A stretch of DNA of 64,000 nt, taken from the IMG/VR virus record IMGVR_UViG_3300037313_000284, positions 64,001 through 128,000 of that record. One strand, given 5' to 3'. Shown piece after piece: positions 1 through 64,000 of this stretch; positions within the stretch are counted from its first letter, which is position 1, and the number at the start of each line of letters is the position of its first letter. The position numbers and the translations under genes were made by a program. Under the pieces are notes generated by a model. That model had not been told where the DNA came from, did no database searches, and worked only from the letters and a program-made list of their open reading frames with translations. The DNA is from a virus.

Positions 1-1884
1 GGCGCGCGCCTTGCTATACGGAACCAACTTCACGCCGCTGGCCTTAGCCTTATCCATTTTCGTCGACGTTTCTCCGTCGGCGTAGATGACGTGCGTAGTG
101 GCTTTAGTAACACTTCCTGCGATAGTTCCGCCCTTAGCTTCAATGGCTCGCTCCATTTCCTTGTCGCGAACCTTAGTGAAGACAATAACTGCGCCAGTGA
201 GCGGACCTTTGACGGTGGCTTTCTTCGTCTTCTTAGCAGGTTTAACCGGAAGACTATTGAACCAATTGACCCAAGCTTTCCAGCGACCCGCGACGTCAGC
301 AGCGCTAGTATCTGACCACCCGGCTAACGAAGCCAATTCCGCACGTAACTCGCGCACGTTTTTAGGCTTTTGGTTAGTCATAACGTCCCATAGATCGCGG
401 GCGCTACTTTCACCGAAACCTTGTCCGAACACTCCGCTATACGCCATTAACTTTGGAATGGCTGCGGATTGTAGCGCCTTGCGGATACCGTCTGGAATCT
501 TCTGCGCAGCGGAATTGCCAGCGCCTCGGTCAAGCCAATCGTCGTAGTCCATCGAAATGACTTCCGGAATGGACTTCTCTGCTACCAGTGTAGCGATAGC
601 TGGACCGAAACCCGTCACGCCGATCTTATTAAAGAAGATTTGCAGTTGCTTGGCGTTGGACTCACTGGCGTGGTCCTCTTGCAGGGTAGTGATATTAACC
701 TTGTTGGCGTCCCACTGATAGGTTTTAGCCTTAGGGAACGAAGCCATCGCAGCCTTGCGCGTAACCTCGACAATGTACGGTATAACGCCACCAGACCGAA
801 TGATTTCTACTTCAGCGCCGGGTCCTAGCTTGTTGACCTTTACGTACTTCGCGTTGTGCGCAGTAGCTTTAGTAACTGTCACGCCGTCGATCTTGACGGG
901 TTTGATGATCGCGACCGGTTTCAGTTGTCCGTATCGCGAAACTTGCCAATCAACGCTAACCACCTCGGTCTTGATACCTGCGGTGTTGACCTTGAAAGCA
1001 AATGCCCGCTTGGGGTTACTAAGCTTGGGTTCTTCAGCGACGTTCGCAGCAACCACAATACCATCAATCGCGTACCGCGACTTAGACGACCAACTGTTAT
1101 AGATAGCAGTCAGCTTCTTTTCGGTAAGGTCGGCGATACTAAACTTCTGATGGACCGGCACATGCCAACCCGCGCTCTTCAGTTTCTTGAACGCACGTTC
1201 CGGAGCTAAAGCAGGAACCATGTACGAAAGCGCGATAGCCATAGCGCGCTTGAGCACTTTCAGGTTAGGGGCACTGGAGTTAACAATACTCGCAATGGCG
1301 TTGCGTTCCACTTCCGGATCGCCCTCGTCCTCCATATCCTTCAGAGAACCACGCGGCATTACTAATTCAAAACGGATGACTTCGCCGTTAGCGATACGGC
1401 CCAGCAGTTTGTACTTGGTCAAAGGCTCGATCAGGTGCGAAACATCGACCCCGACGCCATCTTTACCTCTAGTAACTAGCTGCTTTACGCCCTTAGCGTT
1501 GCAGCGGTATTGCAGGCTGAAGCCGTCCACCTTCTCGGAAACGATAGCCTCACTAGCCGAGCCGATCTTGGCCTTTACGCGATTAGTAAGGTCTTTGGCG
1601 TACGCCTTATCTAGGCTGGACATAGGCGTTTCATGCCGCACCTTACGCGCGCTAGCGTGTTTAACTTTCGGGGCTGCGCCAACTTGCTTCTCAATGTCCG
1701 GGTAGAACGGCTTGAGCTTTTTAGTAAGCCGATCAAACTCCGCGTCAGACATGATGGAAGCGCCGTTGTGGTACGCAGTATTAGCCACGTTCCAGCGGGT
1801 ATAATCCTTCTTAGCATCCGCCTTAGTGTACGCGGCTTCTTCGATAGCCTCGACGGCTTTGGTAGATGGAAAGAGAGAGCGCAT
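1..1884 (-). CDS. ligA: NAD-dependent DNA ligase (3' end runs off the window)
   Basis: Not in the ORF track. Manual translation from ATG at 1884 gives MRSLFP...AYHNGASIMSDAEFDRL...HETPMSSLDKA...SEKVDGFS (KxDG adenylation motif) and a BRCT-like end (STKMDKAKASGV). Confidence 0.93.
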   Translation of the reverse strand, partial: MRSLFPSTKAVEAIEEAAYTKADAKKDYTRWNVANTAYHNGASIMSDAEFDRLTKKLKPFYPDIEKQVGAAPKVKHASARKVRHETPMSSLDKAYAKDLTNRVKAKIGSASEAIVSEKVDGFSLQYRCNAKGVKQLVTRGKDGVGVDVSHLIEPLTKYKLLGRIANGEVIRFELVMPRGSLKDMEDEGDPEVERNAIASIVNSSAPNLKVLKRAMAIALSYMVPALAPERAFKKLKSAGWHVPVHQKFSIADLTEKKLTAIYNSWSSKSRYAIDGIVVAANVAEEPKLSNPKRAFAFKVNTAGIKTEVVSVDWQVSRYGQLKPVAIIKPVKIDGVTVTKATAHNAKYVKVNKLGPGAEVEIIRSGGVIPYIVEVTRKAAMASFPKAKTYQWDANKVNITTLQEDHASESNAKQLQIFFNKIGVTGFGPAIATLVAEKSIPEVISMDYDDWLDRGAGNSAAQKIPDGIRKALQSAAIPKLMAYSGVFGQGFGESSARDLWDVMTNQKPKNVRELRAELASLAGWSDTSAADVAGRWKAWVNWFNSLPVKPAKKTKKATVKGPLTGAVIVFTKVRDKEMERAIEAKGGTIAGSVTKATTHVIYADGETSTKMDKAKASGVKLVPYSKARA

Positions 1885-1910
1885 TTGTTAGACCCTAATA
1901 AACACGGAAT

Positions 1911-1935
1911 GGGAGGGGTCGAAGAGACCCCTCCC
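1911..1935 (-). terminator. Hairpin between portal and ligase genes
   Basis: GGGAGGGGTC-N5-GACCCCTCCC stem; weak U tract. Confidence 0.5.
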
Positions 1936-1938
1936 TTA

Positions 1939-3750
1939 TTAATCTTCAATGCCAGCCTTGATCTTGGCATTGTGAGTTTCCGCAACACGCGCTAGCGCCT
2001 CGGCGATAGTCTTGTGTTGCTTGTCACGTAGTAACCTCTTACCGAGCGCGGTAGAAGGACGCATACGTTTAGTCCCGACTTCCTGATACGGCTCCATGGC
2101 TTCAGCCGTTTCGTCGTCGTAAGAACGACCGAGAATACCAACAGGTTGTGTCAAGTCACTAAACATAGCGAACTCATCACCACCCGGCGCGCCGTCACCT
2201 TCGACTAAAGGCTTCGGCATAATATCTCGGATATCTTCGATGTATTTAGCTAGGCGCTTACGGTCATCCAAGTCTTGCTTGTGGTTTTCCATAACCGCTT
2301 CGAAATCCATACCACCAGCCGCGAACAACGCGCGGATAGGTGCAGGGACATTACGCTCTTCTAGTAAGTTGAGCATTTCGATATAGGCTTGGTCACCCTC
2401 AGGCATTAGCGACTGACGCCAAGTGATCTTAGGCGTGTCGTACAGACTGACGTTAGTAATCGTGTTGGCAGCGTTGGCCGCCACTTCTAGCGCAGTGAGT
2501 TGCCCGCGTTCTTTGCCCGCGCCTTTGATCATATAGTCATTGGCTTTAGCGATCTGCGGGAAAATCTTGCGATACATCAACTGTTCGGTAACTTGGTTCC
2601 GCTCAGTCTTAATCGTTTGCAGGAACGTGGAAATCGCCACTTCCGCGTTATTAAACGTAGCGTCGCCCGATAGGAACGACTCAGACACGCCCAGCGAACG
2701 AAGCTTAAAAGCAACAGTCTGTTCGAAGCTATCCGTGATCCGCCAGAAATCAGTCGGGTTACGAACCTCGTTAGGGCTAATACCTTCACGCGTAACGACG
2801 ATAGCGCCTAGCGGGTCAGCGTCTGCGTTATTAAATAGCTCTGCGATCTGCTGCATTTCCTCAGGCGAGGCTAACCATTGGTCGCCCATACCTGCGGTGA
2901 TGTGCAGAATACCGCGTTGCCTACGGTGCGCCGCTTCAATCGTGCCACGAGTTAGCGCACGTTCGATCAAGAAGATCGGCAGGATGCGGTGCAGGATACT
3001 ATTAAACCGAGGATCGGGACCGGGGCGGTCAATCCACACCACGCTATCCATCGGAACCGGAATAACCTTCGCGCCCTTCTGTTGCAAGAATTGCGGAATG
3101 TTCTTCTTAATGTCGGCTAGACGATCATCGTTGCTGTTAATAATGTCCGAAAGGAAATCATTAAGCTGGATATCGACCACCGGGTCCATACCGAACACCG
3201 GTGAATAGATGATCTTAGAAACGGCCATACGCGAGTACGGCAACATGCTGTCGTAGGTCTTCTTAGCGCCGTTCCAGTCAAGCATGCCTAGGAACGCACC
3301 TTGCACGTCGCGTTCGATAGCCAATCGCGGCATGACCGTACGCAGCCGCATATTGTCAACGGCCTCTTCATACTTCTGAATGCGAGACTTTTCTACGCCG
3401 TGAACTGCGAAGTCGCCGTACGGGATATTAGCGCGTAGATCGATAGCGGGACCACAAATACTATCTTCACGATACAACGCGTTATAGTATTTATAAATCT
3501 CGGGAGGAGCGTTAGACGACGAGCCGCCTTTGTTAGAACTAGACGAACCGCCAATGTAATTCAGCGATAAGTCTTCGTCAGTAATCCCGCCCATTGCCGC
3601 TGACGACGTGCTAGTGCTACTAGCAGTCTCACGAAACCGCGCGATCTCATTACCGGAACGGAATTGCCCGGCACTATTAGCCATTGAAGTTTCGCGACCT
3701 GCGACGACGTTACGGCCTTGAAGCTGGTATTTACTTAGTCCGCTGAACAT
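1939..3750 (-). CDS. Putative portal protein
   Basis: 603 aa; portal-like segments (CGPAIDLRANIP, SILHRILPIFLIE, LGVSESFLSGDATFNNAEVA, PKITW) in a virion-gene context. Confidence 0.65.
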   Translation of the reverse strand: MFSGLSKYQLQGRNVVAGRETSMANSAGQFRSGNEIARFRETASSTSTSSAAMGGITDEDLSLNYIGGSSSSNKGGSSSNAPPEIYKYYNALYREDSICGPAIDLRANIPYGDFAVHGVEKSRIQKYEEAVDNMRLRTVMPRLAIERDVQGAFLGMLDWNGAKKTYDSMLPYSRMAVSKIIYSPVFGMDPVVDIQLNDFLSDIINSNDDRLADIKKNIPQFLQQKGAKVIPVPMDSVVWIDRPGPDPRFNSILHRILPIFLIERALTRGTIEAAHRRQRGILHITAGMGDQWLASPEEMQQIAELFNNADADPLGAIVVTREGISPNEVRNPTDFWRITDSFEQTVAFKLRSLGVSESFLSGDATFNNAEVAISTFLQTIKTERNQVTEQLMYRKIFPQIAKANDYMIKGAGKERGQLTALEVAANAANTITNVSLYDTPKITWRQSLMPEGDQAYIEMLNLLEERNVPAPIRALFAAGGMDFEAVMENHKQDLDDRKRLAKYIEDIRDIMPKPLVEGDGAPGGDEFAMFSDLTQPVGILGRSYDDETAEAMEPYQEVGTKRMRPSTALGKRLLRDKQHKTIAEALARVAETHNAKIKAGIED

Positions 3751-3769
3751 AGCGTCTCGCCTTTATTTA

Positions 3770-3976
3770 TTAACCTGCGTCGCGAATGGGAAACACAGTA
3801 CGGCTAGCAGGATGGAATAGCGCTTGGATAGGTTGTTCGTTAACGCCACCGACGACGCACTTGAGTTCTTGCCCGGTAGGATTAGCACCAACCGGCTTGC
3901 GCTTAGGGATATTAATCAAATGCGAAGCCTGTTCGCGATGAATATCCAGAGGCGACACATAGGGTTTATCGCTCAT
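3770..3976 (-). CDS. Hypothetical protein
   Basis: 68 aa, strong SD AGGAGG, TAATTTA motif upstream. Confidence 0.7.
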   Translation of the reverse strand: MSDKPYVSPLDIHREQASHLINIPKRKPVGANPTGQELKCVVGGVNEQPIQALFHPASRTVFPIRDAG

Positions 3977-4000
3977 AAGACTAACCTCCTAATCAATAGT

Positions 4001-4008
4001 TAAATTAG
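4001..4008 (-). promoter_or_regulatory. Putative late promoter CTAATTTA
   Basis: Recurrent motif located between a terminator and an SD. Confidence 0.6.
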
Positions 4009-4014
4009 ACTGAA

Positions 4015-4052
4015 AAGCAAACAACCCCCGCATGATTTCCATGCGAGGGCTG
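4015..4052 (-). terminator. Intrinsic terminator
   Basis: CCCTCGCATG-GAAAT-CATGCGGGGG stem followed by a T-rich tail on the minus strand. Confidence 0.7.
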
Positions 4053-4065
4053 CTGATTTAACTTA

Positions 4066-4830
4066 TTAAGCTTCCGATTCCGAGGCTTCTTCGACTTCCT
4101 CAACCGCCGGTTCAGCGGTTTCAAGGTATTCGATTTGCGACGGTTCTAATAGGTTATTAGACGGAACATGGTTGAAGAACTTCATCATTTCCGGCACGTA
4201 GCGACACATAATCTGCCACGCTTCGTTATTATCCTCACCTAGATAGCCATGCACACGTTGAGCATAACCAATCCAAGCGCCGGGAAGTTGTTCCACCGTT
4301 TCTTCCACGGTGACTTCAGGTTCTTCACTAACTTCGTTGACGGCGTTAGCCTTATCAAGATCGAATTGCGGAAGTGGGCCACCTAGTAACGCCACAGCGC
4401 GATCAACTGCCATCTTTTCCAAGGCTTCGCGACGGATATTCTCTTCTCGAACGCGCAAATTGAATTCCATTTCTTCAGCGTTCATGGAATTAATCTCGGA
4501 ACGACGACGGTTGGCTTCCTCTAGACGAAGTTCATCGTTATCGGGCTGGTCAATAACTTCCTCAGACGGCTTTTCTTCGGGAGTCTCTTCTGCCTCAACG
4601 GTTTCTTCAGGAGCAGCCTCTTCCGAGGTTTCTTCCGTTTCAACGGTTTCTTCCTCGGACATGGAATCGTTTTCCGACTCCGAGCCCTCAGTGTTATTAT
4701 CGGATTCTGTCGAAGTGACCGAATCTTCCCCTGCCCCGCCAAGTAACGACGTGGGGACAGTGATCATTCCAGAAGTGGTATCAGATTGCGTATCGCTCAT
4801 AGCTCGCTGCCTATTCTTTCGCTTAGCCAT
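4066..4830 (-). CDS. Highly acidic, partly disordered protein
   Basis: 254 aa, E/D/T/S-rich N-half, coiled-coil-like middle. Confidence 0.75.
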   Translation of the reverse strand: MAKRKNRQRAMSDTQSDTTSGMITVPTSLLGGAGEDSVTSTESDNNTEGSESENDSMSEEETVETEETSEEAAPEETVEAEETPEEKPSEEVIDQPDNDELRLEEANRRRSEINSMNAEEMEFNLRVREENIRREALEKMAVDRAVALLGGPLPQFDLDKANAVNEVSEEPEVTVEETVEQLPGAWIGYAQRVHGYLGEDNNEAWQIMCRYVPEMMKFFNHVPSNNLLEPSQIEYLETAEPAVEEVEEASESEA

Positions 4831-4854
4831 TTGGTTGATCTGTTACTAACAGGA

Positions 4855-4878
4855 AGGAGGCGGGATATCCCGCCTCCT
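4855..4878. terminator. Perfect 24-bp palindromic hairpin
   Basis: AGGAGGCGGGATATCCCGCCTCCT just after the helicase stop codon. Confidence 0.55.
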
Positions 4879-4889
4879 ATTAACCCCGT

Positions 4890-7800
4890 TTACTTAGAAC
4901 CCCGTACAACACCGTTGTAGCTGAGGCTCCAAACACGCTTACCATTGCTCGTTAGCATAAGGCCCTCGTCGGCATCGAACTTAGCCTTGGTGGGATAACC
5001 CAACTCGACGTATTCGCTTTCGGGAGCGTCCTTATAAGGCGACAGAGCAAAGTGATCACTACGAGTCTTACGAACCCACATCGGAGCACCAACTTTGACG
5101 CCTTCAATCGGAGCGCCATTATTAGTAATCAGCGTGATCGTAGCCCGCCCGCAGTTCTTAAGGAAGAACATGAACTCGTCAAAGTCTTCCACAACCGGGT
5201 TGTGCTTTTGCTCAGGCCATTCTTCAATCGTGATATCATCGTCGTCATCGTCGAGGCTGATAGGCTTCTTAGCACCACCAGTCGGACGCGCCGGACGAAC
5301 GTCAGTAATAGTAGCCGCAGGTTTCGTTGGCTTACTAATAGCTGGTAGTTCGATATGACCGCCGTTAATAGTGTCAAACGACGCCAGGAACTCTTCCGGG
5401 TCTTCCAGAATGTCCCCATCGGCAATGATTTTCTTCGCTTCTTTCTTGGCTTCAGAAATATTGCGATAGAACTTCACGCCCATGTCATCGAACTTCTGCA
5501 CCTTCTCGGTGTTCGGAATTCCCTGCATCAGTTTGCCGAGAATGCTTAGCACGTTGAACGGATGCTTACTAATCGAAGCGCACAGGTAGAATTCACCCTT
5601 CTGCACGATTGGGTAGAGGCGGAACGTTTGCGGGTCTCGCGAGGAGGCCCGTGTCGGAACGCGCTTCTGTTCCACTTTCATGAAGTTAGTGATTTCCGAG
5701 AAATCGTACGGCTCGACCTGACGCAGTTTACCACGCGAAGACAGGCCTTGCGCCACACCTTCAATCTCAGCCATGAGATTGCGAGGAATGACGTAGTTTG
5801 CCTTACTAACACGCGCTAAGAACACATCAAGAGCCTTGCGGTTCTTGAACCCAACTCGCGCCATATCAGGGAAAGGCTTGAACCCGTAGCGAGTATAAAG
5901 AGTATCCATCGCGTTGCCTTCAGCGGTATCGTAACCAACGATGGCAAGTTGACCGTTAATAGCGAGAGCTTGAAGAGCCACGGTTGCTTCCGTTTCCTCT
6001 TCTTCGTCCTCTTCCTCTTCGTCCTCGTCTTCGAATTCCTCTTCCTCGATTAACGTATCAATCGGGTCTTCCGGTTCCTCGTCTTCTAGTTCGTCTTCAA
6101 GCCCAAGCAGATCGATATCGTCTTCATCGAAGTCGTCATCGCCAGCCTCGAAATCAGTAAACTCAGGCTCAGGCGTGTTACGCCCGCGCTTGCGCTTATC
6201 TGCCTCTTGGCGTTGCTCGTTAGTAATCGGCTTGTGCTTCGGCATGCGAACCGGAGCGCCAGACTTACCTCTGATCGCGTTAGCTAACGTCTTAGCGCCT
6301 TCCTCATCCATCGGCACGTAAACGCACGTCTTCGGGAGACGAACACGCTTCATCTTCTCGCCCTTAGAAGGCGGAAGGCCGGGGATGCGGATAGTAAGAC
6401 GGTGACCATTACGCAGAATGCCATCAACGATACCAGGACCGAATTCGGTCATCACGTAATCGCCGATTTTGATTTCTACGTTGTCAATAACCGAAGGATC
6501 GTCGTCTTCATCTTCGGGGCCGTCACCTTCCTCGTCGCTATCTTCGTCCTCGTCACTGACGGGCACGGTTAGCGAACGAATGGGCTGCATATCAAACCCC
6601 ATGGGGTTAATAGGCTGGACACCCGGTAGCCACGGAACGTAGCACGACGCCGAACCGGGAATGGCTTCCCCTTCAATCGTCGGCACAACCACAGCCGCAA
6701 CGAAGTCTTTAACGCTTAGCGGACGACCAGCGTCATCTAGTAACGTTTGACCGGTAAGCGACTCAACTTCACGACCAATCTTTTTCGTTTCCTCAAGAGA
6801 CGATTGCTGGAACCAGTTATTATACTTCTTTTGTTGTTCGAAGTATTGGTTCAGCAGTTCCTCGGGGAACGATTGAATGATCTTCATCGACATGCGAACG
6901 GGCGGCAGGATTTTAACGTCGCCCTTAAAGAACGTATTGCGGAAGCTCGGCACGTAACCGAATTCCACCATCGCGTTATTAAACTTCTTCGCTAGCAGAC
7001 GAGCGATACGCAAGTCGTCAATCGTCGGAGCGCCGGAAGGCTTAGTGGCAACGATAATGTCGTAACCAAGGCTATCACGGTTGAACTTACCGAACGGATC
7101 GGGACGGCGGATACGTGCTAACGATTGGGTTTCACCACCCGGCGTCCAGACTTGCTGCATGCGGATGATACGCGAACCCACTTGGAGGTTGTGACCTTCC
7201 GAGATACTAATCTCGTCGGCAACCATGAAGCGGATTTTGTCGTCAGTCTTGAACTGCTCGACCTTATCGAACGCGCCCGCTTGATAACGCACGGAACGCT
7301 TCTTTAGATCGGGCGGCATGTTATCCCAAACGTGCTTACCAACGAACTTGTTGGGAGCCATCAGGATTACTTTGTTGCCAGGATCAGCACGGTAGGTCGG
7401 GGCATGCTCTTTAATAACAGCAAGCTTACCCTTTTCATCCATGTGCGCGTACATAAGATCGTACGCGTACGCTGCCTTGACCGAAATCAGATCGTCAGCC
7501 TCAGGAATAGCGAGTTCCAGCGTTCCAGGCTCGGCTTCTTCACCGTCATTCTTGAACTTGAACTCTTCGTAGACGAACGTGCCGTCCACGAAATCATTAA
7601 ACTGCGTAGGATCGTTGACAAACCGGTCAATAACCGAGAAGTGCTTACGCACCACGCGTTCAATCTTATTGCTGATCGCGGGATCGTCGTCACCGCTCTC
7701 AACTTTTTCCAGATCACCCTTAACCGCCTTGTCGTCTTTGATGCGGCTAATAGCTTTTTGGAACAACAGATTGTAATAACGCGTTTGCAGTTCGGTCATC

Positions 7801-10622
7801 TGCACGCGGTGATAGATTTCCTGCATCTTGGGAAGCATATAATCCCAAGAGCGGCTATCCTTACGGTACACCAGCGAGTATTCACGCATCGCGCCGTCAA
7901 TAGCGTCCGCGTCTTCAGGCGAGCCGATTTGCTTGGCGTTCTTATCACCAAGGAACGCTTCAGCGAAGGCTTCCACGTCACCACCCAGCATAGCCGGGTT
8001 AATCTTTTGCGTTTGACCCACAAGGTCGGTCACGACGTTATTAATCGTGGTACCCGAGGACAGACGCACATATTCCGCTTTAGCGCACAGGCAGAGGAAC
8101 GCTTGCGCCAGACCGGAGTCTTGGTTCTTGATCTTGTGACTTTCGTCACCGCAAACGTAGTCCAACCCAGCGCCCGCGAGGATATCCACGAAAGGATATG
8201 CCTTCAGGGGCTTCGCACTACCGAAGTTATCATAGCTAGATACTTGCTCGTAGCTGGACTTCAGTTCCGCGTCAGTGTGCTCGTTACGCAGCGTATTGTA
8301 GTTAGTAACGATAATCGTGTTGCGCGGCAGATCACGAATGAAAGCGATGACTTCCGCCATCGTCATGTTCATACCGAACGGGTTCATAAGCACGTCACGC
8401 ACGTGCTGATAAGTGAACGGGAATGCGTTCATCTTACCGTTAGTGAACTCGTTGATTTCCGCAACAAACTGTCGCACTAGGTTATTAGGAACCACGACGA
8501 CCGGGCGCTTGATCAACCCTTTGGCTAGCAGCAGGTTAATATCAGCGATGATGCAGTTGGTTTTACCACCACCCGGAGCCGCGCCGATGATAGCAGATTG
8601 CGGCGGTTCGCCACGGTCAACAGCCTGAATGTATTCCGCTTGGTGCGGAAACACAAAAGACATACGCGACGTGTCGATGTTCGGAATAACAATCGGCTTA
8701 CTGCGGTCCAACGAGTCAACGATATTATCGCGCTCATTGGTACGACGCTTTTCGTGGAAAGCCGGGATGTTAACCGTATGCTTAGCCACGATGTAGCAGT
8801 CGGTATCGGCTTCCATGTTATTAAGCACGCCACCTTCAGGCTCGCGCTTGTCACCGGAAGACCAAACCTTCAGTGCAACAGCAGCAATGGCCGCTGCGCC
8901 CTTATTAAGGAAGCTAATAATCTCGTTTTCAGCACGCTCTTGTTCGTCCGTCGTGCCGTCTTGCAAGTCGCCGACCAGACGACGTGCCCACATTTCTTGT
9001 TCGCTATTATAAGCGGTAGCATCACGCACAGCGTACGTGAAGTAAGCCCAATCTTCGAAATCGACCTTCAGCGGGTTGACTTGCGTCGGCGGGATAGCGC
9101 AACCAGACACTAGCGCATTAACTTGCCTATTAATGCTAGCGTCTTTAACAGCCGACATACGCTTGACCATTTCGAAAAGCGTACGACCTTCAACGGACAA
9201 CGCTTTGAAACGATCTCCATTCCATCCGAAACCAGAACCATTAATAATCCCACGCAGAGCGTAAGGATACATCTTGGCAATGGTGATCGGGTCTAGCGCA
9301 CGCGCACCACGAAGGTTCAGGCTACTAACAGTGCCTTCAATCGTGGTGAAAACCATGACTTCGTTATGGTGGTCAACGTACAGCACGGAAGGCGGGAAAC
9401 GGAACTTAGGTGCGTCGCGGTCGCGACTACCTTCCGTCAACTTACTCATATCGATGGCCGAAAGACTTTCGAACCATTCGTTACTAGCGGATTGGTATTC
9501 CGCCATCTTGTTTTCTTTAGGTAGCCGAATGACGCGATTACGACCCGTAATCAAATAACCGTCTTCGTTAGTACGGACCATCGGCACGTAGCCGGTCCGC
9601 TCTTCCTTCTTTCGGTTGCGTCGCGCCATCGCCATAGGCGTAGGCTTACGAGGCTTAGCACGCTTCCACGCGGTAGCCGCACGACCCTTTAGGTCTTGCG
9701 TAAACGTCGCCGTGGCCTTGTCATCCGTAGCGCCCGAAGCCGCACGAATGATCGAGTTAATATGCGTCATGAACATGAACGGCACGAACTCTTCTTTGCT
9801 TTCGCAATAGAGAGTCCACCACGCATAATCCAGCGGAAGGTGCAGTTCAGCGACGATTTCAGCCGCCATCACTACGGCGGAATTGCGTGGCAGTGCGCCG
9901 CTATCGGCGATAGTGTATGGAAGTCCACCGACTTCCGTAATGTAGTTGTTATTACCAAACAGACGCATAGTCAGCGAAACGCCAACGCCCTTCGGCAGCG
10001 TCTTGACGGCTTGGAATTCTTCGGTCTCACGAACGAAGTCTTGCATGTAGGGTGAGAATTCGCCCTTCACTAACTTCAAGAACGTCGCTTGGTCGACAAC
10101 GGACTCTAGGTTGCCATCCTCACCGAACATCAAATTCGGCTTAGTATTACGACCCTCACGCTTGTATTCCGTGGGATGCTTGTAACCAGGAAAGAGTTTT
10201 TGCAGCAGACGCTCTTGATCCGGATCGAACGGATTAATAACCAACCGCGTGCTCATCGGCTTCGCGGAAAGGATCAATCCGTCTTGGCCTTCCTTACGAA
10301 TAGCCACGAACGGGAGACGCGCAAAGGTCGTAGCGACCTTTGCAGGCATTTCGAAACCCTGAAGTGTACCTTTACCCGATGCTAATTGCTGCATCGTGTA
10401 GAAGTTGTCGGTCTTGCTATTAATAGCCGAGGCAATAGCCCCACGTGCTAGCACGTGGTTAGCTGCAATCTCTAAACCGACAATAGCCGCCGCAGCGTTG
10501 CGGAGGTTATTATGGATTTCGACGCGATCCGACTCGGCCTTGTCCGCCGCTTTGTCTTCCCCTCGCGCGTATTCCATATAGCCTTGGTAACCGCCCGTAG
10601 AGAGTAGGGACCTTTTGTACAT
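4890..10622 (-). CDS. Large SNF2-like (SF2) helicase/ATPase, multidomain
   Basis: 1910 aa; Walker A GAAPGGGKT, motif Ia VVVVPNNL, DESH, SGT, ISEGHNLQ, QSLARIRR; acidic linkers. Confidence 0.85.
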   Translation of the reverse strand: MYKRSLLSTGGYQGYMEYARGEDKAADKAESDRVEIHNNLRNAAAAIVGLEIAANHVLARGAIASAINSKTDNFYTMQQLASGKGTLQGFEMPAKVATTFARLPFVAIRKEGQDGLILSAKPMSTRLVINPFDPDQERLLQKLFPGYKHPTEYKREGRNTKPNLMFGEDGNLESVVDQATFLKLVKGEFSPYMQDFVRETEEFQAVKTLPKGVGVSLTMRLFGNNNYITEVGGLPYTIADSGALPRNSAVVMAAEIVAELHLPLDYAWWTLYCESKEEFVPFMFMTHINSIIRAASGATDDKATATFTQDLKGRAATAWKRAKPRKPTPMAMARRNRKKEERTGYVPMVRTNEDGYLITGRNRVIRLPKENKMAEYQSASNEWFESLSAIDMSKLTEGSRDRDAPKFRFPPSVLYVDHHNEVMVFTTIEGTVSSLNLRGARALDPITIAKMYPYALRGIINGSGFGWNGDRFKALSVEGRTLFEMVKRMSAVKDASINRQVNALVSGCAIPPTQVNPLKVDFEDWAYFTYAVRDATAYNSEQEMWARRLVGDLQDGTTDEQERAENEIISFLNKGAAAIAAVALKVWSSGDKREPEGGVLNNMEADTDCYIVAKHTVNIPAFHEKRRTNERDNIVDSLDRSKPIVIPNIDTSRMSFVFPHQAEYIQAVDRGEPPQSAIIGAAPGGGKTNCIIADINLLLAKGLIKRPVVVVPNNLVRQFVAEINEFTNGKMNAFPFTYQHVRDVLMNPFGMNMTMAEVIAFIRDLPRNTIIVTNYNTLRNEHTDAELKSSYEQVSSYDNFGSAKPLKAYPFVDILAGAGLDYVCGDESHKIKNQDSGLAQAFLCLCAKAEYVRLSSGTTINNVVTDLVGQTQKINPAMLGGDVEAFAEAFLGDKNAKQIGSPEDADAIDGAMREYSLVYRKDSRSWDYMLPKMQEIYHRVQMTELQTRYYNLLFQKAISRIKDDKAVKGDLEKVESGDDDPAISNKIERVVRKHFSVIDRFVNDPTQFNDFVDGTFVYEEFKFKNDGEEAEPGTLELAIPEADDLISVKAAYAYDLMYAHMDEKGKLAVIKEHAPTYRADPGNKVILMAPNKFVGKHVWDNMPPDLKKRSVRYQAGAFDKVEQFKTDDKIRFMVADEISISEGHNLQVGSRIIRMQQVWTPGGETQSLARIRRPDPFGKFNRDSLGYDIIVATKPSGAPTIDDLRIARLLAKKFNNAMVEFGYVPSFRNTFFKGDVKILPPVRMSMKIIQSFPEELLNQYFEQQKKYNNWFQQSSLEETKKIGREVESLTGQTLLDDAGRPLSVKDFVAAVVVPTIEGEAIPGSASCYVPWLPGVQPINPMGFDMQPIRSLTVPVSDEDEDSDEEGDGPEDEDDDPSVIDNVEIKIGDYVMTEFGPGIVDGILRNGHRLTIRIPGLPPSKGEKMKRVRLPKTCVYVPMDEEGAKTLANAIRGKSGAPVRMPKHKPITNEQRQEADKRKRGRNTPEPEFTDFEAGDDDFDEDDIDLLGLEDELEDEEPEDPIDTLIEEEEFEDEDEEEEDEEEETEATVALQALAINGQLAIVGYDTAEGNAMDTLYTRYGFKPFPDMARVGFKNRKALDVFLARVSKANYVIPRNLMAEIEGVAQGLSSRGKLRQVEPYDFSEITNFMKVEQKRVPTRASSRDPQTFRLYPIVQKGEFYLCASISKHPFNVLSILGKLMQGIPNTEKVQKFDDMGVKFYRNISEAKKEAKKIIADGDILEDPEEFLASFDTINGGHIELPAISKPTKPAATITDVRPARPTGGAKKPISLDDDDDDITIEEWPEQKHNPVVEDFDEFMFFLKNCGRATITLITNNGAPIEGVKVGAPMWVRKTRSDHFALSPYKDAPESEYVELGYPTKAKFDADEGLMLTSNGKRVWSLSYNGVVRGSK

Positions 10623-10655
10623 CGTTAGCTCCTAGCGAACTGTTAGGCGTAATTA

Positions 10656-11564
10656 CTAGAACGATTCTTCGCGGACGATTTCGTCCCAAAGACCAAAATG
10701 CATACCGGTATGCTGTTCTAGTAACGAAGCCATTCCCTTAGCAAATGCCACACGATGTGCACGACCCCACGTTCTCGTATCGAAGAACGCTTTATCGTAA
10801 ATTTGCATCGCGGTTTGAAGGGACAACATATCAGTAGCTTGGGCCTTTAGCAAGCCTTCCACTTCTGCTTCATTAATAGGTTGAAGAAGGTCCATTATCC
10901 TCTTGAGTTCACGAGAGTTTTGCTCCAAAACCGAAAGTTCCAGTCCGGATTTCTCGCGCCGACCGAAGTCGGTAGCGGCGGCAGTTTCGACTTGGGCGAA
11001 CTCCGCAGCTTCCTCATCAATTCTAGTATCTTCCATAAGCCTTATCACCTTATTGGTTCCCGGCACATGGTGGTATCCGGGGAAGCTGCTATAGAAACGG
11101 ATTAGCTTTTGCAGCCCAATTGGACTGTCTTTGCTAGGACCTACGCGTATTAACTTAGGGCCGTCTGTGCGTAGGATGATAGCTAACGCCGCTCGTGCTA
11201 ATCCTTTTGCGCGAAACGCGGGTGCAGTACGCACGTCTGTTAATTCATCAGCATCTAGCTGATAGACCGCGCGGAACGCAACGTGTTCGCCGTAGCAAAC
11301 CGTATAGTAAATATGCCGCATGGCTTGCATCGTATACAAACGAAAACCATGGGGCATATAGCGACGTTCGTATTCATGGGTTAGTGCGTAGGAATCGCTT
11401 AGGTGGATATCCCTAGCGTGGCGCAAACCCAAACGACCGGTGCCGGCATTTACTAAAAACAAACCGTTGTCTACGCGAGTGTATAGCGTACTAAAGGGCC
11501 GCGCGTAATCTGAGTTCCGCTGACGGGCCGAGCTTGAAGAACCCAAGCGACGTGACTGTGGCAT
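10656..11564 (-). CDS. GNAT-like acetyltransferase with extra C-terminal domain
   Basis: VRTAPAFRAKGLARAAL acetyl-CoA motif A and LIRFYSSF; start refined to MPQSRR. Confidence 0.6.
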   Translation of the reverse strand: MPQSRRLGSSSSARQRNSDYARPFSTLYTRVDNGLFLVNAGTGRLGLRHARDIHLSDSYALTHEYERRYMPHGFRLYTMQAMRHIYYTVCYGEHVAFRAVYQLDADELTDVRTAPAFRAKGLARAALAIILRTDGPKLIRVGPSKDSPIGLQKLIRFYSSFPGYHHVPGTNKVIRLMEDTRIDEEAAEFAQVETAAATDFGRREKSGLELSVLEQNSRELKRIMDLLQPINEAEVEGLLKAQATDMLSLQTAMQIYDKAFFDTRTWGRAHRVAFAKGMASLLEQHTGMHFGLWDEIVREESF

Positions 11565-11907
11565 CGGTAGTCCGATAAATACTAACGTGATAAAAAGCAC
11601 GCATCACGTACCGCGCCATAACAAGGCGTAACGCAAACATGCACTTGAGGAATGTAGAGTCGAACTTGAACGCGTCCGACACAACGATTTCCGGTTGCCT
11701 TGGCCCTTGCACATCGTTGTAAACAACTGCAATAACGTCCGGGTCGCTAAATGGTTCCTGCGCCACCGTAAACGTAAATTGTGCAAAGTATCTAACTGAA
11801 CCGTCACGATGAATCGTTACTAACTCGTGAGACTTCACGAGTGGCAAGTCACCGATCTTCTCTTGCGGAATACGGGTACCGCCAAACTTTGAAGTCGTGG
11901 TCGTCAT
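11491..11907 (-). CDS. Hypothetical protein
   Basis: 138 aa, ATGA overlap with upstream gene. Confidence 0.5.
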   Translation of the reverse strand: MTTTTSKFGGTRIPQEKIGDLPLVKSHELVTIHRDGSVRYFAQFTFTVAQEPFSDPDVIAVVYNDVQGPRQPEIVVSDAFKFDSTFLKCMFALRLVMARYVMRAFYHVSIYRTTDATVTSLGFFKLGPSAELRLRAAL

Positions 11908-12086
11908 GATCCGTCCTCTGCCGGTCTAAAAGGCCAATCAGTAACGCACACATCAGGAAAAATATCCTCCGAAGTGTTGTGATCTTCGGTTTTCCAAGCA
12001 CAAACTAACTGATCGTCTTCGTAGTCTACGACAAGCATAGAAGGGCCACCACTTTTGAGCATAACTCGCGTGCCAATAGCTCTCAT
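11904..12086 (-). CDS. YodC/DUF2158-like small protein
   Basis: GTRVMLKSGGPSMLV...CAW...F signature; start refined. Confidence 0.75.
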   Translation of the reverse strand: MRAIGTRVMLKSGGPSMLVVDYEDDQLVCAWKTEDHNTSEDIFPDVCVTDWPFRPAEDGS

Positions 12087-12544
12087 CGGTACTTCTTTCG
12101 TTTGCCTACTTTGGACGAACCGTAGCCTATTCTCTGTAGATGCGGATGCTCTAGTGCGTGGCACGGTTTACATAACGTACGTAAATTATTAGGAGTGTCG
12201 GGACCACCTTTTTCACGCCTAATAATATGATGCACGTCTAGCTTGCCGTGATTAGGCGGCCTGTACACTTTACGGCAATGTGCGTTGGTGCACGTATAGT
12301 TATCTCGATTGATGACCAGCTTTCTAGTTGCTTCCCACTCAGGACCATACGGAGGCTCTTCAGCGCGACGCCCTTCGTTGGTCGAGTGGTAGCTATTACT
12401 AGAGCTTCGCTCTTCGCGACGTTCAAAAAAGCTAGGAGGCGGACCCCCATTGCGAAGTGAACTAGTAGGCCTACTATTTGGCGGAGGACCAAAGTTAAGC
12501 CTTGTGGGTTTTGCCGCTCTAGGCGGGCCGCCACCGCCACGCAT
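12083..12544 (-). CDS. HNH endonuclease
   Basis: RDNYTC..C..LDVHHIIRREKGGPDTPNNLRTLCKPCHALEH. Confidence 0.9.
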   Translation of the reverse strand: MRGGGGPPRAAKPTRLNFGPPPNSRPTSSLRNGGPPPSFFERREERSSSNSYHSTNEGRRAEEPPYGPEWEATRKLVINRDNYTCTNAHCRKVYRPPNHGKLDVHHIIRREKGGPDTPNNLRTLCKPCHALEHPHLQRIGYGSSKVGKRKKYR

Positions 12545-12546
12545 TA

Positions 12547-12744
12547 CTATTCCTCGTCAGCAAAATCGCTATTGCGAATTTCCGCACGCCTAAGAGTGTG
12601 AACCTTCGTACGGAAACGCCGACGTTCGGGTGACGTACGAGATTTGATCTTATTAATGCGTTTCTTCATCTTCGAACGCGGGTGCGACCTAAGATATTCT
12701 CGCTTGGCAACAGTGCTCAAGCGATCAAACCATTTTCCGTTCAT
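12547..12744 (-). CDS. Small basic protein
   Basis: 65 aa, R/K-rich, tightly packed between neighbours. Confidence 0.65.
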   Translation of the reverse strand: MNGKWFDRLSTVAKREYLRSHPRSKMKKRINKIKSRTSPERRRFRTKVHTLRRAEIRNSDFADEE

Positions 12745-12749
12745 GGTTA

Positions 12750-12986
12750 TTACACCCGCTTTTTAGCCTGCCGCCTTGCAGGAGGCTTAGGGGCTTTGGC
12801 TGGTTTTGGAGCCTTCGGCGGCTTGTTAGGTTTAGCGCTGTACTTGCGGTTAAGCTCATCGTACTCTTTGTAGAGTTTATTAAGCTTGCCGGGGTTCTTA
12901 GCGCGATCCTTGAACGCCGTGACCATTTTCTTCTGGACCTTTGCCATCTTGGATCGCAAAGTGGTCTTGCTAGGAGCCTTAGCCAT
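12750..12986 (-). CDS. Small Lys/Pro/Ala-rich basic protein
   Basis: 78 aa, KAPKP repeats, SD GAGG. Confidence 0.7.
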   Translation of the reverse strand: MAKAPSKTTLRSKMAKVQKKMVTAFKDRAKNPGKLNKLYKEYDELNRKYSAKPNKPPKAPKPAKAPKPPARRQAKKRV

Positions 12987-12988
12987 TA

Positions 12989-13732
12989 TTAATTCCTCAA
13001 GCTCTGGCGGGCCTTCTCGCTTGCCGCGTCGAGGCTTTCTTGGCCGTATTGTCCAACGGAGTTTAATAGGTTCGACATGCCGTCGTTCAAAGTACGCTTC
13101 AAACCTTCCAGCGAATTGCCGCTGTTGACTTTAGAACGAAGCGTGGAAATCTCGTTGATCAGGAAGTTAATGAGCGCCAAGTACAACGGTGCAACCGCGT
13201 CGTTTACAACTCGATCCGCTAGAGCGTCAGTCGAAGACATGGCTCGCAGATCGTTCATTAACTCGCGTGCAAGGTTTACCTGATTGGAGAACGCATACGC
13301 CGCGCGCTCTGCCTTGCTTGTATTAGCGGTGTTTTCGTAGCCAGGAAGCAGCCGGATAACCGCAGCCAACGCTTCCCGCGTGACAATCTCTTGCGTCGCG
13401 GGCGAGTTATAAGGTTGCAGCTTATCGCTAATGCGTTTGGAGACCTTACGCATCTGTTTTTCGAAGGCGGTATTAGCCTCTTCGAAACCGTCGTCATCAT
13501 CGTCTTCATCGCCGCCTACCCGGCGGACACCAAGTTCAACCGCCTCTTCCCGCAAACGGTTGATCTTCTTTTTAGTAACCTTGGTAGGACCGACGCTAGC
13601 CGGATGATCTTCGTCCCAAGGGAGATCGTCATCCGCACTAACGTCGGCCACTTTAACCTTAGTCTTCGTCTTGGTCGGCACGCTCTTCTTCGCTTTGAGC
13701 TTTGCCTTCAATTTGCCGAGCTTAACAGCCAT
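12989..13732 (-). CDS. Hypothetical helical protein
   Basis: 247 aa; basic N-terminus, acidic patch, helical C-terminus. Confidence 0.75.
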   Translation of the reverse strand: MAVKLGKLKAKLKAKKSVPTKTKTKVKVADVSADDDLPWDEDHPASVGPTKVTKKKINRLREEAVELGVRRVGGDEDDDDDGFEEANTAFEKQMRKVSKRISDKLQPYNSPATQEIVTREALAAVIRLLPGYENTANTSKAERAAYAFSNQVNLARELMNDLRAMSSTDALADRVVNDAVAPLYLALINFLINEISTLRSKVNSGNSLEGLKRTLNDGMSNLLNSVGQYGQESLDAASEKARQSLRN

Positions 13733-13747
13733 AGCCCGTCCTTTGAG

Positions 13748-14236
13748 TTAACGTAGATAGCGGTATTGCAAGAACAACGCTGCAATCGATAGCAGCACCC
13801 CGGCGAGCGATCCGAGAATTAATGACCGACGGTCGCGACGCCACTCTTGATCGTACGTGCTAGGGCCGGAAATGTGTAAGACACCTCCGATGATAGCCAT
13901 GTACGCGAGCAGGGTAACGACCGGCGAGTTAACAACCGAAGCAGAATCACCGGTGATATTGATATACAGGTTGGCGAACCGCGAGCCTAACAAAGACGCC
14001 CACATGAGGAACATGCCGGTGACTAGTTGACTAACGCGGTCGAATTTGTGGTCTTTGGACGCACGAATCATCAGCGGCGTGTACACAATAGTAACTGTGC
14101 CCACGATACCGATGCAAACGGCGTTCATGATAGGCAGTAGAGTCTTGTTAGGTACTACTAACGCGAGCAGGCCAAATAAGCAGGCCGCCGCCACGCTAAA
14201 TAGCGCCAACTTAGGAAGATTTGGGAGAGGGCGCAT
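13748..14236 (-). CDS. Multi-pass membrane protein
   Basis: About 5 hydrophobic segments. Confidence 0.75.
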   Translation of the reverse strand: MRPLPNLPKLALFSVAAACLFGLLALVVPNKTLLPIMNAVCIGIVGTVTIVYTPLMIRASKDHKFDRVSQLVTGMFLMWASLLGSRFANLYINITGDSASVVNSPVVTLLAYMAIIGGVLHISGPSTYDQEWRRDRRSLILGSLAGVLLSIAALFLQYRYLR

Positions 14237-14250
14237 CTACGTGTAAACCT

Positions 14251-14445
14251 CTATGGAATCGAGCCCTTAAGGGCCAATAGTTCTCGTATAGTGTCTTCGA
14301 GACGCTGTGATGCGCTAGCATTAGCAGCGTAACATTTATTAAAATCTTCTACGTACTGTTTGTTTGTGGGTTCAATGTGTTGCTGGATAGCGCTGGAAAC
14401 ATCAGAAGTCCTGCGCGATCTAGGCCGGAAATCTAGAAGTGACAT
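14251..14445 (-). CDS. Hypothetical protein
   Basis: 64 aa from MSLLDF, in operon. Confidence 0.55.
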   Translation of the reverse strand: MSLLDFRPRSRRTSDVSSAIQQHIEPTNKQYVEDFNKCYAANASASQRLEDTIRELLALKGSIP

Positions 14446-14446
14446 A

Positions 14447-14725
14447 TCAGCGCCTTGCCATGGTCGATAAGCTAATAAGTTGAGCAAGATTGTCCAGACC
14501 GCGCGTGTTAGCCGCTACGGTCGCGAGACTTTCTCTGCCTTCTATAATACGCTTCTCTTGAATTTCCATTAACGAAGTACGGAGTTCCTTGTTCTCCGTC
14601 TGCGTGGTCTTCCGGTCGCGTATTAATAACACAATGATACCGAGTTGGCCGAGGACGACGAGGCCAGCCCAACCTTGGGCTATAAGCCATTCAACAATTT
14701 TCAGTATTGCGTCTTCCAAGGCCAA
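14447..14725 (-). CDS. Single-TM coiled-coil protein (holin-like)
   Basis: N-terminal TM (GWAGLVVLGQLGIIVLLI) then a charged coiled coil; SD AGGAGAG. Confidence 0.5.
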   Translation of the reverse strand: MALEDAILKIVEWLIAQGWAGLVVLGQLGIIVLLIRDRKTTQTENKELRTSLMEIQEKRIIEGRESLATVAANTRGLDNLAQLISLSTMARR

Positions 14726-14753
14726 CTCTCCTACCTTGTGTTACTAGCCGATG

Positions 14754-15563
14754 CTATTCCATTACCAAGGCGTCGTACATCATTCCGAGGACGGTAAGGA
14801 TTTTACTATCCGAAGCACCCTCATCCAGTTGCACTTGCCGCAGCGGCTTTCCGTACGTGTCGTACTTACTATCCTTAGAAAGGAGGATTAAGTACGAACC
14901 CTCTTCACGGCGGATCAGGTAGACTTGCCTATCAGGAAACCCGTCAGGGGTACCCCGTTTGGCCCAAGCGGCGTCACCCGACTTAGGTTGACTAACAGGA
15001 ACGAATCCCATTTCGGTCAACGAACGCATGACCTTCCCAGGCAATGCTGCTTCCGAACCAATAGTAGCCGATGTTTCAATCGACTTTTTATTAGCTGGCG
15101 ATTTCTCCGCGATCTTCTCACCCAAGGCACGCCACATCGAGAGGAACTTCTCACGATCTTTGTGCCATGGGTTTACTAAATCACGCATATCACCCATGAA
15201 CGACTTGTAGAAGGCGCTCATGCGTTTGTCCTTAGCCAATTCCTTGCGACGCTTTTGCGTTTTAATGATATTGGCTATCTCGTCGTCACCATCGTCTTCT
15301 TCTTCGTCCTCATCACTGAGGCCGCCTAACAGGTCTTCTAGTAATTCGAAGATACCTGTTAGGGCCAAGACTCGGTCGTTACGGCTCATTTCCGGGTGAT
15401 CGGCCGCATCCATTTCCTCGTCGTCGTCTTCCAACGAGTTATAATACGCAGACACGAATGCGAAGAGAGTCTTCTGCGCCACCGGATCGGTTAAGAACCG
15501 GTGTAACGCTTCGACTTCTACTTGCCCGTCTTGTTCATCGTCATCGTAAGCGCCACGTGCCAT
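14754..15563 (-). CDS. Hypothetical protein, possibly virion-internal
   Basis: 269 aa; acidic N-domain, IETSAT linker, second domain. Confidence 0.7.
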   Translation of the reverse strand: MARGAYDDDEQDGQVEVEALHRFLTDPVAQKTLFAFVSAYYNSLEDDDEEMDAADHPEMSRNDRVLALTGIFELLEDLLGGLSDEDEEEDDGDDEIANIIKTQKRRKELAKDKRMSAFYKSFMGDMRDLVNPWHKDREKFLSMWRALGEKIAEKSPANKKSIETSATIGSEAALPGKVMRSLTEMGFVPVSQPKSGDAAWAKRGTPDGFPDRQVYLIRREEGSYLILLSKDSKYDTYGKPLRQVQLDEGASDSKILTVLGMMYDALVME

Positions 15564-15597
15564 GTTTCACCTGTGTTAATAACTGCAACAGGTGCTA

Positions 15598-16365
15598 CTA
15601 AGCGATCAGGGCGCGTTTACGCATCATCTGTTCAAGTTGCGCGAAGAAAGCGGGTTGCGAAGCATACAGCTTACGGAAGTAAGCAATCATGCCTTGCGCG
15701 TCACGCTTATCAAGCGCGGCGGTTTCCTTAGCTTCGTCGCTTTCGCCTTCGGCGACGAAGTGCGAGTGCGCCACGACGGCGGAGTGCGAACAAGGAACTA
15801 ACTTGCCGGTCTTAACCGACAGGATATTAAGTTGACCGTTGTCGTCGTAGGACACGACGCCCGAGTCAGCCGTGGCCGTTTCCGGGTTAGTGAACAGAGC
15901 GAATTCGCCTTGATCCACCGTGCCGATACCAGCGTCAAAGAAGTTAGCAGCGATACGGCCAACCGATTGACGGGCCGCAGCCGCGAGCAACGCCGAGATA
16001 TCCGTATCCGATTGCTTAACCAGACGACGAACGCCGGGTTGAGCCTCGACAACCTTCCACGTCGCGTCTTCATCATCCGCGAACACGTTGGCTTCAATAA
16101 CTTCACGCATCTGCGAAGCATCTTCGTACGGACGGCTTTCAGTAACCGGACGCACGTGGAAAGCCACAGCGCGAGCTTGTTCGATTTGGGTCACGTTGCG
16201 AACCGTACCCGGCACGACTTCGATCTTACCTTCGAACTTGTCGCGAATCTTGTTCGCGTAGTCTTGCGCGGTTTCCACCTTGGACGTTTCCGCAACCACG
16301 GAGGCCACGTTTCCGCCAATCATTTCGAAGGTCTGAATGTTAGCAACAACAATCTTGTTAGACAT
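15598..16365 (-). CDS. Putative virion protein
   Basis: 255 aa, biased codon use, KETAA motif near the C-terminus. Confidence 0.6.
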   Translation of the reverse strand: MSNKIVVANIQTFEMIGGNVASVVAETSKVETAQDYANKIRDKFEGKIEVVPGTVRNVTQIEQARAVAFHVRPVTESRPYEDASQMREVIEANVFADDEDATWKVVEAQPGVRRLVKQSDTDISALLAAAARQSVGRIAANFFDAGIGTVDQGEFALFTNPETATADSGVVSYDDNGQLNILSVKTGKLVPCSHSAVVAHSHFVAEGESDEAKETAALDKRDAQGMIAYFRKLYASQPAFFAQLEQMMRKRALIA

Positions 16366-16409
16366 TTGTATTAATCCTTAGAAGGTTCAGGTCCTATCGA
16401 CCGCTAGCT

Positions 16410-17525
16410 CTATAAACTGACGCCGTTATCAAGTAAGCCGCCCAAGTTGCCGCGAGCTAGCATGAAGGCGGATGGCCGAATGTACGATCTACCATTATGA
16501 GCAAAGTTATTGTTCTGCCCACCGTAGCTAACCGTAACATGCAGATGGCCGATGGAAGAGCGAGAAAGCATCCCGCCTTTGATGCTGGTTAAGTTACTAT
16601 CTAACCAGTTGCCTAGTTCATCCATTTTGGTTTGGATGAATTGTGTCCTATCCACATTAACTTGGATCGATCCACCTTGGAAATCGAAGGTGCTAAGACC
16701 TTCGGCCAAGTAGAGGCGATTAAGCATTTCGTGGAGTGCTGCAACTCTAAGCGCATGCGTTAGGGGTTGCGGCATGGTGTCGGGGCTAAAGCTAGTCTGT
16801 TGAGGCGGATGGATATTAACCCGATCCATGCCTCGGTATAAGCAATCGATTAACTCCGTCTCGTGGAAACTGAAATGCCCTAACCAACGCGTCATCTGCG
16901 ATTGGTCGATGAACATTTTGAAGCTCGACAGCATGCTAGCCGTCTTCGTGGAGATAACAAACGCTTGGCGGTACTCGTGTTGCGGTACGCCACCGATTAG
17001 GTAACGCCAGTGCGCCACGTATTCGCCAACGCCAATAACTGGAACCTGCCATTCCACAGTAGCACGAATGCTACCGGGGCTTTCAGGAGTTTGCGTCGAA
17101 ACGCTATCCGTTACTGCGTTGGTAGACGCGATCTGCACGGTACCTGCTAGAGTTAGTACCTCGCACTGAATGTCAGTAGCGCCTAACGGCAGGTAGATTT
17201 CATCCATTAACGAGACGTTGACCACGCCAAAACCCGCAGGGGCAGGACGTTGTACACCTTCGTCATAGGACACGACTTGGAAGTCTTGTTCCGCCGTACC
17301 GTTAGAGTGCGTCCAAATCAGCTTGTAATAACCCGAAGTCGGGGTGCAAATCGGAGCAACTGCGGGAATGCTAAGAGTAGCACGCCACGTGTTGGCATCG
17401 ATCTTCACCGCCGCTGTAATCGGGATACTAAGTCCGTTGAAGTCTTTAGCTACGACCGTGACCGCATCTTCCGCAGGATCAAAATCGCGCTCGACTACCG
17501 TGTTACTGCCGGGGTAGAGGATCAT
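16410..17525 (-). CDS. Putative head completion/neck protein
   Basis: 371 aa; beta-rich N-domains then a helical adaptor-like C-domain (FDFQGGSIQVNVDR). Confidence 0.45.
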   Translation of the reverse strand: MILYPGSNTVVERDFDPAEDAVTVVAKDFNGLSIPITAAVKIDANTWRATLSIPAVAPICTPTSGYYKLIWTHSNGTAEQDFQVVSYDEGVQRPAPAGFGVVNVSLMDEIYLPLGATDIQCEVLTLAGTVQIASTNAVTDSVSTQTPESPGSIRATVEWQVPVIGVGEYVAHWRYLIGGVPQHEYRQAFVISTKTASMLSSFKMFIDQSQMTRWLGHFSFHETELIDCLYRGMDRVNIHPPQQTSFSPDTMPQPLTHALRVAALHEMLNRLYLAEGLSTFDFQGGSIQVNVDRTQFIQTKMDELGNWLDSNLTSIKGGMLSRSSIGHLHVTVSYGGQNNNFAHNGRSYIRPSAFMLARGNLGGLLDNGVSL

Positions 17526-17884
17526 ACGACGCCTCCATTAGTAATGAACCCATGCCATAAACCACCGGCGCTTCCGTCAATAGAGGGCGTAACTGTTAAC
17601 GTAGCAAAATCTAGTGCGCCGTGGACCGTCCAAGCGCACTCCACTTTGCAACCTTGCACGTGACTGGTTTCTACCCCAGCCGCTCTTACTAATCCCATTT
17701 GACTATGCGGGCAATCCCAACGATCTTGGGTATAGCATTCGGGTTCCCGACATACTAAAAACTTGCGACCAGCTTCAAAGAAACAAGTCTGCCACCAATC
17801 AGGTTTAGTAGGGCTACGAAAAACAAAGCCAACTTTGCGTCCGTCTTCGATTAGCCACCTTGGGTCTAAATCGAGCAACCGCAT
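17522..17884 (-). CDS. DUF6527-like protein
   Basis: W...TLTVTPSI...WHGFITNG; start refined to MRLLDL. Confidence 0.6.
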   Translation of the reverse strand: MRLLDLDPRWLIEDGRKVGFVFRSPTKPDWWQTCFFEAGRKFLVCREPECYTQDRWDCPHSQMGLVRAAGVETSHVQGCKVECAWTVHGALDFATLTVTPSIDGSAGGLWHGFITNGGVV

Positions 17885-17885
17885 G

Positions 17886-19001
17886 TTACCACTTGCCTTC
17901 GAGAGCGAGGCTAACCTTAGAACCCAGCATGGCATTCGAAGGGAAGGTGACTTCGTAATAACCAGCCTTATTAAAGCGCACGCCACCGCCTAAGTCATCC
18001 GCCGAGTTGTTTTGGATGATTTGCAGAATGTAACGCGCCATGGTGGCTTTATTAATCACTTGCGGATTACACCGCAGCACGAGTTCGCCTTGCTCGCCAA
18101 TCGACATTGAGTCAATCGCGCCTTGGAGAATCTGCGCTTGTGTTTGGAAGTCGAACTTCTCGCTACCTTGCTTAGCCGGGCGACCAAGGAAAGTATTATA
18201 ACGATTGGTCTTATCACCAAAGGTCTGAGCAACGTGCGGGGCCGTGCTATCGTTACGAACCGCAACGCTCTTGCTAACGACGCTTGAGAAATAATCGATC
18301 AGCGCGGCGTCAGTCTGCTTAGTCCAGTGTCCGAGGTTACGACGCTTGCCGAGTTGAATGCTCGTACCAGCCGCATCGTGATAACTCGTATCCCAAACCG
18401 GGGGCAGGCGATCTTCCCACACGGACACTACAACTTCACCGCCGGTATCCAGCACCGTCTTAGCGCTAGACTTACATTCGACCGAGACGATGATGCTAAG
18501 CGTCATTTGCGCGAGACGATAGCTAATAACGTAGAGCGTTTGTTGTGCGCTCATTGCGAACTGCGTTTGGGTGGGTTCATCCTCTAGCAGTCCGTCGCGT
18601 TGCAGCGCCGTGGTGATCTTGAAGAAAGCGTTAGCCGGGTTATAAGTCGCCGAGCTAATCGGATCACCCGGATTAACCGGAGCGCAGAGTTCTAACAGCC
18701 GGTTAGCCGTTTCAAGAATGCTGTCACGGATATTAAGCACCGACGCGCGACTGCGCGATGCGATGTTCTCCGCCACCAAATGCGAATGCGCGACAACGGT
18801 ATCGTGCAATTGATTAGTGGTTTGCAAGCAGGCGCTAAGTTTGTCGAAGATTACCTTCTCCGACGTGACCGTAAGAGCGCGGCGATTCTTTCGCGCGCCT
18901 TGATTAATAACCGCATCAGCGCTAGCGATAGCGATTCGGGCGTCCGCTTCGGCAGCCCGAATACTACGAGTGACCGAGTCGAAAGTCTGTTTCGAGGACA
19001 T
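17886..19001 (-). CDS. Hypothetical protein
   Basis: About 371 aa from MSSKQ; late motif upstream at 19065-19076. Confidence 0.75.
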   Translation of the reverse strand: MSSKQTFDSVTRSIRAAEADARIAIASADAVINQGARKNRRALTVTSEKVIFDKLSACLQTTNQLHDTVVAHSHLVAENIASRSRASVLNIRDSILETANRLLELCAPVNPGDPISSATYNPANAFFKITTALQRDGLLEDEPTQTQFAMSAQQTLYVISYRLAQMTLSIIVSVECKSSAKTVLDTGGEVVVSVWEDRLPPVWDTSYHDAAGTSIQLGKRRNLGHWTKQTDAALIDYFSSVVSKSVAVRNDSTAPHVAQTFGDKTNRYNTFLGRPAKQGSEKFDFQTQAQILQGAIDSMSIGEQGELVLRCNPQVINKATMARYILQIIQNNSADDLGGGVRFNKAGYYEVTFPSNAMLGSKVSLALEGKW

Positions 19002-19064
19002 TATTCTACAATCCCTATAGTGGCGCAAATAACGCCACCTAGTCCAACGGTGGCCGCGTATTCC

Positions 19065-19076
19065 CTAATAAATTAC
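19065..19076 (-). promoter_or_regulatory. Putative late promoter GTAATTTATTAG
   Basis: Recurrent motif. Confidence 0.6.
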
Positions 19077-19097
19077 TGAAAATAGACATAGCTAATA

Positions 19098-19180
19098 AAC
19101 GAAAATACCCTCACGTGTTAGGTGAGGGTATAGGATATAAAACAAAAACGCCACCCTTCAGCGAGAAAGGGTGGCGTCTT
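19098..19180 (-). terminator. Two tandem intrinsic terminators
   Basis: ACGCCACCCT/AGGGTGGCGT plus TTTT, and ATACCCTCAC/GTGAGGGTAT plus TTT. Confidence 0.75.
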
Positions 19181-19365
19181 CGGAGGGTCTAACCGGCAAT
19201 TGCTTGGGAGAGAACGCGTACTGTGCGGGGGTTAGTACGCGGGGCGACTGTCCTAGCGATTGCCACCCTCTATGGCAACAAGAGTTAGTATGGGCTAGTC
19301 CACTTAAGCAGTGAACACACTAGCAAGGCTGTAACTAGCGTTGCGTGTCATCTAACTCGCCATTA
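19141..19365 (-). ncRNA. Putative structured non-coding RNA (~220 nt)
   Basis: Bounded by CTAATTTATTAG (19370-19381) and a terminator; two nested helical domains; no convincing ORF. Confidence 0.55.
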
Positions 19366-19369
19366 CCAA

Positions 19370-19381
19370 CTAATAAATTAG
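19370..19381 (-). promoter_or_regulatory. Putative late promoter CTAATTTATTAG
   Basis: Identical 12-mer also at 20397-20408. Confidence 0.65.
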
Positions 19382-19418
19382 TGGTTTAATGACACCTAAC
19401 TCTTGGCCGTATTATTTA

Positions 19419-19526
19419 TCATACTCGACGTATAGTTCGTTTTCGTAGTCGGCGACGATCATTAGAATTTTTAGCTCGCCGTTCCGCGCGATTACGGGGA
19501 CCGGGATCAATGATTGAATTCGCCAT
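19419..19526 (-). CDS. 35-aa Arg-rich peptide
   Basis: MANSIIDPGPRNRAERRAKNSNDRRRLRKRTIRRV, SD GGAG; below the track length cutoff. Confidence 0.5.
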   Translation of the reverse strand: MANSIIDPGPRNRAERRAKNSNDRRRLRKRTIRRV

Positions 19527-19562
19527 GACTAGCACTCCGCTAGTGGAGGAAAGGGAGCAGAC

Positions 19563-19626
19563 ATAGAAAAAGGGCCATCACGAAGTTACAAGACGCTAAC
19601 GCAATCCTGAGTCCGTGATGGCCCTT
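19563..19626 (-). terminator. Terminator of the H1-like gene
   Basis: AGGGCCATCACG...CGTGATGGCCCT plus TTTT. Confidence 0.65.
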
Positions 19627-19729
19627 CTGTAACACATAGAAATTAGTCAGGTCGTCAGTCTAAACTTAAGCCTGAGCCTTAATGCGGTCCCCCTACGGTG
19701 AACCTACAGTCTTAGACCTGACTTATTAA

Positions 19730-20293
19730 CTACATCGACTTGCGCTTACCAGCCTTTTTGGCGGGCTTCGCAGCTTTCTTGGCAGCCTTAGGAGCGGCCT
19801 TTTTAGCAGCAGGCTTAGCAGCCTTCTTAACCGAAGCCTTCTTTGCAGCGGGCTTCGCGGCGGCCTTCTTAGCCGGACGGCCAGCCTTCTTAGCGGCGGG
19901 CTTAGCAACGGCCTTCTTAGCAGCCTTGGGGGCGGCCTTCGCAGGTTTAGTAGCCTTCTTAGCCGGAGCCTTAGCAGCGGCCTTCTTCGACTTAGCGACC
20001 GACTTCTTCACGTTGCCGCGAATCGTCTTCCACTTAGCAAACGTGGTCGTTTGCATGCCCTTACCACCGGACGGACCGGGCTTCTTAGCCGGGCGACCTT
20101 GCTTGGTCTTACCGGTCTTATAACGGAGCAGCGCGGCCTTACGAATCTTGGCCTTGTGCTCGGCCGACATAGTGCGGCCCTTGGTCGACTTAGCAGCGGC
20201 GCGCTTACCAGCGGCAACAGCCTTCATGTCCTTCTTACGGGCTTTGCCCGTCTTCGGATCGATCTTCTCGTTCTTACCGAGTTTGCGAGCCAT
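19730..20293 (-). CDS. Histone H1-like Lys/Ala-rich protein
   Basis: KPAAKKA repeats, SD AGGAG, strong codon bias. Confidence 0.85.
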   Translation of the reverse strand: MARKLGKNEKIDPKTGKARKKDMKAVAAGKRAAAKSTKGRTMSAEHKAKIRKAALLRYKTGKTKQGRPAKKPGPSGGKGMQTTTFAKWKTIRGNVKKSVAKSKKAAAKAPAKKATKPAKAAPKAAKKAVAKPAAKKAGRPAKKAAAKPAAKKASVKKAAKPAAKKAAPKAAKKAAKPAKKAGKRKSM

Positions 20294-20408
20294 AGCTCTT
20301 CTCCTGATAGGTGGTACTCAATTAGTATAAACCTTCGAAGCGTACTAAGTGCTACCACCTATGCGGAGGGTCAGTGATAACTTGCTTCGAATGACGCTAA
20401 TAAATTAG
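20294..20408 (-). promoter_or_regulatory. Late promoter plus structured SD-sequestering 5' leader
   Basis: CTCC..ATAGGTGGTA pairs with TACCACCTAT..GGAG; TTCGAAGC pairs with loop GCTTCGAA. Confidence 0.55.
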
Positions 20409-20426
20409 TAATATCGCGTAAGTTAT

Positions 20427-21071
20427 TTAGGCAGCCCACGTACCTTCAAGAGTCACGTCGAAAGTTTCGGCATTAGCCGGAACATAAGCGCCATTAACTT
20501 CGGCGATAGCATAGAAGTTATACGTGTCCGACGGGCTAAACGTAATAGCGCTACCAACAGCCGGAACGCCAGTACCCACCGCGTAAGCAGTGCCGCCGAA
20601 GAAAGCCGTTTGCGCGATATCAATACGACCAACAAGACCGGTAACCGAAGCCACGCCTAAGATACCAGCCGATTGTAATGCTGCGTTGTCCGCAACGCTT
20701 AGCACCGGCAGAGTATCAAACAGGTAGAGACGGAAAGCCGCGTTAGTAACGCTAGCCGCGCTCTTACGAATACGAGCGCGTTCAATACGCAGACCGCGAC
20801 CGGGAGCCGGATTAACAAACGAAAAGAAACCGCCAGCCGCAGAGGCCAAGGCGTCGCCTGCCGCGTACGCATTGGTATCAGTCGGACGCGTAAGCACATT
20901 CGATTTAATAGCAAACGCACTATCCGTGAACTGCGTAACGGTAATCGAGCCGTTGGCGATAAAACCCTTCACTTCGCCGGGCAGCACAGTGAACGTTGCA
21001 GCTTCCGAAGCGGCAAGGATAGCATTGCCGAGACGAATGTCGGAATTGGTCCTGTTGGTAACTAGATACAT
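20427..21071 (-). CDS. Putative virion structural protein
   Basis: 214 aa, A/T/G-rich beta protein, TAATTTA motif upstream (21101-21112). Confidence 0.55.
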   Translation of the reverse strand: MYLVTNRTNSDIRLGNAILAASEAATFTVLPGEVKGFIANGSITVTQFTDSAFAIKSNVLTRPTDTNAYAAGDALASAAGGFFSFVNPAPGRGLRIERARIRKSAASVTNAAFRLYLFDTLPVLSVADNAALQSAGILGVASVTGLVGRIDIAQTAFFGGTAYAVGTGVPAVGSAITFSPSDTYNFYAIAEVNGAYVPANAETFDVTLEGTWAA

Positions 21072-21198
21072 TGGAATGATCCTATCTATGGGCGTTAGTA
21101 TTATTAAATTATCTATTTACGATTGCAGCGAGGGTATTCTTTTAGCGGTACCGGCGGCCGCTTAAAATCTTCACTAATAATTATTGCCGAATTATTTA

Positions 21199-21696
21199 TT
21201 ATTTCTTTTTACGCTTAACTTGCTTGCCAGTTTTAACATCTACTTTGATCGCGCGGGCCATACCGACTTTCGGCCGGTAGAAATGATGCTTCCCTTCAGT
21301 TCGATCAAACACAAATCTTCCGCCTTGAATACTAGGCTTAGGCTTTTTAACACCAGCAGATTTGGCGGTACTGAACTTAGCTTTAGCGTTAGATTTCTTT
21401 TTAGCAGCGTGATAAGCTTTCAAGCCTTCGCTAATAGCTTTACGGTGTGCAGCAGTCTTGACACTGCGTCCGTCTGGATTAGCTTTCGGTCCTCGTTTGA
21501 ATCGCTTCTCGTCTACCTTTGGCGCGGGCTTTGTTCCACGTTTAAACTTAGTAACAGGTTTAGGGGTTTTGAGCGGCTTCTTTTTCTTAGCAATGCGTCC
21601 TGGGCCACCAACTCTTTCAATGTTGCCGTTAGAACGCTTAATGATTTTTTCTTTCTTCCCCGTCCTGGGGTTAACTTTCGTAGTGACCTTAGCCAT
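21199..21696 (-). CDS. Lys-rich basic protein
   Basis: 165 aa, very K/R-rich, NUMOD3-like AAHRKAISEGLK. Confidence 0.75.
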   Translation of the reverse strand: MAKVTTKVNPRTGKKEKIIKRSNGNIERVGGPGRIAKKKKPLKTPKPVTKFKRGTKPAPKVDEKRFKRGPKANPDGRSVKTAAHRKAISEGLKAYHAAKKKSNAKAKFSTAKSAGVKKPKPSIQGGRFVFDRTEGKHHFYRPKVGMARAIKVDVKTGKQVKRKKK

Positions 21697-22174
21697 GATC
21701 TTCGTCCATCATTTGCGCAAGCGCGCTAGCTGATAATAAAACTTCGCCGCGCTTAGCGGTGTCTTCACCTAGACGAGAAGCTTGATTAACTTCGTCACCC
21801 CACATGTCCTTATCGAATAGGATCGTGCGACCGTACCCGATACCGATAGAGCAAGGGAAATCCGAAGCTAGTTGCTTAGCCGCCGACACCGCGTCTTTCA
21901 CGTTAGGAAAGATCGCAAAGATATCGTCAGCTTCCATCTTTACTATCTCGCCGCCGTGCGTCTCTACGATAGGCTTACTGACAATTTGAAAGCGACGTAT
22001 TTGCAGCATAGCCGCGAATACGCCTTCGGTTTCTGTAATGCGACTAAACCCGCTCATGTCCGCAATGAACACGGCGACGTCTCTGCCGAATAACCGATCC
22101 ATATCCTCAGATATGTAAGGTTCGGTTTCCGGTCGCGCTAATACTAAATCAAGCAGGCGCGTAAGAAACATCAC
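21689..22174 (-). CDS. Class III adenylate/guanylate cyclase, stand-alone catalytic domain
   Basis: FIADMSGFS, GGEIVKMEADD, IGIGYG, DMWGDEVNQASRL. Confidence 0.85.
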   Translation of the reverse strand: MMFLTRLLDLVLARPETEPYISEDMDRLFGRDVAVFIADMSGFSRITETEGVFAAMLQIRRFQIVSKPIVETHGGEIVKMEADDIFAIFPNVKDAVSAAKQLASDFPCSIGIGYGRTILFDKDMWGDEVNQASRLGEDTAKRGEVLLSASALAQMMDEDHG

Positions 22175-23580
22175 CGCATTCCTTGAACAGGCTCAACGCC
22201 AGCACCAAACACTAACTGCTTGTTGCCTTTCACGTTGAACAAGGGATAGAGCATAGTTTCGGTTAGTGTAGGCTCCATAAGTTCGGTCATAACCGAGCAA
22301 GAGATAACTTGACCCCTAGCAGTTTCAACCGGTGTGACTGTGGTTACGCGCCACATCAATCTATACTTATTATCGCCTATTAACGAGTTGCGGTCAACTT
22401 TACCTACCTCAGGTGGTAAAGACACTTCAATACCATCACCTCGGATTGCAACGGAATGTCCAGCGGTTTGGTTGAAGTTAGTAACTTGTCCGCGCACCAC
22501 GTTGTGAATGAGAGTCACGTCAACGTGCGTCAAATCAATCGGGTAGTCCTTAGTGTTGGTAGCCCGAATGACTAATGTTTGCAGGTTGACTTGGCTAACG
22601 CTCGCGAGTTGCGCAATAGGTGCGTACGTCGTGCCGTCTAGCGAGTACGTAATAACTACGTCAGACGCGTGTCGGCCATCATAAGCCACGGCCCATGCAA
22701 ACTGGAAATAGTTAGGGCAGTTTAGCCCGCCCCATTCCACGTAGTCGTCAGGGTCCAGATGATAAACCGGAGGCATAACGCTTTCATCCGCGCCTAGCAT
22801 CGGAACCATAGTCGCGTTGACAGACGATAATACTAACCGGGTACCGCCTAATAGATCATAGCCGCCTAGCAAGCCCGTTCCGAAGCAGATTGGGCACGTC
22901 TGCGAACTGCCAATGACGTAAGCGTTGTCCGCAAGAATGCTATCGGGATTCCACGCGTCTTTTTCGTAGTCCGCTATTAACTCCTCACCGAATTCGTCGG
23001 AAGGGCTATCGGAATACTCGTGATCATATTCCCCTGCGTGGCGTCCATCGTGCATCGGACCTTCGTACGGACCAACCGAAAGAGAGTTAGTAGTGTAAGG
23101 GTCGGTGGTGCCACTAGTGGAAGTCTTCGGCGGAGGTACTTCATCGTCAAATACATCGGCTTCCGAAAAGTTATGATCAGCACGATAACTTTTGGTTTGC
23201 GCGAAGTGGTGGTCATCGGCGGACACGTCTCTAACACGAACGCGCAAGGTACTGCCTGCCGTGTCCAGATCGTCAGTGGTGTCTTCTGCTACGCCTAGCA
23301 CATGCGAATTACTAGACGGCGTTTCCGCCACGTGATCGCTAGGCTCAGTTTCGCAACCGCAACGAACACCGAATTTCTTAGGGGAGAAAACGAACAACTG
23401 CGTAGCGTCAATCGAAATCGCTTCCGCAATACGACGCGATGCAGCAGACGTTAATAAATCGATACGGTCCTGTGCGGCGTGCGCTATACCAGCATTAGGC
23501 GGCACAATTCCATGCACTCGACCGGGCGAACCGGCGTGTTGCCCTGGTACGGACCGAGTGCCGAATCTGAAACGGGTCAT
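22171..23580 (-). CDS. Hypothetical, probably structural, protein
   Basis: 469 aa; CxC...CPICFGTG Zn motif, beta-rich C-half. Confidence 0.7.
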   Translation of the reverse strand: MTRFRFGTRSVPGQHAGSPGRVHGIVPPNAGIAHAAQDRIDLLTSAASRRIAEAISIDATQLFVFSPKKFGVRCGCETEPSDHVAETPSSNSHVLGVAEDTTDDLDTAGSTLRVRVRDVSADDHHFAQTKSYRADHNFSEADVFDDEVPPPKTSTSGTTDPYTTNSLSVGPYEGPMHDGRHAGEYDHEYSDSPSDEFGEELIADYEKDAWNPDSILADNAYVIGSSQTCPICFGTGLLGGYDLLGGTRLVLSSVNATMVPMLGADESVMPPVYHLDPDDYVEWGGLNCPNYFQFAWAVAYDGRHASDVVITYSLDGTTYAPIAQLASVSQVNLQTLVIRATNTKDYPIDLTHVDVTLIHNVVRGQVTNFNQTAGHSVAIRGDGIEVSLPPEVGKVDRNSLIGDNKYRLMWRVTTVTPVETARGQVISCSVMTELMEPTLTETMLYPLFNVKGNKQLVFGAGVEPVQGMR

Positions 23581-23594
23581 GAGGCTGCTCGGGT

Positions 23595-23620
23595 TAATTT
23601 ATTAGCTGAAGTTAAATTAG
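23595..23620. promoter_or_regulatory. Pair of oppositely oriented late promoter motifs between divergent genes
   Basis: TAATTTATTAG on + (23595-23605) and CTAATTTA on - (23613-23620). Confidence 0.65.
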
Positions 23621-23652
23621 CTGCTATCCAGTTAGTGTAGTAGCTCCGCGTA

Positions 23653-24285
23653 ATGGAGATAGCAGTGTCTATCGGATATGAGTTGCCGTTATTCCCGCTT
23701 CAAGCGAAGGCTCACAACAAGGTTATTTACCGATTAGGTGAAGGTGAACCTAGCATTATATGGGCGGGTCGGCAGGCCGGTAAAACGGAAATCTGTCGGC
23801 GTGTTTCACATGCGTTTGAAGCCGCACACCAAGTCGGCATCAGTTATTCACCGGAACATTTCGAAGACTTTTTAATCGAAGACTATGACCACTTCCATCC
23901 GGCGGAAGTGACATTGGAATTCGGGGCAGAGCTAGAGCCGATTTGGGAAGCATTAACTCCGCAAACGGTCGTGTTCATTGATAACCTATTTGAACTGCCA
24001 TTCGCGGAAGAGTTGTTTTATCGAATAGCGCACGTCACGCCGCATATAGTCGCTATGACCAGCATAGGCATTGAAGACTCCGGTTGGGACGTTAGTAAAA
24101 CTATAGCCTACATGATTGGTCCGTACGCCACTTGGGAAATGAACCCGATGATGGATCAAGAGGCGCTTAGAGAATCGCGGTCGATGACACCCGGTGATCG
24201 TCGTAAGTTCAATGATGAATTATTAGCTTGCGTGAACACGAAGTACATGTGGAAGGATTGGGCATGCAAAACTTCCAAAAGCTAA
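23653..24285 (+). CDS. Short terminase-like P-loop ATPase domain protein
   Basis: GRQAGKT Walker A, degenerate Walker B VVFIDN; only 210 aa. Confidence 0.5.
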   Translation: MEIAVSIGYELPLFPLQAKAHNKVIYRLGEGEPSIIWAGRQAGKTEICRRVSHAFEAAHQVGISYSPEHFEDFLIEDYDHFHPAEVTLEFGAELEPIWEALTPQTVVFIDNLFELPFAEELFYRIAHVTPHIVAMTSIGIEDSGWDVSKTIAYMIGPYATWEMNPMMDQEALRESRSMTPGDRRKFNDELLACVNTKYMWKDWACKTSKS

Positions 24286-24572
24286 CTATCGAAGAATTAG
24301 TGGTGTTGCGTAAGGCTTGTCATGATCGGCCATTTGCCGGAGATATGTTAATCGGCGACACGTTCATGCCGCAAGAGTTTCACGGGACTGCTAGCGAATT
24401 CGATATCTTGAATAAACTAGCGGACTACTATCTGATTGATTACCACGACGAAGGTTGGTTCGGAACTGACAAAGGTTACGAACTGTTAGATTATTATCGC
24501 CCATGTCTCGGCAATTACGGATTAGCCGGACCGACACCAGGGCAATTGAAAGCATTTATATATGGCACATGA
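24264..24572 (+). CDS. Hypothetical protein (possible winged helix)
   Basis: From MQNFQ with SD AAGGA; ..LIDY..WFGTDKG.. pattern. Confidence 0.55.
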   Translation: MQNFQKLTIEELVVLRKACHDRPFAGDMLIGDTFMPQEFHGTASEFDILNKLADYYLIDYHDEGWFGTDKGYELLDYYRPCLGNYGLAGPTPGQLKAFIYGT

Positions 24573-25260
24573 AATTTGGCTGGGGGCTGATCCTGGAACT
24601 GCTCACTTCGCTGTTACTGTAATCCGATATTGTACGGAAACCCGGCGCAAGAAAGTGCTGTACGTCGGCATGATCGAAAACCCGATCAAGAACCTGACAG
24701 AAACCGCAGTTACTATGAAGCGTCGTAAAAAGAAAAACGGCGTAGCACAACCGCATATCGATAAGGATGAACCGCGTCTGTCTATTGCGGTGAAGCTGTT
24801 CACTGACGAGATTGATTGGCTACTAACTACGTATAAGGTCACGCACTTCGTAGGCGAGCGTTTCCAAGCGCGCGGGCGCATGATGGGTGATACCATCGAG
24901 GCCGTAAGCACGATGATGGGGATTATTATCGCCATGTGTCAACGGCGTCGTATTAAATTCCTGACCACCATTGCAGGGGTCTGGAAAGGCGCCATCGCAC
25001 GGCAACGCTGTGACTTGCCAAAGCTCTACGCAAATGGTATTATTATATATCAAAAAGCGTTGGCAGAAGCAGGCTTCAAAGCAACGCAAGGTGAGGCTAG
25101 TGATATCGTTCATATGATCGATAGTTCGTTAATAGCCTTGTGGCATGCAGATCGAGAACAAGTATGGGCGAACAGTTCACTCTTACGCGTACTAACAGAG
25201 CGCTTGCTTCGTCAAGCAAGCGCAGGCGAGTCATCATCCGAGCGGCTGAACGAATCGTAG
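24562..25260 (+). CDS. RuvC-like Holliday junction resolvase
   Basis: LGADPGTAHFAV, FVGERFQ, WK, HMIDS acidic motifs. Confidence 0.75.
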   Translation: MAHEIWLGADPGTAHFAVTVIRYCTETRRKKVLYVGMIENPIKNLTETAVTMKRRKKKNGVAQPHIDKDEPRLSIAVKLFTDEIDWLLTTYKVTHFVGERFQARGRMMGDTIEAVSTMMGIIIAMCQRRRIKFLTTIAGVWKGAIARQRCDLPKLYANGIIIYQKALAEAGFKATQGEASDIVHMIDSSLIALWHADREQVWANSSLLRVLTERLLRQASAGESSSERLNES

Positions 25261-25619
25261 CCGCCAGCAAGATCACTACGTGTGCAATGGCCCCGGAACT
25301 AAGCTACAAGGGGTCAGCTTGTCCGGTTATTAATTGCTACATGCGCAACGAACAAAACGGAGCCTGCACCGCAGCCGAAGAGGCTAAAGCGAGTAGCAAG
25401 CTAATGCGTGAAGCAATGACGATTGTCGAAATCATCTATGCGACGCGTGAAGCCCCGGAGTGGGCCAAGTTTACTATGGTCACCACCCTCAATGAGAAGC
25501 ACGAACGCTTTATTAAAGAGGCTGATCTAGACGCGGGTAAGCTGCAATACGTGCTAGATCAAAATCCCCTTTACGCGACTACACTGCTTAGTGTGTTCAA
25601 ATCGCAAGCGGAGGAATAA
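25140..25619 (+). CDS. Hypothetical Cys-containing protein (start uncertain)
   Basis: ORF continues the + strand operon. Confidence 0.5.
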   Translation: MACRSRTSMGEQFTLTRTNRALASSSKRRRVIIRAAERIVAASKITTCAMAPELSYKGSACPVINCYMRNEQNGACTAAEEAKASSKLMREAMTIVEIIYATREAPEWAKFTMVTTLNEKHERFIKEADLDAGKLQYVLDQNPLYATTLLSVFKSQAEE

Positions 25620-25620
25620 C

Positions 25621-25833
25621 ATGTTGATATTGATTTTAATTATTATCGGACTTGCCTTGCTCGGGTTTAGCGAGCACTACCTGCGAAAGCACCTGGATTG
25701 GGTAAAGACGTGGGGCTTTCCGGAAGAACCTGCGCATGGCTATATTAACTATCCTATAGCTCTCGTGCTTACGTTAGTAGCCACCGTGCTAGAGGTTACT
25801 GCTTTCGCATTAATGATAGCCAGATTCGTATAG
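25621..25833 (+). CDS. Small 2-TM membrane protein
   Basis: SD GGAGG; two hydrophobic helices. Confidence 0.65.
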   Translation: MLILILIIIGLALLGFSEHYLRKHLDWVKTWGFPEEPAHGYINYPIALVLTLVATVLEVTAFALMIARFV

Positions 25834-25842
25834 AGAAAACGA

Positions 25843-26076
25843 ATGGACCCGATTATTGCAACTGCATTGTTAGGGTTAGCTGCCTGCATAAGCTTTATGT
25901 TTGCGTTAGGCAACGCGCTCTATTGGGAAGACGCAAGTCGATTGGCCTATTACAAAGAAAACAATAGCATCAATGGCATTTGGACTGGCGTTTGGGTAAT
26001 CGTGTTTCTTCTTTGTGTTTGCGGGTTAGTTGTTTACACGCCCAAGGCGTTCTTAGTGCTTAAAGCTTGTTTATAA
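25843..26076 (+). CDS. Small 2-TM membrane protein
   Basis: Two hydrophobic helices. Confidence 0.65.
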   Translation: MDPIIATALLGLAACISFMFALGNALYWEDASRLAYYKENNSINGIWTGVWVIVFLLCVCGLVVYTPKAFLVLKACL

Positions 26077-26164
26077 GGTCTGCCGTCTCGATCAATTTAT
26101 TGGCGAGGCTGAGAGATTATAAGCCTCGGCCAAACCAATTTGCATCGAGAAGTGGTAGACTACA

Positions 26165-26782
26165 ATGGAATCCAAGAGCTTTAACCTGTACGAACAACAA
26201 ACTAAAGTCCGCGAAATCCTTAAGGATGATAGCAGCGACTCGTTCTTTATTCTAAACGTTTCGGACCGCCCCGACCGTAACCAGAAGGCCACGCGTGAAC
26301 TCGCTATGGTCTTGTTCGCGGTTACTGTTGACGGTGAATCGCGTATTATTCGCGTGCCGCCTAGCTGGGTTCCGATTGACGCGGGCATGCAAGCGCCTAA
26401 GAAGGTTATTGCGGCGAGCGGTGAATTCCAACGCGCGTTAACGGCTGGCGCTATCGTGGTGCTGGACGATGAGACTGGTCGCCGCATTATTAGCGCTGAC
26501 ACTGAGAGCCGCGATGAATATGCTAAGGTCATGGCTATCGCGCAAAACGTCAACGGTTCGGGCCAAGGTTATCAGTCTTATAACCAATCGGAATCGGAAG
26601 CGGCGGATGATCCGTGGGCCAACGTTTCGGCTAGCGTGAAGGTCAACGTGCAGGAAGTCGAAGCTAATAACATGTCAGAAGTTGAATTCCGTAGCTTCCT
26701 GCGTCGTGAGGCTCGCTCGATTTCCGCGCTGGATAAGAAGTATATCTCGGACAAGCTGCCTACTCTGAACATCACGGTCTAA
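26165..26782 (+). CDS. Hypothetical protein, probably highly expressed
   Basis: 205 aa; own CAATTTATTGG motif (26093-26103) and own terminator. Confidence 0.75.
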   Translation: MESKSFNLYEQQTKVREILKDDSSDSFFILNVSDRPDRNQKATRELAMVLFAVTVDGESRIIRVPPSWVPIDAGMQAPKKVIAASGEFQRALTAGAIVVLDDETGRRIISADTESRDEYAKVMAIAQNVNGSGQGYQSYNQSESEAADDPWANVSASVKVNVQEVEANNMSEVEFRSFLRREARSISALDKKYISDKLPTLNITV

Positions 26783-26803
26783 CCTAAGACAGTCCAAGAC
26801 TCA

Positions 26804-26838
26804 AAAAGCCCCGGTGCATGCACCGGGGCTTTTCTTTT
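26804..26838. terminator. Bidirectional terminator (perfect 30-bp palindrome)
   Basis: AAAAGCCCCGGTGCATGCACCGGGGCTTTT between convergent genes. Confidence 0.85.
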
Positions 26839-26846
26839 GCCTATTA

Positions 26847-29800
26847 CTAGACTGCGACTATTTCTACCTCGTTAATAGTGGGGTCACCACCACCAGCGCC
26901 AGTAGCCGACGAGCTAGTGCCTACTGCAATCCAAAGTTCCGTGGACAGCGCCGTGAAAGTAAACGACGGATGATCATAAGGCTTCGGAGAGTCGGTAGAC
27001 GGGATGCTAGTATTTAGATACTCACTAGTGATAGCGTTAGCCGATCTAGACGCACCTAATTGCAACGAAGTTGTATTAGTGGTGTTTTGATCGGTAGCGC
27101 CCATCGCTAGCTTAATAGTAGCACGATACGTAACGCCGACAGTAAGCGGCTGTCTTGCGGCAAGGTTCATACGCAGAGTCGGGAAGCGTCCGGTATTAGT
27201 AACTACCGGCTGACCTTTGTCTCCGTAAATGACGCCTTGCGCCACCACAACGGTGTCTTCACCCACGGTCTTAGTCTTAACAAGATCGGGGTTGTGCACC
27301 ACGTTCATCGGCGTCCACGTGCCACCAGTGATTTGCTGGATGGATTCGTTTTGTGCCGAGGTTAACACTTCATTGTAGTATAGTTTGAACGAGGCTTCGA
27401 AACCAGTCTTAATAATCTGCCCGGCGGGTTGTGCAGGACGCGCCGGAACTGTGATCGTATTACTAAGCACTTCGAAACCACCCACCGTGACTTTGGTCCT
27501 ATGCGACGTGTTAAGGTCGGCAAATTCCAAGTCATAGCGAGCCGTTGCAGCCGCTCCACTAATAGCAACAGTGTCGCGTTGGTGTTCGAACGTAAACGTG
27601 CCTGAGATATTACCCGACCACAAACCATAGCCAGTATAAATTTGCGTGTTTTGGTTAAGGTCAATAGCAGAACCAGCTTCGATAAAGTCCGGCCCATCCC
27701 AGCCGCCATAACGACGAACGAATTGTTTCGGAGCTTCTAGGTTGACAACCGCGCCAGAAGCCGCATTCGTAGGTGTGACAGTTAATCTTTCTTGACCACC
27801 CAACTTTTTCGGAAAGTTGAATGACCACGTAGACCAACCAAACGCATTACGACGACGGAACTGCACGTAATACTTACGCGTAGGCAAGTTCGAAACTGAA
27901 CCGGAAGCCGGAGCGTTAGTAATAGTCGTCCACGTCATCTGATCGATGCTATAGCGAACCTGATATTCTAGAATCGGATAACCAGGAGTAGTGTGTCCAA
28001 CGTTCGTTAAGTTCCAGGCGAAACCAGTCGCAGTAGCAGTTAATATGCCTAGCGTAGCAGCCTTATCCGAACCAGCGTTAGTCTTGAACGGTGTAATACA
28101 CTCCGGACGACCTTCCCAAACCGGGAGAGCCATTAGATTTAGTGTATTACGTAATAACGTGTAGAGCGCTTGATATTGCGCAGACAAGAACGTTGCCGTT
28201 CCAGTCTCATACATGTCCATGGTTAGGAATGTCATGTAACGGTCAACGAAAGCAACAGCCGCGCCTAGTTGACCAGCGGTCGCCCAAGTATTACCGCCAG
28301 CTAGAACCGACCAACCATCCCATCCGTTTGGACCGTTTCTAAAGCACCCGATATTAAGCATTTCGGGAACGCCTGCGCCACATGAAGTACCCAGATAGTC
28401 AGCGTCAATCTGACTATCGAAGTTACTAGCAATCGGCGGCGGTTGTGACGGAGTTTGAGTACCCCAATGAGGTATACCCACGTCTTCTGGATAGAACGTC
28501 CTGAAATAAACGTCGTGGTTACCAGGATAATTAGTAGCAATCCCGACGAATTCAACAGGAACGTAGAACGGTTGGTGCGTAGGGTTGCTCTTAATATTTA
28601 AGCATTTCGTCATCAACCCGGACACTTTTTCCCAATAGGCGTGTCCGAATAATTGTACGAATTGTTTATGCCCGTTCCACTGCCCAGCACCCGCAGCACC
28701 ACGGAAGCTTCTATGGTCATAGATATCTAAGTTATTAGCGCCAAACGTCAGCGCTGTAATCCAAGCTGCTTGCGGCGCTGACTGTCCGGCCGCCAAGACT
28801 GCCGTAAGCCACTTAGACCAAGTGATACCGAAGTCCCGTGAATATCCGCTGTCACTAATCTTATCGACCATGAATCTACGACGTTTTTCCGCGTCGTGAA
28901 TCCACCAAGGTTGTAGGGCGGTAAAATATTCTGCGCCCGTTGCGGTAACAGTTGCTAAGTCTGGTGCACCAGACGGCAGAGTGAATCCATTACCCAAAGC
29001 TGCGCGGTTAGCCATACTAACAGTATAGCGAGTGGATTTACTGGTAGCGCTAGGCGAAGGTGCAATCGCGCCGTTCGGCGGCACGGAGCTAACAATATGT
29101 AGCACGCCGTAACCATCGAATATCCGCCATTGCCCAACTTGTGGTGTAGTTAATCCACTTCGACGAATAGATTTAACAACTGATTTCTCGTTACCAATAG
29201 CGATGGCAATCGGGGAACTCTTAGTCGCGGGGTCCACGTTTAGTGTGTGCGTGTACGTAGTCGAAGAAGCACTACCGATGCCGCCTCCGTCAGCCCACAC
29301 CGCTAGCATGCCGTCGAAGCCTTGCGCTTCGCTGCCGTAAACCATCCACGGGTCAATCATCACGCCGTTGGCCCAATACGATTGGCCTGTCATTAGGGTG
29401 GCGCTACCACCCGGAGGGGTCATCGTAAAGTTACCGGAAGCCGTATTAACACCATCTGGTGTAATCTGCGTGATATTAAACACGCGATCCGAGATCGCGA
29501 ACGGCTGACCGTCGGCGTAGCGACCCACAAGCACCGGAACGCTAAAGTAGAAAGTCACATCACCATGAGTGATCGACGATTGTAGCGAAGTGGGCGTCAC
29601 CGAAGCAATAACCGTGACAGCAATTGCAAAATTGGGCGACGTTAGACCGGTAGCGACGCTAGTGGCACGCACGATAACATCGTAAACGTTATTACCGCCA
29701 ACGTCGACGGGGTTTTCGAAATCCTTAGGCGAACCTTGCCACACAAGGTTACTACCGACGATTTGGAAGTTGGCCGCGTCGGCTCCGCCAACGATTGCCC

Positions 29801-29933
29801 AAGTAACGGACTCGTTAGCGGTTAGCGCGTGAGTTAGCGTAGTTTCGTCAACTACGACGACCGTATTCGCCATCGTAACCACAGGGGCGGGTAACGGGTT
29901 ATACGTTAATAACGCCGCTACGCTGGTGCTCAT
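26847..29933 (-). CDS. Putative fibre/receptor-binding protein with cadherin-like and FN3 domains
   Basis: DFENPVDVGGNNVYDVIVRAT (cadherin-like), YQVRYS..YYVQFRRRNAFGWSTWS (FN3). Confidence 0.6.
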   Translation of the reverse strand: MSTSVAALLTYNPLPAPVVTMANTVVVVDETTLTHALTANESVTWAIVGGADAANFQIVGSNLVWQGSPKDFENPVDVGGNNVYDVIVRATSVATGLTSPNFAIAVTVIASVTPTSLQSSITHGDVTFYFSVPVLVGRYADGQPFAISDRVFNITQITPDGVNTASGNFTMTPPGGSATLMTGQSYWANGVMIDPWMVYGSEAQGFDGMLAVWADGGGIGSASSTTYTHTLNVDPATKSSPIAIAIGNEKSVVKSIRRSGLTTPQVGQWRIFDGYGVLHIVSSVPPNGAIAPSPSATSKSTRYTVSMANRAALGNGFTLPSGAPDLATVTATGAEYFTALQPWWIHDAEKRRRFMVDKISDSGYSRDFGITWSKWLTAVLAAGQSAPQAAWITALTFGANNLDIYDHRSFRGAAGAGQWNGHKQFVQLFGHAYWEKVSGLMTKCLNIKSNPTHQPFYVPVEFVGIATNYPGNHDVYFRTFYPEDVGIPHWGTQTPSQPPPIASNFDSQIDADYLGTSCGAGVPEMLNIGCFRNGPNGWDGWSVLAGGNTWATAGQLGAAVAFVDRYMTFLTMDMYETGTATFLSAQYQALYTLLRNTLNLMALPVWEGRPECITPFKTNAGSDKAATLGILTATATGFAWNLTNVGHTTPGYPILEYQVRYSIDQMTWTTITNAPASGSVSNLPTRKYYVQFRRRNAFGWSTWSFNFPKKLGGQERLTVTPTNAASGAVVNLEAPKQFVRRYGGWDGPDFIEAGSAIDLNQNTQIYTGYGLWSGNISGTFTFEHQRDTVAISGAAATARYDLEFADLNTSHRTKVTVGGFEVLSNTITVPARPAQPAGQIIKTGFEASFKLYYNEVLTSAQNESIQQITGGTWTPMNVVHNPDLVKTKTVGEDTVVVAQGVIYGDKGQPVVTNTGRFPTLRMNLAARQPLTVGVTYRATIKLAMGATDQNTTNTTSLQLGASRSANAITSEYLNTSIPSTDSPKPYDHPSFTFTALSTELWIAVGTSSSATGAGGGDPTINEVEIVAV

Positions 29934-29946
29934 GAAGCACCCGACT

Positions 29947-30354
29947 TTAGATAGTTGAGGCATTTAGACTTATCCCATCGTCTGGAGGGATGACACCAAC
30001 GAGTAACCATTGTTGTCGAGGTATGTCAGGCAACGTTAGTGTCTGATTGGCGAATTCGTGCAGGCTATCACCACAATAGATGATCATGCCGTTAGTAATA
30101 AAGTAGTGGCACCTACCATGGATGCCGTCTTCATCGTTGGGTCCTCCCCAACTAATATTCATAGACGGTTGAAAGGTAGGCGAGTCATGGTTCAGGTTAT
30201 AAGACCACCTAGCTCCGGTATGCGTCGGCTGGTCTACGTAAAAGGGATGCAGGTGTTTGCATGCGGGGCACCAATGCGCGTAAACCGCGTTATCGCCCCA
30301 TTCGTAATGGCGCATTATTTTAGCGCTAAGCCACTGCGCTTTGACTTGGCCCAT
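29947..30354 (-). CDS. DUF6527-like protein
   Basis: CPAC..H...W...PTFQPSM...CHYFITNG..YCGDSLH. Confidence 0.7.
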   Translation of the reverse strand: MGQVKAQWLSAKIMRHYEWGDNAVYAHWCPACKHLHPFYVDQPTHTGARWSYNLNHDSPTFQPSMNISWGGPNDEDGIHGRCHYFITNGMIIYCGDSLHEFANQTLTLPDIPRQQWLLVGVIPPDDGISLNASTI

Positions 30355-30379
30355 AGAACGCGGCTCCTAATGTTCACTT

Positions 30380-30390
30380 TAATAAATTAG
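30380..30390 (-). promoter_or_regulatory. Putative late promoter CTAATTTATTA
   Basis: Recurrent motif between a terminator and SD AGGAG. Confidence 0.65.
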
Positions 30391-30407
30391 CGCTATACCG
30401 ATTAAAC

Positions 30408-30443
30408 AAAGAAAAAGCCCCCGGAGCCTAGGCTCCGGGGGCT
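30408..30443 (-). terminator. Intrinsic terminator (perfect 28-bp palindrome)
   Basis: AGCCCCCGGAGCCTAGGCTCCGGGGGCT plus T tract. Confidence 0.8.
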
Positions 30444-30447
30444 GGTG

Positions 30448-30633
30448 TTAGTCTTTAGGTTTAGTGACGTTGGGTTTTGCACGAACCAATTCTGACATTG
30501 GCGATTCTTCTAGTTGCCGCATGATGCGTTCGCGTTCAGCGTCGGACAACTCCGGCGCGGGTTCGAACCCAAATGAGAACGGTTCGTCGTCTCCCTCGTC
30601 GTCGACTAACATATTGAATACTCGATGATGCAA
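30448..30633 (-). CDS. Small acidic hypothetical protein
   Basis: 61 aa, TAATTTA upstream at 30657-30663. Confidence 0.45.
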   Translation of the reverse strand: MHHRVFNMLVDDEGDDEPFSFGFEPAPELSDAERERIMRQLEESPMSELVRAKPNVTKPKD

Positions 30634-30697
30634 CGGCTTCTCGCTGAGCCTGACTGTAAATTAATCGAAGTGTCAGGGCTCCGGAGCCAACTCTTAA

Positions 30698-33600
30698 TTA
30701 GTTGGGTAGTGCAGTCTCGGCCCACTTCTTACGCAACACGTCCGCGTATTCGTGAGTGATGTAGAGAGGGAATTCAGGCGTAGGCAACTTACTAACATCG
30801 ATATCGCCGCAGTTGTAAGACAGCGTGATATGCGGGTTAAAAGTTGGGTACTTCCACACGGCCCCTAAATCTTGCGAGAGGTCAAAACGTTCTTGCATGA
30901 TTGGAGAGTCGTACTTAAGCACCAGTACCTTGTGGTCGCCGTCTTCCCAAACTTCCAGCTTGAAAGTATCAGGACTTACTAATAATCCACTACCCGTCAG
31001 CATATAATCGACCGGCTCCCAAGGTTCGCTTAGGGGCTTTTCGCTATAGACCAACGTAGAGTGCATCTTAGTAAAATCGGTAATCGGATTTTGAATCAAG
31101 TTGACCGCAATCCAATGCTCGATTTGACGTTGCGTGCGCTTACTAAACTTCACACCAACGTAGACGCCTTCTGCCGCGACTTCGAATTGGCTAAAATCAA
31201 ACGAAGCCTCTTCGTCGTCCTCGTGTCCACTCTCAGGCAAGATGCCCGCTAGTGAAGCTAGCTTCTCGACATTGTGATAGAGTTTAATACGGGTCGTTTT
31301 CTTTCCTTGTAGAAACTGCCAGAACGCTTTTTGGCCTGGAAGACCCGCGCCCCAATCTTTAGTAACGTACGCAGCGAGCTTACCCGGAAATGGGGTAGCT
31401 TCTTTGCCGCTAGCCACAAGATAAGGACGAATGCGATTAGCAATATTTGCCAAATCACGCGCAGCGCCTTTACGCTGTTTCGCCTTAATCTTTTTAGTGA
31501 TTTCAGCAAGTTCGTGTGCGAAGACATAGTTCAGGAACGCCGCTATGGGTTTCGCCTCGCGCTTACGCACCAGACCTATGTTATTAGTAGTAGCTGTTTC
31601 GACCGGAACGATCATCAGCTTCTTAGTCTTCTCATTCACACCGAGCTTAAGGTTGAACGTCGTCTTACCATCCGCTTCTCTAACCTTCGGCGCTTTGACC
31701 GAACGTTCGGGAGCTTCTGGTTTATCCGGCGCTTTTGCCTTAGGCGGCTCTTCGTCCTTTTTAGTAGGCTTAGAGCTACGTGCTGCGTCTTCTTCCTCTA
31801 GGATTCTAAAGAACGCGTCGAATGCTTCCTTGCGGGTAGCAAACTGTTCGTCCTCACCAACCCCATCGCGGTTGAAGATAATAAACCACTTGCCGGTTTT
31901 GATCACCTTATCGATGATGCCGCCGTTTTCCGGGTCTTTATTAGTAGCCGCGCCGCCGGGCGTTGCTTCGGTCCAACCGGGAGGTAGATCAGATTTAGGT
32001 TGCTGCGTCTGAACAGTATTAACAGGCGCATTCTCTAGCGCCGTCGCGTTTTCTTTCAACCAATCCAGGCCCGCTTGCGTTAGCTTAACAAATTCACGCG
32101 GTCCCTGAAATCCTTGCATAAGCAGTCCACGAGCTATTAACTTGTCGAGAGTGTTACGAAGGAAATCTGCTGCAACTTGCGGAGCCTTGCCTCGAATATC
32201 CTGTACATAAACGACCCATTCCGGATCATCCTTGAACATAAGAAGCACGGTACGCTCGTCGCCAGTTAACGCTTCGCCTGCGAACTTCGGCAAGAACGGG
32301 AAATTCATCGAGCGATCGTTCTGTCGAACCATGCTTTGCAAGTTAGTAAATTGATTACGCCTGCGCAGCAAGAATCGACGCTTCCACATTTCGAATGAAC
32401 CGCTTTCGCTGTCCGATCCGAATTGGTTAGCCGGAACTTCCTCGCCTGGTTTGAAGTTAGTCCACAGTTTATCCCAATAGCCTTGTAGACCAATTGGCAC
32501 TTTGTTAACCAGCGAACTCTCAGAATTAACTTCGGCGACAGAAGGCGCGTGGAACGTACCCAAATACCACATATAACCGCCGAAAGCTTTTTGATACACT
32601 TCCGGCAATTCGTCTAACGGTAGGTCGCGATAGCTATCCATAAATTTCTGGACTTCGGCACCTGATAGTAAAGCGTCTTCGAGAACTTGTTGCTTCTCTA
32701 CCGCTGTCATTTCGGAGTATGACTTCCGCTCATAAGAACGGTCTTCGTCATTAACGTCCGTCGACAATTCGGCACGCATGGTGTCGTCTAGATTAGGTAC
32801 GACCGGAGTTTGCAGCGACTTGTCTAATACCGAACCTTCTTTACTAATAACAGTAGCCGCGATACGCGCCAAGATATCCATAGCTGCGTCTTTATACGCG
32901 TTAGGAAGCTGGGCTTCGTACTGACCAAACACGTACAACGCGACCGTGAAGTTACGGTAGTTGTCGTCGTGCGGCATATTAGTAGATGTCAGGAACGGAT
33001 TGTTGCCACCGAACAGGGTCGTCAGCCAATAGGTACTAGCTAACTCGTTGGCGAAATCGTCGAAATCCATCTGCCCTTCCGGCTTGCCACCGGTCAGGTC
33101 AGAGAACGGAAGGTTATTAGTATAATAGCTGATTGCCGCTACCGATTTAAGTGCGGCATTTGCCACTTCGCGTTGCGAGCGCGTGCCGTCCTTACTAATC
33201 ATCGTCAACGCTATATAGGCAGAGTCAACGAGTACCCGACGTAACGGACCACCACCCTCTTTCACGTTCGCAGCGGCTTGTTCAAGCGTTGCGAAGTAGC
33301 GAGAGTCTTCTTTATCCATAGTGCCGGAATTACCAACGCCGTAAGTAGTAATTCTATCCGTAAATTTAACAGCCCACGCCTGTCGTTCAGCGCCTTGCCG
33401 CATGCTACTCTGTGTAGTCGTTTGTGTTGGCTGGTTAATAGCTTTGATAGGCGGGGCATGGATTAAATCGCGACCAACGTAAACGCCGTCGGCTTTTACC
33501 GTGGCTTTACCCTGTGCACGCTTCATCGCCCGCTTAATCATCCCAAAAACAGTCGGGTTGTTCCACACGTCGTACATGTGTGGAACCCATTCTTTGGATT

Positions 33601-34447
33601 TAGGCGAAGCACGCTTCAAACCTTGAACTTTGATTCCCGGTTTGTCAGTAACCCATTTCTTATCGTCTAAGAAACGTTGTGACTGCGTAATCTTATAGGT
33701 ATCAAACAACGCAGCTAGTTCTTTATCAGACGTACGGTAAATATCAACGCCGGTGTCCCAATCGATTTTGTTGAAACCGTTGATATTAGAATCAATGAAT
33801 TCGCCGTAGAACCTACTACCCGGATGCGCTAACGTAGTAACCGTACGTTGACCTTTAGTCCGGAACGCTGAATTCTTGTCAGCGATAGTCGTAGCGACCT
33901 TGAATTGGAAGTCATTAACGATATCGTCGAACACACCGGGGAGCATATAGGCGAATCGCATGAAATCAGGACCGTCTTCTTTAAATCGGAAGACCGCCAA
34001 CGTCATGTTACTACGCAGCTTACCTTCAGCGTGCTTAAGCATCGTTCCCGAGTAATCGGTGCTCGGAACTTCAATGCCGAAATCTCTAGCGCCGTCGGCC
34101 ACTTCTTCTAACTTCGCCCAAAATTCTGCGTGGTGCGAATCGTGTTCACCGCCTCTGAAATCTTTGACGACTAGGAACATGTACGCGTGCACCATTTCGT
34201 GCAGCAGAATTCCGTCCAGTCCTTCTTTCTTATAGTCGTAACGGTTGTCTAACTCGATGATGCATAGGTCTTTATTAACCACACCGTCCACCGGATAGGG
34301 ATGGCGGAACACACCTAATGCACCACGCGACGTCACGTTAGCTAGATTTCCGACGCCGAGACGTAGGTCTTCTGGCAGTTCATTATTAAAGAACAATCGG
34401 TTGAACCGTAGGTATTGTTCCCTAAGCGGATAGTCTTCGGTCTTCAT
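30698..34447 (-). CDS. Multidomain protein: N-terminal SprT-like metalloprotease, C-terminal Acb1-like 2H phosphoesterase
   Basis: LLHEMVH...H..EF at the N-terminus; HSTLVYS and PHITLSY (two HxT motifs) in the last ~155 aa. Confidence 0.85.
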   Translation of the reverse strand: MKTEDYPLREQYLRFNRLFFNNELPEDLRLGVGNLANVTSRGALGVFRHPYPVDGVVNKDLCIIELDNRYDYKKEGLDGILLHEMVHAYMFLVVKDFRGGEHDSHHAEFWAKLEEVADGARDFGIEVPSTDYSGTMLKHAEGKLRSNMTLAVFRFKEDGPDFMRFAYMLPGVFDDIVNDFQFKVATTIADKNSAFRTKGQRTVTTLAHPGSRFYGEFIDSNINGFNKIDWDTGVDIYRTSDKELAALFDTYKITQSQRFLDDKKWVTDKPGIKVQGLKRASPKSKEWVPHMYDVWNNPTVFGMIKRAMKRAQGKATVKADGVYVGRDLIHAPPIKAINQPTQTTTQSSMRQGAERQAWAVKFTDRITTYGVGNSGTMDKEDSRYFATLEQAAANVKEGGGPLRRVLVDSAYIALTMISKDGTRSQREVANAALKSVAAISYYTNNLPFSDLTGGKPEGQMDFDDFANELASTYWLTTLFGGNNPFLTSTNMPHDDNYRNFTVALYVFGQYEAQLPNAYKDAAMDILARIAATVISKEGSVLDKSLQTPVVPNLDDTMRAELSTDVNDEDRSYERKSYSEMTAVEKQQVLEDALLSGAEVQKFMDSYRDLPLDELPEVYQKAFGGYMWYLGTFHAPSVAEVNSESSLVNKVPIGLQGYWDKLWTNFKPGEEVPANQFGSDSESGSFEMWKRRFLLRRRNQFTNLQSMVRQNDRSMNFPFLPKFAGEALTGDERTVLLMFKDDPEWVVYVQDIRGKAPQVAADFLRNTLDKLIARGLLMQGFQGPREFVKLTQAGLDWLKENATALENAPVNTVQTQQPKSDLPPGWTEATPGGAATNKDPENGGIIDKVIKTGKWFIIFNRDGVGEDEQFATRKEAFDAFFRILEEEDAARSSKPTKKDEEPPKAKAPDKPEAPERSVKAPKVREADGKTTFNLKLGVNEKTKKLMIVPVETATTNNIGLVRKREAKPIAAFLNYVFAHELAEITKKIKAKQRKGAARDLANIANRIRPYLVASGKEATPFPGKLAAYVTKDWGAGLPGQKAFWQFLQGKKTTRIKLYHNVEKLASLAGILPESGHEDDEEASFDFSQFEVAAEGVYVGVKFSKRTQRQIEHWIAVNLIQNPITDFTKMHSTLVYSEKPLSEPWEPVDYMLTGSGLLVSPDTFKLEVWEDGDHKVLVLKYDSPIMQERFDLSQDLGAVWKYPTFNPHITLSYNCGDIDVSKLPTPEFPLYITHEYADVLRKKWAETALPN

Positions 34448-34471
34448 AACTTTAACTCAATGCGCTAAGGG

Positions 34472-34795
34472 TTATTGCTCACTCCAGTCCTTACATGTAA
34501 CCTTACCGCCGCCGTCAGACAGGCAGTAAATAGCGCCACGATAAATACCGTTGGTCGGAAAGAAGAACGGCGGGCTGGCGGGCTTCAGCCGGAAATAACC
34601 GGGAGCCCCGATAGCTACGCTGTTGTCGTAACCCCACCAAAGATCATTGGTCTCGCTGTTGTTTTGGATTACTAATCCAGCCCGGTCAGCGTTGGCGGGA
34701 ATGAGCAACATCGGAACGATGCCGACCATCTTGCTATGGTCGTTTACGTCATCGGCATCAATGGTGACTGTCGGACGAAAGTAGTTGCTAGACAT
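34472..34795 (-). CDS. Small beta-rich putative virion protein
   Basis: ANADRAGLVIQNNS...GAIY pattern; adjacent to a fibre chaperone-domain gene. Confidence 0.5.
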   Translation of the reverse strand: MSSNYFRPTVTIDADDVNDHSKMVGIVPMLLIPANADRAGLVIQNNSETNDLWWGYDNSVAIGAPGYFRLKPASPPFFFPTNGIYRGAIYCLSDGGGKVTCKDWSEQ

Positions 34796-35225
34796 TTTTA
34801 ATAATCCCAACAGAACGCTTGAGCGATTCCAACTCAGCCTTAGTCGTGGCGAGTTCGGAAGCTAACGAATTAATAAGTAAGAACAGAGTAGACGTAGGAT
34901 CGATGGCGAGCATTCCGTCTGTCCAGTCGCGAACAAGTGTGCTTAACAACGGACGTTCGTTTAACGTCTGCGCAATAACACCGAAGCGTTGCTCTTCTGA
35001 GTCCATACCGGACTCAGGTGTATAACGATAGGCAACGATTAACTTCTCGATCTCTTCAGCTTTAAGGCCATCAATGATTGGTTCAATCTCTCGCTTCAGG
35101 CGTGCGTCAGAGGCTATTAGGGCAGGAGAATCGATACCATCCACCTTGTCCGCATCCATTCCGGTTCCGGCACCTTGATAATTTTTGTGCCATACCTCGC
35201 CGCCGTTTACCTTTAGCCTTGCCAT
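34788..35225 (-). CDS. Peptidase S74 / intramolecular chaperone domain protein
   Basis: DADKVDG then SDARLKREIEPI...FGVIAQ...coiled coil. Confidence 0.75.
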   Translation of the reverse strand: MARLKVNGGEVWHKNYQGAGTGMDADKVDGIDSPALIASDARLKREIEPIIDGLKAEEIEKLIVAYRYTPESGMDSEEQRFGVIAQTLNERPLLSTLVRDWTDGMLAIDPTSTLFLLINSLASELATTKAELESLKRSVGIIKNV

Positions 35226-35250
35226 CGTCCGGTCCTTTATAACTCAGCAT

Positions 35251-35258
35251 TAAATTAG
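35251..35258 (-). promoter_or_regulatory. Putative late promoter CTAATTTA
   Basis: Recurrent motif after a terminator. Confidence 0.6.
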
Positions 35259-35270
35259 CGCTTAGAGCAC

Positions 35271-35309
35271 GAAAAAGCCCCGCTACCAGCTAAGGCAACG
35301 AGGCTTTTT
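35271..35309 (-). terminator. Intrinsic terminator
   Basis: AAAAAGCCCCG...CGAGGCTTTTT. Confidence 0.65.
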
Positions 35310-35310
35310 A

Positions 35311-35823
35311 TTATTTAAGTTGAGCAACTGCTAGAGCAAATGCTCGCCGATTTTTCAATACTAAACTGATGTTAGGACGGAAAACCAGAGCGTTGGTAGG
35401 TAGAAGGTCGTCATATTTTTCGTAACGATTTCGCGTAGGCGGATTAGGGTCGTACAGTTTATAGCCGTCGTAATAAACAGCGTGTGAACCTCCCACTTTG
35501 TTAAGGGACGGCACTGAAAAGATAGCAGGCCTACCCCAAAACTTATGACGGAAGAATTCAGGCGCAATCGCCCAATCTTTGTGTTGCTCTCGGAAGTCGC
35601 TGGCGTCCTCTTTATAATTTGGCGACTTGAAAAGACCCAATTCAGTCAGAATTTTGTCCTCGGAGCGGATGCCTTCACCGCTATCTGGATCGTAGGCTTC
35701 AGATTTAATAGCTGCTTCATAGACTTCTTCGTAGGGAAGAGTTAGCGCCATGGCAATGCACGCAATCATGCAATCCGTAGCTAAGCGTTGTTCAATCAGT
35801 ATCGTCATCGACGTTCTCGTCAT
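35311..35823 (-). CDS. Peptidase C39-like (papain-fold) protein
   Basis: Q...DCMIACIAM, HAVYYD, LYDP (Cys-His-Asp). Confidence 0.7.
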   Translation of the reverse strand: MTRTSMTILIEQRLATDCMIACIAMALTLPYEEVYEAAIKSEAYDPDSGEGIRSEDKILTELGLFKSPNYKEDASDFREQHKDWAIAPEFFRHKFWGRPAIFSVPSLNKVGGSHAVYYDGYKLYDPNPPTRNRYEKYDDLLPTNALVFRPNISLVLKNRRAFALAVAQLK

Positions 35824-36169
35824 CTAGATTAGTATCACACCAGTCAGGCGCAGGAACCCACTCTTCATCAGCATACGCACGGAAGCCATATTTCTCATTA
35901 ATAGCGGCAAAGGCTATCGCCCGGTCACGTAATTGGACGGCAGACAGCGCCTCCAACATCGCCTTACCTTGGGGTGTTAACTTAGGTTGCCTCAGGCACC
36001 ACGTCAGGCAATGCTTTTCCAGATTCAAGTCTTCGACCACAATGTGACAAGCACCGAAATCTTCACCAGCTTCCGCAGCGGCTGTTACTAGCTTAGCAAG
36101 CTCCCGGTGCTTGTCTTCAATAACAGGTTCAATACGCGTGTAGTAAGACCCGTAAGACCACACCGTCAT
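35792..36169 (-). CDS. Hypothetical protein
   Basis: 125 aa, HIVVEDLN motif, overlapping operon. Confidence 0.6.
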   Translation of the reverse strand: MTVWSYGSYYTRIEPVIEDKHRELAKLVTAAAEAGEDFGACHIVVEDLNLEKHCLTWCLRQPKLTPQGKAMLEALSAVQLRDRAIAFAAINEKYGFRAYADEEWVPAPDWCDTNLDDENVDDDTD

Positions 36170-37032
36170 TCTTCATCTTTCTCTACTAACCACGGAGCTT
36201 CGTATTCTTTGTCGATGACCACGCGGTATCCCATGCCCAACGGTCGGCGCTTGCCTTGGTATCCGTTGCAACGTGACTGCCGTTGGATTTGAAAATCAAC
36301 AGGCAGACCGGTCGCGTGGCGCATCCAATAACTAATCGAAGTGCACAGCAGCGACCAGAACGGCGAAATGCCAGTCCTACCGAATAACTTATCGTACTTC
36401 TCATCCGACATGATCATGCGGACGTCAACATCGCGATAAGCTTTGGTGTAAGTTGCCGAACCTACTAGGTAGCATGTCTCGTGGAACGCGCCAGTTAATA
36501 CACCAGCCGCGTGATCTAGCTTTTCGGTATCGGGAAAGCCGATGTAGCAGTCGCGCTCGAAGTCTTTGAGGTCTTTATATTCTTGATGCGCCAAAGCATA
36601 AAATTCGTCGGCGGCCACATCGCTAGCAAAATCAACAGCGTTAGAAAGGCGACAAACGCAAAATCGATTAGTGAGAGACGTACAACCTGCCATGCAAACC
36701 CCACCGCTACTAGGACAGTGAGTGGGTCGATTGGTCCCTGACGACGGCCCGAGCAACGATATGAAGTTAATAAGTTCTTTTGGCGGGGTTTCCGCAGTCG
36801 CTTTCGCACTGTGTTTTCCGTTTTTATACACTTCGCATGTGCTTTTAGGATCGAAGTGATACGTGCAACTTTTCGGACAGTCATCGCCAGTAAGAACGCA
36901 TTTAGTAAAAGTCTCAGACAAGTGCCCGTGGTTTCTTGCGTTTTGTATGTTGCAGATAGGTTCTTCGTAATCGTTGAAGTCACACTTAGCCGTACAAGGG
37001 TTATCACTGAAAATGCAAGTCTTTCTATCCAT
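36166..37032 (-). CDS. Cys-repeat plus pol-beta-family nucleotidyltransferase
   Basis: YLVGSA...RDVDVR...VDFQ (GS, DxD, third D); three 4-Cys repeats at the N-terminus. Confidence 0.65.
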   Translation of the reverse strand: MDRKTCIFSDNPCTAKCDFNDYEEPICNIQNARNHGHLSETFTKCVLTGDDCPKSCTYHFDPKSTCEVYKNGKHSAKATAETPPKELINFISLLGPSSGTNRPTHCPSSGGVCMAGCTSLTNRFCVCRLSNAVDFASDVAADEFYALAHQEYKDLKDFERDCYIGFPDTEKLDHAAGVLTGAFHETCYLVGSATYTKAYRDVDVRMIMSDEKYDKLFGRTGISPFWSLLCTSISYWMRHATGLPVDFQIQRQSRCNGYQGKRRPLGMGYRVVIDKEYEAPWLVEKDEE

Positions 37033-38032
37033 GACGCCTCATCCCCTTGAACATCGTAATCAACTGGTTAATAATATGATTGTCGTTCAGAGCATGGGTC
37101 GTCCATTTCCTACTTAACATATCCCGAAGTTCCAACACCTCGGCTTTCTTCATCTTACCGGGGTCCATCCCGTCAGCGAAGTTAACAACCTTGTGCGGTA
37201 CTTTGAAGCGCTTCAAATCTGGAACGATCTTCTCGACCGCAGAACGTCCGGCTTCATCACCGTCCATAGCGATGATGATCTTGACGCCAAGCTCAATTAA
37301 TATGTCTAGCTTAGCGCGGTTCCACCCGTTGGTTCCCCAAATGCACACTGCGGGGACGCCGTGTTGAAGCAGATTTAATGCGTCGCGTGCACCTTCCACA
37401 ATCACGATGTAACCTAGCAATTCCGCTAGAGGAAAAGCCTCGTCAATCGGGTAAAGTGTGTAGTTGGAGAACTTCGGGTTATTAGATAGCAGGTACTTTA
37501 CCTTGCTGGACTCGTCGTTCTTGTCGATCACGCATTGCACGTTGCCGACTTCGACTTCATCCACCATGACAGGCAGATACAGGCGCGGTTCGTCACGGCT
37601 ATCTACTAACGTTGCCCCCATCTTGCGGAGGAACTTTTCGCTAATAGTAACGCCGTCGCGCTTCCACGGTCCCGTCCATGGCATGTGACTGATGCCAATA
37701 ACTTCCGCCGATCCGTAGAAGTCTTCAGGCGAAGGCATCTTGATCCACAGATCATTGTCGTCGGCCTCTTCACCGTTAGCATCACGGATCGGAGCCATGT
37801 GCATAATCGCGGCGAGTTCGTTCCAGCTAATGCGTTTCTGATCGTCGTGACACGCGTAACAGAACGATTCATAGGGTTTGAAGCGTGGATTACTAATATT
37901 GATCTTACGGGAGGGCGTACGTTCCTGCCCTCCTGAGTGGATCGGGCACTGCACCAGCACGTGGTCAGGTTTAGTAATGTACTGCCGTCCAGTCTTAGCG
38001 ATTTGCTCGACAATGAACGCGCTGTGATCCAC
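37025..38032 (-). CDS. DnaG-type DNA primase
   Basis: CPIH..CYAC zinc finger, TOPRIM VEGARDA and DGDEAG, DPG. Confidence 0.9.
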   Translation of the reverse strand: MDHSAFIVEQIAKTGRQYITKPDHVLVQCPIHSGGQERTPSRKINISNPRFKPYESFCYACHDDQKRISWNELAAIMHMAPIRDANGEEADDNDLWIKMPSPEDFYGSAEVIGISHMPWTGPWKRDGVTISEKFLRKMGATLVDSRDEPRLYLPVMVDEVEVGNVQCVIDKNDESSKVKYLLSNNPKFSNYTLYPIDEAFPLAELLGYIVIVEGARDALNLLQHGVPAVCIWGTNGWNRAKLDILIELGVKIIIAMDGDEAGRSAVEKIVPDLKRFKVPHKVVNFADGMDPGKMKKAEVLELRDMLSRKWTTHALNDNHIINQLITMFKGMRRHG

Positions 38033-38057
38033 TATGGTTGCTCCGAAGTAAGGTGCA

Positions 38058-39071
38058 CTAGTAGTCCTCTTCAGAATTACGAGGCACCGCTACTAATATC
38101 TTATGGGCGCGGTCTCGACGAGGTTCCGGTAGTTGCTCTACCAACCAAACTAGCGGATTTGGCAGAGTGTCTTCGAGAGTGCGGAATTTCTTCTTCGATT
38201 TTTTATTATCGTTGGCTACGGCATCCGTACCGATCCGCTTATGCGACACCACCCGCTTGTCATCAGGTACATCGTCACCCGGCTCAAGAATCGTTCGATA
38301 ATAAACGCGGCGCTTGTCGGTCTTCGCTGCTTTTCGGTAGTCTGCTAACGATAGCTCTCGCATCCAGAAAGGCGGCACATAGGGGAGTTGCGTATGCGAC
38401 ACACGCAACTTATTACCCTCGACATTGGCTTTTAATAACATAAAGCCTTTAGGGTCATGGTTCCAATGGTGAACCAAAGCCACACCGGGATAGATCGCGC
38501 GTTTTCCTACTAATTGCCACGTATGCAAATGCCCGCCGACGTAGAAATGTCTTGCGTCCGGGTGGAAGCCATCAGCAAGCCATCCGTTGTCCATCTTGGA
38601 GCCGTGTGCTTCCGTGTGATGGAACACAAGCATCGGCGTTTTGGATTTAATAGCGCCAAGGTCTTCGTGTACGTCCGGCGGTTGCCAAGGATAGAACTTA
38701 CACATGACGCCATTGAGCTTTAGCATGGTAGGTTTATTAATAACCTTGATCATACCGCGCATTTTCTCGTAAGGCTCAAGAGCGTTGCTCTCGGAGTCCT
38801 CGTAATCGTGGTTGCCTCGTAACACGATTACCTTAAGGCCGCTCTCGTGAGCCTTGAAAACGAAATCGACAAACTCGGCGTGATCCTTGGGCTTAGGGGT
38901 GTTATTATCGAACACGTCGCCGAGGATGACAATCACGTCCACCTTTGCTTTCAGCGCTGCGTCCAACGCAGCTTGGAGCATATCGGAAACGCACTTGCGC
39001 CAATAACCCGGTTTCAGGAAGCTCGGTTGCCTCCCAAAGTGAGGGTCACCGATAGTCAGCACTTTAAGCAT
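38058..39071 (-). CDS. Mre11/SbcD (T4 gp47-like) metallophosphoesterase nuclease
   Basis: GDPH, GDVFD, GNHD, H, GHLH motifs. Confidence 0.85.
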   Translation of the reverse strand: MLKVLTIGDPHFGRQPSFLKPGYWRKCVSDMLQAALDAALKAKVDVIVILGDVFDNNTPKPKDHAEFVDFVFKAHESGLKVIVLRGNHDYEDSESNALEPYEKMRGMIKVINKPTMLKLNGVMCKFYPWQPPDVHEDLGAIKSKTPMLVFHHTEAHGSKMDNGWLADGFHPDARHFYVGGHLHTWQLVGKRAIYPGVALVHHWNHDPKGFMLLKANVEGNKLRVSHTQLPYVPPFWMRELSLADYRKAAKTDKRRVYYRTILEPGDDVPDDKRVVSHKRIGTDAVANDNKKSKKKFRTLEDTLPNPLVWLVEQLPEPRRDRAHKILVAVPRNSEEDY

Positions 39072-39195
39072 TACTAGCCTTTATACGCGATGATCGCCCA
39101 CGGAAGCACAAAAAGAGATATTAAGAAAATCCAATCGCCATTCGATTGCGCGACGATACGGGTTTCACCTAGCCAATGTAATACGTCAGCCATTT

Positions 39196-39489
39196 TTATT
39201 GTACTCGGTTAGGAATTTCGACGAATTGGCCGTTTTGGGTGACCATTGCTGCGCGCAAAGCTTCGACTAGAGACAGTGGCAAGTCGTCATAAGTCAAACC
39301 GTCTAGCAAGATAGTAGCGGACGCAGACTCACCGCGTACGTGTTTGACATGCGTGTTGGGAGAAATGCAATGCACTTGGGCTCCAGTAGTACCGATACTA
39401 ACCGCGTCCGCGTGTTTCCACGAAACGATAAAAATCTTCGTACGATCATCCATGTTTATTAATCCATCATCCAAAAGAATAGAATCCAC
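39196..39489 (-). CDS. Hypothetical protein
   Basis: 97 aa ORF in operon. Confidence 0.55.
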   Translation of the reverse strand: MDSILLDDGLINMDDRTKIFIVSWKHADAVSIGTTGAQVHCISPNTHVKHVRGESASATILLDGLTYDDLPLSLVEALRAAMVTQNGQFVEIPNRVQ

Positions 39490-39537
39490 GTCAGGCCTTC
39501 CACTAGTGCGCCGAAGAATTCAGCTACGACGTGACTG

Positions 39538-39933
39538 TCATGCGGCCTGTGCCAACTGTCTCTTTTTCGCTTCCGCATGTTTCAGTTTCGCCCTGATTTC
39601 GATCTCAGCCAACTTCTCATTTACTAATTGCAAATGGAGCATTTCACAAGGATGTGGCATGCGATTGTGCTTACGGTTATTGCACCTATGGTGTGCTACT
39701 AATCCGTTCTTGCGAACCCTACGACAACCCTGCTCTCGGTCATCCGGGTTCTTTGGCACAACGTGATCGAGAGAGGCTCGGTCACCAGGATGCGCGACAT
39801 TCTTACTGCGTGGATGCGGCATGCCTTTCGAGCACAGATAACAAACACCTCGTTGAAGTGCATAGATGACTTCTATCCGAGGGAGGTTCTTTTGCTTACG
39901 CGATTTCCGCCGTGCTTTCTTTGGATTGCGCAT
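39538..39933 (-). CDS. HNH endonuclease
   Basis: QRGVCYLC...SLDHVVP...N..AHHRCNNRK. Confidence 0.8.
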   Translation of the reverse strand: MRNPKKARRKSRKQKNLPRIEVIYALQRGVCYLCSKGMPHPRSKNVAHPGDRASLDHVVPKNPDDREQGCRRVRKNGLVAHHRCNNRKHNRMPHPCEMLHLQLVNEKLAEIEIRAKLKHAEAKKRQLAQAA

Positions 39934-40435
39934 TGTTACTAGCCATTCGACGTGCGGCCTCTTGCTTGATGTAATGCTCGGCGTAAGGCCAAGAGTAAAC
40001 CGGCGTCAGCAAGATTTCCGTGAATTCTTCACTACTAAGCGACTGCAACTGTTGCTCAACGGTCCGGATATTAAGCTCGTCAACGATTTGCTGGAGCGGA
40101 GCGGTAATCCAACCTGATCCTTGGCACGTGTTGCACCAATAATCGTCACTATCTCTACCGTAGCTTATTTCGGGACGATGAAAGAAAGTCGGCTTGCGTT
40201 TGAACACATCGATACGCCGCTCTCGACAGTGATGACAATCAACGTACCGCTCAGCATAGACGATAGTCCCGGCTTTGGCGTTTCCAGGTTTATTTAGCAA
40301 CCCGACTAGATGCCCATCATACACATTTCGACTAATAACCATACGGGTAGTCTGGTTCAAAACGATGAAATGTCTAGGCTTGTCGAAGTGAAGATCGCGA
40401 TCTTCGTTATCAGTCACAAATGTTTGCTCATCCAT
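39896..40435 (-). CDS. Zn-finger hypothetical protein
   Basis: CHHC...CNTCQGSG. Confidence 0.6.
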   Translation of the reverse strand: MDEQTFVTDNEDRDLHFDKPRHFIVLNQTTRMVISRNVYDGHLVGLLNKPGNAKAGTIVYAERYVDCHHCRERRIDVFKRKPTFFHRPEISYGRDSDDYWCNTCQGSGWITAPLQQIVDELNIRTVEQQLQSLSSEEFTEILLTPVYSWPYAEHYIKQEAARRMASNNAQSKESTAEIA

Positions 40436-41154
40436 TTATTAACCCTTCGTTCCGCTCGCTTGAAGTACAGCTGGTCAAGTTCGATACCAATAAATTGCCT
40501 GCCAAGTCGAAGGCACGCGATTGCGGCTGCGCCGTAGCCCATGAACGGATCGAGGACTACCCAACCCGGTTCTGTACTATTTTCGATGTAGTGGCGGAAC
40601 AGCGACACTGGCTTTTCCGTGGGGTGGGTCTTTGCTTTGTTGCGTGGATTGTTCGCCTTGAAGCCTTGCGCACTGCCTGGGTTATTAATCGTGCGCGCCG
40701 GTGGCTTGTAGAAAAACAACGTGTACTCGCAGTCTTTCATGTACCAGCGATTGGCGTTCTTAGTATTCTTGTCCCAGCGCAGTAAATTGTGGAATTTGAA
40801 ACCAACCTGTTTGGCTATCGTCAGGTATTCCAACAGCAACAGATTATTAACCATGATGTAGGCTTCGCGACCAGGTTTCAGCACGCGGTATAGTTCAGCC
40901 ATCCAGTCTTCGGTCTTGATTGCATTGTGCTTGAAAATCTTACCGTCGTTCTCTTTGAGAACCGAAACCTTCCAACCGGCCTTGTGCTTAGTGTTCTTGC
41001 CTCCGCTAATAACTTTATAGGGAGGATCGGTACAAACTAGATCGATGCTGTTGTCGGCCAGCGTGGCTAGTGTCGCCATGCAATCGCCGTGGATCAGCCT
41101 AATAGGTTCTTTCGATAACGTCGGCTTCGCTGTGAGCTTCACGGAGTTCTTCAA
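40414..41154 (-). CDS. Beta-class N6A/N4C DNA methyltransferase
   Basis: DPPY precedes HPTEKP and VLDPFMGYG; no adjacent restriction nuclease recognised. Confidence 0.9.
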   Translation of the reverse strand: MKNSVKLTAKPTLSKEPIRLIHGDCMATLATLADNSIDLVCTDPPYKVISGGKNTKHKAGWKVSVLKENDGKIFKHNAIKTEDWMAELYRVLKPGREAYIMVNNLLLLEYLTIAKQVGFKFHNLLRWDKNTKNANRWYMKDCEYTLFFYKPPARTINNPGSAQGFKANNPRNKAKTHPTEKPVSLFRHYIENSTEPGWVVLDPFMGYGAAAIACLRLGRQFIGIELDQLYFKRAERRVNKWMSKHL

Positions 41155-41365
41155 GACGGTTCCATTCGCGAGTTAGCTTAACCATTTTCTTTTGCAGACT
41201 GCGGTAACGTTTAGATACCTTAGGATCGGTCGCCAATCCTGCTACGATTAATAACTGCTTGCTCGCATCCCGCATGTAGTTGCCTGCGGTACGAAAGGTC
41301 GCTAGGAAACGATCAGCCTCGTGAATTGAAGCTTCGCTATGCCCCATGTTGCAGATGATGCACAC
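41099..41365 (-). CDS. Hypothetical protein
   Basis: MCIIC start, helical. Confidence 0.55.
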   Translation of the reverse strand: MCIICNMGHSEASIHEADRFLATFRTAGNYMRDASKQLLIVAGLATDPKVSKRYRSLQKKMVKLTREWNRLEELREAHSEADVIERTY

Positions 41366-41600
41366 GTTTATTATCCCTTATTTCTTTGCGTCTAGCGTTG
41401 TACTTGGATCGCTTATCAGGATCATCGTACATAGCGCGTTTACGTTGTCGATCATATTTATTAATAAGCGGATTACCTTGACGCGCCAGCTTGAGGCAGG
41501 TTTTGCAATTACCTTTACGCTTAGTAGCGCGCCTAGGGTCCGCGAAGAATTCAGTTTCAGGTTTTGTCTCACCGCACGTACCACAACACAATGTGCGCAT
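41337..41600 (-). CDS. Zn-ribbon basic protein
   Basis: CGTCGETKPETEFF...CKTC, like HNH N-terminal domains but with no nuclease motif. Confidence 0.55.
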   Translation of the reverse strand: MRTLCCGTCGETKPETEFFADPRRATKRKGNCKTCLKLARQGNPLINKYDRQRKRAMYDDPDKRSKYNARRKEIRDNKRVHHLQHGA

Positions 41601-41622
41601 TTAATAATTCCGGAATTTAGAC

Positions 41623-41664
41623 AAAGAAAAACCCCCGGAGAGCCGTGAAGCTCCACCGGGGGTT
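41623..41664 (-). terminator. Intrinsic terminator
   Basis: CCCCCGG...CCGGGGG plus T tract. Confidence 0.7.
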
Positions 41665-41725
41665 CGTTGGCAGCGTTGAACGGGGTTTTACTAACGCCCG
41701 TTACCCGTTCACGTCTTAGGCCGTC

Positions 41726-42436
41726 TTACTTCTTGCCCTTTTTGGCAGGAGCCTTAGCCGCCTTAGTAACCTTGGCGGGCTTGGCGCTCTTGGCTTCAGC
41801 CGTCTTCTTACCAGCCTTAACCGGGGCGGCCTTAGCGGCGGCCTTGGTAGGCTTCGGCGCAGGCTTCGCAGCCTTCACCGGAGCGGCGGTCTTCTTAGCG
41901 GCCTTAGCGGGCGCAGGAGCGGGCTTTGCCGCCTTAGTGGGAGCCTTGGTAGCCTTAGCAGGCTTCGGGGCTTCCTTGGCCTTCTTTTCAGTCTTAGCCG
42001 GAACCTTAGCCGGGGCAGCGGCCTTAGTAACCTTGGCAGCCTTAGGAGCCGTAGCCGCCGCTTGTTCACCAACTTGCAGCAGATTGGCGCGCTTGGCCTT
42101 CACGGTAGCCGAGAACTTGCCCTTACCACGTTCGGTAATAACCAGAGACTTGTTGCCTTGCAGCTTCGTAAGCAGGGCCGCGTAGTCAACGCCAAATTCC
42201 TTGGCAACCTTAGCAGTAACCAGACCACCCGTTTCCGCGACGACCTTAGCAGCTGCGTTCAGCTTCGGCGGCAGGGATTCCACCGGCGTAGTATTTTCAC
42301 GTTGCAGCGCGTGCGACTTGCCGAACGTCAGCGCCACGGAGCCCGGCGGGACCTTGGCGGGAGCTTCCTTGCCGATGACGACCGCTTGATGCGAGCCGAG
42401 CGCGGCGAGGGTTTGTTTCAGAGCCTTGTTGGACAT
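41726..42436 (-). CDS. Histone H1-like protein with globular N-domain
   Basis: C-terminal half of K/A/P repeats. Confidence 0.8.
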   Translation of the reverse strand: MSNKALKQTLAALGSHQAVVIGKEAPAKVPPGSVALTFGKSHALQRENTTPVESLPPKLNAAAKVVAETGGLVTAKVAKEFGVDYAALLTKLQGNKSLVITERGKGKFSATVKAKRANLLQVGEQAAATAPKAAKVTKAAAPAKVPAKTEKKAKEAPKPAKATKAPTKAAKPAPAPAKAAKKTAAPVKAAKPAPKPTKAAAKAAPVKAGKKTAEAKSAKPAKVTKAAKAPAKKGKK

Positions 42437-42548
42437 TATGAGTTCCTGTTTGAGTTAGTTGACCGTGTGGAATTAACCTCTACTCCGAGCCCCCTGTCAC
42501 GGTCAACAGGTAAACTAATAAAATCGGAAAAGGTTGCTGGGCGTTGTG

Positions 42549-43064
42549 TCAGTAGCCTTCGAGCCTTGGACTGCCTCGGCGGCCCTTGCTCTTGTAGGCC
42601 AAATTAGTTCTGGCGGAAGGCGGGATGATTGGCGGGGCTTTCCGCGCCGATCCCGGCTGAGTTGCTATGCGGGCGTGCTTAGCACAGTAGCGGGAGATCG
42701 TAATATTTTTGCTATTGCTACGATAGGGAATTTCTTGACCGCAGCACAGATTACTAGCGGCATTGAAAACCCGCCACGTGCCAACCGGAAAGCGACATTG
42801 ATTAGGCTTGGCCTCGCTGTATAGGACTGCGCTCATCGTCGGCGGATGGCGCGCAACTTCTATAATCTCTGCGCTTGGTGGTTCTAATGTTCCGCCGTTG
42901 ACCAGAATGAAACTGCGTAAATCCATTCGCGTCTCACGATGCATAGTGTCGACATGTATTGCTGCCGCCTTCATCAAATCAACGATATTAAAATGGCCTT
43001 GCTCCATCCGTTCAGTAATAGCGGCTTTAGCAAAGGCAACTGCCAATGGTGTGTTCGTAATCAT
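42549..43064 (-). CDS. GcrA C-terminal-domain-like protein
   Basis: QCRFPVG...CG...YCAKHARIATQP matches the GcrA CTD pattern; GcrA N-terminal HTH not evident. Confidence 0.7.
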   Translation of the reverse strand: MITNTPLAVAFAKAAITERMEQGHFNIVDLMKAAAIHVDTMHRETRMDLRSFILVNGGTLEPPSAEIIEVARHPPTMSAVLYSEAKPNQCRFPVGTWRVFNAASNLCCGQEIPYRSNSKNITISRYCAKHARIATQPGSARKAPPIIPPSARTNLAYKSKGRRGSPRLEGY

Positions 43065-43150
43065 AAAGGCACGCCAGCTTTCTCGGGGTGCAGGAAATTC
43101 GTGCTCCCAAATTACGCTGGCGTGCCACAGTGTTTTAGGTCGGTGCGGCC

Positions 43151-43693
43151 TCAGTGAAAACCCAATTCGCGGCAGAGCGCGCCGACATATTCGTAGGCCT
43201 TTTCAATTGGACCTTCCGTCTCGACGTTACGGCGCACGTACTCAATAGCTTGCGCTCGACGTTTACTAAATGACAAATGCTTTACCGAGTCGAGACGTTT
43301 GGTCAGGATCGCAGTCACGTGCTCACGGTGAGAAATGAATTGCACGCTGGGGTCAGGTGGACGATTCTCCACCAATGCGGGTTTATTGTTTTTACCGTTA
43401 ATAAGCGGCAGATCGATTTCAGGATGCGCTACAGTTAGATCGTGATCCTCGATATACCCATGACCATAGCGCATGGACTCGCTGTAGCCTTCCACGCGGT
43501 CAACGTGAAGGCCGACAACGAAAGCTGCGCTAACAGGTTCCACCGCCCACGAACCGCCGCGTCCGCTCTCACGAACCTGTTGCCGTTGTGCCTCGCGTAC
43601 ACCTGCAAGCATTCCCTTATGTGACAGCTTCTCTCCGAAGATAATAGGAACTTTTTCGCCGTCCACTTCGACGATGATGTATTTCATTCGCAT
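43151..43693 (-). CDS. Hypothetical protein
   Basis: Start refined to MRMKY after SD AGGAGA. Confidence 0.65.
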   Translation of the reverse strand: MRMKYIIVEVDGEKVPIIFGEKLSHKGMLAGVREAQRQQVRESGRGGSWAVEPVSAAFVVGLHVDRVEGYSESMRYGHGYIEDHDLTVAHPEIDLPLINGKNNKPALVENRPPDPSVQFISHREHVTAILTKRLDSVKHLSFSKRRAQAIEYVRRNVETEGPIEKAYEYVGALCRELGFH

Positions 43694-43760
43694 ATTATTC
43701 TCCTGTCCAGAATGAAAGAAAAGGCCGGGGTTGATCCCGGCCTTTATGTGTTGCGTAACC

Positions 43761-44132
43761 CTAGGCGTTGGATTCAGGCTTCGGTACTCGCTTTCGATAG
43801 TGCGTGACTCTAGCGCCGGGAACATCGCGTCTATTAATAACACCTCCCCACACTTCGTGGGCAGGATACCAACTGCCGTCGCCACCGGGCATGTATTCTG
43901 TACGAAATTGAACTTCTTCCTTACCGTCCACTTCGGGTGGCATATCGTAACCACTAACTTCAGTCCAAGCCGCGACCAAATCGATTTCCTTGGGCGCGTC
44001 AGCCATAACTTCTATCTTACGCCGCAGATATTCCGGAGCGTAAGCGATAGCGGCTTCCAAAGCGCCTCGTGCTTCACCCTCACTGTCGGTGTGAGTTGCG
44101 GCAACGGTGACTTGGAATGTATAGAACTTCAT
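43761..44132 (-). CDS. Hypothetical protein
   Basis: Start refined to MKFYT after SD GGGAGAG. Confidence 0.65.
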   Translation of the reverse strand: MKFYTFQVTVAATHTDSEGEARGALEAAIAYAPEYLRRKIEVMADAPKEIDLVAAWTEVSGYDMPPEVDGKEEVQFRTEYMPGGDGSWYPAHEVWGGVINRRDVPGARVTHYRKRVPKPESNA

Positions 44133-44184
44133 TATTAACTCTCCCTTGTTTGCAGGCTTTCCTGTCCGAGTTGGCCTTAGGCGC

Positions 44185-44246
44185 ATCATAGCACAGCTAT
44201 AAGCGAATCGCAAAACAAAACCCCCGGTGGAATTCCACCGGGGGTT
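44185..44246 (-). promoter_or_regulatory. Terminator plus sigma70-type promoter cassette
   Basis: 28-bp palindrome 44219-44246, then TTGCGA-N17-TATGAT. Confidence 0.7.
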
Positions 44247-44274
44247 ATTTACGTGACTACGCTAGTCGGTCGTC

Positions 44275-45018
44275 TTACGCGTAAGCGCGCCTGCGGCGCA
44301 TCAGCGCGCCCGCCGAGCCGAAGCCCATAATCATCAGCGCCCACGACGCGGGTTCAGGAACCACAGACGCCGGGGGCGGCGGCACTTCGTTCGAGGGCGT
44401 GTAAAGCGTCAGCGTCGAAGTGTAGTCGAACGGCGTCTTATAATCGGTATCGACTTGCAGTCCGTCGAATAGCAGCGTCCCGTTAATCGCAGTAGCAATC
44501 ACACCGTACTCGCCTGCCGTAGGCGCGCGGTATGAAATTTGCGTCCAAGGCGTCGCCGCGCTGTAACCCGTTGGGGCGTTGTAGCGCGTCGTAACGCCGC
44601 CGTCCGTGATCCACAGCGAGTTATCCTGCATGAGGAATTCAAACACCGGCTTCTGTTCGTTGACCTTGTAGAAGCGCACCGACAGTTCCAAGAGGCTGCC
44701 GACTTCCGGGTTAACACCCGCCGCGTAGGCGGTAAGTACGTCACCCTCGTTCAGGGTCGCGAACGGGAAGTAGAGAATCTTCGATTCGTACGAGGGCGTT
44801 CCGCTAATAACCGCCATCTTCGTACCTTCGTATGCCGTGACCGTCGTATCCCCCGACGTGAAACTGGCGGCGACGGTTGCAGGATTGATCTGCTCGTAAG
44901 GATTCATCCAGTTAGTAAAACTACCGTCTTCGAAACCTCCGTTGACGAGAACAGCCGAATTTGCGACGCCAGCGAAAGTGATAGAGGCGAGGGCGGCTAG
45001 GATAAGCGTACGTTGCAT
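44275..45018 (-). CDS. PEPxxWA-CTERM sorting-signal protein
   Basis: Signal peptide, VNGGFE, C-terminal VPEPASWALMIMGFGSAGALMRRRR. Confidence 0.9.
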   Translation of the reverse strand: MQRTLILAALASITFAGVANSAVLVNGGFEDGSFTNWMNPYEQINPATVAASFTSGDTTVTAYEGTKMAVISGTPSYESKILYFPFATLNEGDVLTAYAAGVNPEVGSLLELSVRFYKVNEQKPVFEFLMQDNSLWITDGGVTTRYNAPTGYSAATPWTQISYRAPTAGEYGVIATAINGTLLFDGLQVDTDYKTPFDYTSTLTLYTPSNEVPPPPASVVPEPASWALMIMGFGSAGALMRRRRAYA

Positions 45019-45069
45019 TGGAAAGGCTCCCGATGGGGTTGTGTGGTCGCCCGCAGAGGGCGCGCCCCT

Positions 45070-45144
45070 ACTATAGCACGACTATATCGTAGGTTGCAAG
45101 CGTAAAAACGCCCCGGTTTCCTAAAAAGGAAACCGGGGCGTTTT
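45070..45144 (-). promoter_or_regulatory. Terminator plus sigma70-type promoter cassette
   Basis: AAAACGCCCCGGTTTCC..GGAAACCGGGGCGTTTT, then TTGCAA-N18-TATAGT. Confidence 0.7.
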
Positions 45145-45173
45145 GCGTTAGCTCTTAGCTTTATAGGCTACTG

Positions 45174-45623
45174 CTAGCCGCCGCGCCCTTGCGCAACGGT
45201 CGTAATCGTCATGTCAGCCGTCAGCTTGCGCGATTCCCCAACCACGCTGTTGTTAGCGTCCCGAAGCATGAGACTTCCGGTAATGCCCGCTGCCTTCATG
45301 GCCTGCTTAACCGTCGAACCGGAAGCCACTTCCGCAGTACCCGACTTCACACCAGCGAACTTGACCGTGATGTTATTAGAAGCAACCGGAGCCGGATCGA
45401 TAGTCGGAGTCGGCTGATCCGTGGTCGTGGCAGGGTCAGGTTGCGCCGTTTCGGTAGCAGCCTCGCTACTAACAGGTTCCGCTTCCGGCGCAGCAGTCGT
45501 TTCAGCGCTATCGTTGGTGGAAGCTTCCGACTGAGCTTCGTTAGTCGGCAGACCCGCGTCAGCGCTTGCGTCACCCGACACAGTGTTCTCGGTAGCTTCG
45601 GAATTAGTAGAATCGTTGTTCAT
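45174..45623 (-). CDS. Ubiquitin-like (beta-grasp) protein with disordered N-terminal extension, ending in GG
   Basis: C-terminal ~66 aa ITVKFAG..EVASGSTVKQAMKAAG..RKLTADMTITTVAQGRGG-stop; SD AAGGA. Confidence 0.8.
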   Translation of the reverse strand: MNNDSTNSEATENTVSGDASADAGLPTNEAQSEASTNDSAETTAAPEAEPVSSEAATETAQPDPATTTDQPTPTIDPAPVASNNITVKFAGVKSGTAEVASGSTVKQAMKAAGITGSLMLRDANNSVVGESRKLTADMTITTVAQGRGG

Positions 45624-45680
45624 AGTCTGTCCTTTTCTAATAACCCACAGAGACGAACAGCCCGCCCCCGCTTACCAACG

Positions 45681-46367
45681 CTACCCGAACTTGCGGGAAA
45701 GCATCTTCCATTGCGGCTGAACTTGGGTAATAACCTCATTAGCCGTCAGATTGTTGTTCAAGGCTTGCATGCACAACCACAGCGTCATTTGACTGCCGAT
45801 CTGTGCCGTCGCTCCAATTGAGAGGACGTTACCGCAGGTTCCCCGTTCCTCAGAAACCTCCGAGTCATCATACAGCGTTTCACGGTAGGAAGCAACTTGC
45901 TCCAAATCGCGAGGCGAAAACGCGTAGCTCATCGTTTGATAAGCATCGATACGGGTATCGAACGCCCATTGCACTTTCGGATTAATGAACAACCCGGCGT
46001 TAGTAATGAGCTTACGCACCGCCATGGTATCCACGCACATAAACACCACGTCGTATTTCAACTTCTCTCGTTCGTAACGCGACACAATCGAGTTAATGGT
46101 TGTGCCTGTAGCGTCGTGGATGCGGTAGGTAAGCGCTACTACCTTGGACGAACCAATGTCCTCCGGTCCGTAAACGTATTGGTTAGGCAGATTGTGCGCT
46201 TCCACCACGTCATCATCCATGACGGTGATATTAGTAAGTCCAAGTTTGGCAAGGCCGAGCGCAATGCTCGACCCCACCGCACCTGCGCCAATGACAAGGA
46301 AGCTTAGATGCTCGAAGGTCTCCGGGTTGAAGACCGATTGGTGTCTAATAATTTCCATGTGGATCAA
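45681..46367 (-). CDS. ThiF/E1-family adenylyltransferase
   Basis: VIGAGAVGS, DDDVVEAHNLPNQ, IGSSKV, CVD...R, putative catalytic Cys in GTCG. Confidence 0.92.
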   Translation of the reverse strand: MIHMEIIRHQSVFNPETFEHLSFLVIGAGAVGSSIALGLAKLGLTNITVMDDDVVEAHNLPNQYVYGPEDIGSSKVVALTYRIHDATGTTINSIVSRYEREKLKYDVVFMCVDTMAVRKLITNAGLFINPKVQWAFDTRIDAYQTMSYAFSPRDLEQVASYRETLYDDSEVSEERGTCGNVLSIGATAQIGSQMTLWLCMQALNNNLTANEVITQVQPQWKMLSRKFG

Positions 46368-47839
46368 TCCTCGTCCTCATCGTCGTCACTGTCATCGTCG
46401 CCATCGACAAGCGGGTCGTTAGTATGTGCGTTCATCGCCGTTAGGATTGTCTCTTCGACTTCGTGAAGAGAATTATTCCCGTCACTCCACTCGCCAGCAA
46501 TAGCCTGCCATGATGAAACATACGTAGTAGAAGGTGCGGTTTTTCTATCAGGCAGGAGACCAAATTTATGATCATATGATTCATCCACCATGCGGTAGTA
46601 TTCCATTACCGCAAGGATCAACGAATAGTAGTCAAACGTTCGCAAGGCAGAACCAAACACCCTACTGAAGGTGCCAACGCAATTGTTGTGCGGGTTTCGA
46701 TAACCGGGAGTTGGGCTTGCGATGTTTCTGGCACGTACCGCACCGCTGATGTTAACTTGGATTTCGAACTTACCGCAGTAACGTTCTTCTCCTGTTCGCT
46801 GTCTGGTAGCCAACATCGTTTTGGTAATAACCGTGAACCCGAACTTCGTGGGTGTGAACGATTCCAATTCAGGGATCGTGCGAAGCTGATCAATGTTCGA
46901 TTGGATGGCAGAGTTAGTATTGTCTTTCGCAGACTTCTCCAGCAATTGCAATCGGCCGATCTTAAGTTCCTCTTCGATCAAGGCCTTGTTGAGTTTTTCT
47001 AGGCGTGTTTCAGCCTTGGTTCTCTCGGCAACGATGTTTTTAGTAATAGCGCCGCGCCACCGTTCCACCAAAACTTCGTCTGTCACTGGCGTAAGAGGCT
47101 GAGCATTCAGCCAATCGACGTGTCCCATAAAGGTCGTAAAGACGAAGTTTCCGACCGTGACGTAACCGTGTCGAGAAATAGTAAACTCGTTAGTTTGTAT
47201 TTTGGGAATCTTGAACGGCTTCGTAGGTGTCGAGTCCGCCGGTGTCAGTTCCGTGAACGCCCCGTTTAACTTGGGGGCCTTCTCGACGTTGAAATGAATC
47301 CCCTCAATCAACACACCGTGCACGTAGACAATCGTCCTGGCGGTTCCTCGGCCAATAACCTCATTTGAATTAGCAGAGAACCATGCTTTGGCGCTACCCT
47401 CGTCGGCAAGAGCGTCAATGGTGATCAGGTTATTCTGCATGCATCCGAAGATTTTTCGCTGGACCTTACCACTATCGCTAGACGCCGGTCTTGTATAATG
47501 ACGATCCTGCGAACAAGCTTGTTGCAGCGTATGATAATCGTACTCACGCCGATCTGTCATTAGCGACAATTTCCTGACAGACTTATATCTCTCGTTTCGC
47601 TTACTAATTGCTTCATTAGCTGCCGCAACGAACGGGTCATCCGACACGCGAACGCTAGCATGTCGCCTATCCAAAACGGTCGTAGCGAATTGGAGATTAC
47701 CTTCCAACTCACTAATAATTCGGTCCAGGCTTCCGGCGGTACCACCTTTCACGGGCTTACCCTCGACTCCCCGGATTTTCATCATCAGGAGGAAGTTATC
47801 ACGGTTGGACGGAAGCACGTCGCTAAGACGGATTTTCAT
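46364..47839 (-). CDS. Coiled-coil protein with C-terminal prokaryotic E2-like domain
   Basis: GKFEIQV..VRARN..NPHNNCVG..helical YYSLILAVMEYY; ATGA overlap with the E1 gene. Confidence 0.55.
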   Translation of the reverse strand: MKIRLSDVLPSNRDNFLLMMKIRGVEGKPVKGGTAGSLDRIISELEGNLQFATTVLDRRHASVRVSDDPFVAAANEAISKRNERYKSVRKLSLMTDRREYDYHTLQQACSQDRHYTRPASSDSGKVQRKIFGCMQNNLITIDALADEGSAKAWFSANSNEVIGRGTARTIVYVHGVLIEGIHFNVEKAPKLNGAFTELTPADSTPTKPFKIPKIQTNEFTISRHGYVTVGNFVFTTFMGHVDWLNAQPLTPVTDEVLVERWRGAITKNIVAERTKAETRLEKLNKALIEEELKIGRLQLLEKSAKDNTNSAIQSNIDQLRTIPELESFTPTKFGFTVITKTMLATRQRTGEERYCGKFEIQVNISGAVRARNIASPTPGYRNPHNNCVGTFSRVFGSALRTFDYYSLILAVMEYYRMVDESYDHKFGLLPDRKTAPSTTYVSSWQAIAGEWSDGNNSLHEVEETILTAMNAHTNDPLVDGDDDSDDDEDED

Positions 47840-47869
47840 CTTATTAACTCTCCATTGTATTGTGGCTGA

Positions 47870-47943
47870 AGCATAGCACGATGTATGAATCGCTGCAAAT
47901 CAGCCAAAAAGAAACCCGCCACATCGAAACGTAGCGGGTTCTT
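47870..47943 (-). promoter_or_regulatory. Terminator plus sigma70-type promoter of the E2-E1-Ubl operon
   Basis: AACCCGC..GCGGGTT hairpin plus T tract, then TTGCAG-N17-TATGCT. Confidence 0.7.
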
Positions 47944-47945
47944 GG

Positions 47946-48236
47946 TCAGCGGGTGAAGCGCTCGAAACGCTTAGCGAGGAACAGCAGGACGTCTGAGTAC
48001 GTGTACCACTCTTTGGCGGCCCGACTAGGCAAACCTTTCTGCGTCATGTTGAATTCCTCACGTAGCATAATTATTAAATGCCCGCGAGCGTTTTTCGTTA
48101 AGTTCGCCATCGGGCAATCGTATGGAATTGGGCTGTCCTCGTCCAACTCCATAAGAAAGCTCACTACACCACGTAGGCGAGGTTCGATTCGCTTAATAAC
48201 GGCAAGACGTACTGCTACGCGGGTTGCCCAGCGCAT
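47946..48236 (-). CDS. Hypothetical protein
   Basis: 96 aa, ends at a terminator. Confidence 0.5.
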   Translation of the reverse strand: MRWATRVAVRLAVIKRIEPRLRGVVSFLMELDEDSPIPYDCPMANLTKNARGHLIIMLREEFNMTQKGLPSRAAKEWYTYSDVLLFLAKRFERFTR

Positions 48237-48616
48237 GGTGCCACTTTCTTAGTTAGTAGCAAATCGCTTTCACCGAACGGAGCATAGAACACTTCGTATT
48301 CCGTGCAATCGCCGTAGCCTTTGCGCACATGAATAATCATCACGTCACACAACCAACTCCACTTGCCGGTGAATAACCGCACAGGATGCCAAGCGAAATA
48401 CGGCTCTGCATACATGAAGCGATACGGCGGCTGCATGAATTCCGCATTCGTGTAACGGCGCATAGCGTAATACGTTTGAACCGCTTCGCTGTGGGTTAGG
48501 TCGTTTACTAACACTACATCGCCTGCTGTAGTGAAGACACGACTTTTGAGCACGTAATCGATTTCGCCGTCGTCCATACGTATGACGCAATGATCTCTAT
48601 TAACAGGCTTTGACAT
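48215..48616 (-). CDS. Hypothetical protein
   Basis: 133 aa, FAWHPV..GKWSWL motif. Confidence 0.6.
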   Translation of the reverse strand: MSKPVNRDHCVIRMDDGEIDYVLKSRVFTTAGDVVLVNDLTHSEAVQTYYAMRRYTNAEFMQPPYRFMYAEPYFAWHPVRLFTGKWSWLCDVMIIHVRKGYGDCTEYEVFYAPFGESDLLLTKKVAPCAGQPA

Positions 48617-48617
48617 G

Positions 48618-48983
48618 CTACTTCCTCTTCCTGCGTTCGATCAGGTCGTCGATTCGCCTACCTTGTTGAGCAAGGTTGCTACTGAACCAACCTTCCGCTT
48701 CAATGAAAATATTAAACAAACCAGCGAAGTGATCATGGTACATTTTGACCGTAGCCAATTCGCGGTCAGACACCGCTAGACCACGCTGATAAGTGTTCCA
48801 CGCTTCCTTAATAACCTCGTAGTTAGGCGTGATCGATTTCACGTGATCCGCAGCGCTCAGGCGTTCGACAGCCTGCGAAACAAGCGAATCCATCTTTGCA
48901 CACCATTCAGGCGTACCTACCGGCATTTCAGCCGTTCCGTCTTTAACGGCGCGTAGTTCGTTGATAAGAGTCGTATTCGACAT
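48618..48983 (-). CDS. Hypothetical protein
   Basis: 121 aa, SD GGGGA. Confidence 0.65.
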   Translation of the reverse strand: MSNTTLINELRAVKDGTAEMPVGTPEWCAKMDSLVSQAVERLSAADHVKSITPNYEVIKEAWNTYQRGLAVSDRELATVKMYHDHFAGLFNIFIEAEGWFSSNLAQQGRRIDDLIERRKRK

Positions 48984-49126
48984 GTTACTAATCCCCTAGC
49001 GAAGCAGCGGAACAGGGCGCGCCGCTTGTGAGTTGAAAAAGGCCGTGGTGCGTTTCAAGGGAGTGTCGTTTCCCAAGTATCGCAACCACGCGAGGTAGAG
49101 TTCGGGATTTTTGGCTTTTATTAACA

Positions 49127-49876
49127 TCAGCGTTTGATCGCCTTGAAGTACAAAGCGTCTTCGGGACGCGCGAGGCCTTCTGCGCGCAGACGCCCCTCGT
49201 GCTGCTTCACCCAAATCTTGCCGGGGCGCTTGGGAACCGACTCTTGCTTATTAAAGCTAGTATTAACATTTTCCGCTACCCACACGTCGGTTCGACCGGG
49301 AGTGATCCACCCGAGGCTTTTACCATTGAGCCCCGGTTCGCGTGCGGTAGCCGTTGTCTGGCACATCGAACCGCTGCACTCAAAGCCGCGATGATGCACA
49401 AGCTGATACTCGCTACTAACCGGACGCAACAGGATCGCCAGTAGGCTATTCCAATCGCGGTAACGCATACCGTCCGGGTTATCCGGATTTGGCTTCGTGT
49501 GGTAGAGCGGGCGAGTTAGCATAACCTCGACCGTCGTTCCGACGGGAGGTGCCATGCAATCGTTCTCGAAAAAGCACAGTTGCTTGTCGATGAACGCTAC
49601 CACCTTGCCGGGCTTTTTGTTACTAGCTACCGCCGTAACGAACAACGGTTCGTATTCGTACGGGATGCCCGCTGCCGCCAGCGCAGCGCGGTCGCAATCG
49701 ACGCACGACAAGTCCATGCCCTTGCCTTCGTACCTCAGGTGCGCATCGCACACGCTGTATGTCCTGCCAGGAATGCGCTTCCCGATCTGCAAGCAGATAC
49801 TAGGATTGGTTTCGGTCTCACAGCCTCGGCACTTCACACCAAATTCGCCGTGGAAGGTGCAGTAGTTATTAGGCAT
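49127..49876 (-). CDS. Cys/His-rich hypothetical protein
   Basis: 249 aa, several CxxC/CxxH, SD AGGAG. Confidence 0.7.
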   Translation of the reverse strand: MPNNYCTFHGEFGVKCRGCETETNPSICLQIGKRIPGRTYSVCDAHLRYEGKGMDLSCVDCDRAALAAAGIPYEYEPLFVTAVASNKKPGKVVAFIDKQLCFFENDCMAPPVGTTVEVMLTRPLYHTKPNPDNPDGMRYRDWNSLLAILLRPVSSEYQLVHHRGFECSGSMCQTTATAREPGLNGKSLGWITPGRTDVWVAENVNTSFNKQESVPKRPGKIWVKQHEGRLRAEGLARPEDALYFKAIKR

Positions 49877-49925
49877 TGCTAGTCTCCTACGTCTTACGTC
49901 GATACGGGCGAGATTGCCCTACTAA

Positions 49926-50372
49926 TTAAACGTGATACACAACGCCCAACGGTTTCAATTGCTCGAAACGCGTGTAGCGGAACTTATACCACTGTGACGG
50001 GTCGTACACCTTCCCATCACGTACTAACACGCAATGAAGCGTGTCCGCCTCGAACCAACTACGGCTAGGAACCAAGTGAATGCCGTTGCGGTTGCGCACG
50101 CGGTTACGAACACGAATGCGAGCGTCGATATCGTCGGGATTATACTTCTCCGGCCAATGCCAACGCACTTGCTGATCGAGTGCCTTCATAGTCGCTACTA
50201 TCTGTGGGAAACGAAGCCCGCAGATAATATCGTCCGGCTCTTCGAACGGCACGAAATCCTCAACGTGTTCGTAGTCGAGTCCCGTAGCCATCGCTATGCA
50301 ACAAATCGCGCAATCGGCTGCACGACGTTGATAGACCATTTTAATATCAGGTTGTAGCCACGTCCACATCAT
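49926..50372 (-). CDS. Peptidase C39-like (papain-fold) protein
   Basis: YQRRAADCAICCIAM, HCVLV, VYDP; start refined. Confidence 0.7.
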   Translation of the reverse strand: MMWTWLQPDIKMVYQRRAADCAICCIAMATGLDYEHVEDFVPFEEPDDIICGLRFPQIVATMKALDQQVRWHWPEKYNPDDIDARIRVRNRVRNRNGIHLVPSRSWFEADTLHCVLVRDGKVYDPSQWYKFRYTRFEQLKPLGVVYHV

Positions 50373-50634
50373 TAAATCCCGGCGTTTGTTCGATTCAAAT
50401 TTCTTGCCAGTTTGTCTTGCACTTAGGGCAAGAAATTTCGTCGCGCCAATGGGTCTCACTCGCTGTGTGATACTTGCGATGAGCAATAATGCAAATCGCC
50501 CCGCTAATTAGCTTGCTAACAGCAAGAATAACTTTTCGCATGTCCCGAATCTCCTATGGTATGTGGTCAGAGGGGATTGCGCCCTCTACGAACTCGATGC
50601 GATCATCGTCTCCGTCGTGCAGCGCCATGCTTAG

Positions 50635-50715
50635 ATTTTAGACGCATAGCGGCGCTATGTCAAATCGCCTAGGCCACAACGCAAAACGCCCGCCTTCGTA
50701 CGAAGGCGGGCGTTT
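50635..50715 (-). promoter_or_regulatory. Terminator plus sigma70 promoter cassette
   Basis: 32-bp palindrome 50684-50715; TTGACA-N17-TAAAAT. Confidence 0.75.
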
Positions 50716-50716
50716 G

Positions 50717-51442
50717 TTATGCGATTCGTGTGCGACGTTTACGTAAGGCCGCTCCAACGAAACCCATTCCTACGATTAGTAAGGCCCAAGTCTGAGGTTC
50801 AGGCACAGGCGTAGTAGGCGGGCCAGTAGGTGGTTCCGTCGGCGGGTTTCCTCCTGGTGGTTCCGGGTTATTAGGAGGATTCACCGGAGGATTTGGCGGG
50901 TTAGGTCTGATAACCGGCGGCTCCGGCATGACAGGTGGATTAGGATTAATTACCGGAGGTTCCGGATTAGTAGGCGGACCGACCGGTGGCGAAACCGGTG
51001 GCTTACCACCAACACCCACGCCGCCATCGCTACCACCTATTCCACCGCCAACCGGGAAATTATTATCATCGGGAAGGAACGTCAATCCTTGCTTAACGGG
51101 AACCGGAGGCGGCACGGCTGGGATATCACCCAGCACCGGAGGAAGACCGTCAAAGATAATAGCGGTCATGTAAACCGGGGCCGGGTTTAAATGGCATGCG
51201 AAGCGCCATTGAGCGGTTTCTATTTCCCTAATCGGGTCGATGCGAATACGCACCGCACGATAGCCGTAACGAGACTTAGCGGGCGCTCTAGCCGCCGCAG
51301 GTTTAGCGCGAGCGGGACGAGCCTTACGCGGCGGTTCCTTGACCCAGCATTCGGTTTCCCGAATCGGTTGCGCTTGAGCGCTGCCAGCGGCCAGCAATCC
51401 CGTTACTAATCCCATAAAGACAATGTTGCGCAACTGGCGCAT
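50717..51442 (-). CDS. Pro-rich PEPxxWA-CTERM protein
   Basis: Signal peptide, Pro-rich stalk, VPEPQTWALLIVGMGFVGAALRKRR. Confidence 0.88.
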   Translation of the reverse strand: MRQLRNIVFMGLVTGLLAAGSAQAQPIRETECWVKEPPRKARPARAKPAAARAPAKSRYGYRAVRIRIDPIREIETAQWRFACHLNPAPVYMTAIIFDGLPPVLGDIPAVPPPVPVKQGLTFLPDDNNFPVGGGIGGSDGGVGVGGKPPVSPPVGPPTNPEPPVINPNPPVMPEPPVIRPNPPNPPVNPPNNPEPPGGNPPTEPPTGPPTTPVPEPQTWALLIVGMGFVGAALRKRRTRIA

Positions 51443-51494
51443 GGCTAGCCCCTTCTGTGTTTGGCGGCGCTTAAAAATTAGCCGTCAGATTTTA

Positions 51495-51767
51495 CTAGTC
51501 GTCTTCATCCTCGTCTTCGTCTTCATCGGTTTCCTCGTACTGTTCAATCAAGCTTTCGATTTCGGCTTGTTGTGCCAGCAACGTGGATTTAATAGACGGT
51601 TTGAACACGTCGAAGAGTTCCATGAACGCGACGTAACTCTTTTTAGTAAGTTGCAAGTCGCGCATTTCAACTTCCTCACCGCGCCTCACCTTCTTCAGGG
51701 TCGCGCGAATGCGGTTGTACATTTCTTCCCGCTTTTCGGCAGGCGTGAGCGTTCTTTGTTTTGGCAT
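51495..51767 (-). CDS. Hypothetical protein with acidic tail
   Basis: 90 aa, own promoter. Confidence 0.7.
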   Translation of the reverse strand: MPKQRTLTPAEKREEMYNRIRATLKKVRRGEEVEMRDLQLTKKSYVAFMELFDVFKPSIKSTLLAQQAEIESLIEQYEETDEDEDEDEDD

Positions 51768-51801
51768 TTAATAACCCCTGTCCCTTGATCTTGAGGTTCA
51801 T

Positions 51802-51852
51802 ATTGTAGCACGCCTTGGCCCTCAACGCAAAAGAGCCCCTTGCGGGGCTCTA
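51802..51852 (-). promoter_or_regulatory. Terminator plus sigma70-type promoter cassette
   Basis: AGAGCCCC..GGGGCTCT plus TTT, overlapping TTGCGT-N17-TACAAT. Confidence 0.7.
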
Positions 51853-51928
51853 GCAATGCCATTGTGTATTTCCTGTCCAAGGTGCCACTAGAAGAGGCGT
51901 TACTAATCACCGCCTCTTCCGCTGGAAT

Positions 51929-52393
51929 CTAGGCGAAGGTCTTTTGCGCGTTCAGCAAGGCCATCTGAAGGTTATGGCCCTTCTCGCATTCCTTGTAGCC
52001 GAATTCAACAGCTACAGCTAGGTTACTATTCGGGCCAGTATCTTGTGCGTTCTTTTGCCACCTGTCGCGGTCCTTGCAGACCATGGCGTAAGCCCATGCC
52101 GTGGGCCGCGTCCACGTGGTTTCCGTTTCCCGATCAAACCAACGGTACTTGTCGTCTTCACGGTCAATAACCTGCACGTCAACGCCCGTAACATCAAACG
52201 CCATGATCGGGGAAGGCATTGGGCTACGTTCGGTCGGCAGTGCGACAACTTGAACACGGCTCCATTCACCGTGTTGGATCGCCATTGCGACGCGATGATC
52301 AAATACCTCGCGTGCTTGATAGATCGTTTCGACTTCTACGCTCTTAAGGCAAGCGTCCGCGCCGCCGCGTTCTGCAATTACTAGAAAGGTCAT
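51929..52393 (-). CDS. Hypothetical protein
   Basis: 154 aa, SD AGGAG. Confidence 0.65.
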   Translation of the reverse strand: MTFLVIAERGGADACLKSVEVETIYQAREVFDHRVAMAIQHGEWSRVQVVALPTERSPMPSPIMAFDVTGVDVQVIDREDDKYRWFDRETETTWTRPTAWAYAMVCKDRDRWQKNAQDTGPNSNLAVAVEFGYKECEKGHNLQMALLNAQKTFA

Positions 52394-52638
52394 TTAGTAA
52401 TCTCCTAAAGAGTCCGATGTGAGAGGCGTTGAGGTAGCCACCTCTCAGGCCGGAGCCTTACGCGAGACTTTCCGCTAGCAAAAACGCACCACACGCAAGG
52501 AAGACCTAACAGAGTGTTGTTCTCGCGTGCGGTTCATGACTGCTATGGCAAGTTCTATTTCGTTTTCGTTGTACTCCATTATCGGATGCCAACTGTTAGT
52601 AAGTCGATTATAGGATTCGATTCGGATTGGTTTGTCCA

Positions 52639-52869
52639 TTAGTGAAACGTGTCCTCTAATTCCTTGCGGGCTTCGCGGTAGGCGCAGACGCCGCTGTTGT
52701 AGCCGCACCACGGCCCCATATTCGTTTCGTGCGTGCCTTCCGGCGCGTTTGCGTGAAGCTCACCGGCTTCCTCGTCGCGCCAGCCCGCGAGGAACCAACG
52801 GCGATTTTCGTCGTGTTCCGGTCCCCAATCGTTCGCAGCGGCGATCATGCTTTGATAGTTGAGTTGCAT
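52639..52869 (-). CDS. Hypothetical protein
   Basis: 76 aa, in operon. Confidence 0.6.
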   Translation of the reverse strand: MQLNYQSMIAAANDWGPEHDENRRWFLAGWRDEEAGELHANAPEGTHETNMGPWCGYNSGVCAYREARKELEDTFH

Positions 52870-52873
52870 GTTA

Positions 52874-53149
52874 TTAATCTTCCAAATGGGAAGGGTCTAA
52901 GCCCACGTGGGCAATAAGCTCGGAGATAGTTGGCGGCTTGTGATCACCGTCAACGTAGTCTTCATACTTGGAGCCGTAGACGCTGGCTTTCTCTTGCATC
53001 ATTTCGCAAGTGATAGCGCGAAGATCAGGCGGCATCTTCATAATCTGTTCGGCGCAGAGTTTGCTAAACGCCTCCCAAAATTCGTTGCCGACTTCGTGCA
53101 ATCGCACGGCTTCGTCTTCAGTCATTGTGTAGCGTTGTGCCACGGACAT
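52874..53149 (-). CDS. Hypothetical protein
   Basis: 91 aa, in operon. Confidence 0.65.
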   Translation of the reverse strand: MSVAQRYTMTEDEAVRLHEVGNEFWEAFSKLCAEQIMKMPPDLRAITCEMMQEKASVYGSKYEDYVDGDHKPPTISELIAHVGLDPSHLED

Positions 53150-53211
53150 TTTACTAACCTTCTAGAGTCCAATGGAAAGAGCGTTGGGGTAGCCGCTCTT
53201 TCGGTTGGGTC

Positions 53212-53475
53212 CTAGCTGCGGCTGTCGGCGACCGTCTCGGTCGTCACCAGCGGCTTACCGCAGTATTTAGCAATATCGTACTTGGCGTCGATATTAAACG
53301 CCGCGAAGATCGCCTGTTGCGCCCGTAGTTCCTTGACGCACTCTTGGGCCTTTTCCAGATTGCCCTGCTCGACATACATCGCCGTATGGTTCTTGAGGGC
53401 GAACATTTCGCTTTCGGCCAGCTTGTGGATGCGGCGAGCCTGTTCTTCGCTCATGGCGTAGTTGAAGGTGGTCAT
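53212..53475 (-). CDS. Hypothetical protein
   Basis: 87 aa, first gene after a promoter. Confidence 0.65.
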   Translation of the reverse strand: MTTFNYAMSEEQARRIHKLAESEMFALKNHTAMYVEQGNLEKAQECVKELRAQQAIFAAFNIDAKYDIAKYCGKPLVTTETVADSRS

Positions 53476-53514
53476 CGTCTCGGTTCCCTCGGGGCCAATT
53501 CCCCTCTGTCCTTA

Positions 53515-53589
53515 GTCTTAAGGCCTAACGAATCGCCTGTCAAGCTCCCTAACAAAAGAAAATCCGCCCACGGTTAGGAGGGCGGATTG
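53515..53589 (-). promoter_or_regulatory. Terminator plus sigma70 promoter cassette
   Basis: AATCCGCCC..GGGCGGATT plus T tract; TTGACA-N17-TAAGAC. Confidence 0.65.
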
Positions 53590-53595
53590 TTAGGC

Positions 53596-54282
53596 CTAAT
53601 CGTAAAGAGAGATAGACTTCTCTTTCCTAGCTAGATTGAGCGCAGCCCTACGTTTACGTTCGTTAGCTTTAAGGCTTTTAGCTTCGCCTTCCGCAATTCG
53701 CGCGCGTTCCAGAAGTTTGTTCGCGTTTACTAACCTATCGGCGGCTACGGATTGCCACTGCGTCATCAGATCGTGTAGCGCGGCCATTACGTAAACGTCG
53801 TCTAGCCAAAGCAGGCGCTTCCAATCAACGTCGTACATCGGCACGACCACACCAATATGCACGTTGAGTTTTCCGGCAGTCTGCGGAATGCGCTTTAGCC
53901 ATATTAACCGCATGACTTCTCTACGCGCACCGTAGTTCACATAAATGAGACTACCGGGCTCTGCGACTGCACCGGTATTCCAAACGTTGCCGCTAATAAC
54001 ATAGCCACCGTAGGGGATATCACCCATATGGTTCACGCACATGACAACGCCAAGGTTGTCGGCAGCGCAATCGGCAACGGCCAACGCGTCAGCGCGTATC
54101 ATGCCACGAGCTAGTACGTGGTCAGTTTCCTTGACGAAATCTTCTTTAATAATTCTTACTTCGCTCGGATGCGTGAGCATTATGCGGCGGTCGATCACCA
54201 CAGCCCAATTGCATTCTTGGGGTTTCGGTAAAAATTCCCGTGCGAGTGAGATTGTGAACTTCTTATTAGGTGGGTTCTTCAT
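53596..54282 (-). CDS. Hypothetical protein
   Basis: 228 aa, C-terminal coiled coil. Confidence 0.65.
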   Translation of the reverse strand: MKNPPNKKFTISLAREFLPKPQECNWAVVIDRRIMLTHPSEVRIIKEDFVKETDHVLARGMIRADALAVADCAADNLGVVMCVNHMGDIPYGGYVISGNVWNTGAVAEPGSLIYVNYGARREVMRLIWLKRIPQTAGKLNVHIGVVVPMYDVDWKRLLWLDDVYVMAALHDLMTQWQSVAADRLVNANKLLERARIAEGEAKSLKANERKRRAALNLARKEKSISLYD

Positions 54283-54752
54283 GAACTATATGTCCCTTTG
54301 CCGCGTTTGAATGTGCCATCCGGCCAGATAATAACCCAACGTATGCCACGTTGTTTCGCGTAACGCCACGTCGCCCAGGTTCCTGAACGAATGCGTTCAT
54401 ACGTCGTGTTGGGCATTACTAGTAACTCACTTACCGCGCCCACGATATCACGGTTACGTTCGATATAGGGCTTTGGTAGTTCCGTCTTGTCGCCCTTCAT
54501 GAAGGCTCGCAACCTATCGTCTATCGGAGGGTGCACGTGAGTTTTATAACCCAGGATCGTAGCTAGGTTGTGCGCAATCTCATCACCTTCCAGGCAATCA
54601 CCGTGGTGGAACCACGCCTCTTGATGCAGAGAGAAACATTCAGCAAGACGTTTTGACGTGCTCAACTTGTCGATAAGGGTTATTAATTGCGCGTACGTAG
54701 GCGGTTCACGAGACGCGGTGATTCCGACATGATGTTGATATTTCGTCATCAT
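54279..54752 (-). CDS. SLOG (DprA/YspA-like) nucleotide-binding protein
   Basis: HHGDCLEGD, RNRDIV, SGTWAT..YA. Confidence 0.7.
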   Translation of the reverse strand: MMTKYQHHVGITASREPPTYAQLITLIDKLSTSKRLAECFSLHQEAWFHHGDCLEGDEIAHNLATILGYKTHVHPPIDDRLRAFMKGDKTELPKPYIERNRDIVGAVSELLVMPNTTYERIRSGTWATWRYAKQRGIRWVIIWPDGTFKRGKGTYSS

Positions 54753-54753
54753 C

Positions 54754-55011
54754 CTAGTCTGACATGAAGGTGGGAGCTTCGCGTTCAAATCCGTAATGCT
54801 GCCAATAGGCTTCACTCTCAGCATCGGGGATCAATGGGTCTCTAGTAGCCTCGTACGGGAGTTTGCTAGGTTGACCACGTGACCACTGATCGTTGTCACG
54901 ATGTACCCAAAGATAATTGGCGTGCTCCGTCTTGAGGAATTCATGCAGAGGCATCCGACAAAATGCGAACTTGGCTTGCGTGGGCTTATCAAAATGATCT
55001 TCCAACACCAT
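54754..55011 (-). CDS. Hypothetical protein
   Basis: Start refined to MVLEDH. Confidence 0.55.
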   Translation of the reverse strand: MVLEDHFDKPTQAKFAFCRMPLHEFLKTEHANYLWVHRDNDQWSRGQPSKLPYEATRDPLIPDAESEAYWQHYGFEREAPTFMSD

Positions 55012-55027
55012 ATCTACCCTTATGTCA

Positions 55028-55981
55028 TTATAATAACTCGAACTTAGTACCTTTGACGCCAAAACCGATGAAACCCCAATGGCGACGCGGCTTGCCTTTC
55101 GGATCACTATCATTAACCACCTTGCGAACGTATTTCGCAGTTCGGTTACTATGTGTGACCGTGTAGCTCTGGCCTTCAACGTTGGGGCGCGTTTGGCGCA
55201 TGTGCAAACCAGCCACCTTAGCCGCCACGTATGACAATGTGTTAGGCACACTAGCAGCGAAGGGTGATTCCGCACCACCGGGAGCGTCATAAACCCAATC
55301 GATCATTCCGCCGCCGCGCAACTTCGGTAATCGAACAGGTACAACCGCAGTTAATACGGTGTGCCTTGGGACGAACGGTAGTAGGTTGCCTTCCTCGCGA
55401 CACCACCGAAACAAAGCCCGGTGGCTGCAATAAACGTGGACGTGGAAGGTATTAATACGCTGCCGTTGCTTGTCCTCGCGTTTGGGCGGCAACTCGTCGT
55501 GATCGAAGGACCACAACAAATCGAAGTTATTAGCTGTGGCAAACTTCTTCAACTCCTGTAGGTGCTCAGCTAGCGCGTTCACCTGTTGCGCTGCGGTAAG
55601 TTCCACAGCCCCTTTGCCGATGCGGCAAACAAGCGTCGCTTGGTACCTTGTGCGATATACTAACCAGCACGTGAACAAGTAGTTGTATACGTTGACACCC
55701 CAAGGCATACGAGACAGCGCGCTGCGCAGTGTTTTGAAATCCTGCATAGTTGCCGTATCAATCCACTCTAGTAACAGACGCGTATCGTTGCGGTATTTCC
55801 GCAGTTGGTTCGGAGCTAACGGCGAGTTGTAATAATTCGCCACGCTCTCTAGCAAGGTGCGCAGACCGTACGCTTTATGCCAAACCTCTTTGTCGTCGCG
55901 GTCGTTAGAGCGGAACACATGACGAAGGTGGGCGTCAGGGTCTTTCGGTATACGGTATTTCGATAGACTAACGCCAGCCAT
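55028..55981 (-). CDS. Hypothetical protein
   Basis: 317 aa; contains FHVHVY. Confidence 0.65.
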   Translation of the reverse strand: MAGVSLSKYRIPKDPDAHLRHVFRSNDRDDKEVWHKAYGLRTLLESVANYYNSPLAPNQLRKYRNDTRLLLEWIDTATMQDFKTLRSALSRMPWGVNVYNYLFTCWLVYRTRYQATLVCRIGKGAVELTAAQQVNALAEHLQELKKFATANNFDLLWSFDHDELPPKREDKQRQRINTFHVHVYCSHRALFRWCREEGNLLPFVPRHTVLTAVVPVRLPKLRGGGMIDWVYDAPGGAESPFAASVPNTLSYVAAKVAGLHMRQTRPNVEGQSYTVTHSNRTAKYVRKVVNDSDPKGKPRRHWGFIGFGVKGTKFELL

Positions 55982-55987
55982 ACAACA

Positions 55988-56380
55988 TCACCATCCGTTA
56001 ATAATTGTCACCACACCCTTGAACGCAGGAATGTCTTTGTATTCTTCGGGCACGATGTTTTCCGAGAAGGTCACTATCACCGCTTCAGGGGCGGAGAGAG
56101 GTTCAATCTCTTTGAAATCCCAAATTACGTGCTCTTGGCGCTCTTCCGGATAATAATTAATCCGCGCAGGCAACTCGCTGGGAATGTCCGTGAGTTTGTA
56201 GGCGAACAACCAATGCTCTTCACGTGGTTTACGATTTGGATTATCGTCCCCATCCACATGGACATAGGTTCCCGCTACGTAGGCATATCTATCGTTGACC
56301 TTATTAATTATCCCAACGCAGCCACCTACGTCGACAACGCGTCCTACCAGGGGCTTGAAATGATGCATAGTCTCTGACAC
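55988..56380 (-). CDS. Hypothetical protein
   Basis: 130 aa, SD GAGGAG. Confidence 0.65.
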   Translation of the reverse strand: MSETMHHFKPLVGRVVDVGGCVGIINKVNDRYAYVAGTYVHVDGDDNPNRKPREEHWLFAYKLTDIPSELPARINYYPEERQEHVIWDFKEIEPLSAPEAVIVTFSENIVPEEYKDIPAFKGVVTIINGW

Positions 56381-56382
56381 TA

Positions 56383-59300
56383 TTAACTCCTCGGTGTGAC
56401 GACGTTGCCATAAGTAGTGCGGAACCGAGTTACCGTAGTAACTCTGCGTACTACGATTGCACCCCCACCTAAGCGCATGACACTACGATTATAGTCTGCA
56501 ATTTGTTGCGCCCTAACTTCGGTCTTGTGATGCGACCGCAGCCGCCACTTCACGATCTGGAGCACATCGCGTTCGAAAACGCCCCATTTATGGTAGCCCC
56601 TCATTTACTAACCTTCCCTTTGTTTGCTTTGGCTACAACGTACAGTGCTTTCATTTCCTTGCGGATAGTACGTAGCTGTAGCAATTCCGCTTTGAGTGCA
56701 ATCCTGCGGCGGCGAATCTCTTCATTAATAGCGCCAACGTCGTAACGTCTGCCGCTTCGGCCTGCGACTCTCGCCTGTAGACCTAACGTTTGCGTGTCCC
56801 ATTCGCGCATCATGGGAACAGGAGGCACTGCCATTATCGCAACCACCATTTCAAATGCGGCACGGACTCGAACGGAATTACGAAATACCGATTGGTATTA
56901 GTATCGTGAAAAGCCCGCGTAGTGCCGTTGCGATCTTGATAAGGGAATACCCCGGCGACTTCGGTGTCCATACTAACTGGATCACGACCCTCCCCGTACA
57001 GCAGTTCTATAGCGCGATTGAACTCCGCCTCTGTCACTTGAACCGGAATGACCATTAGTAATCTCCCTGTTAGCCTCTTCCTTTTGAGACCACAACGTAA
57101 CAACCGCCGTGCTTCGCTAGATACACACTGATCGATTGTAGCGGGTCCAAATCATTCGGCACCTGTGGGTCTTTATTGGGTATCCACAAATATAGATCAC
57201 CGTGACCACTATCGATCATATCGCCCAAAGCTGCGTGCAGGGTCTTAACGTTTACTAAGTCTTCCCCCGCAATTGTCTCAAGATCGAACGTTATGATCGG
57301 CATAGGCTCCGACATTCATTAACTCCTAGCGAACAGAGGTGTTGGTGAGAAATCGGTCAGGTCATAGACCGATAGGCCGCGCACGTCGTAGCCCATATCG
57401 CGCTCGCTATAGGAGATACCAATGTCTCCCATGTTCGACGCCAAGGTCATCCGACACGCCTTGCCATTATACCTCGCATACGTCTTCACGTCCACTTTGG
57501 CCTCTCGGAGGATCATCCCCTCGGTAGCAGGCAAAGTGAGGATTACTAACGTAGCGCGAACGAAGGCTGGCAGACTATAATCGTGCATAGCGTGTTCAAT
57601 GCTATGTTTGTATTCGTTGTACGGCGCGTTCGCGAAACTTTCGGTTACTAACTTAGTTGTGTCTTCATCTTGTTTAAGTCGTTCGCGCGCTTGTACTGGT
57701 GTCATGGCTGCGGCACCAGCCGCACTGGCGAGCAAAAGACGCTTTAGGCGATTGCGTTCGCGATCATCCATATTAGTAATCCTTCCACTTGTCCCACTCA
57801 ATGCGGGCGGCTTCTTCGGTGTCGAAGCGTTTTGTCCAACGATGCTCATCCTGTGGGTCGTAGTTGGTGACTACAAATTGCGGCGGACGCTCAGAGGTTT
57901 GCGAAATTACTAATGTGTCACCATTCTTGAGTTTGAGTTCCTCGATTTCGCGATATGCCATGTTAATAGTCCTCCGGTCGGTCGAAGAGCCCGTTACGAA
58001 CGTCCTCCCAATATAGCTTGCAGTGAAGGCAGTAGCGTTCGTCTGGCTCAGTCATCGTGTCACAAGTTTCACACGTCCATGTACGTACTTCTGCGGCTTC
58101 GATTTCAGCTTCTCGCACAGAGATTTTCATACGATTTTCTTCTTAATAATTGCGCTGTCGAACTGTCGATAACCGAGAACGAAATTCACGATGAGTTCGT
58201 TCGGTTCGACACTGTGGCTGGGGTAGTTCACAGCCACATGTTCACGTAAAATTTGCGCAACCTGTTCGCGAGTTAGATGTATGGGTTCCATGTTATTAAT
58301 CATCCTCTTTGATAGTGCGGAACGATAGGGATACCGGCTTCATCACCTTGAAGCGAACGTAACCGCTTTCGTCTTCGCAGATTGCAGGATACGCTGGATG
58401 AAATAGTAACAGGGCGGTTTTATCTTGTGATCCTTTGGCGGTGAAGGTTGTCTTCGTGACGATCACCATACCGCATGTGCCGTCCTGCGCTTCTACCATT
58501 GTTCCAGGCATTAGTTTCAGCACGTCCGCTAGGCTGATTTCATCCCGGTAATCCAGCGAAAAATAATACTTCATCATATTACTAACCCCCTTCTAAATAT
58601 GGGAACGAATGAAATCTCGGTAGGTTTTCAGTTCAGTGTGAAATGCCACTGCGTTTTCCTTGTAGTAGAAAAATCGGGCAACAACACCGTCGTTAGTAAT
58701 ATTTTTCGGGAAATCGCGGCCTTCAGTTTGGAACCCGACGTTACCGCTGCGGTCATACCACCCGTCGACGTTTGCGTCGTACGTGAGTTTATAGACCGGA
58801 TGCAGTCCTATCAAATTGTACTGCACCAACCACACGACAGGTTCCGGGTCTACAGTTCTGTTTAGCTTTTTAACCATGTTGGTCTCCACTTATTAAATGT
58901 ATGTAGAGCACACGTCGCCACAGGTCTTCGCGCATGCGCGGCCAACCGGTGAACGAATGACATTCCTGCATCATGCGTGGCGCAATGCGAGTGACCCACC
59001 ACGCACGTTTCCCGTCATCAACCGGAACACTCTTCACACGGTCGATGAATTCCTTAAGCGTGCTGTTGCAGAATGGTCTTAGTAATTTCAAGTCTTTTGT
59101 CGTGGACACCTTCTCGATCCAAGGTCGAAACAAGGCGTCGAGTTCGGCGTCAGTCACGTTACTAATCCTTCTTAGCGCGATTGAATCTGCGCACCCTAGT
59201 AATCAAAGCCAGGACGTCATTAAGCACCCAGGCGTTTGGCGTAAAACCCGGAGAGGACTGCACGACACTGTAAGAGGCCGTGGTACGGGCAGGCGACTGC

Positions 59301-60366
59301 TTCTTACTAATCACGATGTATGATTCATCTGCGAACGTAATCATCCATTGCGGTTCGTCGCCGGGCAATTGCTCAACGTTATTGATAACATAACCACACG
59401 CATTGAGCACGTGCTTGACGTACGGGTCAATGGCTATTGTCTCCATGGGCCTATTCTCCAATGTCCGGTAAATGGTCAACATCCGAGACCAAAATTTTTG
59501 CAATCATGCGGCGTAATGTAACTTAACGCTAGTAGTTGCAGGTACACTGCGACGGCTTTATTCATTTCAGTAAAGTTAGCGGTGTATGCGCCTCCGGTGT
59601 CGCACACGCCGATGCTCCAACGCCTGACCACGCCGAACGACCGTGATATCTCCCGAAGGTAGACAAGCTTAATATCCGTCTTACTATCCGTCGAAACAAA
59701 CCCGCGACAAGGCTTATAGCAGGATAGCGAAAGGCCAGGGATTTCGTCTACCCACGGAAGCTTGAGCATCAAGTCCATGTTATTAATCCTTATTGTCGAA
59801 AAGGCCGGTGCGTTGAAACTTACGCTGGAACTCGATTTCAGCTTCAATTGCTTTGACGGTGTTTACCAACCCCTCGGCTGCCACTTCCGCACGGAACGCT
59901 TCGGCGGTGGCGAACCAATGATCGTACCACGGTTGGTAGTTGGGCTTAACGAGGGTATCGAAATCGAATGACTTCGAAGCGCGCTCGGTGATCATTGTTA
60001 GTAAGAGTGCCATGTTGTCTATTCTCCGAAAGGGATGAGCGGTAAGGCGTCGCCAAAGGCGTACCAGCGGAAATAGTCCGGGTGTTTACTAATAACCTTC
60101 TGCCGCAACTTGTCCGCGTCTAGCTTCATAGCGGACGGATCAAGCAAATGGTCATAGCGCATCAGCGCGGCTTCGATCTGTGCAGGCGTGCCCTTCCAAG
60201 CGACGTAACCAAAGGTTTCAGCCACCTCGCGATAAACCGGAAACGCGACCCGACAAATCTTAACAATTCGATCAGGCTGCTTAGGAAGTGGAGCCCGAAT
60301 GTCGAACCAATAAACTTCCGTTGGGGTGCTGACCTTGCTCGCTTCCGCAATAGCGTCTTCGAACAT
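56383..60366 (-). other. Array of ~14 small, translationally coupled hypothetical genes
   Basis: 56383-56604, 56601-56834, 56834-57055, 57070-57315, 57319-57771, 57773-57961, 57963-58130 (Zn ribbon), 58127-58291, 58296-58577, 58593-58877, 58870-59157, 59162-59503, 59476-59778, 59783-60013, 60019-60366; abutting or overlapping, many with SD plus TTANTAA spacer. Confidence 0.6.
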
Positions 60367-60370
60367 GTTA

Positions 60371-60733
60371 TTAATCCTTGTGTAGCTGTGCATAACGCTT
60401 CACAGTCGCAGTCGAAATATCGAAATGCGAAGCGGTTTGCCGAATGGTGGCGTTGTTATTTCGACGCCATTGCACCACACTTTGCGGATCAACCGCCACA
60501 GGACGTCCGGTAGGCTTAGACGCGTAGGGACCACGTGGCCCACGCACCTTGGGAGGCACCGTAGACGTTAGTAAAAACGGCAACAGTGCGGCGATCAAAT
60601 CGTAAAGCAATCGATGCGGCTTATCGCTCCATTCCGCAGCTAGCGGCCCTTCACCGGACGGTGCTAGCCAATAAGCCTCAAGAGGATGTTCTAGCTTGCG
60701 CGGTGTAATAACGTTCCGCAGGTTTTCATTCAT
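60371..60733 (-). CDS. C-terminal HTH protein
   Basis: TIRQTASHFDISTATVKRY. Confidence 0.7.
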   Translation of the reverse strand: MNENLRNVITPRKLEHPLEAYWLAPSGEGPLAAEWSDKPHRLLYDLIAALLPFLLTSTVPPKVRGPRGPYASKPTGRPVAVDPQSVVQWRRNNNATIRQTASHFDISTATVKRYAQLHKD

Positions 60734-60955
60734 ACTATTATCCCTAATAGCAATGAGGACAGAGGCCGTCAGTCAACCAAGGCGTCGAAGTCCACGTGCG
60801 GCAATCACGACAGGGTTGCTTAGGATATTTGCGAACGCGGCAACGTCGATAAGCGGTGTATGCCTCGATACGTCCTATGATGACCATGCGATAAAGCGAT
60901 TTGCCTCGCATCTTGCGCCGATGGCGATTATTAGCTGTACGAAGCCGCATGTTTG

Positions 60956-61342
60956 TTAAACCTCTATCGGTTCCCAATCGGGAATGGGCGGAAGGATGAT
61001 GCCTTCGGAGAGTTCAATTGTCTGACGCAGGTTAATGATTGCTTCTTCGTTACGGAAGCGCTCCCACTCCACAGCGTCTTCTAAGTAGCAGCGGACCACA
61101 TCGACATAAATGTTCCACGCCATAAGCGTGTTGAACGAATAGACGACAGCGATCACCTTGGCATTAACGGTCCATGCAATCCCGGTAAGATTAGCGGGCA
61201 ACAAAGCTTGCAACTCCGCGATCTGTATAGGATTCATTTTAGGCCAGCCATTATGCCCGAGAATCGCAACGCAATAGCCGTGGTTGCGCACGTTGTCAGT
61301 AACGACTTTGGCGCAGCGCTTCTTTCTAAGCCAAAAGAACAT
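60956..61342 (-). CDS. Hypothetical protein, paralogue A
   Basis: Aligns with 61372-61752. Confidence 0.75.
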   Translation of the reverse strand: MFFWLRKKRCAKVVTDNVRNHGYCVAILGHNGWPKMNPIQIAELQALLPANLTGIAWTVNAKVIAVVYSFNTLMAWNIYVDVVRCYLEDAVEWERFRNEEAIINLRQTIELSEGIILPPIPDWEPIEV

Positions 61343-61371
61343 GTTATTATAACTCCAACTAGGCTAAGGGA

Positions 61372-61752
61372 TTACGTAGGCTTCCATTCAGGCATCGGCG
61401 GTAGGATAATACCTTTCTCCTTCTCCAAGGCTGCACGCATGCCTAACACTTGCTCACTTTTGCACCAGTTATCCCATTCTTCAGCGTTGCCTATGGAGCA
61501 CATTATTACCTCTACGTAGGTGTTCCACGCGAGCAAGGCGTTAAACGAGAACACCATGGCGGAGATTCTATTAACGGTAGCGTCTAACCACGCGATACCT
61601 GTCAAATCATCAGGCAGAGCGCCTTGCAGCTTCTCCAGGTTTTTGCCATTGAGCTTAGGGTAACCACCTTGCCCAGGGATCATGATGCAGAAGCCTCGGG
61701 CTTCGACGTGCATGAGGATGCTTTTGGCAACCTTTTGCCTATTAAACAGCAT
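61372..61752 (-). CDS. Hypothetical protein, paralogue B
   Basis: Shared LTGIAW, SFNxLxAWNxYV, GIILPPxPxW. Confidence 0.75.
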   Translation of the reverse strand: MLFNRQKVAKSILMHVEARGFCIMIPGQGGYPKLNGKNLEKLQGALPDDLTGIAWLDATVNRISAMVFSFNALLAWNTYVEVIMCSIGNAEEWDNWCKSEQVLGMRAALEKEKGIILPPMPEWKPT

Positions 61753-61770
61753 TCTAGTAACTCCTACCTT

Positions 61771-61992
61771 CTACAGCCGCGCTCGACGTCGTGGCGCTTG
61801 CTTGGAGCCCATACGTTGGTTGATGTAGCTATCCACGTCACTAATCCCGCGCGCTTCCAGCGCCTCGTCGATTAACTCGGCAACGAGTGTGCTACGAGAA
61901 CCTTTGTATTCGTGAAAAGCGACCACGCGTAGCAGTTCCGCCTTCTCCGACGGGACGTACGTCGTAAGTAGCGTTCGATTTGATTCAGGCAT
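61771..61992 (-). CDS. Ribbon-helix-helix DNA-binding protein
   Basis: LTTYVP..AELLRVVA..SRSTLVAELIDEAL. Confidence 0.6.
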   Translation of the reverse strand: MPESNRTLLTTYVPSEKAELLRVVAFHEYKGSRSTLVAELIDEALEARGISDVDSYINQRMGSKQAPRRRARL

Positions 61993-61995
61993 TAT

Positions 61996-62208
61996 TTAAT
62001 CTCCGCTGTGCAGTTGCAGATTGAGGAAGCGCCGCACTACTAACTGCATGAGTGCTATTGGCTCGACACCTTGTCTGAGGGCATCGGTCATACATCGATC
62101 CCAGCGTGCACCATGACGTTGCTCATAGGCGTCCTCGTAGGCGAGCAACTCTAACGTCGTTAGTATCTTACGACACTCTCGGACGTTCCCTTGAATTGAG
62201 CGTTGCAT
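61996..62208 (-). CDS. Hypothetical protein
   Basis: Start refined to MQRSIQ. Confidence 0.5.
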   Translation of the reverse strand: MQRSIQGNVRECRKILTTLELLAYEDAYEQRHGARWDRCMTDALRQGVEPIALMQLVVRRFLNLQLHSGD

Positions 62209-62459
62209 GTTATTAATCAACGTGCTGTTGACGAAAGGCCTCACGGCCCATGCGTGGTTCGAACCGACGACGGTAACCCTTGCGGCTCCTAAATGGGTAA
62301 GGCCGCCATTTGCCGTGAGGCGTAAAACCTTGTGTCAGGTATACACGGCAAGGTTCGCGCATATCCTCGGGTGTAAAGACACATATAACCTGCGTCTTGA
62401 CGTGACGATTGCGGCGTCGATTATTAGTAGTACGTTTGCGCATGATGTTAACCCCTAAG

Positions 62460-62835
62460 AGTAGAAGCGGAAACAATAGTGGAAGTTGTGCAGAATGGGA
62501 GTGGAAGCGGAAACACTTCGCGTGTTAAATGGGATAGGAAATTATAAGGTGGTTCTAGCACACCCCCAAAATTCTGCAAATGACCCCCCAAAATTATACA
62601 AAATTGGAGTGTTAGTGTTAACTGTTAGATTTGGGGCAGATTCACCGAATTGTAACATGGACACCGTGTAGAGGCAAATGGAGGCCTGATAGAGGCGTGT
62701 GGAGAGGAAGTAGGGCGGAGAGGGGCTGTTTTACCGTGTAGCGTGCTGTGGGTGTATGAAATTGGCGTGTGGGGCGCTGTTTTGAGTGAGGGGCTGTTTA
62801 GGGTGGTAAAACTAAGGCAGTTGGAAGTGTGTTAC
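62460..62835. other. Non-coding, G-skewed region with short direct repeats (origin/pac-like candidate)
   Basis: GAAGCGGAAACA x2, CCCCAAAATT x2, ACCGTGTAG x2, GAGGGGCTGTTT x2. Confidence 0.35.
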
Positions 62836-62889
62836 TAGGGTGTACCGAGTTGCTCACCATGGCTCCGAATGGTTAGAGCGACCATAAAA

Positions 62890-62923
62890 CAAAAATGCCT
62901 CCCTAACGTGTTATTAGGGAGGC
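62890..62923 (-). terminator. Intrinsic terminator
   Basis: GCCTCCCTAA..TTAGGGAGGC plus T tract. Confidence 0.7.
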
Positions 62924-62983
62924 CGTGGTAGAGTAGAACGGAAACAGCTTGACCATAGGCCTCGCTGGGGGAAAAGTTATAAT

Positions 62984-63367
62984 TCAAACTAGGTCGCAAG
63001 CCACCGAACACGTGTCGATAGGCATAGCCCGTCGCCAATCCGGAATGACGTTGTGGCAAACACGGCAACTACTAGGCGTCCCCGGAGCGAAGGTGTTATA
63101 AACGTAATCGTCTTCGCAAGGCGCAAAACGAACCGGGGACGCTGCTACCGGAGCAGGAATGATAGGTGCGTTAGGTGCTTCGCATTCAACGTTAGTCATT
63201 ACGCTGATAGCGCCATCCGCTGCACGATTGATTTGATTGCAATAGGGGCAAATCCCGTCCTGTTCGGTATCCGGCGCTACACGCCATTTACTAGGATCGG
63301 TAATCTTAGCGCAATGCTTACATTGCAGCATGAGTCTGAGTTCTGCGGTCACTGTCCATGGCTCCAA
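62984..63367 (-). CDS. Zn-finger hypothetical protein
   Basis: CKHC, CPYC, CRVC, CSVAC. Confidence 0.65.
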   Translation of the reverse strand: MEPWTVTAELRLMLQCKHCAKITDPSKWRVAPDTEQDGICPYCNQINRAADGAISVMTNVECEAPNAPIIPAPVAASPVRFAPCEDDYVYNTFAPGTPSSCRVCHNVIPDWRRAMPIDTCSVACDLV

Positions 63368-63468
63368 AACAGATGCGTCGAATGGCCTCCCCGATGCGTT
63401 TGCGTAACGAATAATTACATCGGGGAGAGGGTGAAATGGTGAGACGGTACTTATGACGTGCTGGCCGA

Positions 63469-63831
63469 TTAACTTCTCAACCGCAGGAAATCAAACCACG
63501 GTTTAGAGAACGCGTACTTCACGTGCGCACGATCCAGAATAACATCTGCATCTAGCCCGTACTGTTCAATCAGCTTCATGAACTTGCCGATCACATCGCC
63601 CATTTCAGCTTCAAGCTTTGCACGGTTCGTTACGCCGTTAATAGGATCGGCGGGATCGCGCTCATCGATACCTTGGATTAATGACCGCGCTATCACATTG
63701 CCTACACGCGACAGAATTTCGATTGTCTCGAAAATTTCTTCTAGGTTCTTGCCGAGGACGCCCGTGTCTTCTGGTGTAGCCATCGGCTCCCACATCGAAG
63801 CAACTTGCTTCTTAGCAGCTTCCGTATCCAT
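63469..63831 (-). CDS. MazG-like NTP pyrophosphohydrolase
   Basis: LEEIFE...LEAEMGDV acidic motifs. Confidence 0.6.
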   Translation of the reverse strand: MDTEAAKKQVASMWEPMATPEDTGVLGKNLEEIFETIEILSRVGNVIARSLIQGIDERDPADPINGVTNRAKLEAEMGDVIGKFMKLIEQYGLDADVILDRAHVKYAFSKPWFDFLRLRS

Positions 63832-63862
63832 TTAGTAAGTTTCCCTTTTTAGATGCCGCGTA

Positions 63863-63891
63863 ATATTACCATGTCGGCCGCATCTGGTCAA
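63863..63891 (-). promoter_or_regulatory. sigma70 promoter
   Basis: TTGACC-N17-TAATAT. Confidence 0.7.
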
Positions 63892-64000
63892 ACGACGCCC
63901 AAATTCGAACGGTTTAAGTTTGTTTGAATTTGCGTAGTCAGACTACGCATTCTAGCTGATTGTCAAACCACAGGCCGCGCGGCCCGCCAGATGGCTTCCA

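Follow-up and report, generated by a model that had tools for sequence, protein, structure and literature searches.

Why should a T4-like phage carry the palindrome TTANTAA, within its genes and between them, some tenfold more often than expected? The stretch of DNA analyzed here (the window; 64,000 bp) is part of the 140,864-bp genome of an uncultured T4-like phage (Table 1). The original prediction had described an enrichment of the degenerate form YTANTAR; our counts confirm it and make it stronger than claimed (293 copies in the window, or 4.6 per kb, where base composition predicts 58). The by-eye counts given with it, 18 in positions 1 through 3800 and 24 in 5000 through 9500, hold well (19 and 24, respectively), and the array, said to continue through the window, extends over all 140,864 bp. 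The exact word TTANTAA occurs 146 times in the window, where 14 copies are expected, and 318 times genome-wide (30.6 expected), with an even spread along the whole genome and a mean gap of ∼444 bp. It ranks first among the 4096 words of the form XXXNXXX, and its one-off variants rank next.

Table 1. Positions in the window of the palindrome array and of the genes discussed in the text
Feature	Position	Strand	Description
TTANTAA palindrome array	1..64000	.	146 exact sites, 293 YTANTAR, 520 TANTA cores
Example of a gene-end site, TTATTAA	1936..1942	.	T-TAA-TAA on the minus strand, tandem stop of gene 1939-3750(-)
g81, third small basic candidate	12750..12986	-	78 aa, Lys/Ala/Pro-rich
g90, second H1-like protein	19730..20293	-	187 aa, pI 11.9, 56 Lys, 10 Arg, AKKAAAKPAAKK-type repeats
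P0144	39896..40435	-	179 aa, CxxC...CxxC pairs; start overlaps methylase stop by 22 bases
β-class N6/N4 DNA methyltransferase (called product P0001)	40414..41154	-	221 aa, Pfam PF01555 (2.2e-30)
g115, best candidate reader	41726..42436	-	236 aa, folded N-domain (residues 1-125) and H1-like tail
Cys/His protein	42549..43064	-	171 aa, conserved C-x16-CC...YC-x2-H; in 4/5 relatives

The enriched word is narrowly defined. Its core is TANTA (1183 copies genome-wide), in which the four inner bases are strict, any inner-position substitution in TTANTAA abolishing the excess; the outer base is graded T>C>A>G. Only the 1-base spacer is enriched (TTA and TAA separated by 0 or 2 through 7 bases, 27 to 56 copies against 31 expected), and non-palindromic arrangements are not (TTANTTA, 26; TAANTAA, 15; TAANTTA, 39). 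On the sense strand each variant is enriched to much the same degree as its reverse complement (ATANTAA, 3.00 and TTANTAT, 2.95; CTANTAA, 3.58 and TTANTAG, 4.06; GTANTAA, 2.22 and TTANTAC, 2.03), and it is therefore double-stranded DNA that is read. The xANTx likeness to GANTC that was pointed out earlier is true as geometry, with the strict and graded positions just described.

The excess persists under every codon-aware null model. TTANTAA occurs 258 times inside genes, compared with 59 ± 6.5 after shuffling synonymous codons within each gene, 33 ± 6 after shuffling codon order, and 113 ± 7 after a dinucleotide-preserving shuffle of third positions. The original prediction had named loss of the excess under a dicodon-preserving shuffle as its refutation; the excess outlasts an exact Euler shuffle of this kind (143 ± 9.8, z = 11.7), and the prediction therefore survives it. 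Sites enter genes mostly by synonymous codon choice, as had been proposed, and partly by amino acid choice: 193 of the 341 encodable [FLIV][NTSI][KN] tripeptides are motif-coded, where codon usage predicts 38, and this class of tripeptides is itself 37% too common. The word is selected in two frames, with 193 sites in one and 63 in the other. The word is denser in non-coding DNA (5.6 per kb, versus 2.0 per kb in genes), and about 18 genes genome-wide end in a tandem stop that it supplies, among them the genes whose sites lie at 3767, 4063, 12986, 58293, and 62210.

The spacing of the sites follows a rule: around each site lies a zone of ∼70 to 75 bp in which further sites are unfavored. Genome-wide, 9 gaps are shorter than 75 bp where 49 are expected; the window has 5 (22.7 expected), two of which are overlapping sites 3 bp apart. 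The pair correlation is 0.11 to 0.28 below 75 bp and rises to ∼1 at 75 bp and beyond, gaps pile up at 80 to 88 bp, and the coefficient of variation of the gaps is 0.85, compared with 0.99 for random placement (P = 0.0025). None of six control words has an exclusion zone like that of TTANTAA. Codon choice obeys the same limit. Encodable frame-1 tripeptides are motif-coded in 5 of 40 cases (12%) at 50 bp or less from another site and in 179 of 274 (65%) at distances of ≥75 bp (P = 2e-10); for frame-0 conditional coding the figures are 0 of 41 near and 56 of 143 far (P = 4e-8). In the flanks, 6 to 72 bp from a site, TANTA is down to 0.2 to 0.7 of its genome-wide average, and TTA, TAA, and TTAA are depleted as well. 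Within ∼70 to 75 bp of a site TTANTAA drops to its unselected frequency, and each occupied site would therefore cover or serve ∼70 to 75 bp. The zone could also be a range of action as an alternative to a physical footprint. Among the TTANTAA gaps we found no helical phasing or stepped spacing that would point to ordered wrapping or looping. The exclusion zone, which the original prediction did not contain, is the most informative feature of the array.

Five relatives with 50 to 68% protein identity (L006, L007, L008, L095, and L097, assembled independently at NCBI, ENA, JGI, and Logan) have a 5- to 26-fold excess, at densities of 1.2 to 3 per kb over genomes of 49 to 56% GC. The smallest non-overlapping gaps are 81 to 85 bp in L006, L095, and L097; a few in both L007 and L008 are shorter (24 to 54 bp), and the pooled relatives show the zone as in the main genome. 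Outgroups have neither the excess nor the spacing. At orthologous positions the word is kept in 4 to 7 of 18 to 24 cases, versus ∼3% expected, and at some of these the motif is intact despite a change of middle base and amino acid. The claim of DNA-level selection for a dispersed site is thus borne out by the codon-aware null models, the sense-strand symmetry, the non-coding density, the five relatives, and the conserved orthologous positions. The host lineage is probably alphaproteobacterial, as assigned by similarity of PEP-CTERM sorting tails only. Putative host-lineage DNA (1.2 Mb, 68% GC) holds a single TTANTAA, the density in the phage being ∼2800-fold higher; a protein reading this word would therefore be targeted to phage DNA alone.

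On balance, we favor the reading that TTANTAA forms a selected, phage-specific array of double-stranded DNA sites with a two-fold-symmetric reader, the array being coated by a dimeric phage protein. Such a protein would have a footprint of ∼70 to 75 bp, nucleating at each TTANTAA and then coating the flanks. A new site would be favored only where no other lies within ∼70 to 75 bp, so that the sites would be arranged much like hard rods along the genome, placed by the phage clade in genes, gene junctions, and tandem stop codons.

The best candidate for the reader is g115, which is tied to the array only by co-occurrence, position, and predicted architecture. Its tail of 111 residues is disordered, rich in Lys/Ala/Pro (33 Lys, 3 acidic residues), and histone H1-like; the AlphaFold model has pLDDT of 72 to 93 over residues 1 through 120, with a disordered tail. 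For the N-domain, VIA-align gave only weak resemblances to winged-helix-like or SepF-like folds (Z up to 5.9) and Foldseek gave no significant match (E > 0.03); it belongs to no Pfam or PHROG family. Homologs occur in all five relatives, in each case ∼250 to 800 bp upstream of the methylase gene. This clade-restricted family is represented 8 times among 1.84 billion proteins and has zero matches in 50,697 phage records. The co-occurrence of g115 and the motif is inseparable from shared ancestry; the methylase and many further genes of the clade are likewise present in each genome with the excess. The second H1-like protein, g90, for which no Pfam family was found, lies 114 nt downstream of a late-promoter-like motif, TAATTTA, and is a candidate for a general DNA-condensing protein; g81 is a third small basic candidate (Table 1).

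Alternatively, though this we consider unlikely, the word could be the target of the phage adenine methylase, which would modify the A of TANTA, the dense methyl marks being the functional product, either as an epigenetic self-mark that a further factor reads or as a hemimethylated timing signal in the style of CcrM/GcrA. Type II methylases typically have sites of this kind, 5-bp interrupted palindromes with a strict core. CcrM and M.HinfI methylate GANTC, which shares the xANTx geometry, and GcrA is its reader in Alphaproteobacteria; CcrM is used in the lineage of the phage's probable host. The PF01555 gene, a candidate for the enzyme acting on TANTA, is among the best conserved clade genes of the region (69 to 82% identity to its closest database homologs), is present in every enriched relative, and is followed directly by a PUA-like DUF3850 gene in three of them. 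However, a methylase footprint leaves the ∼70- to 75-bp zone unexplained, and phages with 56 to 59% identical methylases lack the excess (0 to 5 sites, versus ∼3 expected) and have TANTA depleted. TANTA is enriched in the phage, whereas GANTC is under-represented in Alphaproteobacteria; GANTC itself has an observed/expected ratio of 0.52 in the phage and 0.41 in host-lineage DNA. Among solved structures, the enzyme comes closest to a DpnA-type adenine methylase (6e-22) and to CcrM (C-terminal part only). It is similar to the short methylases of the DpnA/HpyAVI type, which have unrelated sites, and its specificity is not readable from sequence. Unlike CcrM it has 221 residues and is without the CcrM C-terminal domain, and it aligns to CcrM over only ∼70 residues (CcrM structure, 6pbd). 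Its neighbor P0144, whose Cys pairs suggest a zinc ribbon, is conserved in the closest relative only and has no Pfam or PHROG family that we could find. A methylase target is compatible with the favored coat, provided that methylation and binding take place at one site, and the phage methylase may modify the same TTANTAA that the reader would bind.

It is improbable that the sites are instead an address for a DNA transaction, whether packaging initiation or cutting by the terminase, priming on either strand, or loading of host RNA polymerase via a sigma-binding phage factor. The density relative to host-lineage DNA would give phage specificity to any such machine, the zone matches the footprint of the polymerase holoenzyme (about 75 bp), and YTA, present on both strands, is similar to some template triplets of DnaG. 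A two-way palindromic promoter each 440 bp within genes is implausible, though, and TAATTTA, 30 to 60 nt upstream of gene starts, is a distinct late-promoter-like motif. The Cys/His protein two genes from the methylase has one weak match to the GcrA family, in its C-terminal part (PF07750, 6e-4), but at 20.6 bits this is below the cut-off of 26.9 bits and appears in one of five homologs, and the protein is unmatched among solved structures. Primases read three single-strand bases and need no palindrome; terminases of the T4 type are not known to require a site.

A neutral drive, in which biased repair of the very-short-patch type or context-dependent mutation converts near-cognates to TTANTAA at no benefit to the phage, is very improbable. 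A drive of this kind has been raised as an idea for the cyanobacterial palindrome HIP1, according to the abstract of PMC5861425, and the enrichment of outer-position variants would fit either conversion toward the full site or decay from it. No precursor is depleted, however (TCANTGA, 1.06), and the inner-position variants (0.4 to 1.5) include no consistent donor. Such a drive has no reason to halt within 75 bp of an existing site; amino acid usage is also skewed toward the encodable tripeptides, and density is steady at 1.2 to 3 per kb across 49 to 56% GC.

Selection at the level of RNA or translation, with UUANUAA acting as a rare-codon cluster, an off-frame hidden stop, or a site on mRNA for an RNase or for RNA binding, is more doubtful still. 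The motif codons are rare in high-GC hosts, and the phage has tRNA-Leu(UAA), tRNA-Leu(UAG), and tRNA-Lys(UUU); each site holds three stop triplets, counting both strands, and 75 nt is 25 codons. This explanation is already largely refuted by the density outside genes, the limitation of the enrichment to the palindromic arrangement, and the equal enrichment of reverse-complement variants on the sense strand; the word is selected in two frames, and TGANTCA, which also gives off-frame stops, is depleted (0.21). A sequencing or assembly artifact, such as systematic base-calling errors at modified bases, is refuted for practical purposes, as no supporting point was found and six assemblies made independently, in separate projects and with different pipelines (NCBI, ENA k141 contigs, JGI, and Logan), agree, the genome is 92% coding with intact reading frames, and sites are conserved at orthologous codons.

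We found no description of such a spaced palindrome array for phages in the searchable literature. HIP1 (GCGATCGC), the highly iterated palindrome of cyanobacterial chromosomes, is described in the abstract of Xu, Lawrence & Durand 2018 (PMC5861425) as a GC-rich 8-bp word, 15- to 300-fold over-represented with a 10- to 90-kb periodicity; it is conserved between relatives and therefore held to be maintained by selection, and a structural role on DNA is proposed, its reader and function being unknown. Like TTANTAA, it is a short palindrome in at least 10-fold excess that enters genes by codon choice and is conserved between relatives. Unlike HIP1, TTANTAA is an AT-rich, interrupted 7-bp palindrome of a phage clade, almost absent from putative host-lineage DNA, and has a sharp exclusion zone of ∼70 to 75 bp, of which that abstract makes no mention. 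Cluster O mycobacteriophages carry a 17-bp dyad repeat, TGTTCGGNNNCCGAACA, in 34 copies per ∼70 kb, many of them intergenic (Cresawn et al. 2015, PMC4351075). Both are genome-wide, clade-wide palindromes, genic and intergenic, with no reader identified; TTANTAA differs in its 318 copies, its 7-bp length, its mainly genic placement via synonymous choice, and its spacing rule.

For the favored coat there are parallels in architecture. Linker histone H1, AlgP, and chlamydial Hc1/Hc2 are H1-like proteins that bind DNA without sequence specificity; H1, AlgP, and Hc2 share with g115 and g90 a folded domain and a long Lys/Ala/Pro tail. The phi29 protein p6 coats the genome of its virus, forming a regular nucleoprotein array, and distinguishes that genome from host DNA, reading bendability in a 24-bp repeat. 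We found no homology to p6, H1, AlgP, or Hc1/Hc2. As with p6, the proposed coat would be an array of viral protein over the viral genome, p6 differing in that it reads no defined word; the resulting phage-specific nucleoprotein coat would compact, protect, or mark the phage genome.

The palindrome TTANTAA is strongly over-represented along the phage genome. The wider word YTANTAR had been proposed to be enriched across the window, and the counts bear this out (293 copies vs. 58 expected); for TTANTAA itself, the window holds 146 copies vs. 14 expected and the whole genome 318 vs. 30.6 (10.4-fold), spread evenly along the contig. Among the 4,096 words of the form XXXNXXX it ranks first, and the runners-up are its own outer-position variants. 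The enrichment is limited to a one-base spacer and to the palindromic arrangement; the nonpalindromic arrangements TTANTTA, TAANTAA, and TAANTTA are not enriched (26, 15, and 39 copies, respectively, in the whole genome). General AT-rich clustering was rejected as a source, given that neither other spacers nor other AT-only words are enriched.

The 258 sites inside genes compare with 59 ± 6.5 after a per-gene synonymous-codon shuffle, 33 ± 6 after a codon-order shuffle, 113 ± 7 after a dinucleotide-preserving third-position shuffle, and 143 ± 9.8 (z = 11.7) after an exact dicodon-preserving Euler shuffle. The original prediction was to be abandoned if the excess disappeared under a dicodon-preserving shuffle; dicodon counts already hold most of the motif and the excess persists, so the prediction stands. 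The excess therefore goes beyond amino acid sequence, codon usage, and codon-pair usage. Genic sites use the two registers free of an in-frame stop, xTT ANT AAx (193 sites; codon-pair Markov expectation, 103) and TTA NTA Axx (63 sites; expectation, 39). Tripeptides of the class [FLIV][NTSI][KN] are motif-coded in 57% of 341 cases vs. 11% expected, and the class is itself 37% commoner than expected, which indicates that protein sequence has yielded too. Site density is higher in noncoding DNA (5.6 vs. 2.0 per kb), where many sites form T-TAR-TAA tandem stops, with which ∼18 genes end, or adjoin the next start codon. At many gene junctions TTANTAA is followed directly by ATG.

Sense-strand enrichment of sequence variants, measured against synonymous shuffles, is matched between each outer-position variant and its reverse complement (ATANTAA 3.00 and TTANTAT 2.95; CTANTAA 3.58 and TTANTAG 4.06; GTANTAA 2.22 and TTANTAC 2.03), and any substitution at the four inner positions reduces it to 0.4 to 1.5. 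TTANTAA is thus a selected, symmetric recognition word on double-stranded DNA, with a strict TANTA core and an outer base graded T>C>A>G, and it is read with two-fold symmetry. A GANTC-like geometry had been suggested for the word, and the strictness of the four inner positions agrees with it. An RNA-level or translation-level cause does not fit.

The most informative result is the spacing rule: each site commands a zone of ∼70 to 75 bp. Nearest-neighbor gaps shorter than 75 bp number 9 vs. 49 expected; the pair correlation is 0.11 to 0.28 below 75 bp and ∼1 at 75 bp and beyond, with pairs piling up at 80 to 88 bp. Gap lengths have a coefficient of variation of 0.85, vs. 0.99 under random placement (P = 0.0025), and no comparable zone surrounds any of six control words of similar abundance. 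The rule operates on synonymous choice: frame-1 encodable tripeptides are motif-coded in 5 of 40 cases with a site <50 bp away vs. 179 of 274 at ≥75 bp (Fisher P = 2e-10), and frame-0 tripeptides in none of 41 with a nearby site vs. 56 of 143 at ≥75 bp (P = 4e-8). Around the sites, TANTA, TTA, TAA, and TTAA are depleted at distances of 6 to 72 bp and recover to mean levels at 78 bp. Inside the zone the motif stands at the unselected expectation; sites there are unfavored, without active purging. The search for helical (10 to 11 bp) or stepped spacing gave no period above the 95% global threshold, and by per-gene site count no gene is significantly rich or poor.

The array is a trait of the whole clade. 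Five syntenic relatives, assembled independently (NCBI, ENA, Logan, JGI), share 50 to 68% protein identity with the phage, and their third codon positions are near saturation. TTANTAA is the top palindrome in all five (1.2 to 3.0 per kb, 5- to 26-fold excess, 49 to 56% GC), and when the relatives are pooled, the spacing zone of the phage genome reappears. The smallest gap between nonoverlapping sites is 81 bp in L006, 81 bp in L095, and 85 bp in L097; a few gaps in L007 and a few in L008 are shorter (24 to 54 bp). Orthologous sites are kept in 4 to 7 of 18 to 24 cases, small numbers set against ∼3% expected from per-position identity; similarly, 28 of just 36 sites at which both genomes can encode the motif are motif-coded in both. 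At some orthologous sites the motif is retained despite a changed middle base and amino acid. In L007, where the excess is lowest (4.8-fold), two methylase genes stand side by side, and the homolog of g115, the candidate reader described below, is shorter (183 residues). An AT-rich sister clade (35 to 41% GC; primase 30% identical) shows no TTANTAA excess; near its primase lie QueD-like (PTPS) and radical-SAM genes, which hint at 7-deazaguanine DNA modification. Searches of IMG/VR (one protein and a g115 alignment), metagenomes (two alignments), and GenBank phages returned no further clade members.

The window covers positions 64001 to 128000 of one 140,864-bp contig (51% GC, 92% coding under the standard code, 176 ORF-based gene models). 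Its genes for a ribonucleotide reductase, a clamp-loader-type ATPase, a Toprim primase, an Mre11-type exonuclease, and a T4-type baseplate wedge protein identify a large uncultured T4-like phage; the primase is 27 to 30% identical to its closest counterparts among GenBank phages, and family searches with ∼80 phage proteins mostly gave no match. Three tRNAs read AAA, TTA, and CTA, codons that a high-GC host would seldom use and that the motif partly imposes; one-third of all TTA codons in the phage fall inside sites. The element TAATTTA, to which TTAG or TAA is often appended, is likely a late promoter of T4 type (TATAAATA). It is distinct from TTANTAA, which was rejected as a late promoter.

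Six-base palindromes are strongly avoided genome-wide, about a dozen GC-rich 6-mers being at or near zero. AGATCT, AGTACT, CCCGGG, CTCGAG, CTGCAG, GGATCC, and GGGCCC are absent from the genome (11 to 32 expected); CCGCGG, GCCGGC, TGGCCA, and GAGCTC occur once each, GGCGCC twice, CGATCG 5 times vs. 56 expected, and GGGNCCC not at all vs. 38 expected. The window itself lacks CTGCAG, CCCGGG, GGATCC, AGATCT, CTCGAG, and AGTACT. The pattern is that of classic restriction-site purging and suggests that the phage DNA is not broadly hypermodified.

Two phage proteins bear C-terminal PEP-CTERM sorting signals, an unusual phage cargo and the sole host clue found. The tail of the first (44275-45018) is 70 to 88% identical to protein tails from Phenylobacterium and Caulobacteraceae, and the one signal that was compared most resembles those of Phenylobacterium, other Caulobacteraceae, and Sphingomonadales; on the basis of these tails the host lineage is assigned tentatively. 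The word is nearly missing from DNA of this putative host lineage, with a single TTANTAA in 1.2 Mb (68% GC), ∼2,800 times rarer than in the phage. GANTC, which CcrM recognizes, falls short of expectation in both, with observed-to-expected ratios of 0.41 for the host-lineage DNA and 0.52 for the phage (288 vs. 550 in the genome; ∼40 vs. 80 in each of L006, L007, and L008).

Our best candidate reader is g115, because it is restricted to the clade, its gene is near that of the methylase, and the length of its basic tail would suffice to cover flanking DNA. Its N-domain (residues 1 through 125) was modeled poorly from six sequences; a second model was confident (pLDDT 72 to 93) and was used for fold searches. 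In the model, the succession of secondary-structure elements across residues 56 through 113 is compatible with a winged helix; VIA-align matches to winged-helix proteins (Z 3.8 to 5.2) and SepF (Z 5.9) all lie below the meaningful level, and the domain has no significant Foldseek match and no Pfam match. The tail comprises 111 residues, including 33 Lys, 42 Ala, 16 Pro, and 3 acidic residues, and is disordered (pLDDT ∼40). The family has eight representatives among 1.84 billion proteins, all of one architecture, and no homologs in 50,697 phage records. Assignment of the neighboring 42549-43064 protein to the GcrA family was not confirmed (20.6 bits vs. a threshold of 26.9, C-terminal part only, in one of five homologs), and this protein has no match among solved structures. 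Coordinates are collected in the table.

Features of the phage genome, its relatives, and the sister clade
Sequence	Feature	Position	Strand	Remarks
Window	Gene ends in T-TAR-TAA (= motif)	1936, 3767, 4063, 12986, 58293, 62210		∼12 more in genome
Window	TAATTTA element	19075, 19380, 20407, 21111, 23619, 30389, 30663, 35257, and others	minus	30 to 60 nt upstream of many gene starts
Window	Second H1-like protein	19730-20293	minus	downstream of late-promoter-like TAATTTA
Window	CxxC...CxxC protein	39896-40435		post-methylase slot, phage and closest relative
Window	β-class N6-adenine methyltransferase	40414-41154	minus	221 residues; PF01555 at 2.2e-30
Window	g115	41726-42436	minus	∼250 to 800 bp upstream of methylase in 5/5 relatives
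Window	PEP-CTERM proteins	44275-45018, 50717-51442	minus
L005 (further stretch of phage genome)	tRNA-Lys(UUU), tRNA-Leu(UAA), tRNA-Leu(UAG)	7147-7221, 9219-9303, 12148-12231		genome 135147-140231, outside window
L006, L008, L097	DUF3850 (PUA-like) gene	11080-11514, 10956-11420, 3177-3566		directly after methylase
L007	Two adjacent PF01555 genes	10001-11493
L013, L014 (sister clade)	QueD-like (PTPS)/radical-SAM genes	12116-12655, 3747-4535		also one further contig

The explanation we favor for the array is a predicted dimeric phage protein that would nucleate at each TTANTAA and occupy ∼70 to 75 bp, building a phage-specific nucleoprotein coat; the methylase may modify TTANTAA too. A bolder reading, which we regard as rather improbable, is a sequence-addressed phage chromatin. 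In it, a clade-specific protein resembling a linker histone, with a folded domain and a 111-residue basic tail, would bind each site as a dimer, its binding perhaps tuned by the methylase, and the sites together would make up a fibre. With the word lacking from the host chromosome, such a fibre would be confined to phage DNA. Other explanations are ranked behind the favored one. First among these is a methylase mark alone. The methylase is the only annotated DNA enzyme in the neighborhood of g115 and one of the best conserved genes there; the methylase family was rejected as a correlate of the motif, since four unrelated phages (methylase 56 to 59% identical) and IMG/VR loci lack the excess. 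Second is an address used in packaging, in priming, or in the loading of polymerase. Neutral repair drive ranks third; 5-methylcytosine deamination (TCANTGA to TTANTAA) was itself rejected, with the precursor at 1.06 and no depletion. RNA-level selection follows, and artefact is the weakest.

The array is a phenomenon of the HIP1 kind (PMC5861425). Both are short palindromes over-represented at least 10-fold genome-wide, with an excess beyond what amino acid sequence, codon usage, and codon-pair usage explain and retention between diverged genomes above background (in small numbers for TTANTAA); HIP1, however, belongs to cyanobacterial chromosomes and embeds a methylase site in its word, whereas TTANTAA is carried by a phage. 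Another parallel is the 17-bp dyad repeat of Cluster O mycobacteriophages (PMC4351075). From both the array differs in word, carrier, host contrast, and chiefly in its sharp short-range spacing rule. The phage enzyme is of the same β-class N6-adenine type (PF01555) as in the CcrM/HinfI GANTC system, but here the selected word is TANTA/TTANTAA and GANTC is depleted; moreover, the enzyme lacks the extra C-terminal domain of CcrM, aligning to it only over residues 142 through 215 (CcrM 187 through 260), and its best full-length match is a DpnA-type enzyme. The long, disordered Lys/Ala/Pro-rich tail of g115 resembles that of linker histone H1. A full-text literature search for TTANTAA found nothing on phages, the only match being on an unrelated subject, and broader searches found the array nowhere described.

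Phages are known to lose short palindromes as an escape from restriction; this same phage purges GC-rich 6-mers yet accumulates one AT-rich palindrome under strict spacing. The cost is a large share of synonymous freedom, some amino acid choices, and perhaps three tRNA genes. The array is unusually testable, with a 7-bp word, an explicit predicted footprint of ∼70 to 75 bp, two or three candidate proteins, and the DNA of the putative host lineage as a natural negative control, and it may bear on the long-open question of HIP1 function. If the chromatin reading is true, the phage could tell its own DNA from that of the host for compaction, protection from nucleases and defenses, or packaging. 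For a large uncultured phage clade, the array implies a DNA-reading function that works genome-wide and is captured by no annotation.

Follow-up and report, generated by a model that had tools for sequence, protein, structure and literature searches.

An Acb1 domain as the exchangeable last module of a conserved multi-domain phage carrier protein

The gene at positions 30698-34447 (minus strand) of the window analysed here, a stretch of 64,000 nucleotides from the uncultured IMG/VR phage IMGVR_UViG_3300037313_000284 (CheckV completeness 68%), is a single open reading frame whose 1249-aa product, P0001, ends in an Acb1 domain. What is new, as read from the comparison of homologous proteins, is the setting of that domain: Acb1 is the exchangeable last module of a conserved multi-domain carrier in which E-x-A tripeptides stand between the modules. 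The reading that we favour, to which we assign a probability of about one half, is that P0001 is a late-expressed polyvalent protein which the prohead protease would cleave at E-x-A, and that its Acb1, travelling in the capsid together with the carrier, would disarm CBASS signals. Direct observation covers the domains of P0001, the intact active site and fold of its Acb1, the conservation of a carrier whose cargo varies, the motif at the module boundaries and the enrichment of that motif in late and head proteins.

Results

The initial annotation had recognised the motifs HSTLVYS and PHITLSYN in one 1249-aa reading frame and had attributed its C-terminus to Acb1, and both statements hold. The domain comprises residues 1093-1244 (30716..31171, minus strand) and is delimited by Pfam, PHROG and PDB matches together with a structural model. 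PF23474 (Acb1) aligns over profile positions 1-143 of 144 with an E-value of 3.7e-31 and a score of 108.2 bits, where 27 is the cut-off; scanning the genome gives it 113.6 bits. PHROG 755 matches with an E-value of 3.6e-30, and the sequence of FBB1 Acb1 in PDB 7t26 with one of 6.8e-15. The HxT/HxT tetrad, formed by H1129 and T1131 in the first motif and by H1206 and T1208 in the second, is invariant in a 17-sequence alignment. In the numbering of the paper on Acb1, the catalytic tetrad is H44, T46, H113 and T115, the aromatics that stack on the bases are Y12, W74, F107 and W147, and E141 is the Glu that contacts adenine N6 (PMC9117128). On alignment with RB69 gp57B and FBB1, the base-stacking aromatics of P0001 (Y1096, W1167, Y1200 and W1242) are all kept; the equivalent of E141 is Asp in P0001 (D1236), and the homologues P0002 and P0003 retain Glu. 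The model of the domain has a pLDDT of 88.8, with low confidence in the last ~12 residues, and finds its top structural match in 7t26 (TMt 0.89, rmsd 2.2 Å), LigT reaching about 0.5. By sequence and by modelled fold, the C-terminus of P0001 is a true Acb1 domain with an intact active site.

We consider it very improbable that this 2H domain acts on RNA 2',3'-cyclic phosphate ends or on 2'-5' oligoadenylate-type molecules and not on CBASS signals. The versatility of 2H enzymes, the replacement of the adenine-contacting E141 by Asp and the label of PHROG 755, 'RNA ligase', would all suit such a target; yet the Acb1 profile scores 108 bits as compared to 12 bits for LigT, the nearest structures are those of Acb1, and conservation extends to the lid Trp and to every one of the four base-stacking aromatics. 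That Acb1 is usually a small stand-alone protein, as had been stated beforehand, is borne out by IMG/VR, where 79 of 80 loci are free-standing (median 155 aa) and a single one is fused. A word-based search of low sensitivity for longer Acb1 fusions returned only the query itself.

The opposite end of the protein is a Spartan/SprT-like zincin (residues 1-130; 34058..34447, minus strand), in which HEMVH occupies residues 83-87 (34187-34201) and H105/H106 supplies the third ligand. This assignment had been made from the HExxH motif, and the homologues substantiate it: PF10263 (SprT-like) scores 42.7, 31.6 and 34.6 bits in them, above the cut-off of 25.6, and 25.1 bits, just below it, on residues 49-118 of P0001. 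Among nine homologues compared, H83, E84, H87 and H105 are invariant; Foldseek matches the model to Spartan 6mdw/6mdx with probability 1.0 and a TMt of 0.51, and phage SprT homologues are among the matches of a BFVD search. No reports of virion-associated SprT proteins emerged from a literature search.

The stretch between the SprT-like and Acb1 domains has no assignment in Pfam or PHROGs. Domain parsing with AlphaFold and Foldseek, as the initial annotation had advised, recognised a MarR-like winged helix there, besides the Spartan-like zincin and the Acb1 fold. All on the minus strand, the successive regions are as follows. Residues 145-330 (33458..34015) appear in the AF2 model as a beta-rich extension of the N-terminal module, partly of low confidence and conserved with P0002, and residues 349-720 (32288..33403) make up a helical region that is conserved in the family and has no Pfam, PDB or Atlas match. 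The winged helix (residues 725-805; 32033..32275) resembles MarR/ArsR-type regulators with a Foldseek probability of 1.0; in an Atlas search with residues 380-810 all scores were below 0.8, and MarR was the sole lead. Residues 818-885 (31793..31996) are a mobile domain of ~65 aa with more than 100 matches, common to large polyvalent proteins and carried by P0014, P0047 and P0051 together with MuF_C, LPD1/3/5/38/39, ART-PolyVal and InPase. Following a Pro/Lys/Glu-rich disordered linker (residues 892-928; 31664..31774; pLDDT below 50), residues 929-1070 (31238..31663) constitute the best-conserved domain of the carrier, which is 60% identical to its counterpart in P0002 and is also present in distant forms consisting of the carrier alone; in a Foldseek search of the 1092-aa model, neither this domain nor the helical region had any match.

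The first ~1090 residues, hereafter the chassis, are conserved in about six metagenomic lineages in addition to those distant chassis-only forms, and over this length P0001 is collinear with P0002, P0003, P0004, P0005/P0151 and P0006. The cargo that follows is Acb1 in four lineages (P0001, P0002, P0003 and P0151), ART-PolyVal in P0004 and other modules in P0006, while the distant L014/P0007 has a chassis without cargo. P0005 was entertained as another cargo-less form and rejected: its cluster includes a full-length 1832-aa member with Acb1, P0151, and its own contig bears a 321-aa second piece, so that P0005 is probably a split gene. The slots held by Acb1 and ART-PolyVal also accommodate a module with a DH[DE]GRHRM motif and a small one with 'EKVG[ST]WGYKA[FY]'. 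With its Spartan-like zincin, helical region, winged helix and conserved C-terminal domain, the chassis is a small undescribed family. Against the phage collection, megablast of the gene at the DNA level gave no match, tblastn of the whole protein found free-standing Acb1 genes only, and the N-terminal 1091 aa matched nothing but an SprT gene in Tenacibaculum PTm1/PTm5 and, in a single Pseudomonas phage, the small domain; the chassis is absent from every cultured phage in the collection searched, and a metagenome scan yielded distant SprT genes only. A constant chassis with varying cargo suggests, as far as sequences can tell, a modular route for delivering counter-defence enzymes.

Chassis and cargo meet in a disordered junction (residues 1073-1093; 31169..31231, minus strand; pLDDT below 50) that ends in FEVAAE and is a candidate cleavage site. 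FEVAAE had been placed exactly at the boundary of the Acb1 domain, and this is where it lies: it forms residues 1088-1093 (31169-31186), is unstructured in both models and directly precedes the opening strand of Acb1 (G1094), its F-E aligning with the point at which free-standing T4-like Acb1 naturally begins. E-x-A occurs at the equivalent chassis/cargo junction in P0003, P0004 and P0006. A further copy, E-T-A, lies in the C-terminal lid of P0001 (residues 1244-1246; 30710..30718, minus strand), three residues before the stop, and the WAETA to which it belongs also stands between Acb1 and the next module in P0002.

Across the cargo, modules are separated by E-x-A, mostly by E-T-A, which occurs 10 times in 2219 residues as compared to 0.83 expected (Poisson p 2e-8), all 10 copies lying no further than about 15 residues from a module edge defined by Pfam or by homology. 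The whole proteome of the phage has 28 copies against 14.9 +/- 3.8 in shuffles, at a density of 0.87 per 1000 aa in late-region proteins versus 0.27 elsewhere; ETA falls in the N-terminal part of the capsid protein (residue 63), of the prohead protease (residue 60) and of the portal (residue 41), and four times in a 770-aa head polyprotein. The prohead protease is encoded at genome positions 54926-55777. In relatives, the capsid proteins have only a Glu-rich stretch at the position of ETA. The junction of P0001 reads E-V-A, not E-T-A, and a general enrichment of EVA/EIA was rejected, EVA occurring 14 times in the proteome against about 16 expected; likewise, only some sites fit the phiKZ-type S/A/G-x-E rule, which was not adopted. 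The earlier idea of a polyprotein thus receives strong support from comparison, in that the carrier is kept, the cargo is exchanged and E-T-A-type motifs lie between modules, whereas cleavage is a step that we infer.

The protease that would free the cargo might be the SprT-like zincin and not the prohead protease, in cis or in trans, in the capsid or post-injection, and possibly activated by DNA like Spartan. We find this rather doubtful. Its active site is intact and invariant, and autoproteolysis has been proposed for the zincins of polyvalent proteins (Iyer et al. 2017, PMC5512222), but E-T-A is also enriched in head proteins, which are not expected substrates of a cargo-releasing zincin, and the cargo-less distant homologues L014/P0007 and P0029, which have nothing to release, keep an intact zincin active site; the zincin therefore has another role.

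The 1249-aa gene is the last of a transcription unit headed by a promoter-like TAATTTA motif (35251..35257, minus strand), which comes just after a hairpin and T-run at about 35271-35310, so the late-motif unit described initially can be recognised. The first gene of the unit (34788..35225, minus strand) encodes a 145-aa protein with a Peptidase_S74 (tail-fibre intramolecular chaperone) domain, and 24 nt separate the end of the second (34472..34810, minus strand; 112 aa) from the ATG of the 1249-aa gene. Of the 16 copies of TAATTTA, 11 lie between genes and are oriented towards the gene that follows; the portal gene and a connector operon are among those preceded. In number the motif is not above chance (11 versus 10 expected); its signal is one of position and strand, not of copy number. 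In L014, a distant phage contig, TAATTTA is kept upstream of the chassis gene, and the order SbcD-primase-chassis-connector is common to both phages.

The location of the gene bears on whether its product is packaged at all. The gene has replication genes as its immediate neighbours, with the portal some 27 kb away, and phage SprT homologues that are free-standing, for instance in Tenacibaculum PTm1, are found among non-structural genes. Moreover, a capsid-targeting peptide cannot be recognised at the N-terminus of P0001, which like P0002 starts directly at the SprT domain, an N-terminal E-x-A being present only in P0003 to P0006. The protein might then be a late cytoplasmic enzyme, either a tethered multi-domain one or a processed set, whose Acb1 destroys CBASS signals as late structural proteins trigger CBASS. 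The late-type promoter context, the adjoining replication genes and the missing targeting signal are all in keeping with such a role, and T4 Acb1 is itself a cytoplasmic enzyme (PMC9117128). We nevertheless judge it unlikely, for it leaves unexplained that the tripeptide separating the modules is that of the capsid protein, the prohead protease, the portal and the head polyprotein, and that a homologue carries ART-PolyVal, which is typical of delivered polyvalent proteins.

Discussion

If P0001 is indeed packaged and cut, its precursor would be loaded into the prohead, where the prohead protease of the phage would cut it at E-x-A. This would release Acb1, about 155 residues long, from the chassis, and both would remain in the capsid until they reached the next host together with the DNA; there Acb1 would linearise CBASS signals (for example 3'3'-cGAMP and cA3) before the effectors fire. 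For the cleavage, the identity of the protease, the packaging, the injection and the substrate, this scheme draws on analogy with known packaged and delivered proteins and on the motif shared with head proteins. A broader version, which we advance tentatively, is that the chassis is a dedicated delivery vehicle, packed into the capsid with several exchangeable counter-defence enzymes arrayed at its C-terminus (Acb1, ADP-ribosyltransferase and other modules), each of which would be freed at E-T-A by the head-maturation protease.

Acb1 has been studied so far as a small cytoplasmic enzyme made post-infection. Were it also stored in the capsid and released by a protease, the enzyme would be there from the moment of DNA entry, and phages could use it to disarm cyclic-oligonucleotide signalling. 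The layout of chassis plus cargo also offers a guilt-by-association route to new anti-defence proteins, for instance through the DH[DE]GRHRM and 'EKVG[ST]WGYKA[FY]' modules, and, should the chassis be a delivery vehicle, they could be sought directly among its unassigned cargo modules. The E-T-A punctuation, in turn, is a definite candidate for what the prohead protease recognises in these large phages, a group about which little is known.

The domain of P0001 agrees in family and fold with known Acb1 (T4 gp57B, Erwinia phage FBB1; PF23474; PDB 7t26/7t27) and likewise has the HxT/HxT tetrad, the C-terminal lid and the aromatics for base stacking; in contrast to these free-standing proteins of about 150 aa, it forms the final module of a much longer protein (1249 aa), is flanked by E-x-A and has Asp for E141. 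Its N-terminal partner shares HExxH and a downstream His with the SprT/Spartan/Wss1-type DNA-dependent metalloproteases and ArdC, as well as a fold match to the SprT domain of human Spartan, but differs from them in being borderline in Pfam and embedded in a phage late protein.

T4 Alt, the internal proteins IPI-III and P1 DarB/DdrB are head-packaged, protease-processed and injected anti-defence proteins. The course proposed for P0001 is similar, in that the head protease would cleave a late precursor at a short motif containing Glu and the capsid would keep the products until their injection with the DNA, and the ART cargo of P0004 is a parallel to Alt; unlike these T4 and P1 proteins, P0001 has no capsid-targeting sequence that we could find and belongs to a family that places several cargoes on one carrier and not in separate genes.

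A further parallel is with polyvalent proteins. Head-packaged polyvalent proteins that bear zincins, including some with 2H domains, have been described, and 2H phosphoesterases within them were already predicted to counter nucleotide-signalling defences (Iyer, Burroughs, Anand, de Souza, Aravind 2017, PMC5512222); our full-text literature search returned no paper linking Acb1 with polyvalent proteins. P0001 shares with them the joining of unrelated activities (here zincin, winged helix and Acb1) in one polypeptide, a zincin-like metallopeptidase, the exchange of domains between relatives, the ART-PolyVal of its homologue P0004 and the small domain that also accompanies MuF_C and LPD domains. 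Its putative link to the head consists of the late-type motif at the start of its unit and the linker motif common to head proteins, with no portal/MuF gene adjacent. Whereas the 2H fusions described so far are to MuF or portal domains (PMC5512222), the cargo of P0001 and its homologues is a C-terminal array punctuated by E-T-A.

Results

P0001, the 1249-aa product of a single unbroken ORF (window 30698-34447, minus strand), pairs an N-terminal SprT-like zincin with a C-terminal Acb1 domain, and our sequence comparisons point to a polyvalent protein that carries Acb1 as exchangeable cargo. The initial annotation had placed Acb1 in the last ~155 residues, and this assignment holds: Pfam recognizes Acb1 (PF23474) on residues 1093-1244 (E 3.7e-31, 108 bits versus a cut-off of 27), PHROG 755 supports the same identity, the FBB1 Acb1 structure (PDB 7t26) matches at E 6.8e-15, and the AlphaFold model of residues 1088-1249 (pLDDT 88.8) has 7t26 and 7t27 as its top structural matches (TMt 0.89, rmsd 2.2 A), with E. 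coli LigT far below at ~0.5. Low model confidence is limited to the last ~12 residues (the lid) and the first six, FEVAAE (1088-1093), which do lie, as had been proposed, exactly at the domain boundary, directly ahead of the first Acb1-fold strand. The Acb1 active site comprises an HxT/HxT tetrad (H44, T46, H113, T115), the stacking aromatics Y12, W74, F107 and W147, E141, which contacts adenine, and the C-terminal lid (Hobbs et al. 2022, PMC9117128). In alignments of P0001 with RB69 gp57B, a homologue from a Klebsiella phage and 16 from IMG/VR, the tetrad corresponds to H1129, T1131, H1206 and T1208 and the aromatics to Y1096, W1167, Y1200 and W1242, the sole active-site change being an Asp (D1236) at the E141 position, where two sister proteins keep Glu. 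Judged by alignment and model, this domain, present in one copy in the 140,864-bp record of the phage genome, is complete, and it would be surprising if the 2H domain acted on a non-CBASS substrate.

In the cultured-phage collection, the first 1091 residues of P0001 have no relatives except for an SprT gene and the small domain (residues 818-885, see below). An exhaustive HMMER search over 1.84 billion representatives returned five collinear full-length homologues, P0002-P0006 (1448-2105 aa, 39-45% identity; P0005 is probably encoded by the leading part of a split gene), and the distant relatives P0007 and P0029. P0001-P0006 are alike over their first ~1090 residues, here termed the chassis, until a conserved end (...EEAxxDFxxF-E-x-A), and diverge thereafter. 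Behind the chassis, P0003 has Acb1; P0002 a small module, Acb1 and three further modules; P0151 (1832 aa, cluster mate of P0005) a small module, Acb1 and one further module; P0004 an ART-PolyVal domain (PF18760) flanked by two unknown modules, without Acb1; and P0006 other modules, while P0007, a 1068-aa ORF in L014 (from a 205,908-bp IMG/VR contig), ends with the chassis and carries no cargo. One cargo module, marked by DH[DE]GRHRM, is common to P0002 (1698-1875), P0004 (1835-1982) and P0006 (1424-1594); it has no match in Pfam or by PDB sequence search and might be ParB-like.

That Acb1 is usually a small stand-alone protein was borne out by an IMG/VR survey in which 79 of the 80 best Acb1 loci were small free-standing ORFs (median 155 aa) and the remaining one an Acb1-PcfJ fusion; fused Acb1 is therefore rare. 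In a tree, the four chassis-borne Acb1 domains cluster apart from 69 free-standing ones, with a support of 0.96 for three members and 0.54 for four. The Acb1-PcfJ fusion is a 638-aa protein (L034:5947-7863, plus strand) with N-terminal Acb1 and a PcfJ-like domain, and its Acb1 is placed as sister of the chassis-borne domains.

At the other end of P0001, SprT-like (PF10263) scores 25.1 bits on residues 49-118, slightly below a cut-off of 25.6 that several homologues exceed. The HExxH motif on which the initial annotation relied is sound, since HEMVH (83-87) and H105 are invariant across nine homologues and the model of residues 1-1092 (mean pLDDT 68) has the human Spartan SprT domain (6mdw/6mdx, probability 1.0) as its best PDB match, with phage SprT homologues among the BFVD matches. 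Domain parsing with AlphaFold and Foldseek thus recovered a Spartan-like zincin, a winged helix and the Acb1 fold; between the first and last, residues 145-330 of the model form a beta-rich extension and 349-720 a helical region, with the MarR-like winged helix next (725-805, Foldseek probability 1.0). A small beta/alpha domain then covers 830-891, and a disordered linker rich in Pro, Lys and Glu (892-928) separates it from a conserved domain at 929-1070 and its disordered tail (1073-1092).

A ~65-aa mobile domain on residues 818-885 (window 31793-31996, minus strand), which has no Pfam model, gave >100 matches in the HMMER search, some free-standing (67-100 aa) and others within proteins of 3000-4800 aa, three of which hold MuF_C, LPD1/3/5/38/39, ART-PolyVal and InPase. 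MuF_C, LPD, ART-PolyVal and InPase are hallmarks of polyvalent proteins, whose commonest domain is a zincin-like peptidase and which include 2H phosphoesterase domains fused to MuF or portal domains (Iyer et al. 2017). By its domain content P0001 appears to belong with these proteins. Iyer et al. 2017 also predicted that their 2H domains degrade defence-related nucleotides, and the general idea is thus already published; what appears to be new is its connection with Acb1 as a family and with this particular chassis, given that a full-text search of the accessible literature found no paper with 'Acb1' and 'polyvalent protein' together and that the Acb1 literature examined makes no mention of such a fusion.

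The modules are punctuated by E-x-A, mostly E-T-A. In P0002, ETA/EIA lies 6-14 residues ahead of Acb1, and ETA stands exactly at the Acb1 end and precedes each of the last two modules; ETA occurs at the chassis end and on either side of the ART module in P0004 and flanks Acb1 on both sides in P0151; P0001 has EVA ahead of Acb1 and ETA three residues from the stop, and where the chassis ends, P0003 and P0006 have E-F-A and E-I-A. Since the chassis-end E-x-A is also present with non-Acb1 cargo, it is a feature of the junction and not of Acb1. Cargo holds 10 ETA in 2219 residues versus 0.83 expected (p 2e-8), and the chassis 7 in 8030 versus 2.6 expected. Together, the conserved chassis, variable cargo and E-x-A junctions considerably strengthen the earlier description of P0001 as a polyprotein.

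ETA is likewise overrepresented in the phage proteome (28 occurrences versus 14.9 +/- 3.8 in shuffles, none of 300 reaching 28), where other orderings of E, T and A occur 7-17 times each and EVA and EIA show no enrichment; the excess sits in late-region proteins (0.87 per 1000 aa versus 0.27 elsewhere). The major capsid protein (assigned through tblastn), prohead protease (phrog_18299) and portal (phrog_16240) have ETA at residues 63, 60 and 41, respectively. Five ETA sites in a 625-aa protein adjoining the capsid gene (genome 44587-46464; L004:4587-6464, minus strand) and four [VR]-E-T-A sites in an acidic head polyprotein of 770 aa encoded two genes away from the protease (genome 57258-59570; L004:17258-19570, minus strand) make both candidate prohead-protease substrates. 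In three cultured relatives the capsid protein is Glu-rich at the alignment column of the capsid ETA but lacks T-A, and Glu is plausible as P1 of a putative cleavage at E-x-A. Processing of P0001 by its own zincin is unlikely: cargo-less distant homologues keep an intact zincin active site, and for that reason cargo release is unlikely to be the zincin's sole role. Speculatively, it may itself be an effector, a DNA-dependent protease like Spartan or ArdC.

The P0001 gene is the last of a three-gene unit, after genes for a 145-aa free-standing Peptidase_S74-type intramolecular chaperone (window 34788-35225, minus strand) and a 112-aa protein. A hairpin with a T-run and then TAATTTA (35251-35257) precede the first gene, the motif by 26 nt, so that the unit does have the putative late motif ascribed to it. 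TAATTTA shows no excess over chance in copy number; 11 of its 16 genome copies fall in the ~5% of sequence that is intergenic, all 11 directed toward a next gene that starts 24-346 nt downstream (9 within 108 nt), including copies ahead of the portal gene and connector operon. Sites lie at window 4001, 19069, 19374, 20401, 21105, 23595 (plus strand), 23613, 30383, 30657 and 35251, and at L014:9890-9896, ~94 nt upstream of a chassis gene whose product is only ~24% identical; in L014 the genes keep their order of SbcD, primase, chassis and connector. This placement and conservation therefore make late, structural-type regulation likely, as far as motifs and gene order can tell. Late synthesis followed by activity in the cytoplasm, with P0001 not packaged, is a possible but less favoured reading.

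Just downstream of the P0001 gene (window 26847-30354, minus strand), under a TAATTTA of their own, lie genes for a 135-aa DUF6527 protein and a 1038-aa protein that matches neither PHROG nor Pfam. Window 4890-10622 (minus strand), at a distance of two genes from the portal, encodes a 1910-aa SNF2/ResIII giant (phrog_21391; Pfam SNF2-rel_dom).

Discussion

Our best reading, to which we give a probability of about 0.5 as a whole, is that P0001 would be made late in infection and taken into the prohead, where the prohead protease would cut it at E-x-A, and that free Acb1 and chassis would be kept inside the capsid until both pass into the next cell along with the DNA. Taken together, these analyses make a virion-delivered anti-CBASS protein plausible. 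The source is an uncultured IMG/VR entry of 140,864 bp (CheckV completeness 68%), and the full genome probably measures ~200 kb, close in size to the contig behind L014.

Several known systems offer parallels. The Peptidase_S74 chaperone domain is normally the C-terminal part of a tail fibre or spike, and in T4-like phages Acb1 (57B) likewise comes after a tail-fibre chaperone gene (57A), an arrangement resembling that of the P0001 unit. The 1910-aa SNF2/ResIII protein resembles packaged anti-restriction proteins of the P1 DarB type, and the route proposed for P0001 would parallel those of T4 Alt, the T4 internal proteins and the P1 Dar proteins.

Follow-up and report, generated by a model that had tools for sequence, protein, structure and literature searches.

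Gene organisation of the locus

Within the window, i.e. the whole stretch of 64,000 nt of jumbo-phage DNA that was analysed, three co-oriented genes on the minus strand (45174-47839) encode an E2-like protein, an E1 of the ThiF superfamily and a ubiquitin-like protein (Ubl) (Table 1). A preliminary description of this DNA had placed three co-oriented genes here, and all three minus-strand ORFs were recovered at those positions. The E1 ATG is situated 5 nt past the E2-like stop codon and its ribosome-binding site lies within the E2-like coding sequence, so that the two genes are translationally coupled. Since orthologue comparison points to the ATG at 46358, this codon is taken as the putative true start of E1, with the TTG at 46367 as alternative.

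The terminator proposed earlier at the end of the operon was borne out by RNA folding, which gave a long hairpin with a perfect stem and a U-run after it. Upstream of the operon, the consensus scan identified a terminator-like hairpin with a 13-pair stem, including 6 GC pairs, which is followed by CTTTTTGG. The operon had also been credited with its own sigma70-type promoter, and this is its weakest element: the hexamers are present at the expected place, but they match only 8 of 12 consensus positions, which is under the threshold of the consensus scan. The TCGTGCTAT block of this candidate promoter recurs exactly at 45073-45081, in a promoter-like site before the next gene; the 9-mer shows no enrichment, with 16 occurrences in the window versus 14.9 expected.

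Table 1. Coordinates of the genes and other features of the E2-like/E1/Ubl locus (positions in the window)
Feature	Position	Strand	Remarks
Terminator-like hairpin and T-run ending the upstream transcription unit	47912-47941		Minus strand; consensus scan and reading of the sequence
Candidate sigma70-type promoter	47870-47898		Minus strand; TTGCAG-N17-TATGCT, TCGTGC extended -10 region; weak evidence, inferred
E2-like ORF (gene 1)	46364-47839	-	491 aa
E2-like N-terminal domain, residues 1-250	47090-47839	-	Fold unassigned; YVHGV-IEGIHFN motif, residues 172-184
E2-like long single helix, residues 254-320	46880-47080	-	DSSP on AF2 model; predicted coiled-coil stalk
E2-like UBC-fold domain (modelled), residues ~321-445	46505-46879	-	N-P-H 382-384, invariant Cys387
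E2-like Cys387 codon	46679-46681	-	
E2-like polyacidic C-terminal tail	46367-46414	-	…DGDDDSDDDEDED
GAGGA ribosome-binding site of the E1 gene	Inside codons of the E2-like acidic tail, 46367-46414	-	
E1 ORF (gene 2)	45681-46367 or 45681-46358	-	From TTG (228 aa) or from ATG (225 aa)
E1 key residues	45681-46358	-	Arg5, G24-x-G-x-x-G29, D48-D50, H55-N-L-P-N-Q60, K72, D110, Cys175
E1 Cys175 codon	45834-45836	-	
Ubl ORF (gene 3)	45174-45623	-	149 aa, RGG-stop end
Ubl disordered N-terminal extension, residues 1-83	45375-45623	-	Acidic, Thr/Ser/Pro/Ala-rich, no Lys/Arg
Ubl beta-grasp domain (modelled), residues 84-149	45174-45374	-	Ends …TITTVAQGRGG, then stop
Intrinsic terminator at operon end	45104-45144		Minus strand; dG -34.5 kcal/mol, z -7.65, then UUUUU

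The E1 protein

Judged from its sequence, the product of gene 2 is a minimal E1 of the ThiF superfamily, consisting of a single adenylation domain of 225 aa. It scores 81.2 bits with the Pfam ThiF model (PF00899), whose gathering cutoff is 28.1 (E 8.5e-23), over profile positions 18-199 of 238. The motifs GAGAVGS, DDD, HNLPNQ and GTCG are present, and cysteines occur only at positions 108, 175 and 196 without any CxxC pair, in agreement with the earlier description of a ThiF/E1 with GxGxxG, D-x-D, NL..Q and GTCG that lacks such pairs. Residues of the catalytic type were observed to be conserved: the ATP/Mg-binding set (G24-x-G26-x-x-G29, D48-D50, K72, D110 and R5) is invariant in an alignment of five sequences, and across 14 viral loci the ATP/Mg-binding residues and the N-terminal Arg finger are retained, while the crossover-loop cysteine (Cys175) is kept in 13 of them. 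An asparagine replaces the arginine of the NL-x-RQ motif of ThiF/MoeB, and the adenylation chemistry could therefore be atypical. The nearest solved relatives are ThiF, Uba1 and MoeB, and none of the NCBIfam equivalog cutoffs was reached, the scores being 67.8 bits for ThiF (TIGR02356, cutoff 275), 37-49 bits for the MoeB models (cutoffs 266-449), 43.6 bits for UbaA (cutoff 450) and 50.5 bits for PRTRC_ThiF (cutoff 144.75).

The ubiquitin-like protein

Gene 3 had been described as encoding a 149-aa Ubl with an acidic extension of about 83 residues, a domain of beta-grasp size and an RGG-stop end, and this description stood up well. The first Lys or Arg of the protein does not occur before residue 88, and an acidic disordered extension of the same character, but of divergent sequence, is found in all orthologues from loci without a JAB peptidase. 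Residues 80-149 of the ESM Atlas model superpose on MoaD/ThiS/SAMP2, the Ubl domain of EccD and TGS with TM scores of 0.74-0.83 (by query), and by this model, whose quality is moderate (whole-protein pLDDT 0.65), the C-terminal domain is a beta-grasp. A Pfam search with the window Ubl gave no match; related viral Ubls do match Pfam ThiS (31.7 bits, cutoff 22.5), SAMP2 and Ub-Mut7C. The C-terminal glycine is kept in the orthologues, and Gly-Gly-stop is invariant within the clade: …RGG-stop closes the Ubl of the window and those of loci L003, L004, L005 and L008, …SGG-stop that of Xanthomonas phage PhiXhv-12, where Ala precedes it, and that of L021, and …RMG-stop that of L020. A word-indexed homology search with the Ubl retrieved only the Ubl itself, and the low-complexity extension is probably behind this lack of homologue matches.

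The E2-like protein

The 491-aa product of gene 1 is not recognised by sequence as a member of any known E2 family. No match was obtained in Pfam and PADLOC (E <= 0.1), NCBIfam (E <= 0.01) or PHROGs, nor by tblastn against 50,697 phage records, despite the presence of a remote homologue among those records. The 54 E2-like family members likewise gave no Pfam match at E <= 0.01 and no PHROGs match at E <= 0.001, and the family profile found just coiled-coil and acidic-tail noise among PDB sequences. Foldseek searches of the full and domain models against PDB yielded nothing at E <= 1e-3, and a search of BFVD with the model of the protein only returned uncharacterised phage proteins; in the structure search with the full-length model, coiled-coil matches predominate.

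The C-terminal domain is nevertheless modelled with a pLDDT of 92.3, and in this model it has the UBC fold, since it shows the N-terminal helix, antiparallel beta-meander and C-terminal helices of the UBC superfold and superposes on solved E2s over most of its length. A point against a catalytic E2 is that non-catalytic RWD and UEV domains score equal to E2s. The domain has the sequence feature of catalytic E2s, i.e. a conserved cysteine in the loop between the last strand and helix 2, after an HPN-like motif. The cysteine of the PHNNC motif (residues 383-387), Cys387, was observed to be invariant in all 55 family members, down to about 17% identity, and is preceded by a histidine in 51 and accompanied by an adjacent glycine in 51. 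The preceding motif reads [H/N]-P-H in the family (H in 35 and N in 13 at the first position, P in 47 and H in 51 of 55), with a His-to-Cys spacing of 2-15 residues, and helix 2 begins 4 residues past Cys387. Counted from where the alignment starts, the distance to the invariant cysteine is 81-85 residues, versus 85-89 for the catalytic cysteine of Ubc13/E2S, although these values are approximate as they derive from alignment ranges only. The preliminary description had regarded the domain as E2-like with the PHNNC cysteine, which it named as its weakest point, a proposal that would have been refuted by another fold or a non-conserved cysteine; both findings support it.

The end of the long helix that precedes this domain forms helix 1 of the UBC domain. 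The N-terminal domain is modelled by AF2 at a pLDDT of mostly 80-95, and no fold match was found for it (TM <= 0.32 in the Atlas search, on a poor Atlas model with pLDDT 0.47). Its YVHGV-IEGIHFN motif is kept in the jumbo-phage clade, and IEGIHFNV is identical in the Xanthomonas phage protein. At least 8 Asp or Glu residues occur among the last 20 residues in 33 of the 55 family members.

Conservation of the cluster and association with JAB

About seven distinct lineages of phages carry the triad, cultured jumbo phages of Xanthomonas and Erwinia among them, and the system is not unique to the window phage; a search for the three-gene neighbourhood in other phages had been suggested as a check. 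The three genes were observed to adjoin in L003, L004, L005/L006, L007/L008, L020, L021 and Xanthomonas phage PhiXhv-12, and all four E2-anchored contigs carry an adjoining E1. The related-locus search that started from the five-sequence alignment gave one locus; the 54-sequence alignment contained no stretch of sufficient conservation for such a search. In 185,579 species genomes no cellular homologue of the close clade turned up, which is a weak negative as only two narrow peptide patterns were used. C39-like peptidases were considered as deconjugases; this is unsupported, one candidate giving E 0.048 and the other no match.

A second arrangement was observed in smaller, uncultured phages of about 48-55 kb (loci L010-L014 and L022), which have the four-gene order Ubl-E2-JAB-E1 with an intact JAMM peptidase. 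The presence of the peptidase is linked to the form of the Ubl: residues past the glycine are found in five of the six loci with an intact JAMM peptidase, and the Ubl ends at the glycine in all seven JAB-less loci. Neither the Pfam model nor a viral-JAB profile, for which the positive control worked, detected a JAB in the window record or in two complete related jumbo-phage genomes, in line with the earlier claim that none is seen or needed. We found no publication that describes the JAB-less phage triad, nor any on the four-gene phage Ubl-E2-JAB-E1 cassettes.

A proposed phage-owned conjugation cascade

We consider it likely, in the absence of biochemistry for any member, that the three genes constitute a self-contained, phage-owned cascade for ubiquitin-like protein conjugation. 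Every chemical step in this proposal, thioester formation included, as well as the independence of an E3 and the biological role, is inferred from the protein families to which the parts belong. In this scheme the minimal E1, which is probably homodimeric as are ThiF/MoeB/UBA5, would bind ATP and adenylate Gly149 of the Ubl. The Ubl appears to be translated already mature, and hence no processing peptidase would be needed. The activated Ubl would then move, probably via a thioester with Cys175 of E1, to Cys387 of the UBC domain, and the 491-aa protein would pass it on to lysines of its targets with no need for a separate E3. Substrates may be selected by the N-terminal domain, the coiled-coil stalk and the polyacidic tail of the E2-like protein. 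Each modification would add a beta-grasp domain together with a Lys-free, polyanionic disordered tail of about 83 residues.

As to the role, in which we have far less confidence than in the chemistry, we would guess that the cascade modifies proteins of the host, or those of the phage itself, in a way that benefits the phage during infection. The preliminary description had suggested early expression, and tagging of host defence proteins or a decoy for Ubl-based host defences as roles; these suggestions are so far unsupported. A more specific possibility, which we regard as unlikely, is that the cascade serves as a weapon for covalent 'polyanion tagging' of basic nucleic-acid-binding host proteins, preventing them from binding nucleic acids. 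The polyacidic tail and N-terminal domain of the E2-like protein would then recruit proteins of this kind, for instance nucleoid proteins, restriction or other DNA-sensing defence proteins or RNA polymerase factors, to which a Ubl with a DNA-like acidic tail would be attached; the block would be irreversible because there is no deconjugase. Polyacidic tails are known from the E2 enzymes Rad6 and Cdc34.

Two other readings concern the chemistry itself. Conjugation by an E1 alone, independent of an E2, is known from archaeal SAMP/UbaA, Thermus TtuB/TtuC and Urm1/Uba4, and the 491-aa protein could in that case be a non-catalytic UBC-fold adaptor of the RWD or UEV type. This is very unlikely, as there would be no reason for an adaptor to keep a cysteine in 55, a histidine in 51 and a glycine in 51 of 55 members at the place of the E2 HPN…Cys motif; RWD and UEV domains are characteristically without a catalytic cysteine. 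That E1 and Ubl form a thiocarboxylate sulfur-carrier pair of the ThiS/MoaD type, boosting host cofactor or thionucleoside synthesis, seems highly unlikely, even though ThiF and MoeB are the best sequence matches of E1, MoaD, ThiS and SAMP2 are the closest structural neighbours of the Ubl, and the Xanthomonas phage genes carry the GenBank label 'thiamine biosynthesis protein' (PV764601). The E1 reaches only 68 bits against the ThiF equivalog cutoff of 275 and remains far under the cutoffs of MoeB and the others, and neither a rhodanese domain nor ThiG or MoaE was detected in three phage records, of which two are complete; this extends to the level of whole genomes an earlier remark that thiamine and molybdopterin genes are not found nearby. 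The 83-residue acidic extension, the UBC partner with its invariant cysteine and the JAB in relatives rather fit conjugation.

With the chemistry of the proposed cascade unchanged, its role could also lie in competition between viruses, as a phage-carried, Bil-like defence that tags structural proteins of co-infecting or superinfecting rival phages so that their assembly fails. In favour of this, BilABCD systems (Ubl-E2-DUB-E1) are anti-phage, and no other bacterial relatives that have these parts in this order have been characterised; the Bil gene order is seen in the smaller phages; Bil has been found to tag the central tail fibre of phages (10.1101/2023.09.04.556158; 10.1101/2023.09.26.559546). 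However, some carriers are strictly virulent jumbo phages, which have little to gain from long-term protection of the host; PhiXhv-12 is predicted to be 100% virulent (PMC13340338). Also, the active-site motif of the E2 family is unlike that of BilB, and the narrow-pattern search of species genomes gave no cellular copy of the close clade. We regard this role as distinctly unlikely.

Possible significance

To our knowledge, bacterial ubiquitin-like conjugation (Bil, CBASS Cap2 and Bub) has been characterised only as anti-phage host immunity. A complete cascade in virulent jumbo phages would show that bacterial viruses, like eukaryotic ones, use protein tagging, in this case with an E1 that is the smallest of its kind and a modifier with a built-in polyanionic tail. 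The analysis also brings forward an unnamed E2 family, whose active-site motif resembles the classical HPN…Cys more closely than the motif of bacterial Bil E2s does, and corrects the database annotation of the Xanthomonas phage genes as thiamine biosynthesis genes. Since cultured Xanthomonas and Erwinia jumbo phages carry the triad, its targets and role are open to direct testing. If polyanion tagging were true, anti-defence or host takeover would here rest on an enzymatic mechanism of a new class, and no earlier viral ubiquitin-like system would be known that is aimed at a bacterial host.

Comparison with known systems

The closest counterpart among bacterial systems is BilABCD (types I/II; operon classes 6d/6c of Iyer et al. 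2006), an ISG15-like anti-phage ubiquitination system. Like the triad, it has no E3 and combines a Gly-terminated Ubl and a ThiF-type E1 with an E2 of UBC fold that bears a catalytic cysteine. Some type II BilA Ubls have disordered N-terminal domains as well (10.1101/2023.09.26.559546). In contrast to Bil, the window system is virus-encoded and without JAB. BilD-type E1s contain an inactive and an active adenylation domain, an inserted CYS domain and a Zn-binding CxxC, whereas the single-domain window E1 has no inactive adenylation domain, inserted CYS domain or Zn-binding CxxC. BilB-type E2s have a conserved histidine C-terminal to the cysteine and lack the classical histidine before it (Iyer 2006; Chambers 2023, His151). 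The phage E2-like family shows the reverse, since a histidine precedes the cysteine in 51 of 55 members and no column after it has histidine in more than 10. The E2-like domain of the window is furthermore fused to a 250-aa N-terminal domain, a coiled coil and an acidic tail, and models of Bil parts in Pfam, PADLOC and NCBIfam gave no match to this protein.

Other systems are more distant. In type II CBASS, also a host defence system, Cap2 combines E2 and E1 in one protein and conjugates the C-terminus of the CD-NTase, there is no dedicated Ubl, and Cap3 is a JAB; the PADLOC matches of the window E1 span just its Rossmann part. The minimal cascades of UFM1 (UBA5/UFC1) and Atg12 (Atg7/Atg10) are eukaryotic, rely on E3s or partners, and have no relation to the window system at the sequence level beyond the superfamily. 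The tail-assembly Ubl and JAB of phage lambda (TAPI/TAPK) include a phage beta-grasp with a conserved C-terminal glycine (Iyer et al. 2006, PMC1779556), but they have no E1 or E2 and form a processing/assembly module within tail gene clusters rather than a conjugation cascade. Nidhogg viruses of Asgard archaea carry ThiF/E1-like genes; only E1 homologues were reported, predicted to hijack the E2 and Ubl of the host (10.1101/2021.07.29.454249), and these viruses thus differ from the window phage in not having a complete virus-owned set.

The four-gene cassettes of the smaller phages are identical to Bil in gene order and, as in Bil, their Ubl precursors would be cut back to the glycine. They share with the window triad the E2-like family (HMM E 1e-9 to 8e-15), the minimal E1 family with its conserved cysteine, and beta-grasp Ubls, but differ from it in having short Ubls, most of them with residues past the glycine, and E2-like proteins of only 270-380 aa that lack the N-terminal domain of the jumbo clade. 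The JAB-less jumbo-phage triad is a distinct branch of this wider viral Ubl-E2-JAB-E1 family.

Gene organization

The window covers bases 64001-128000 of an IMG/VR virus record of 140.9 kb. As the completeness of this record is estimated at 68%, the source virus is probably a jumbo phage with a genome of some 200 kb. All three open reading frames claimed in the preliminary description, for an E2-like protein, an E1 and a ubiquitin-like protein (Ubl), were found as described, and every gene surrounding this triad lies on the minus strand. The terminator proposed for the operon is borne out by a hairpin (dG -34.5 kcal/mol, z -7.65) and the UUUUU after it, and a hairpin of 13 pairs with a T-run closes the upstream transcription unit. 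The proposed promoter sequence, TTGCAG-N17-TATGCT, is present, but it is weak (8 out of 12 consensus positions), and the scan did not call it. The most likely start codon of the E1 is the ATG at 46358, since orthologous E1s begin with MD(I/V)IRHQ; this codon lies 5 nt after the TGA stop of the E2-like gene (46364-46366), with GAGGA 9 nt 5' of it, and translation of E1 is most likely coupled to that gene.

Two other phage proteins contain a PEP-CTERM sorting motif (E 3.5e-7 and 6.5e-7, above the Pfam cutoff), which implies that the host has an exosortase. The gene for one of them comes directly after the Ubl operon and is preceded by a promoter-like site that has the TCGTGCTAT block in common with the triad's proposed promoter. 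Two "C39-like peptidases" were rejected as putative deconjugases, as profiles hardly support them: Peptidase_C39 matches the first at E 0.048 only, and the second has no match.

Coordinates of the triad and of related features
Feature	Sequence	Coordinates	Strand	Remarks
E2-like ORF	window	46364-47839	minus	491 aa
E1 ORF	window	45681-46367	minus	228 aa from TTG; 225 aa from the more likely start, ATG 46358
Ubl ORF	window	45174-45623	minus	149 aa, RGG-stop end
Promoter-like sequence	window	47870-47898		
Triad terminator	window	45104-45144		
Upstream hairpin	window	47912-47941		
PEP-CTERM proteins	window	44275-45018; 50717-51442	minus	
"C39-like peptidases"	window	35311-35823; 49926-50486		
Tandem E2-like paralogues	L007	2679-4448; 4479-6281		589 and 600 aa
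Same paralogues	L008	2062-3831; 3862-5664		
DUF6011 (PF19474) gene	L003	4411-5049		
DUF6011 (PF19474) gene	L004	4480-5088		
DUF6011 (PF19474) gene	JGI contig			
E2-like protein	L002 (PV764601.1)	5236-7914		892 aa, Xanthomonas phage
E1 of four-gene cassette	L010	5863-6999		378 aa
Second ThiS-like ORF	L014	6777-6986		69 aa

The E1 and Ubl proteins

The E1 matches Pfam ThiF (E 8.5e-23, 81 bits versus a cutoff of 28), and among solved proteins the nearest to it in sequence are E. coli ThiF (E 3.5e-14), Uba1, MoeB, MccB, Uba4, UBA3, UBA5, Cap2 and BubCD. For all named orthologue groups its score stays far under the curated cutoff (e.g. 68 bits versus 275 for ThiF), and it is therefore an E1-superfamily adenylation domain and not a ThiF or MoeB orthologue. 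Numbered on the 225-residue form, the conserved features are Arg5, G24xGxxG29, D48-D50, H55-N-L-x-N-Q60, K72 and D110, while Cys175 (in GTCG) is kept in 13 of 14 viral loci. The reported absence of CxxC pairs holds, as the protein has three cysteines in all and zero CxxC, and it has Asn at the Arg position of the NL-x-RQ motif known from ThiF/MoeB. In one four-gene cassette (L010) the E1 has extensions of about 40 N-terminal and 130 C-terminal residues, absent from the minimal E1s, that may be a docking element for E2 or Ubl.

In an ESM Atlas model of the exact window Ubl, residues 80-149 superpose at TM 0.72-0.83 on MoaD/ThiS/SAMP2 clusters, the EccD ubiquitin-like domain and a TGS domain, all of the beta-grasp fold; a feature search with the Ubl gives viral clusters, some with ThiS or SAMP2. 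All orthologues end in ...TITTV(A/S)Q(G/A)RGG-stop. The N-terminal extension (83 residues in the window, 74-135 in others) diverges in sequence, but its acidic, Thr/Ser/Pro/Ala-rich character stays; Lys and Arg are missing from it in four orthologues, and that of the Xanthomonas phage has a single such residue.

The E2-like family

The E2-like protein had no match in any profile library tried. A word-indexed search gave four homologues (39-44% identity), and an exhaustive profile search gave 52 cluster representatives (29 with E <= 1e-10) that have the coiled coil and C-terminal domain in common; none of 54 members matched a Pfam or PHROG family. Cys387 and Gly356 do not vary at all in an alignment of 55 sequences, the Xanthomonas phage protein among them; Asn372 (54), Thr339 (52), His384 (51), Gly389 (51) and Pro383 (47) are nearly invariant, whereas the second cysteine (355) is unconserved. 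The family motif is R-N-x-A-x-P...[H/N]-P-H-x(2-15)-C-[LVIM]-G-[SGT]-[FY], and 33 of the 55 members have a strongly acidic C-terminal tail.

With this alignment AlphaFold2 produced a confident full-length model (pLDDT 82.8), in which an alpha/beta N-domain is followed by a single helix of 67 residues, six short strands, the loop with NPH and Cys387, and helices. Foldseek gave no significant match to it. Cys387 lies 81-85 residues past the alignment start, and in Ubc13 and E2S the catalytic Cys lies 85-89 residues past it, which is consistent with positional equivalence, though only approximately, as it relies on alignment ranges. The Xanthomonas phage protein has Cys-rich extensions of about 60 N-terminal and 90 C-terminal residues (e.g. 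CVCCKHEPSEECGCCGTCKRTRCSCCSDCESSPCKCCNRCLC), absent from the window protein, that may bind metal.

Conserved linkage and four-gene relatives

The three-gene neighbourhood was sought in other phages, and the order E2-like, E1, Ubl is kept in L003 (an NCBI metagenome contig of 205.6 kb), L004, L005/L006 and a JGI contig. A complete IMG/VR phage of 205.9 kb with terminal repeats (L007/L008) has two tandem E2-like paralogues ahead of a single E1 and Ubl; these could represent two substrate specificities on one activating enzyme. Xanthomonas phage PhiXhv-12 encodes in a row a Ubl (140 residues, ...AKASGG-stop), an E2-like protein (892 residues) and an E1 (227 residues, 38% identical to that of the window). 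This E2-like protein is still matched (E 1.1e-26) by an HMM from which the Xanthomonas sequence was left out, and a Ubl-domain HMM matches the Ubl (E 3e-11, in a database of only 11 sequences). All four examined contigs anchored on distant E2-like members have an adjoining E1. A related E1 occurs in only 7 of 50,697 phage records, five being Xanthomonas/Erwinia jumbo phages of about 228 kb (PhiXhv-12, -15, -16, Ep026, Ep032), in which it is annotated as "thiamine biosynthesis protein"; the PhiXhv paper nowhere mentions ThiF, thiamine or ubiquitin (PMC13340338). Upstream of the triad, at a distance of one to three genes, a DUF6011 gene recurs in three related phages.

E1-anchored IMG/VR loci from phages of about 48-55 kb (L010-L014), and L022, have the order Ubl, E2-like, third gene, E1. 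The third gene has sub-threshold Prok-JAB matches in six of seven cases, and in an alignment six of these genes have an intact JAMM signature (E...H-x-H-x7-S-x-x-D). The Ubls of these loci match ThiS, SAMP2 or Ub-Mut7C and mostly run on after the Gly (...KGG-R, ...KG-A, ...HG-AAIS, ...GGG-MSTNVHIV). The Ubl ends at Gly in 7/7 JAB-less loci versus 1/6 JAB-containing ones (Fisher p 0.005, uncorrected for relatedness), the pattern that a functional Ubl system should show if JAB matures the precursor. No JAB had been seen beside the triad; likewise, Pfam Prok-JAB and a viral-JAB profile (positive control E <= 1e-89 in three records) find none in PhiXhv-12 or the 205.9-kb relative, both complete, or in the record of the window. 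L014, which already has an upstream Ubl, contains a second small ThiS-like ORF just after E1 (Pfam ThiS E 0.0014) whose C-terminus is not Gly.

Interpretation and comparison with known systems

The finding is confirmed, and folds, motifs and conserved linkage give good support to its reading as a Ubl conjugation cascade; targets and role are not established. E1 and Ubl could instead be a sulfur carrier pair, but ThiG, MoaE and rhodanese are absent from three phage records, in agreement with the preliminary description, which saw no thiamine or molybdopterin genes, and the E1 is no ThiF/MoeB orthologue. A non-catalytic adaptor role for the E2-like protein is hard to reconcile with an invariant Cys and conserved neighbouring His and Gly. 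A Bil-like defence serving inter-phage competition has its chemistry in common with the proposed cascade and cannot be excluded.

What is new in this putative conjugation triad is its ownership by a virus, its lack of a JAB, the minimal E1, the E2 family, which is itself new and has accessory domains, and the polyanionic tail of the Ubl. The full texts searched contain no description of a phage-owned E1-E2-Ubl set, although subscription journals were thinly covered and prior publication is not excluded; two jumbo-phage surveys make no mention of E1 or Ubl genes. For Asgard viruses only E1 homologues are reported, and the phage tail-assembly TAPI/TAPK, reported earlier as phage Ubl elements, are without E1 or E2. 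The bacterial anti-phage system BilABCD resembles the four-gene phage form in its gene order Ubl-E2-DUB-E1 and in Ubl trimming (10.1101/2023.09.26.559546). BilD differs: this E1 has two domains, an inserted CYS domain and a Zn site. In Bil-type E2s the classical His ahead of the Cys is missing, and a His follows the Cys instead (PMC1779556); in the viral E2-like family this is reversed, with a His before the Cys and none conserved after.
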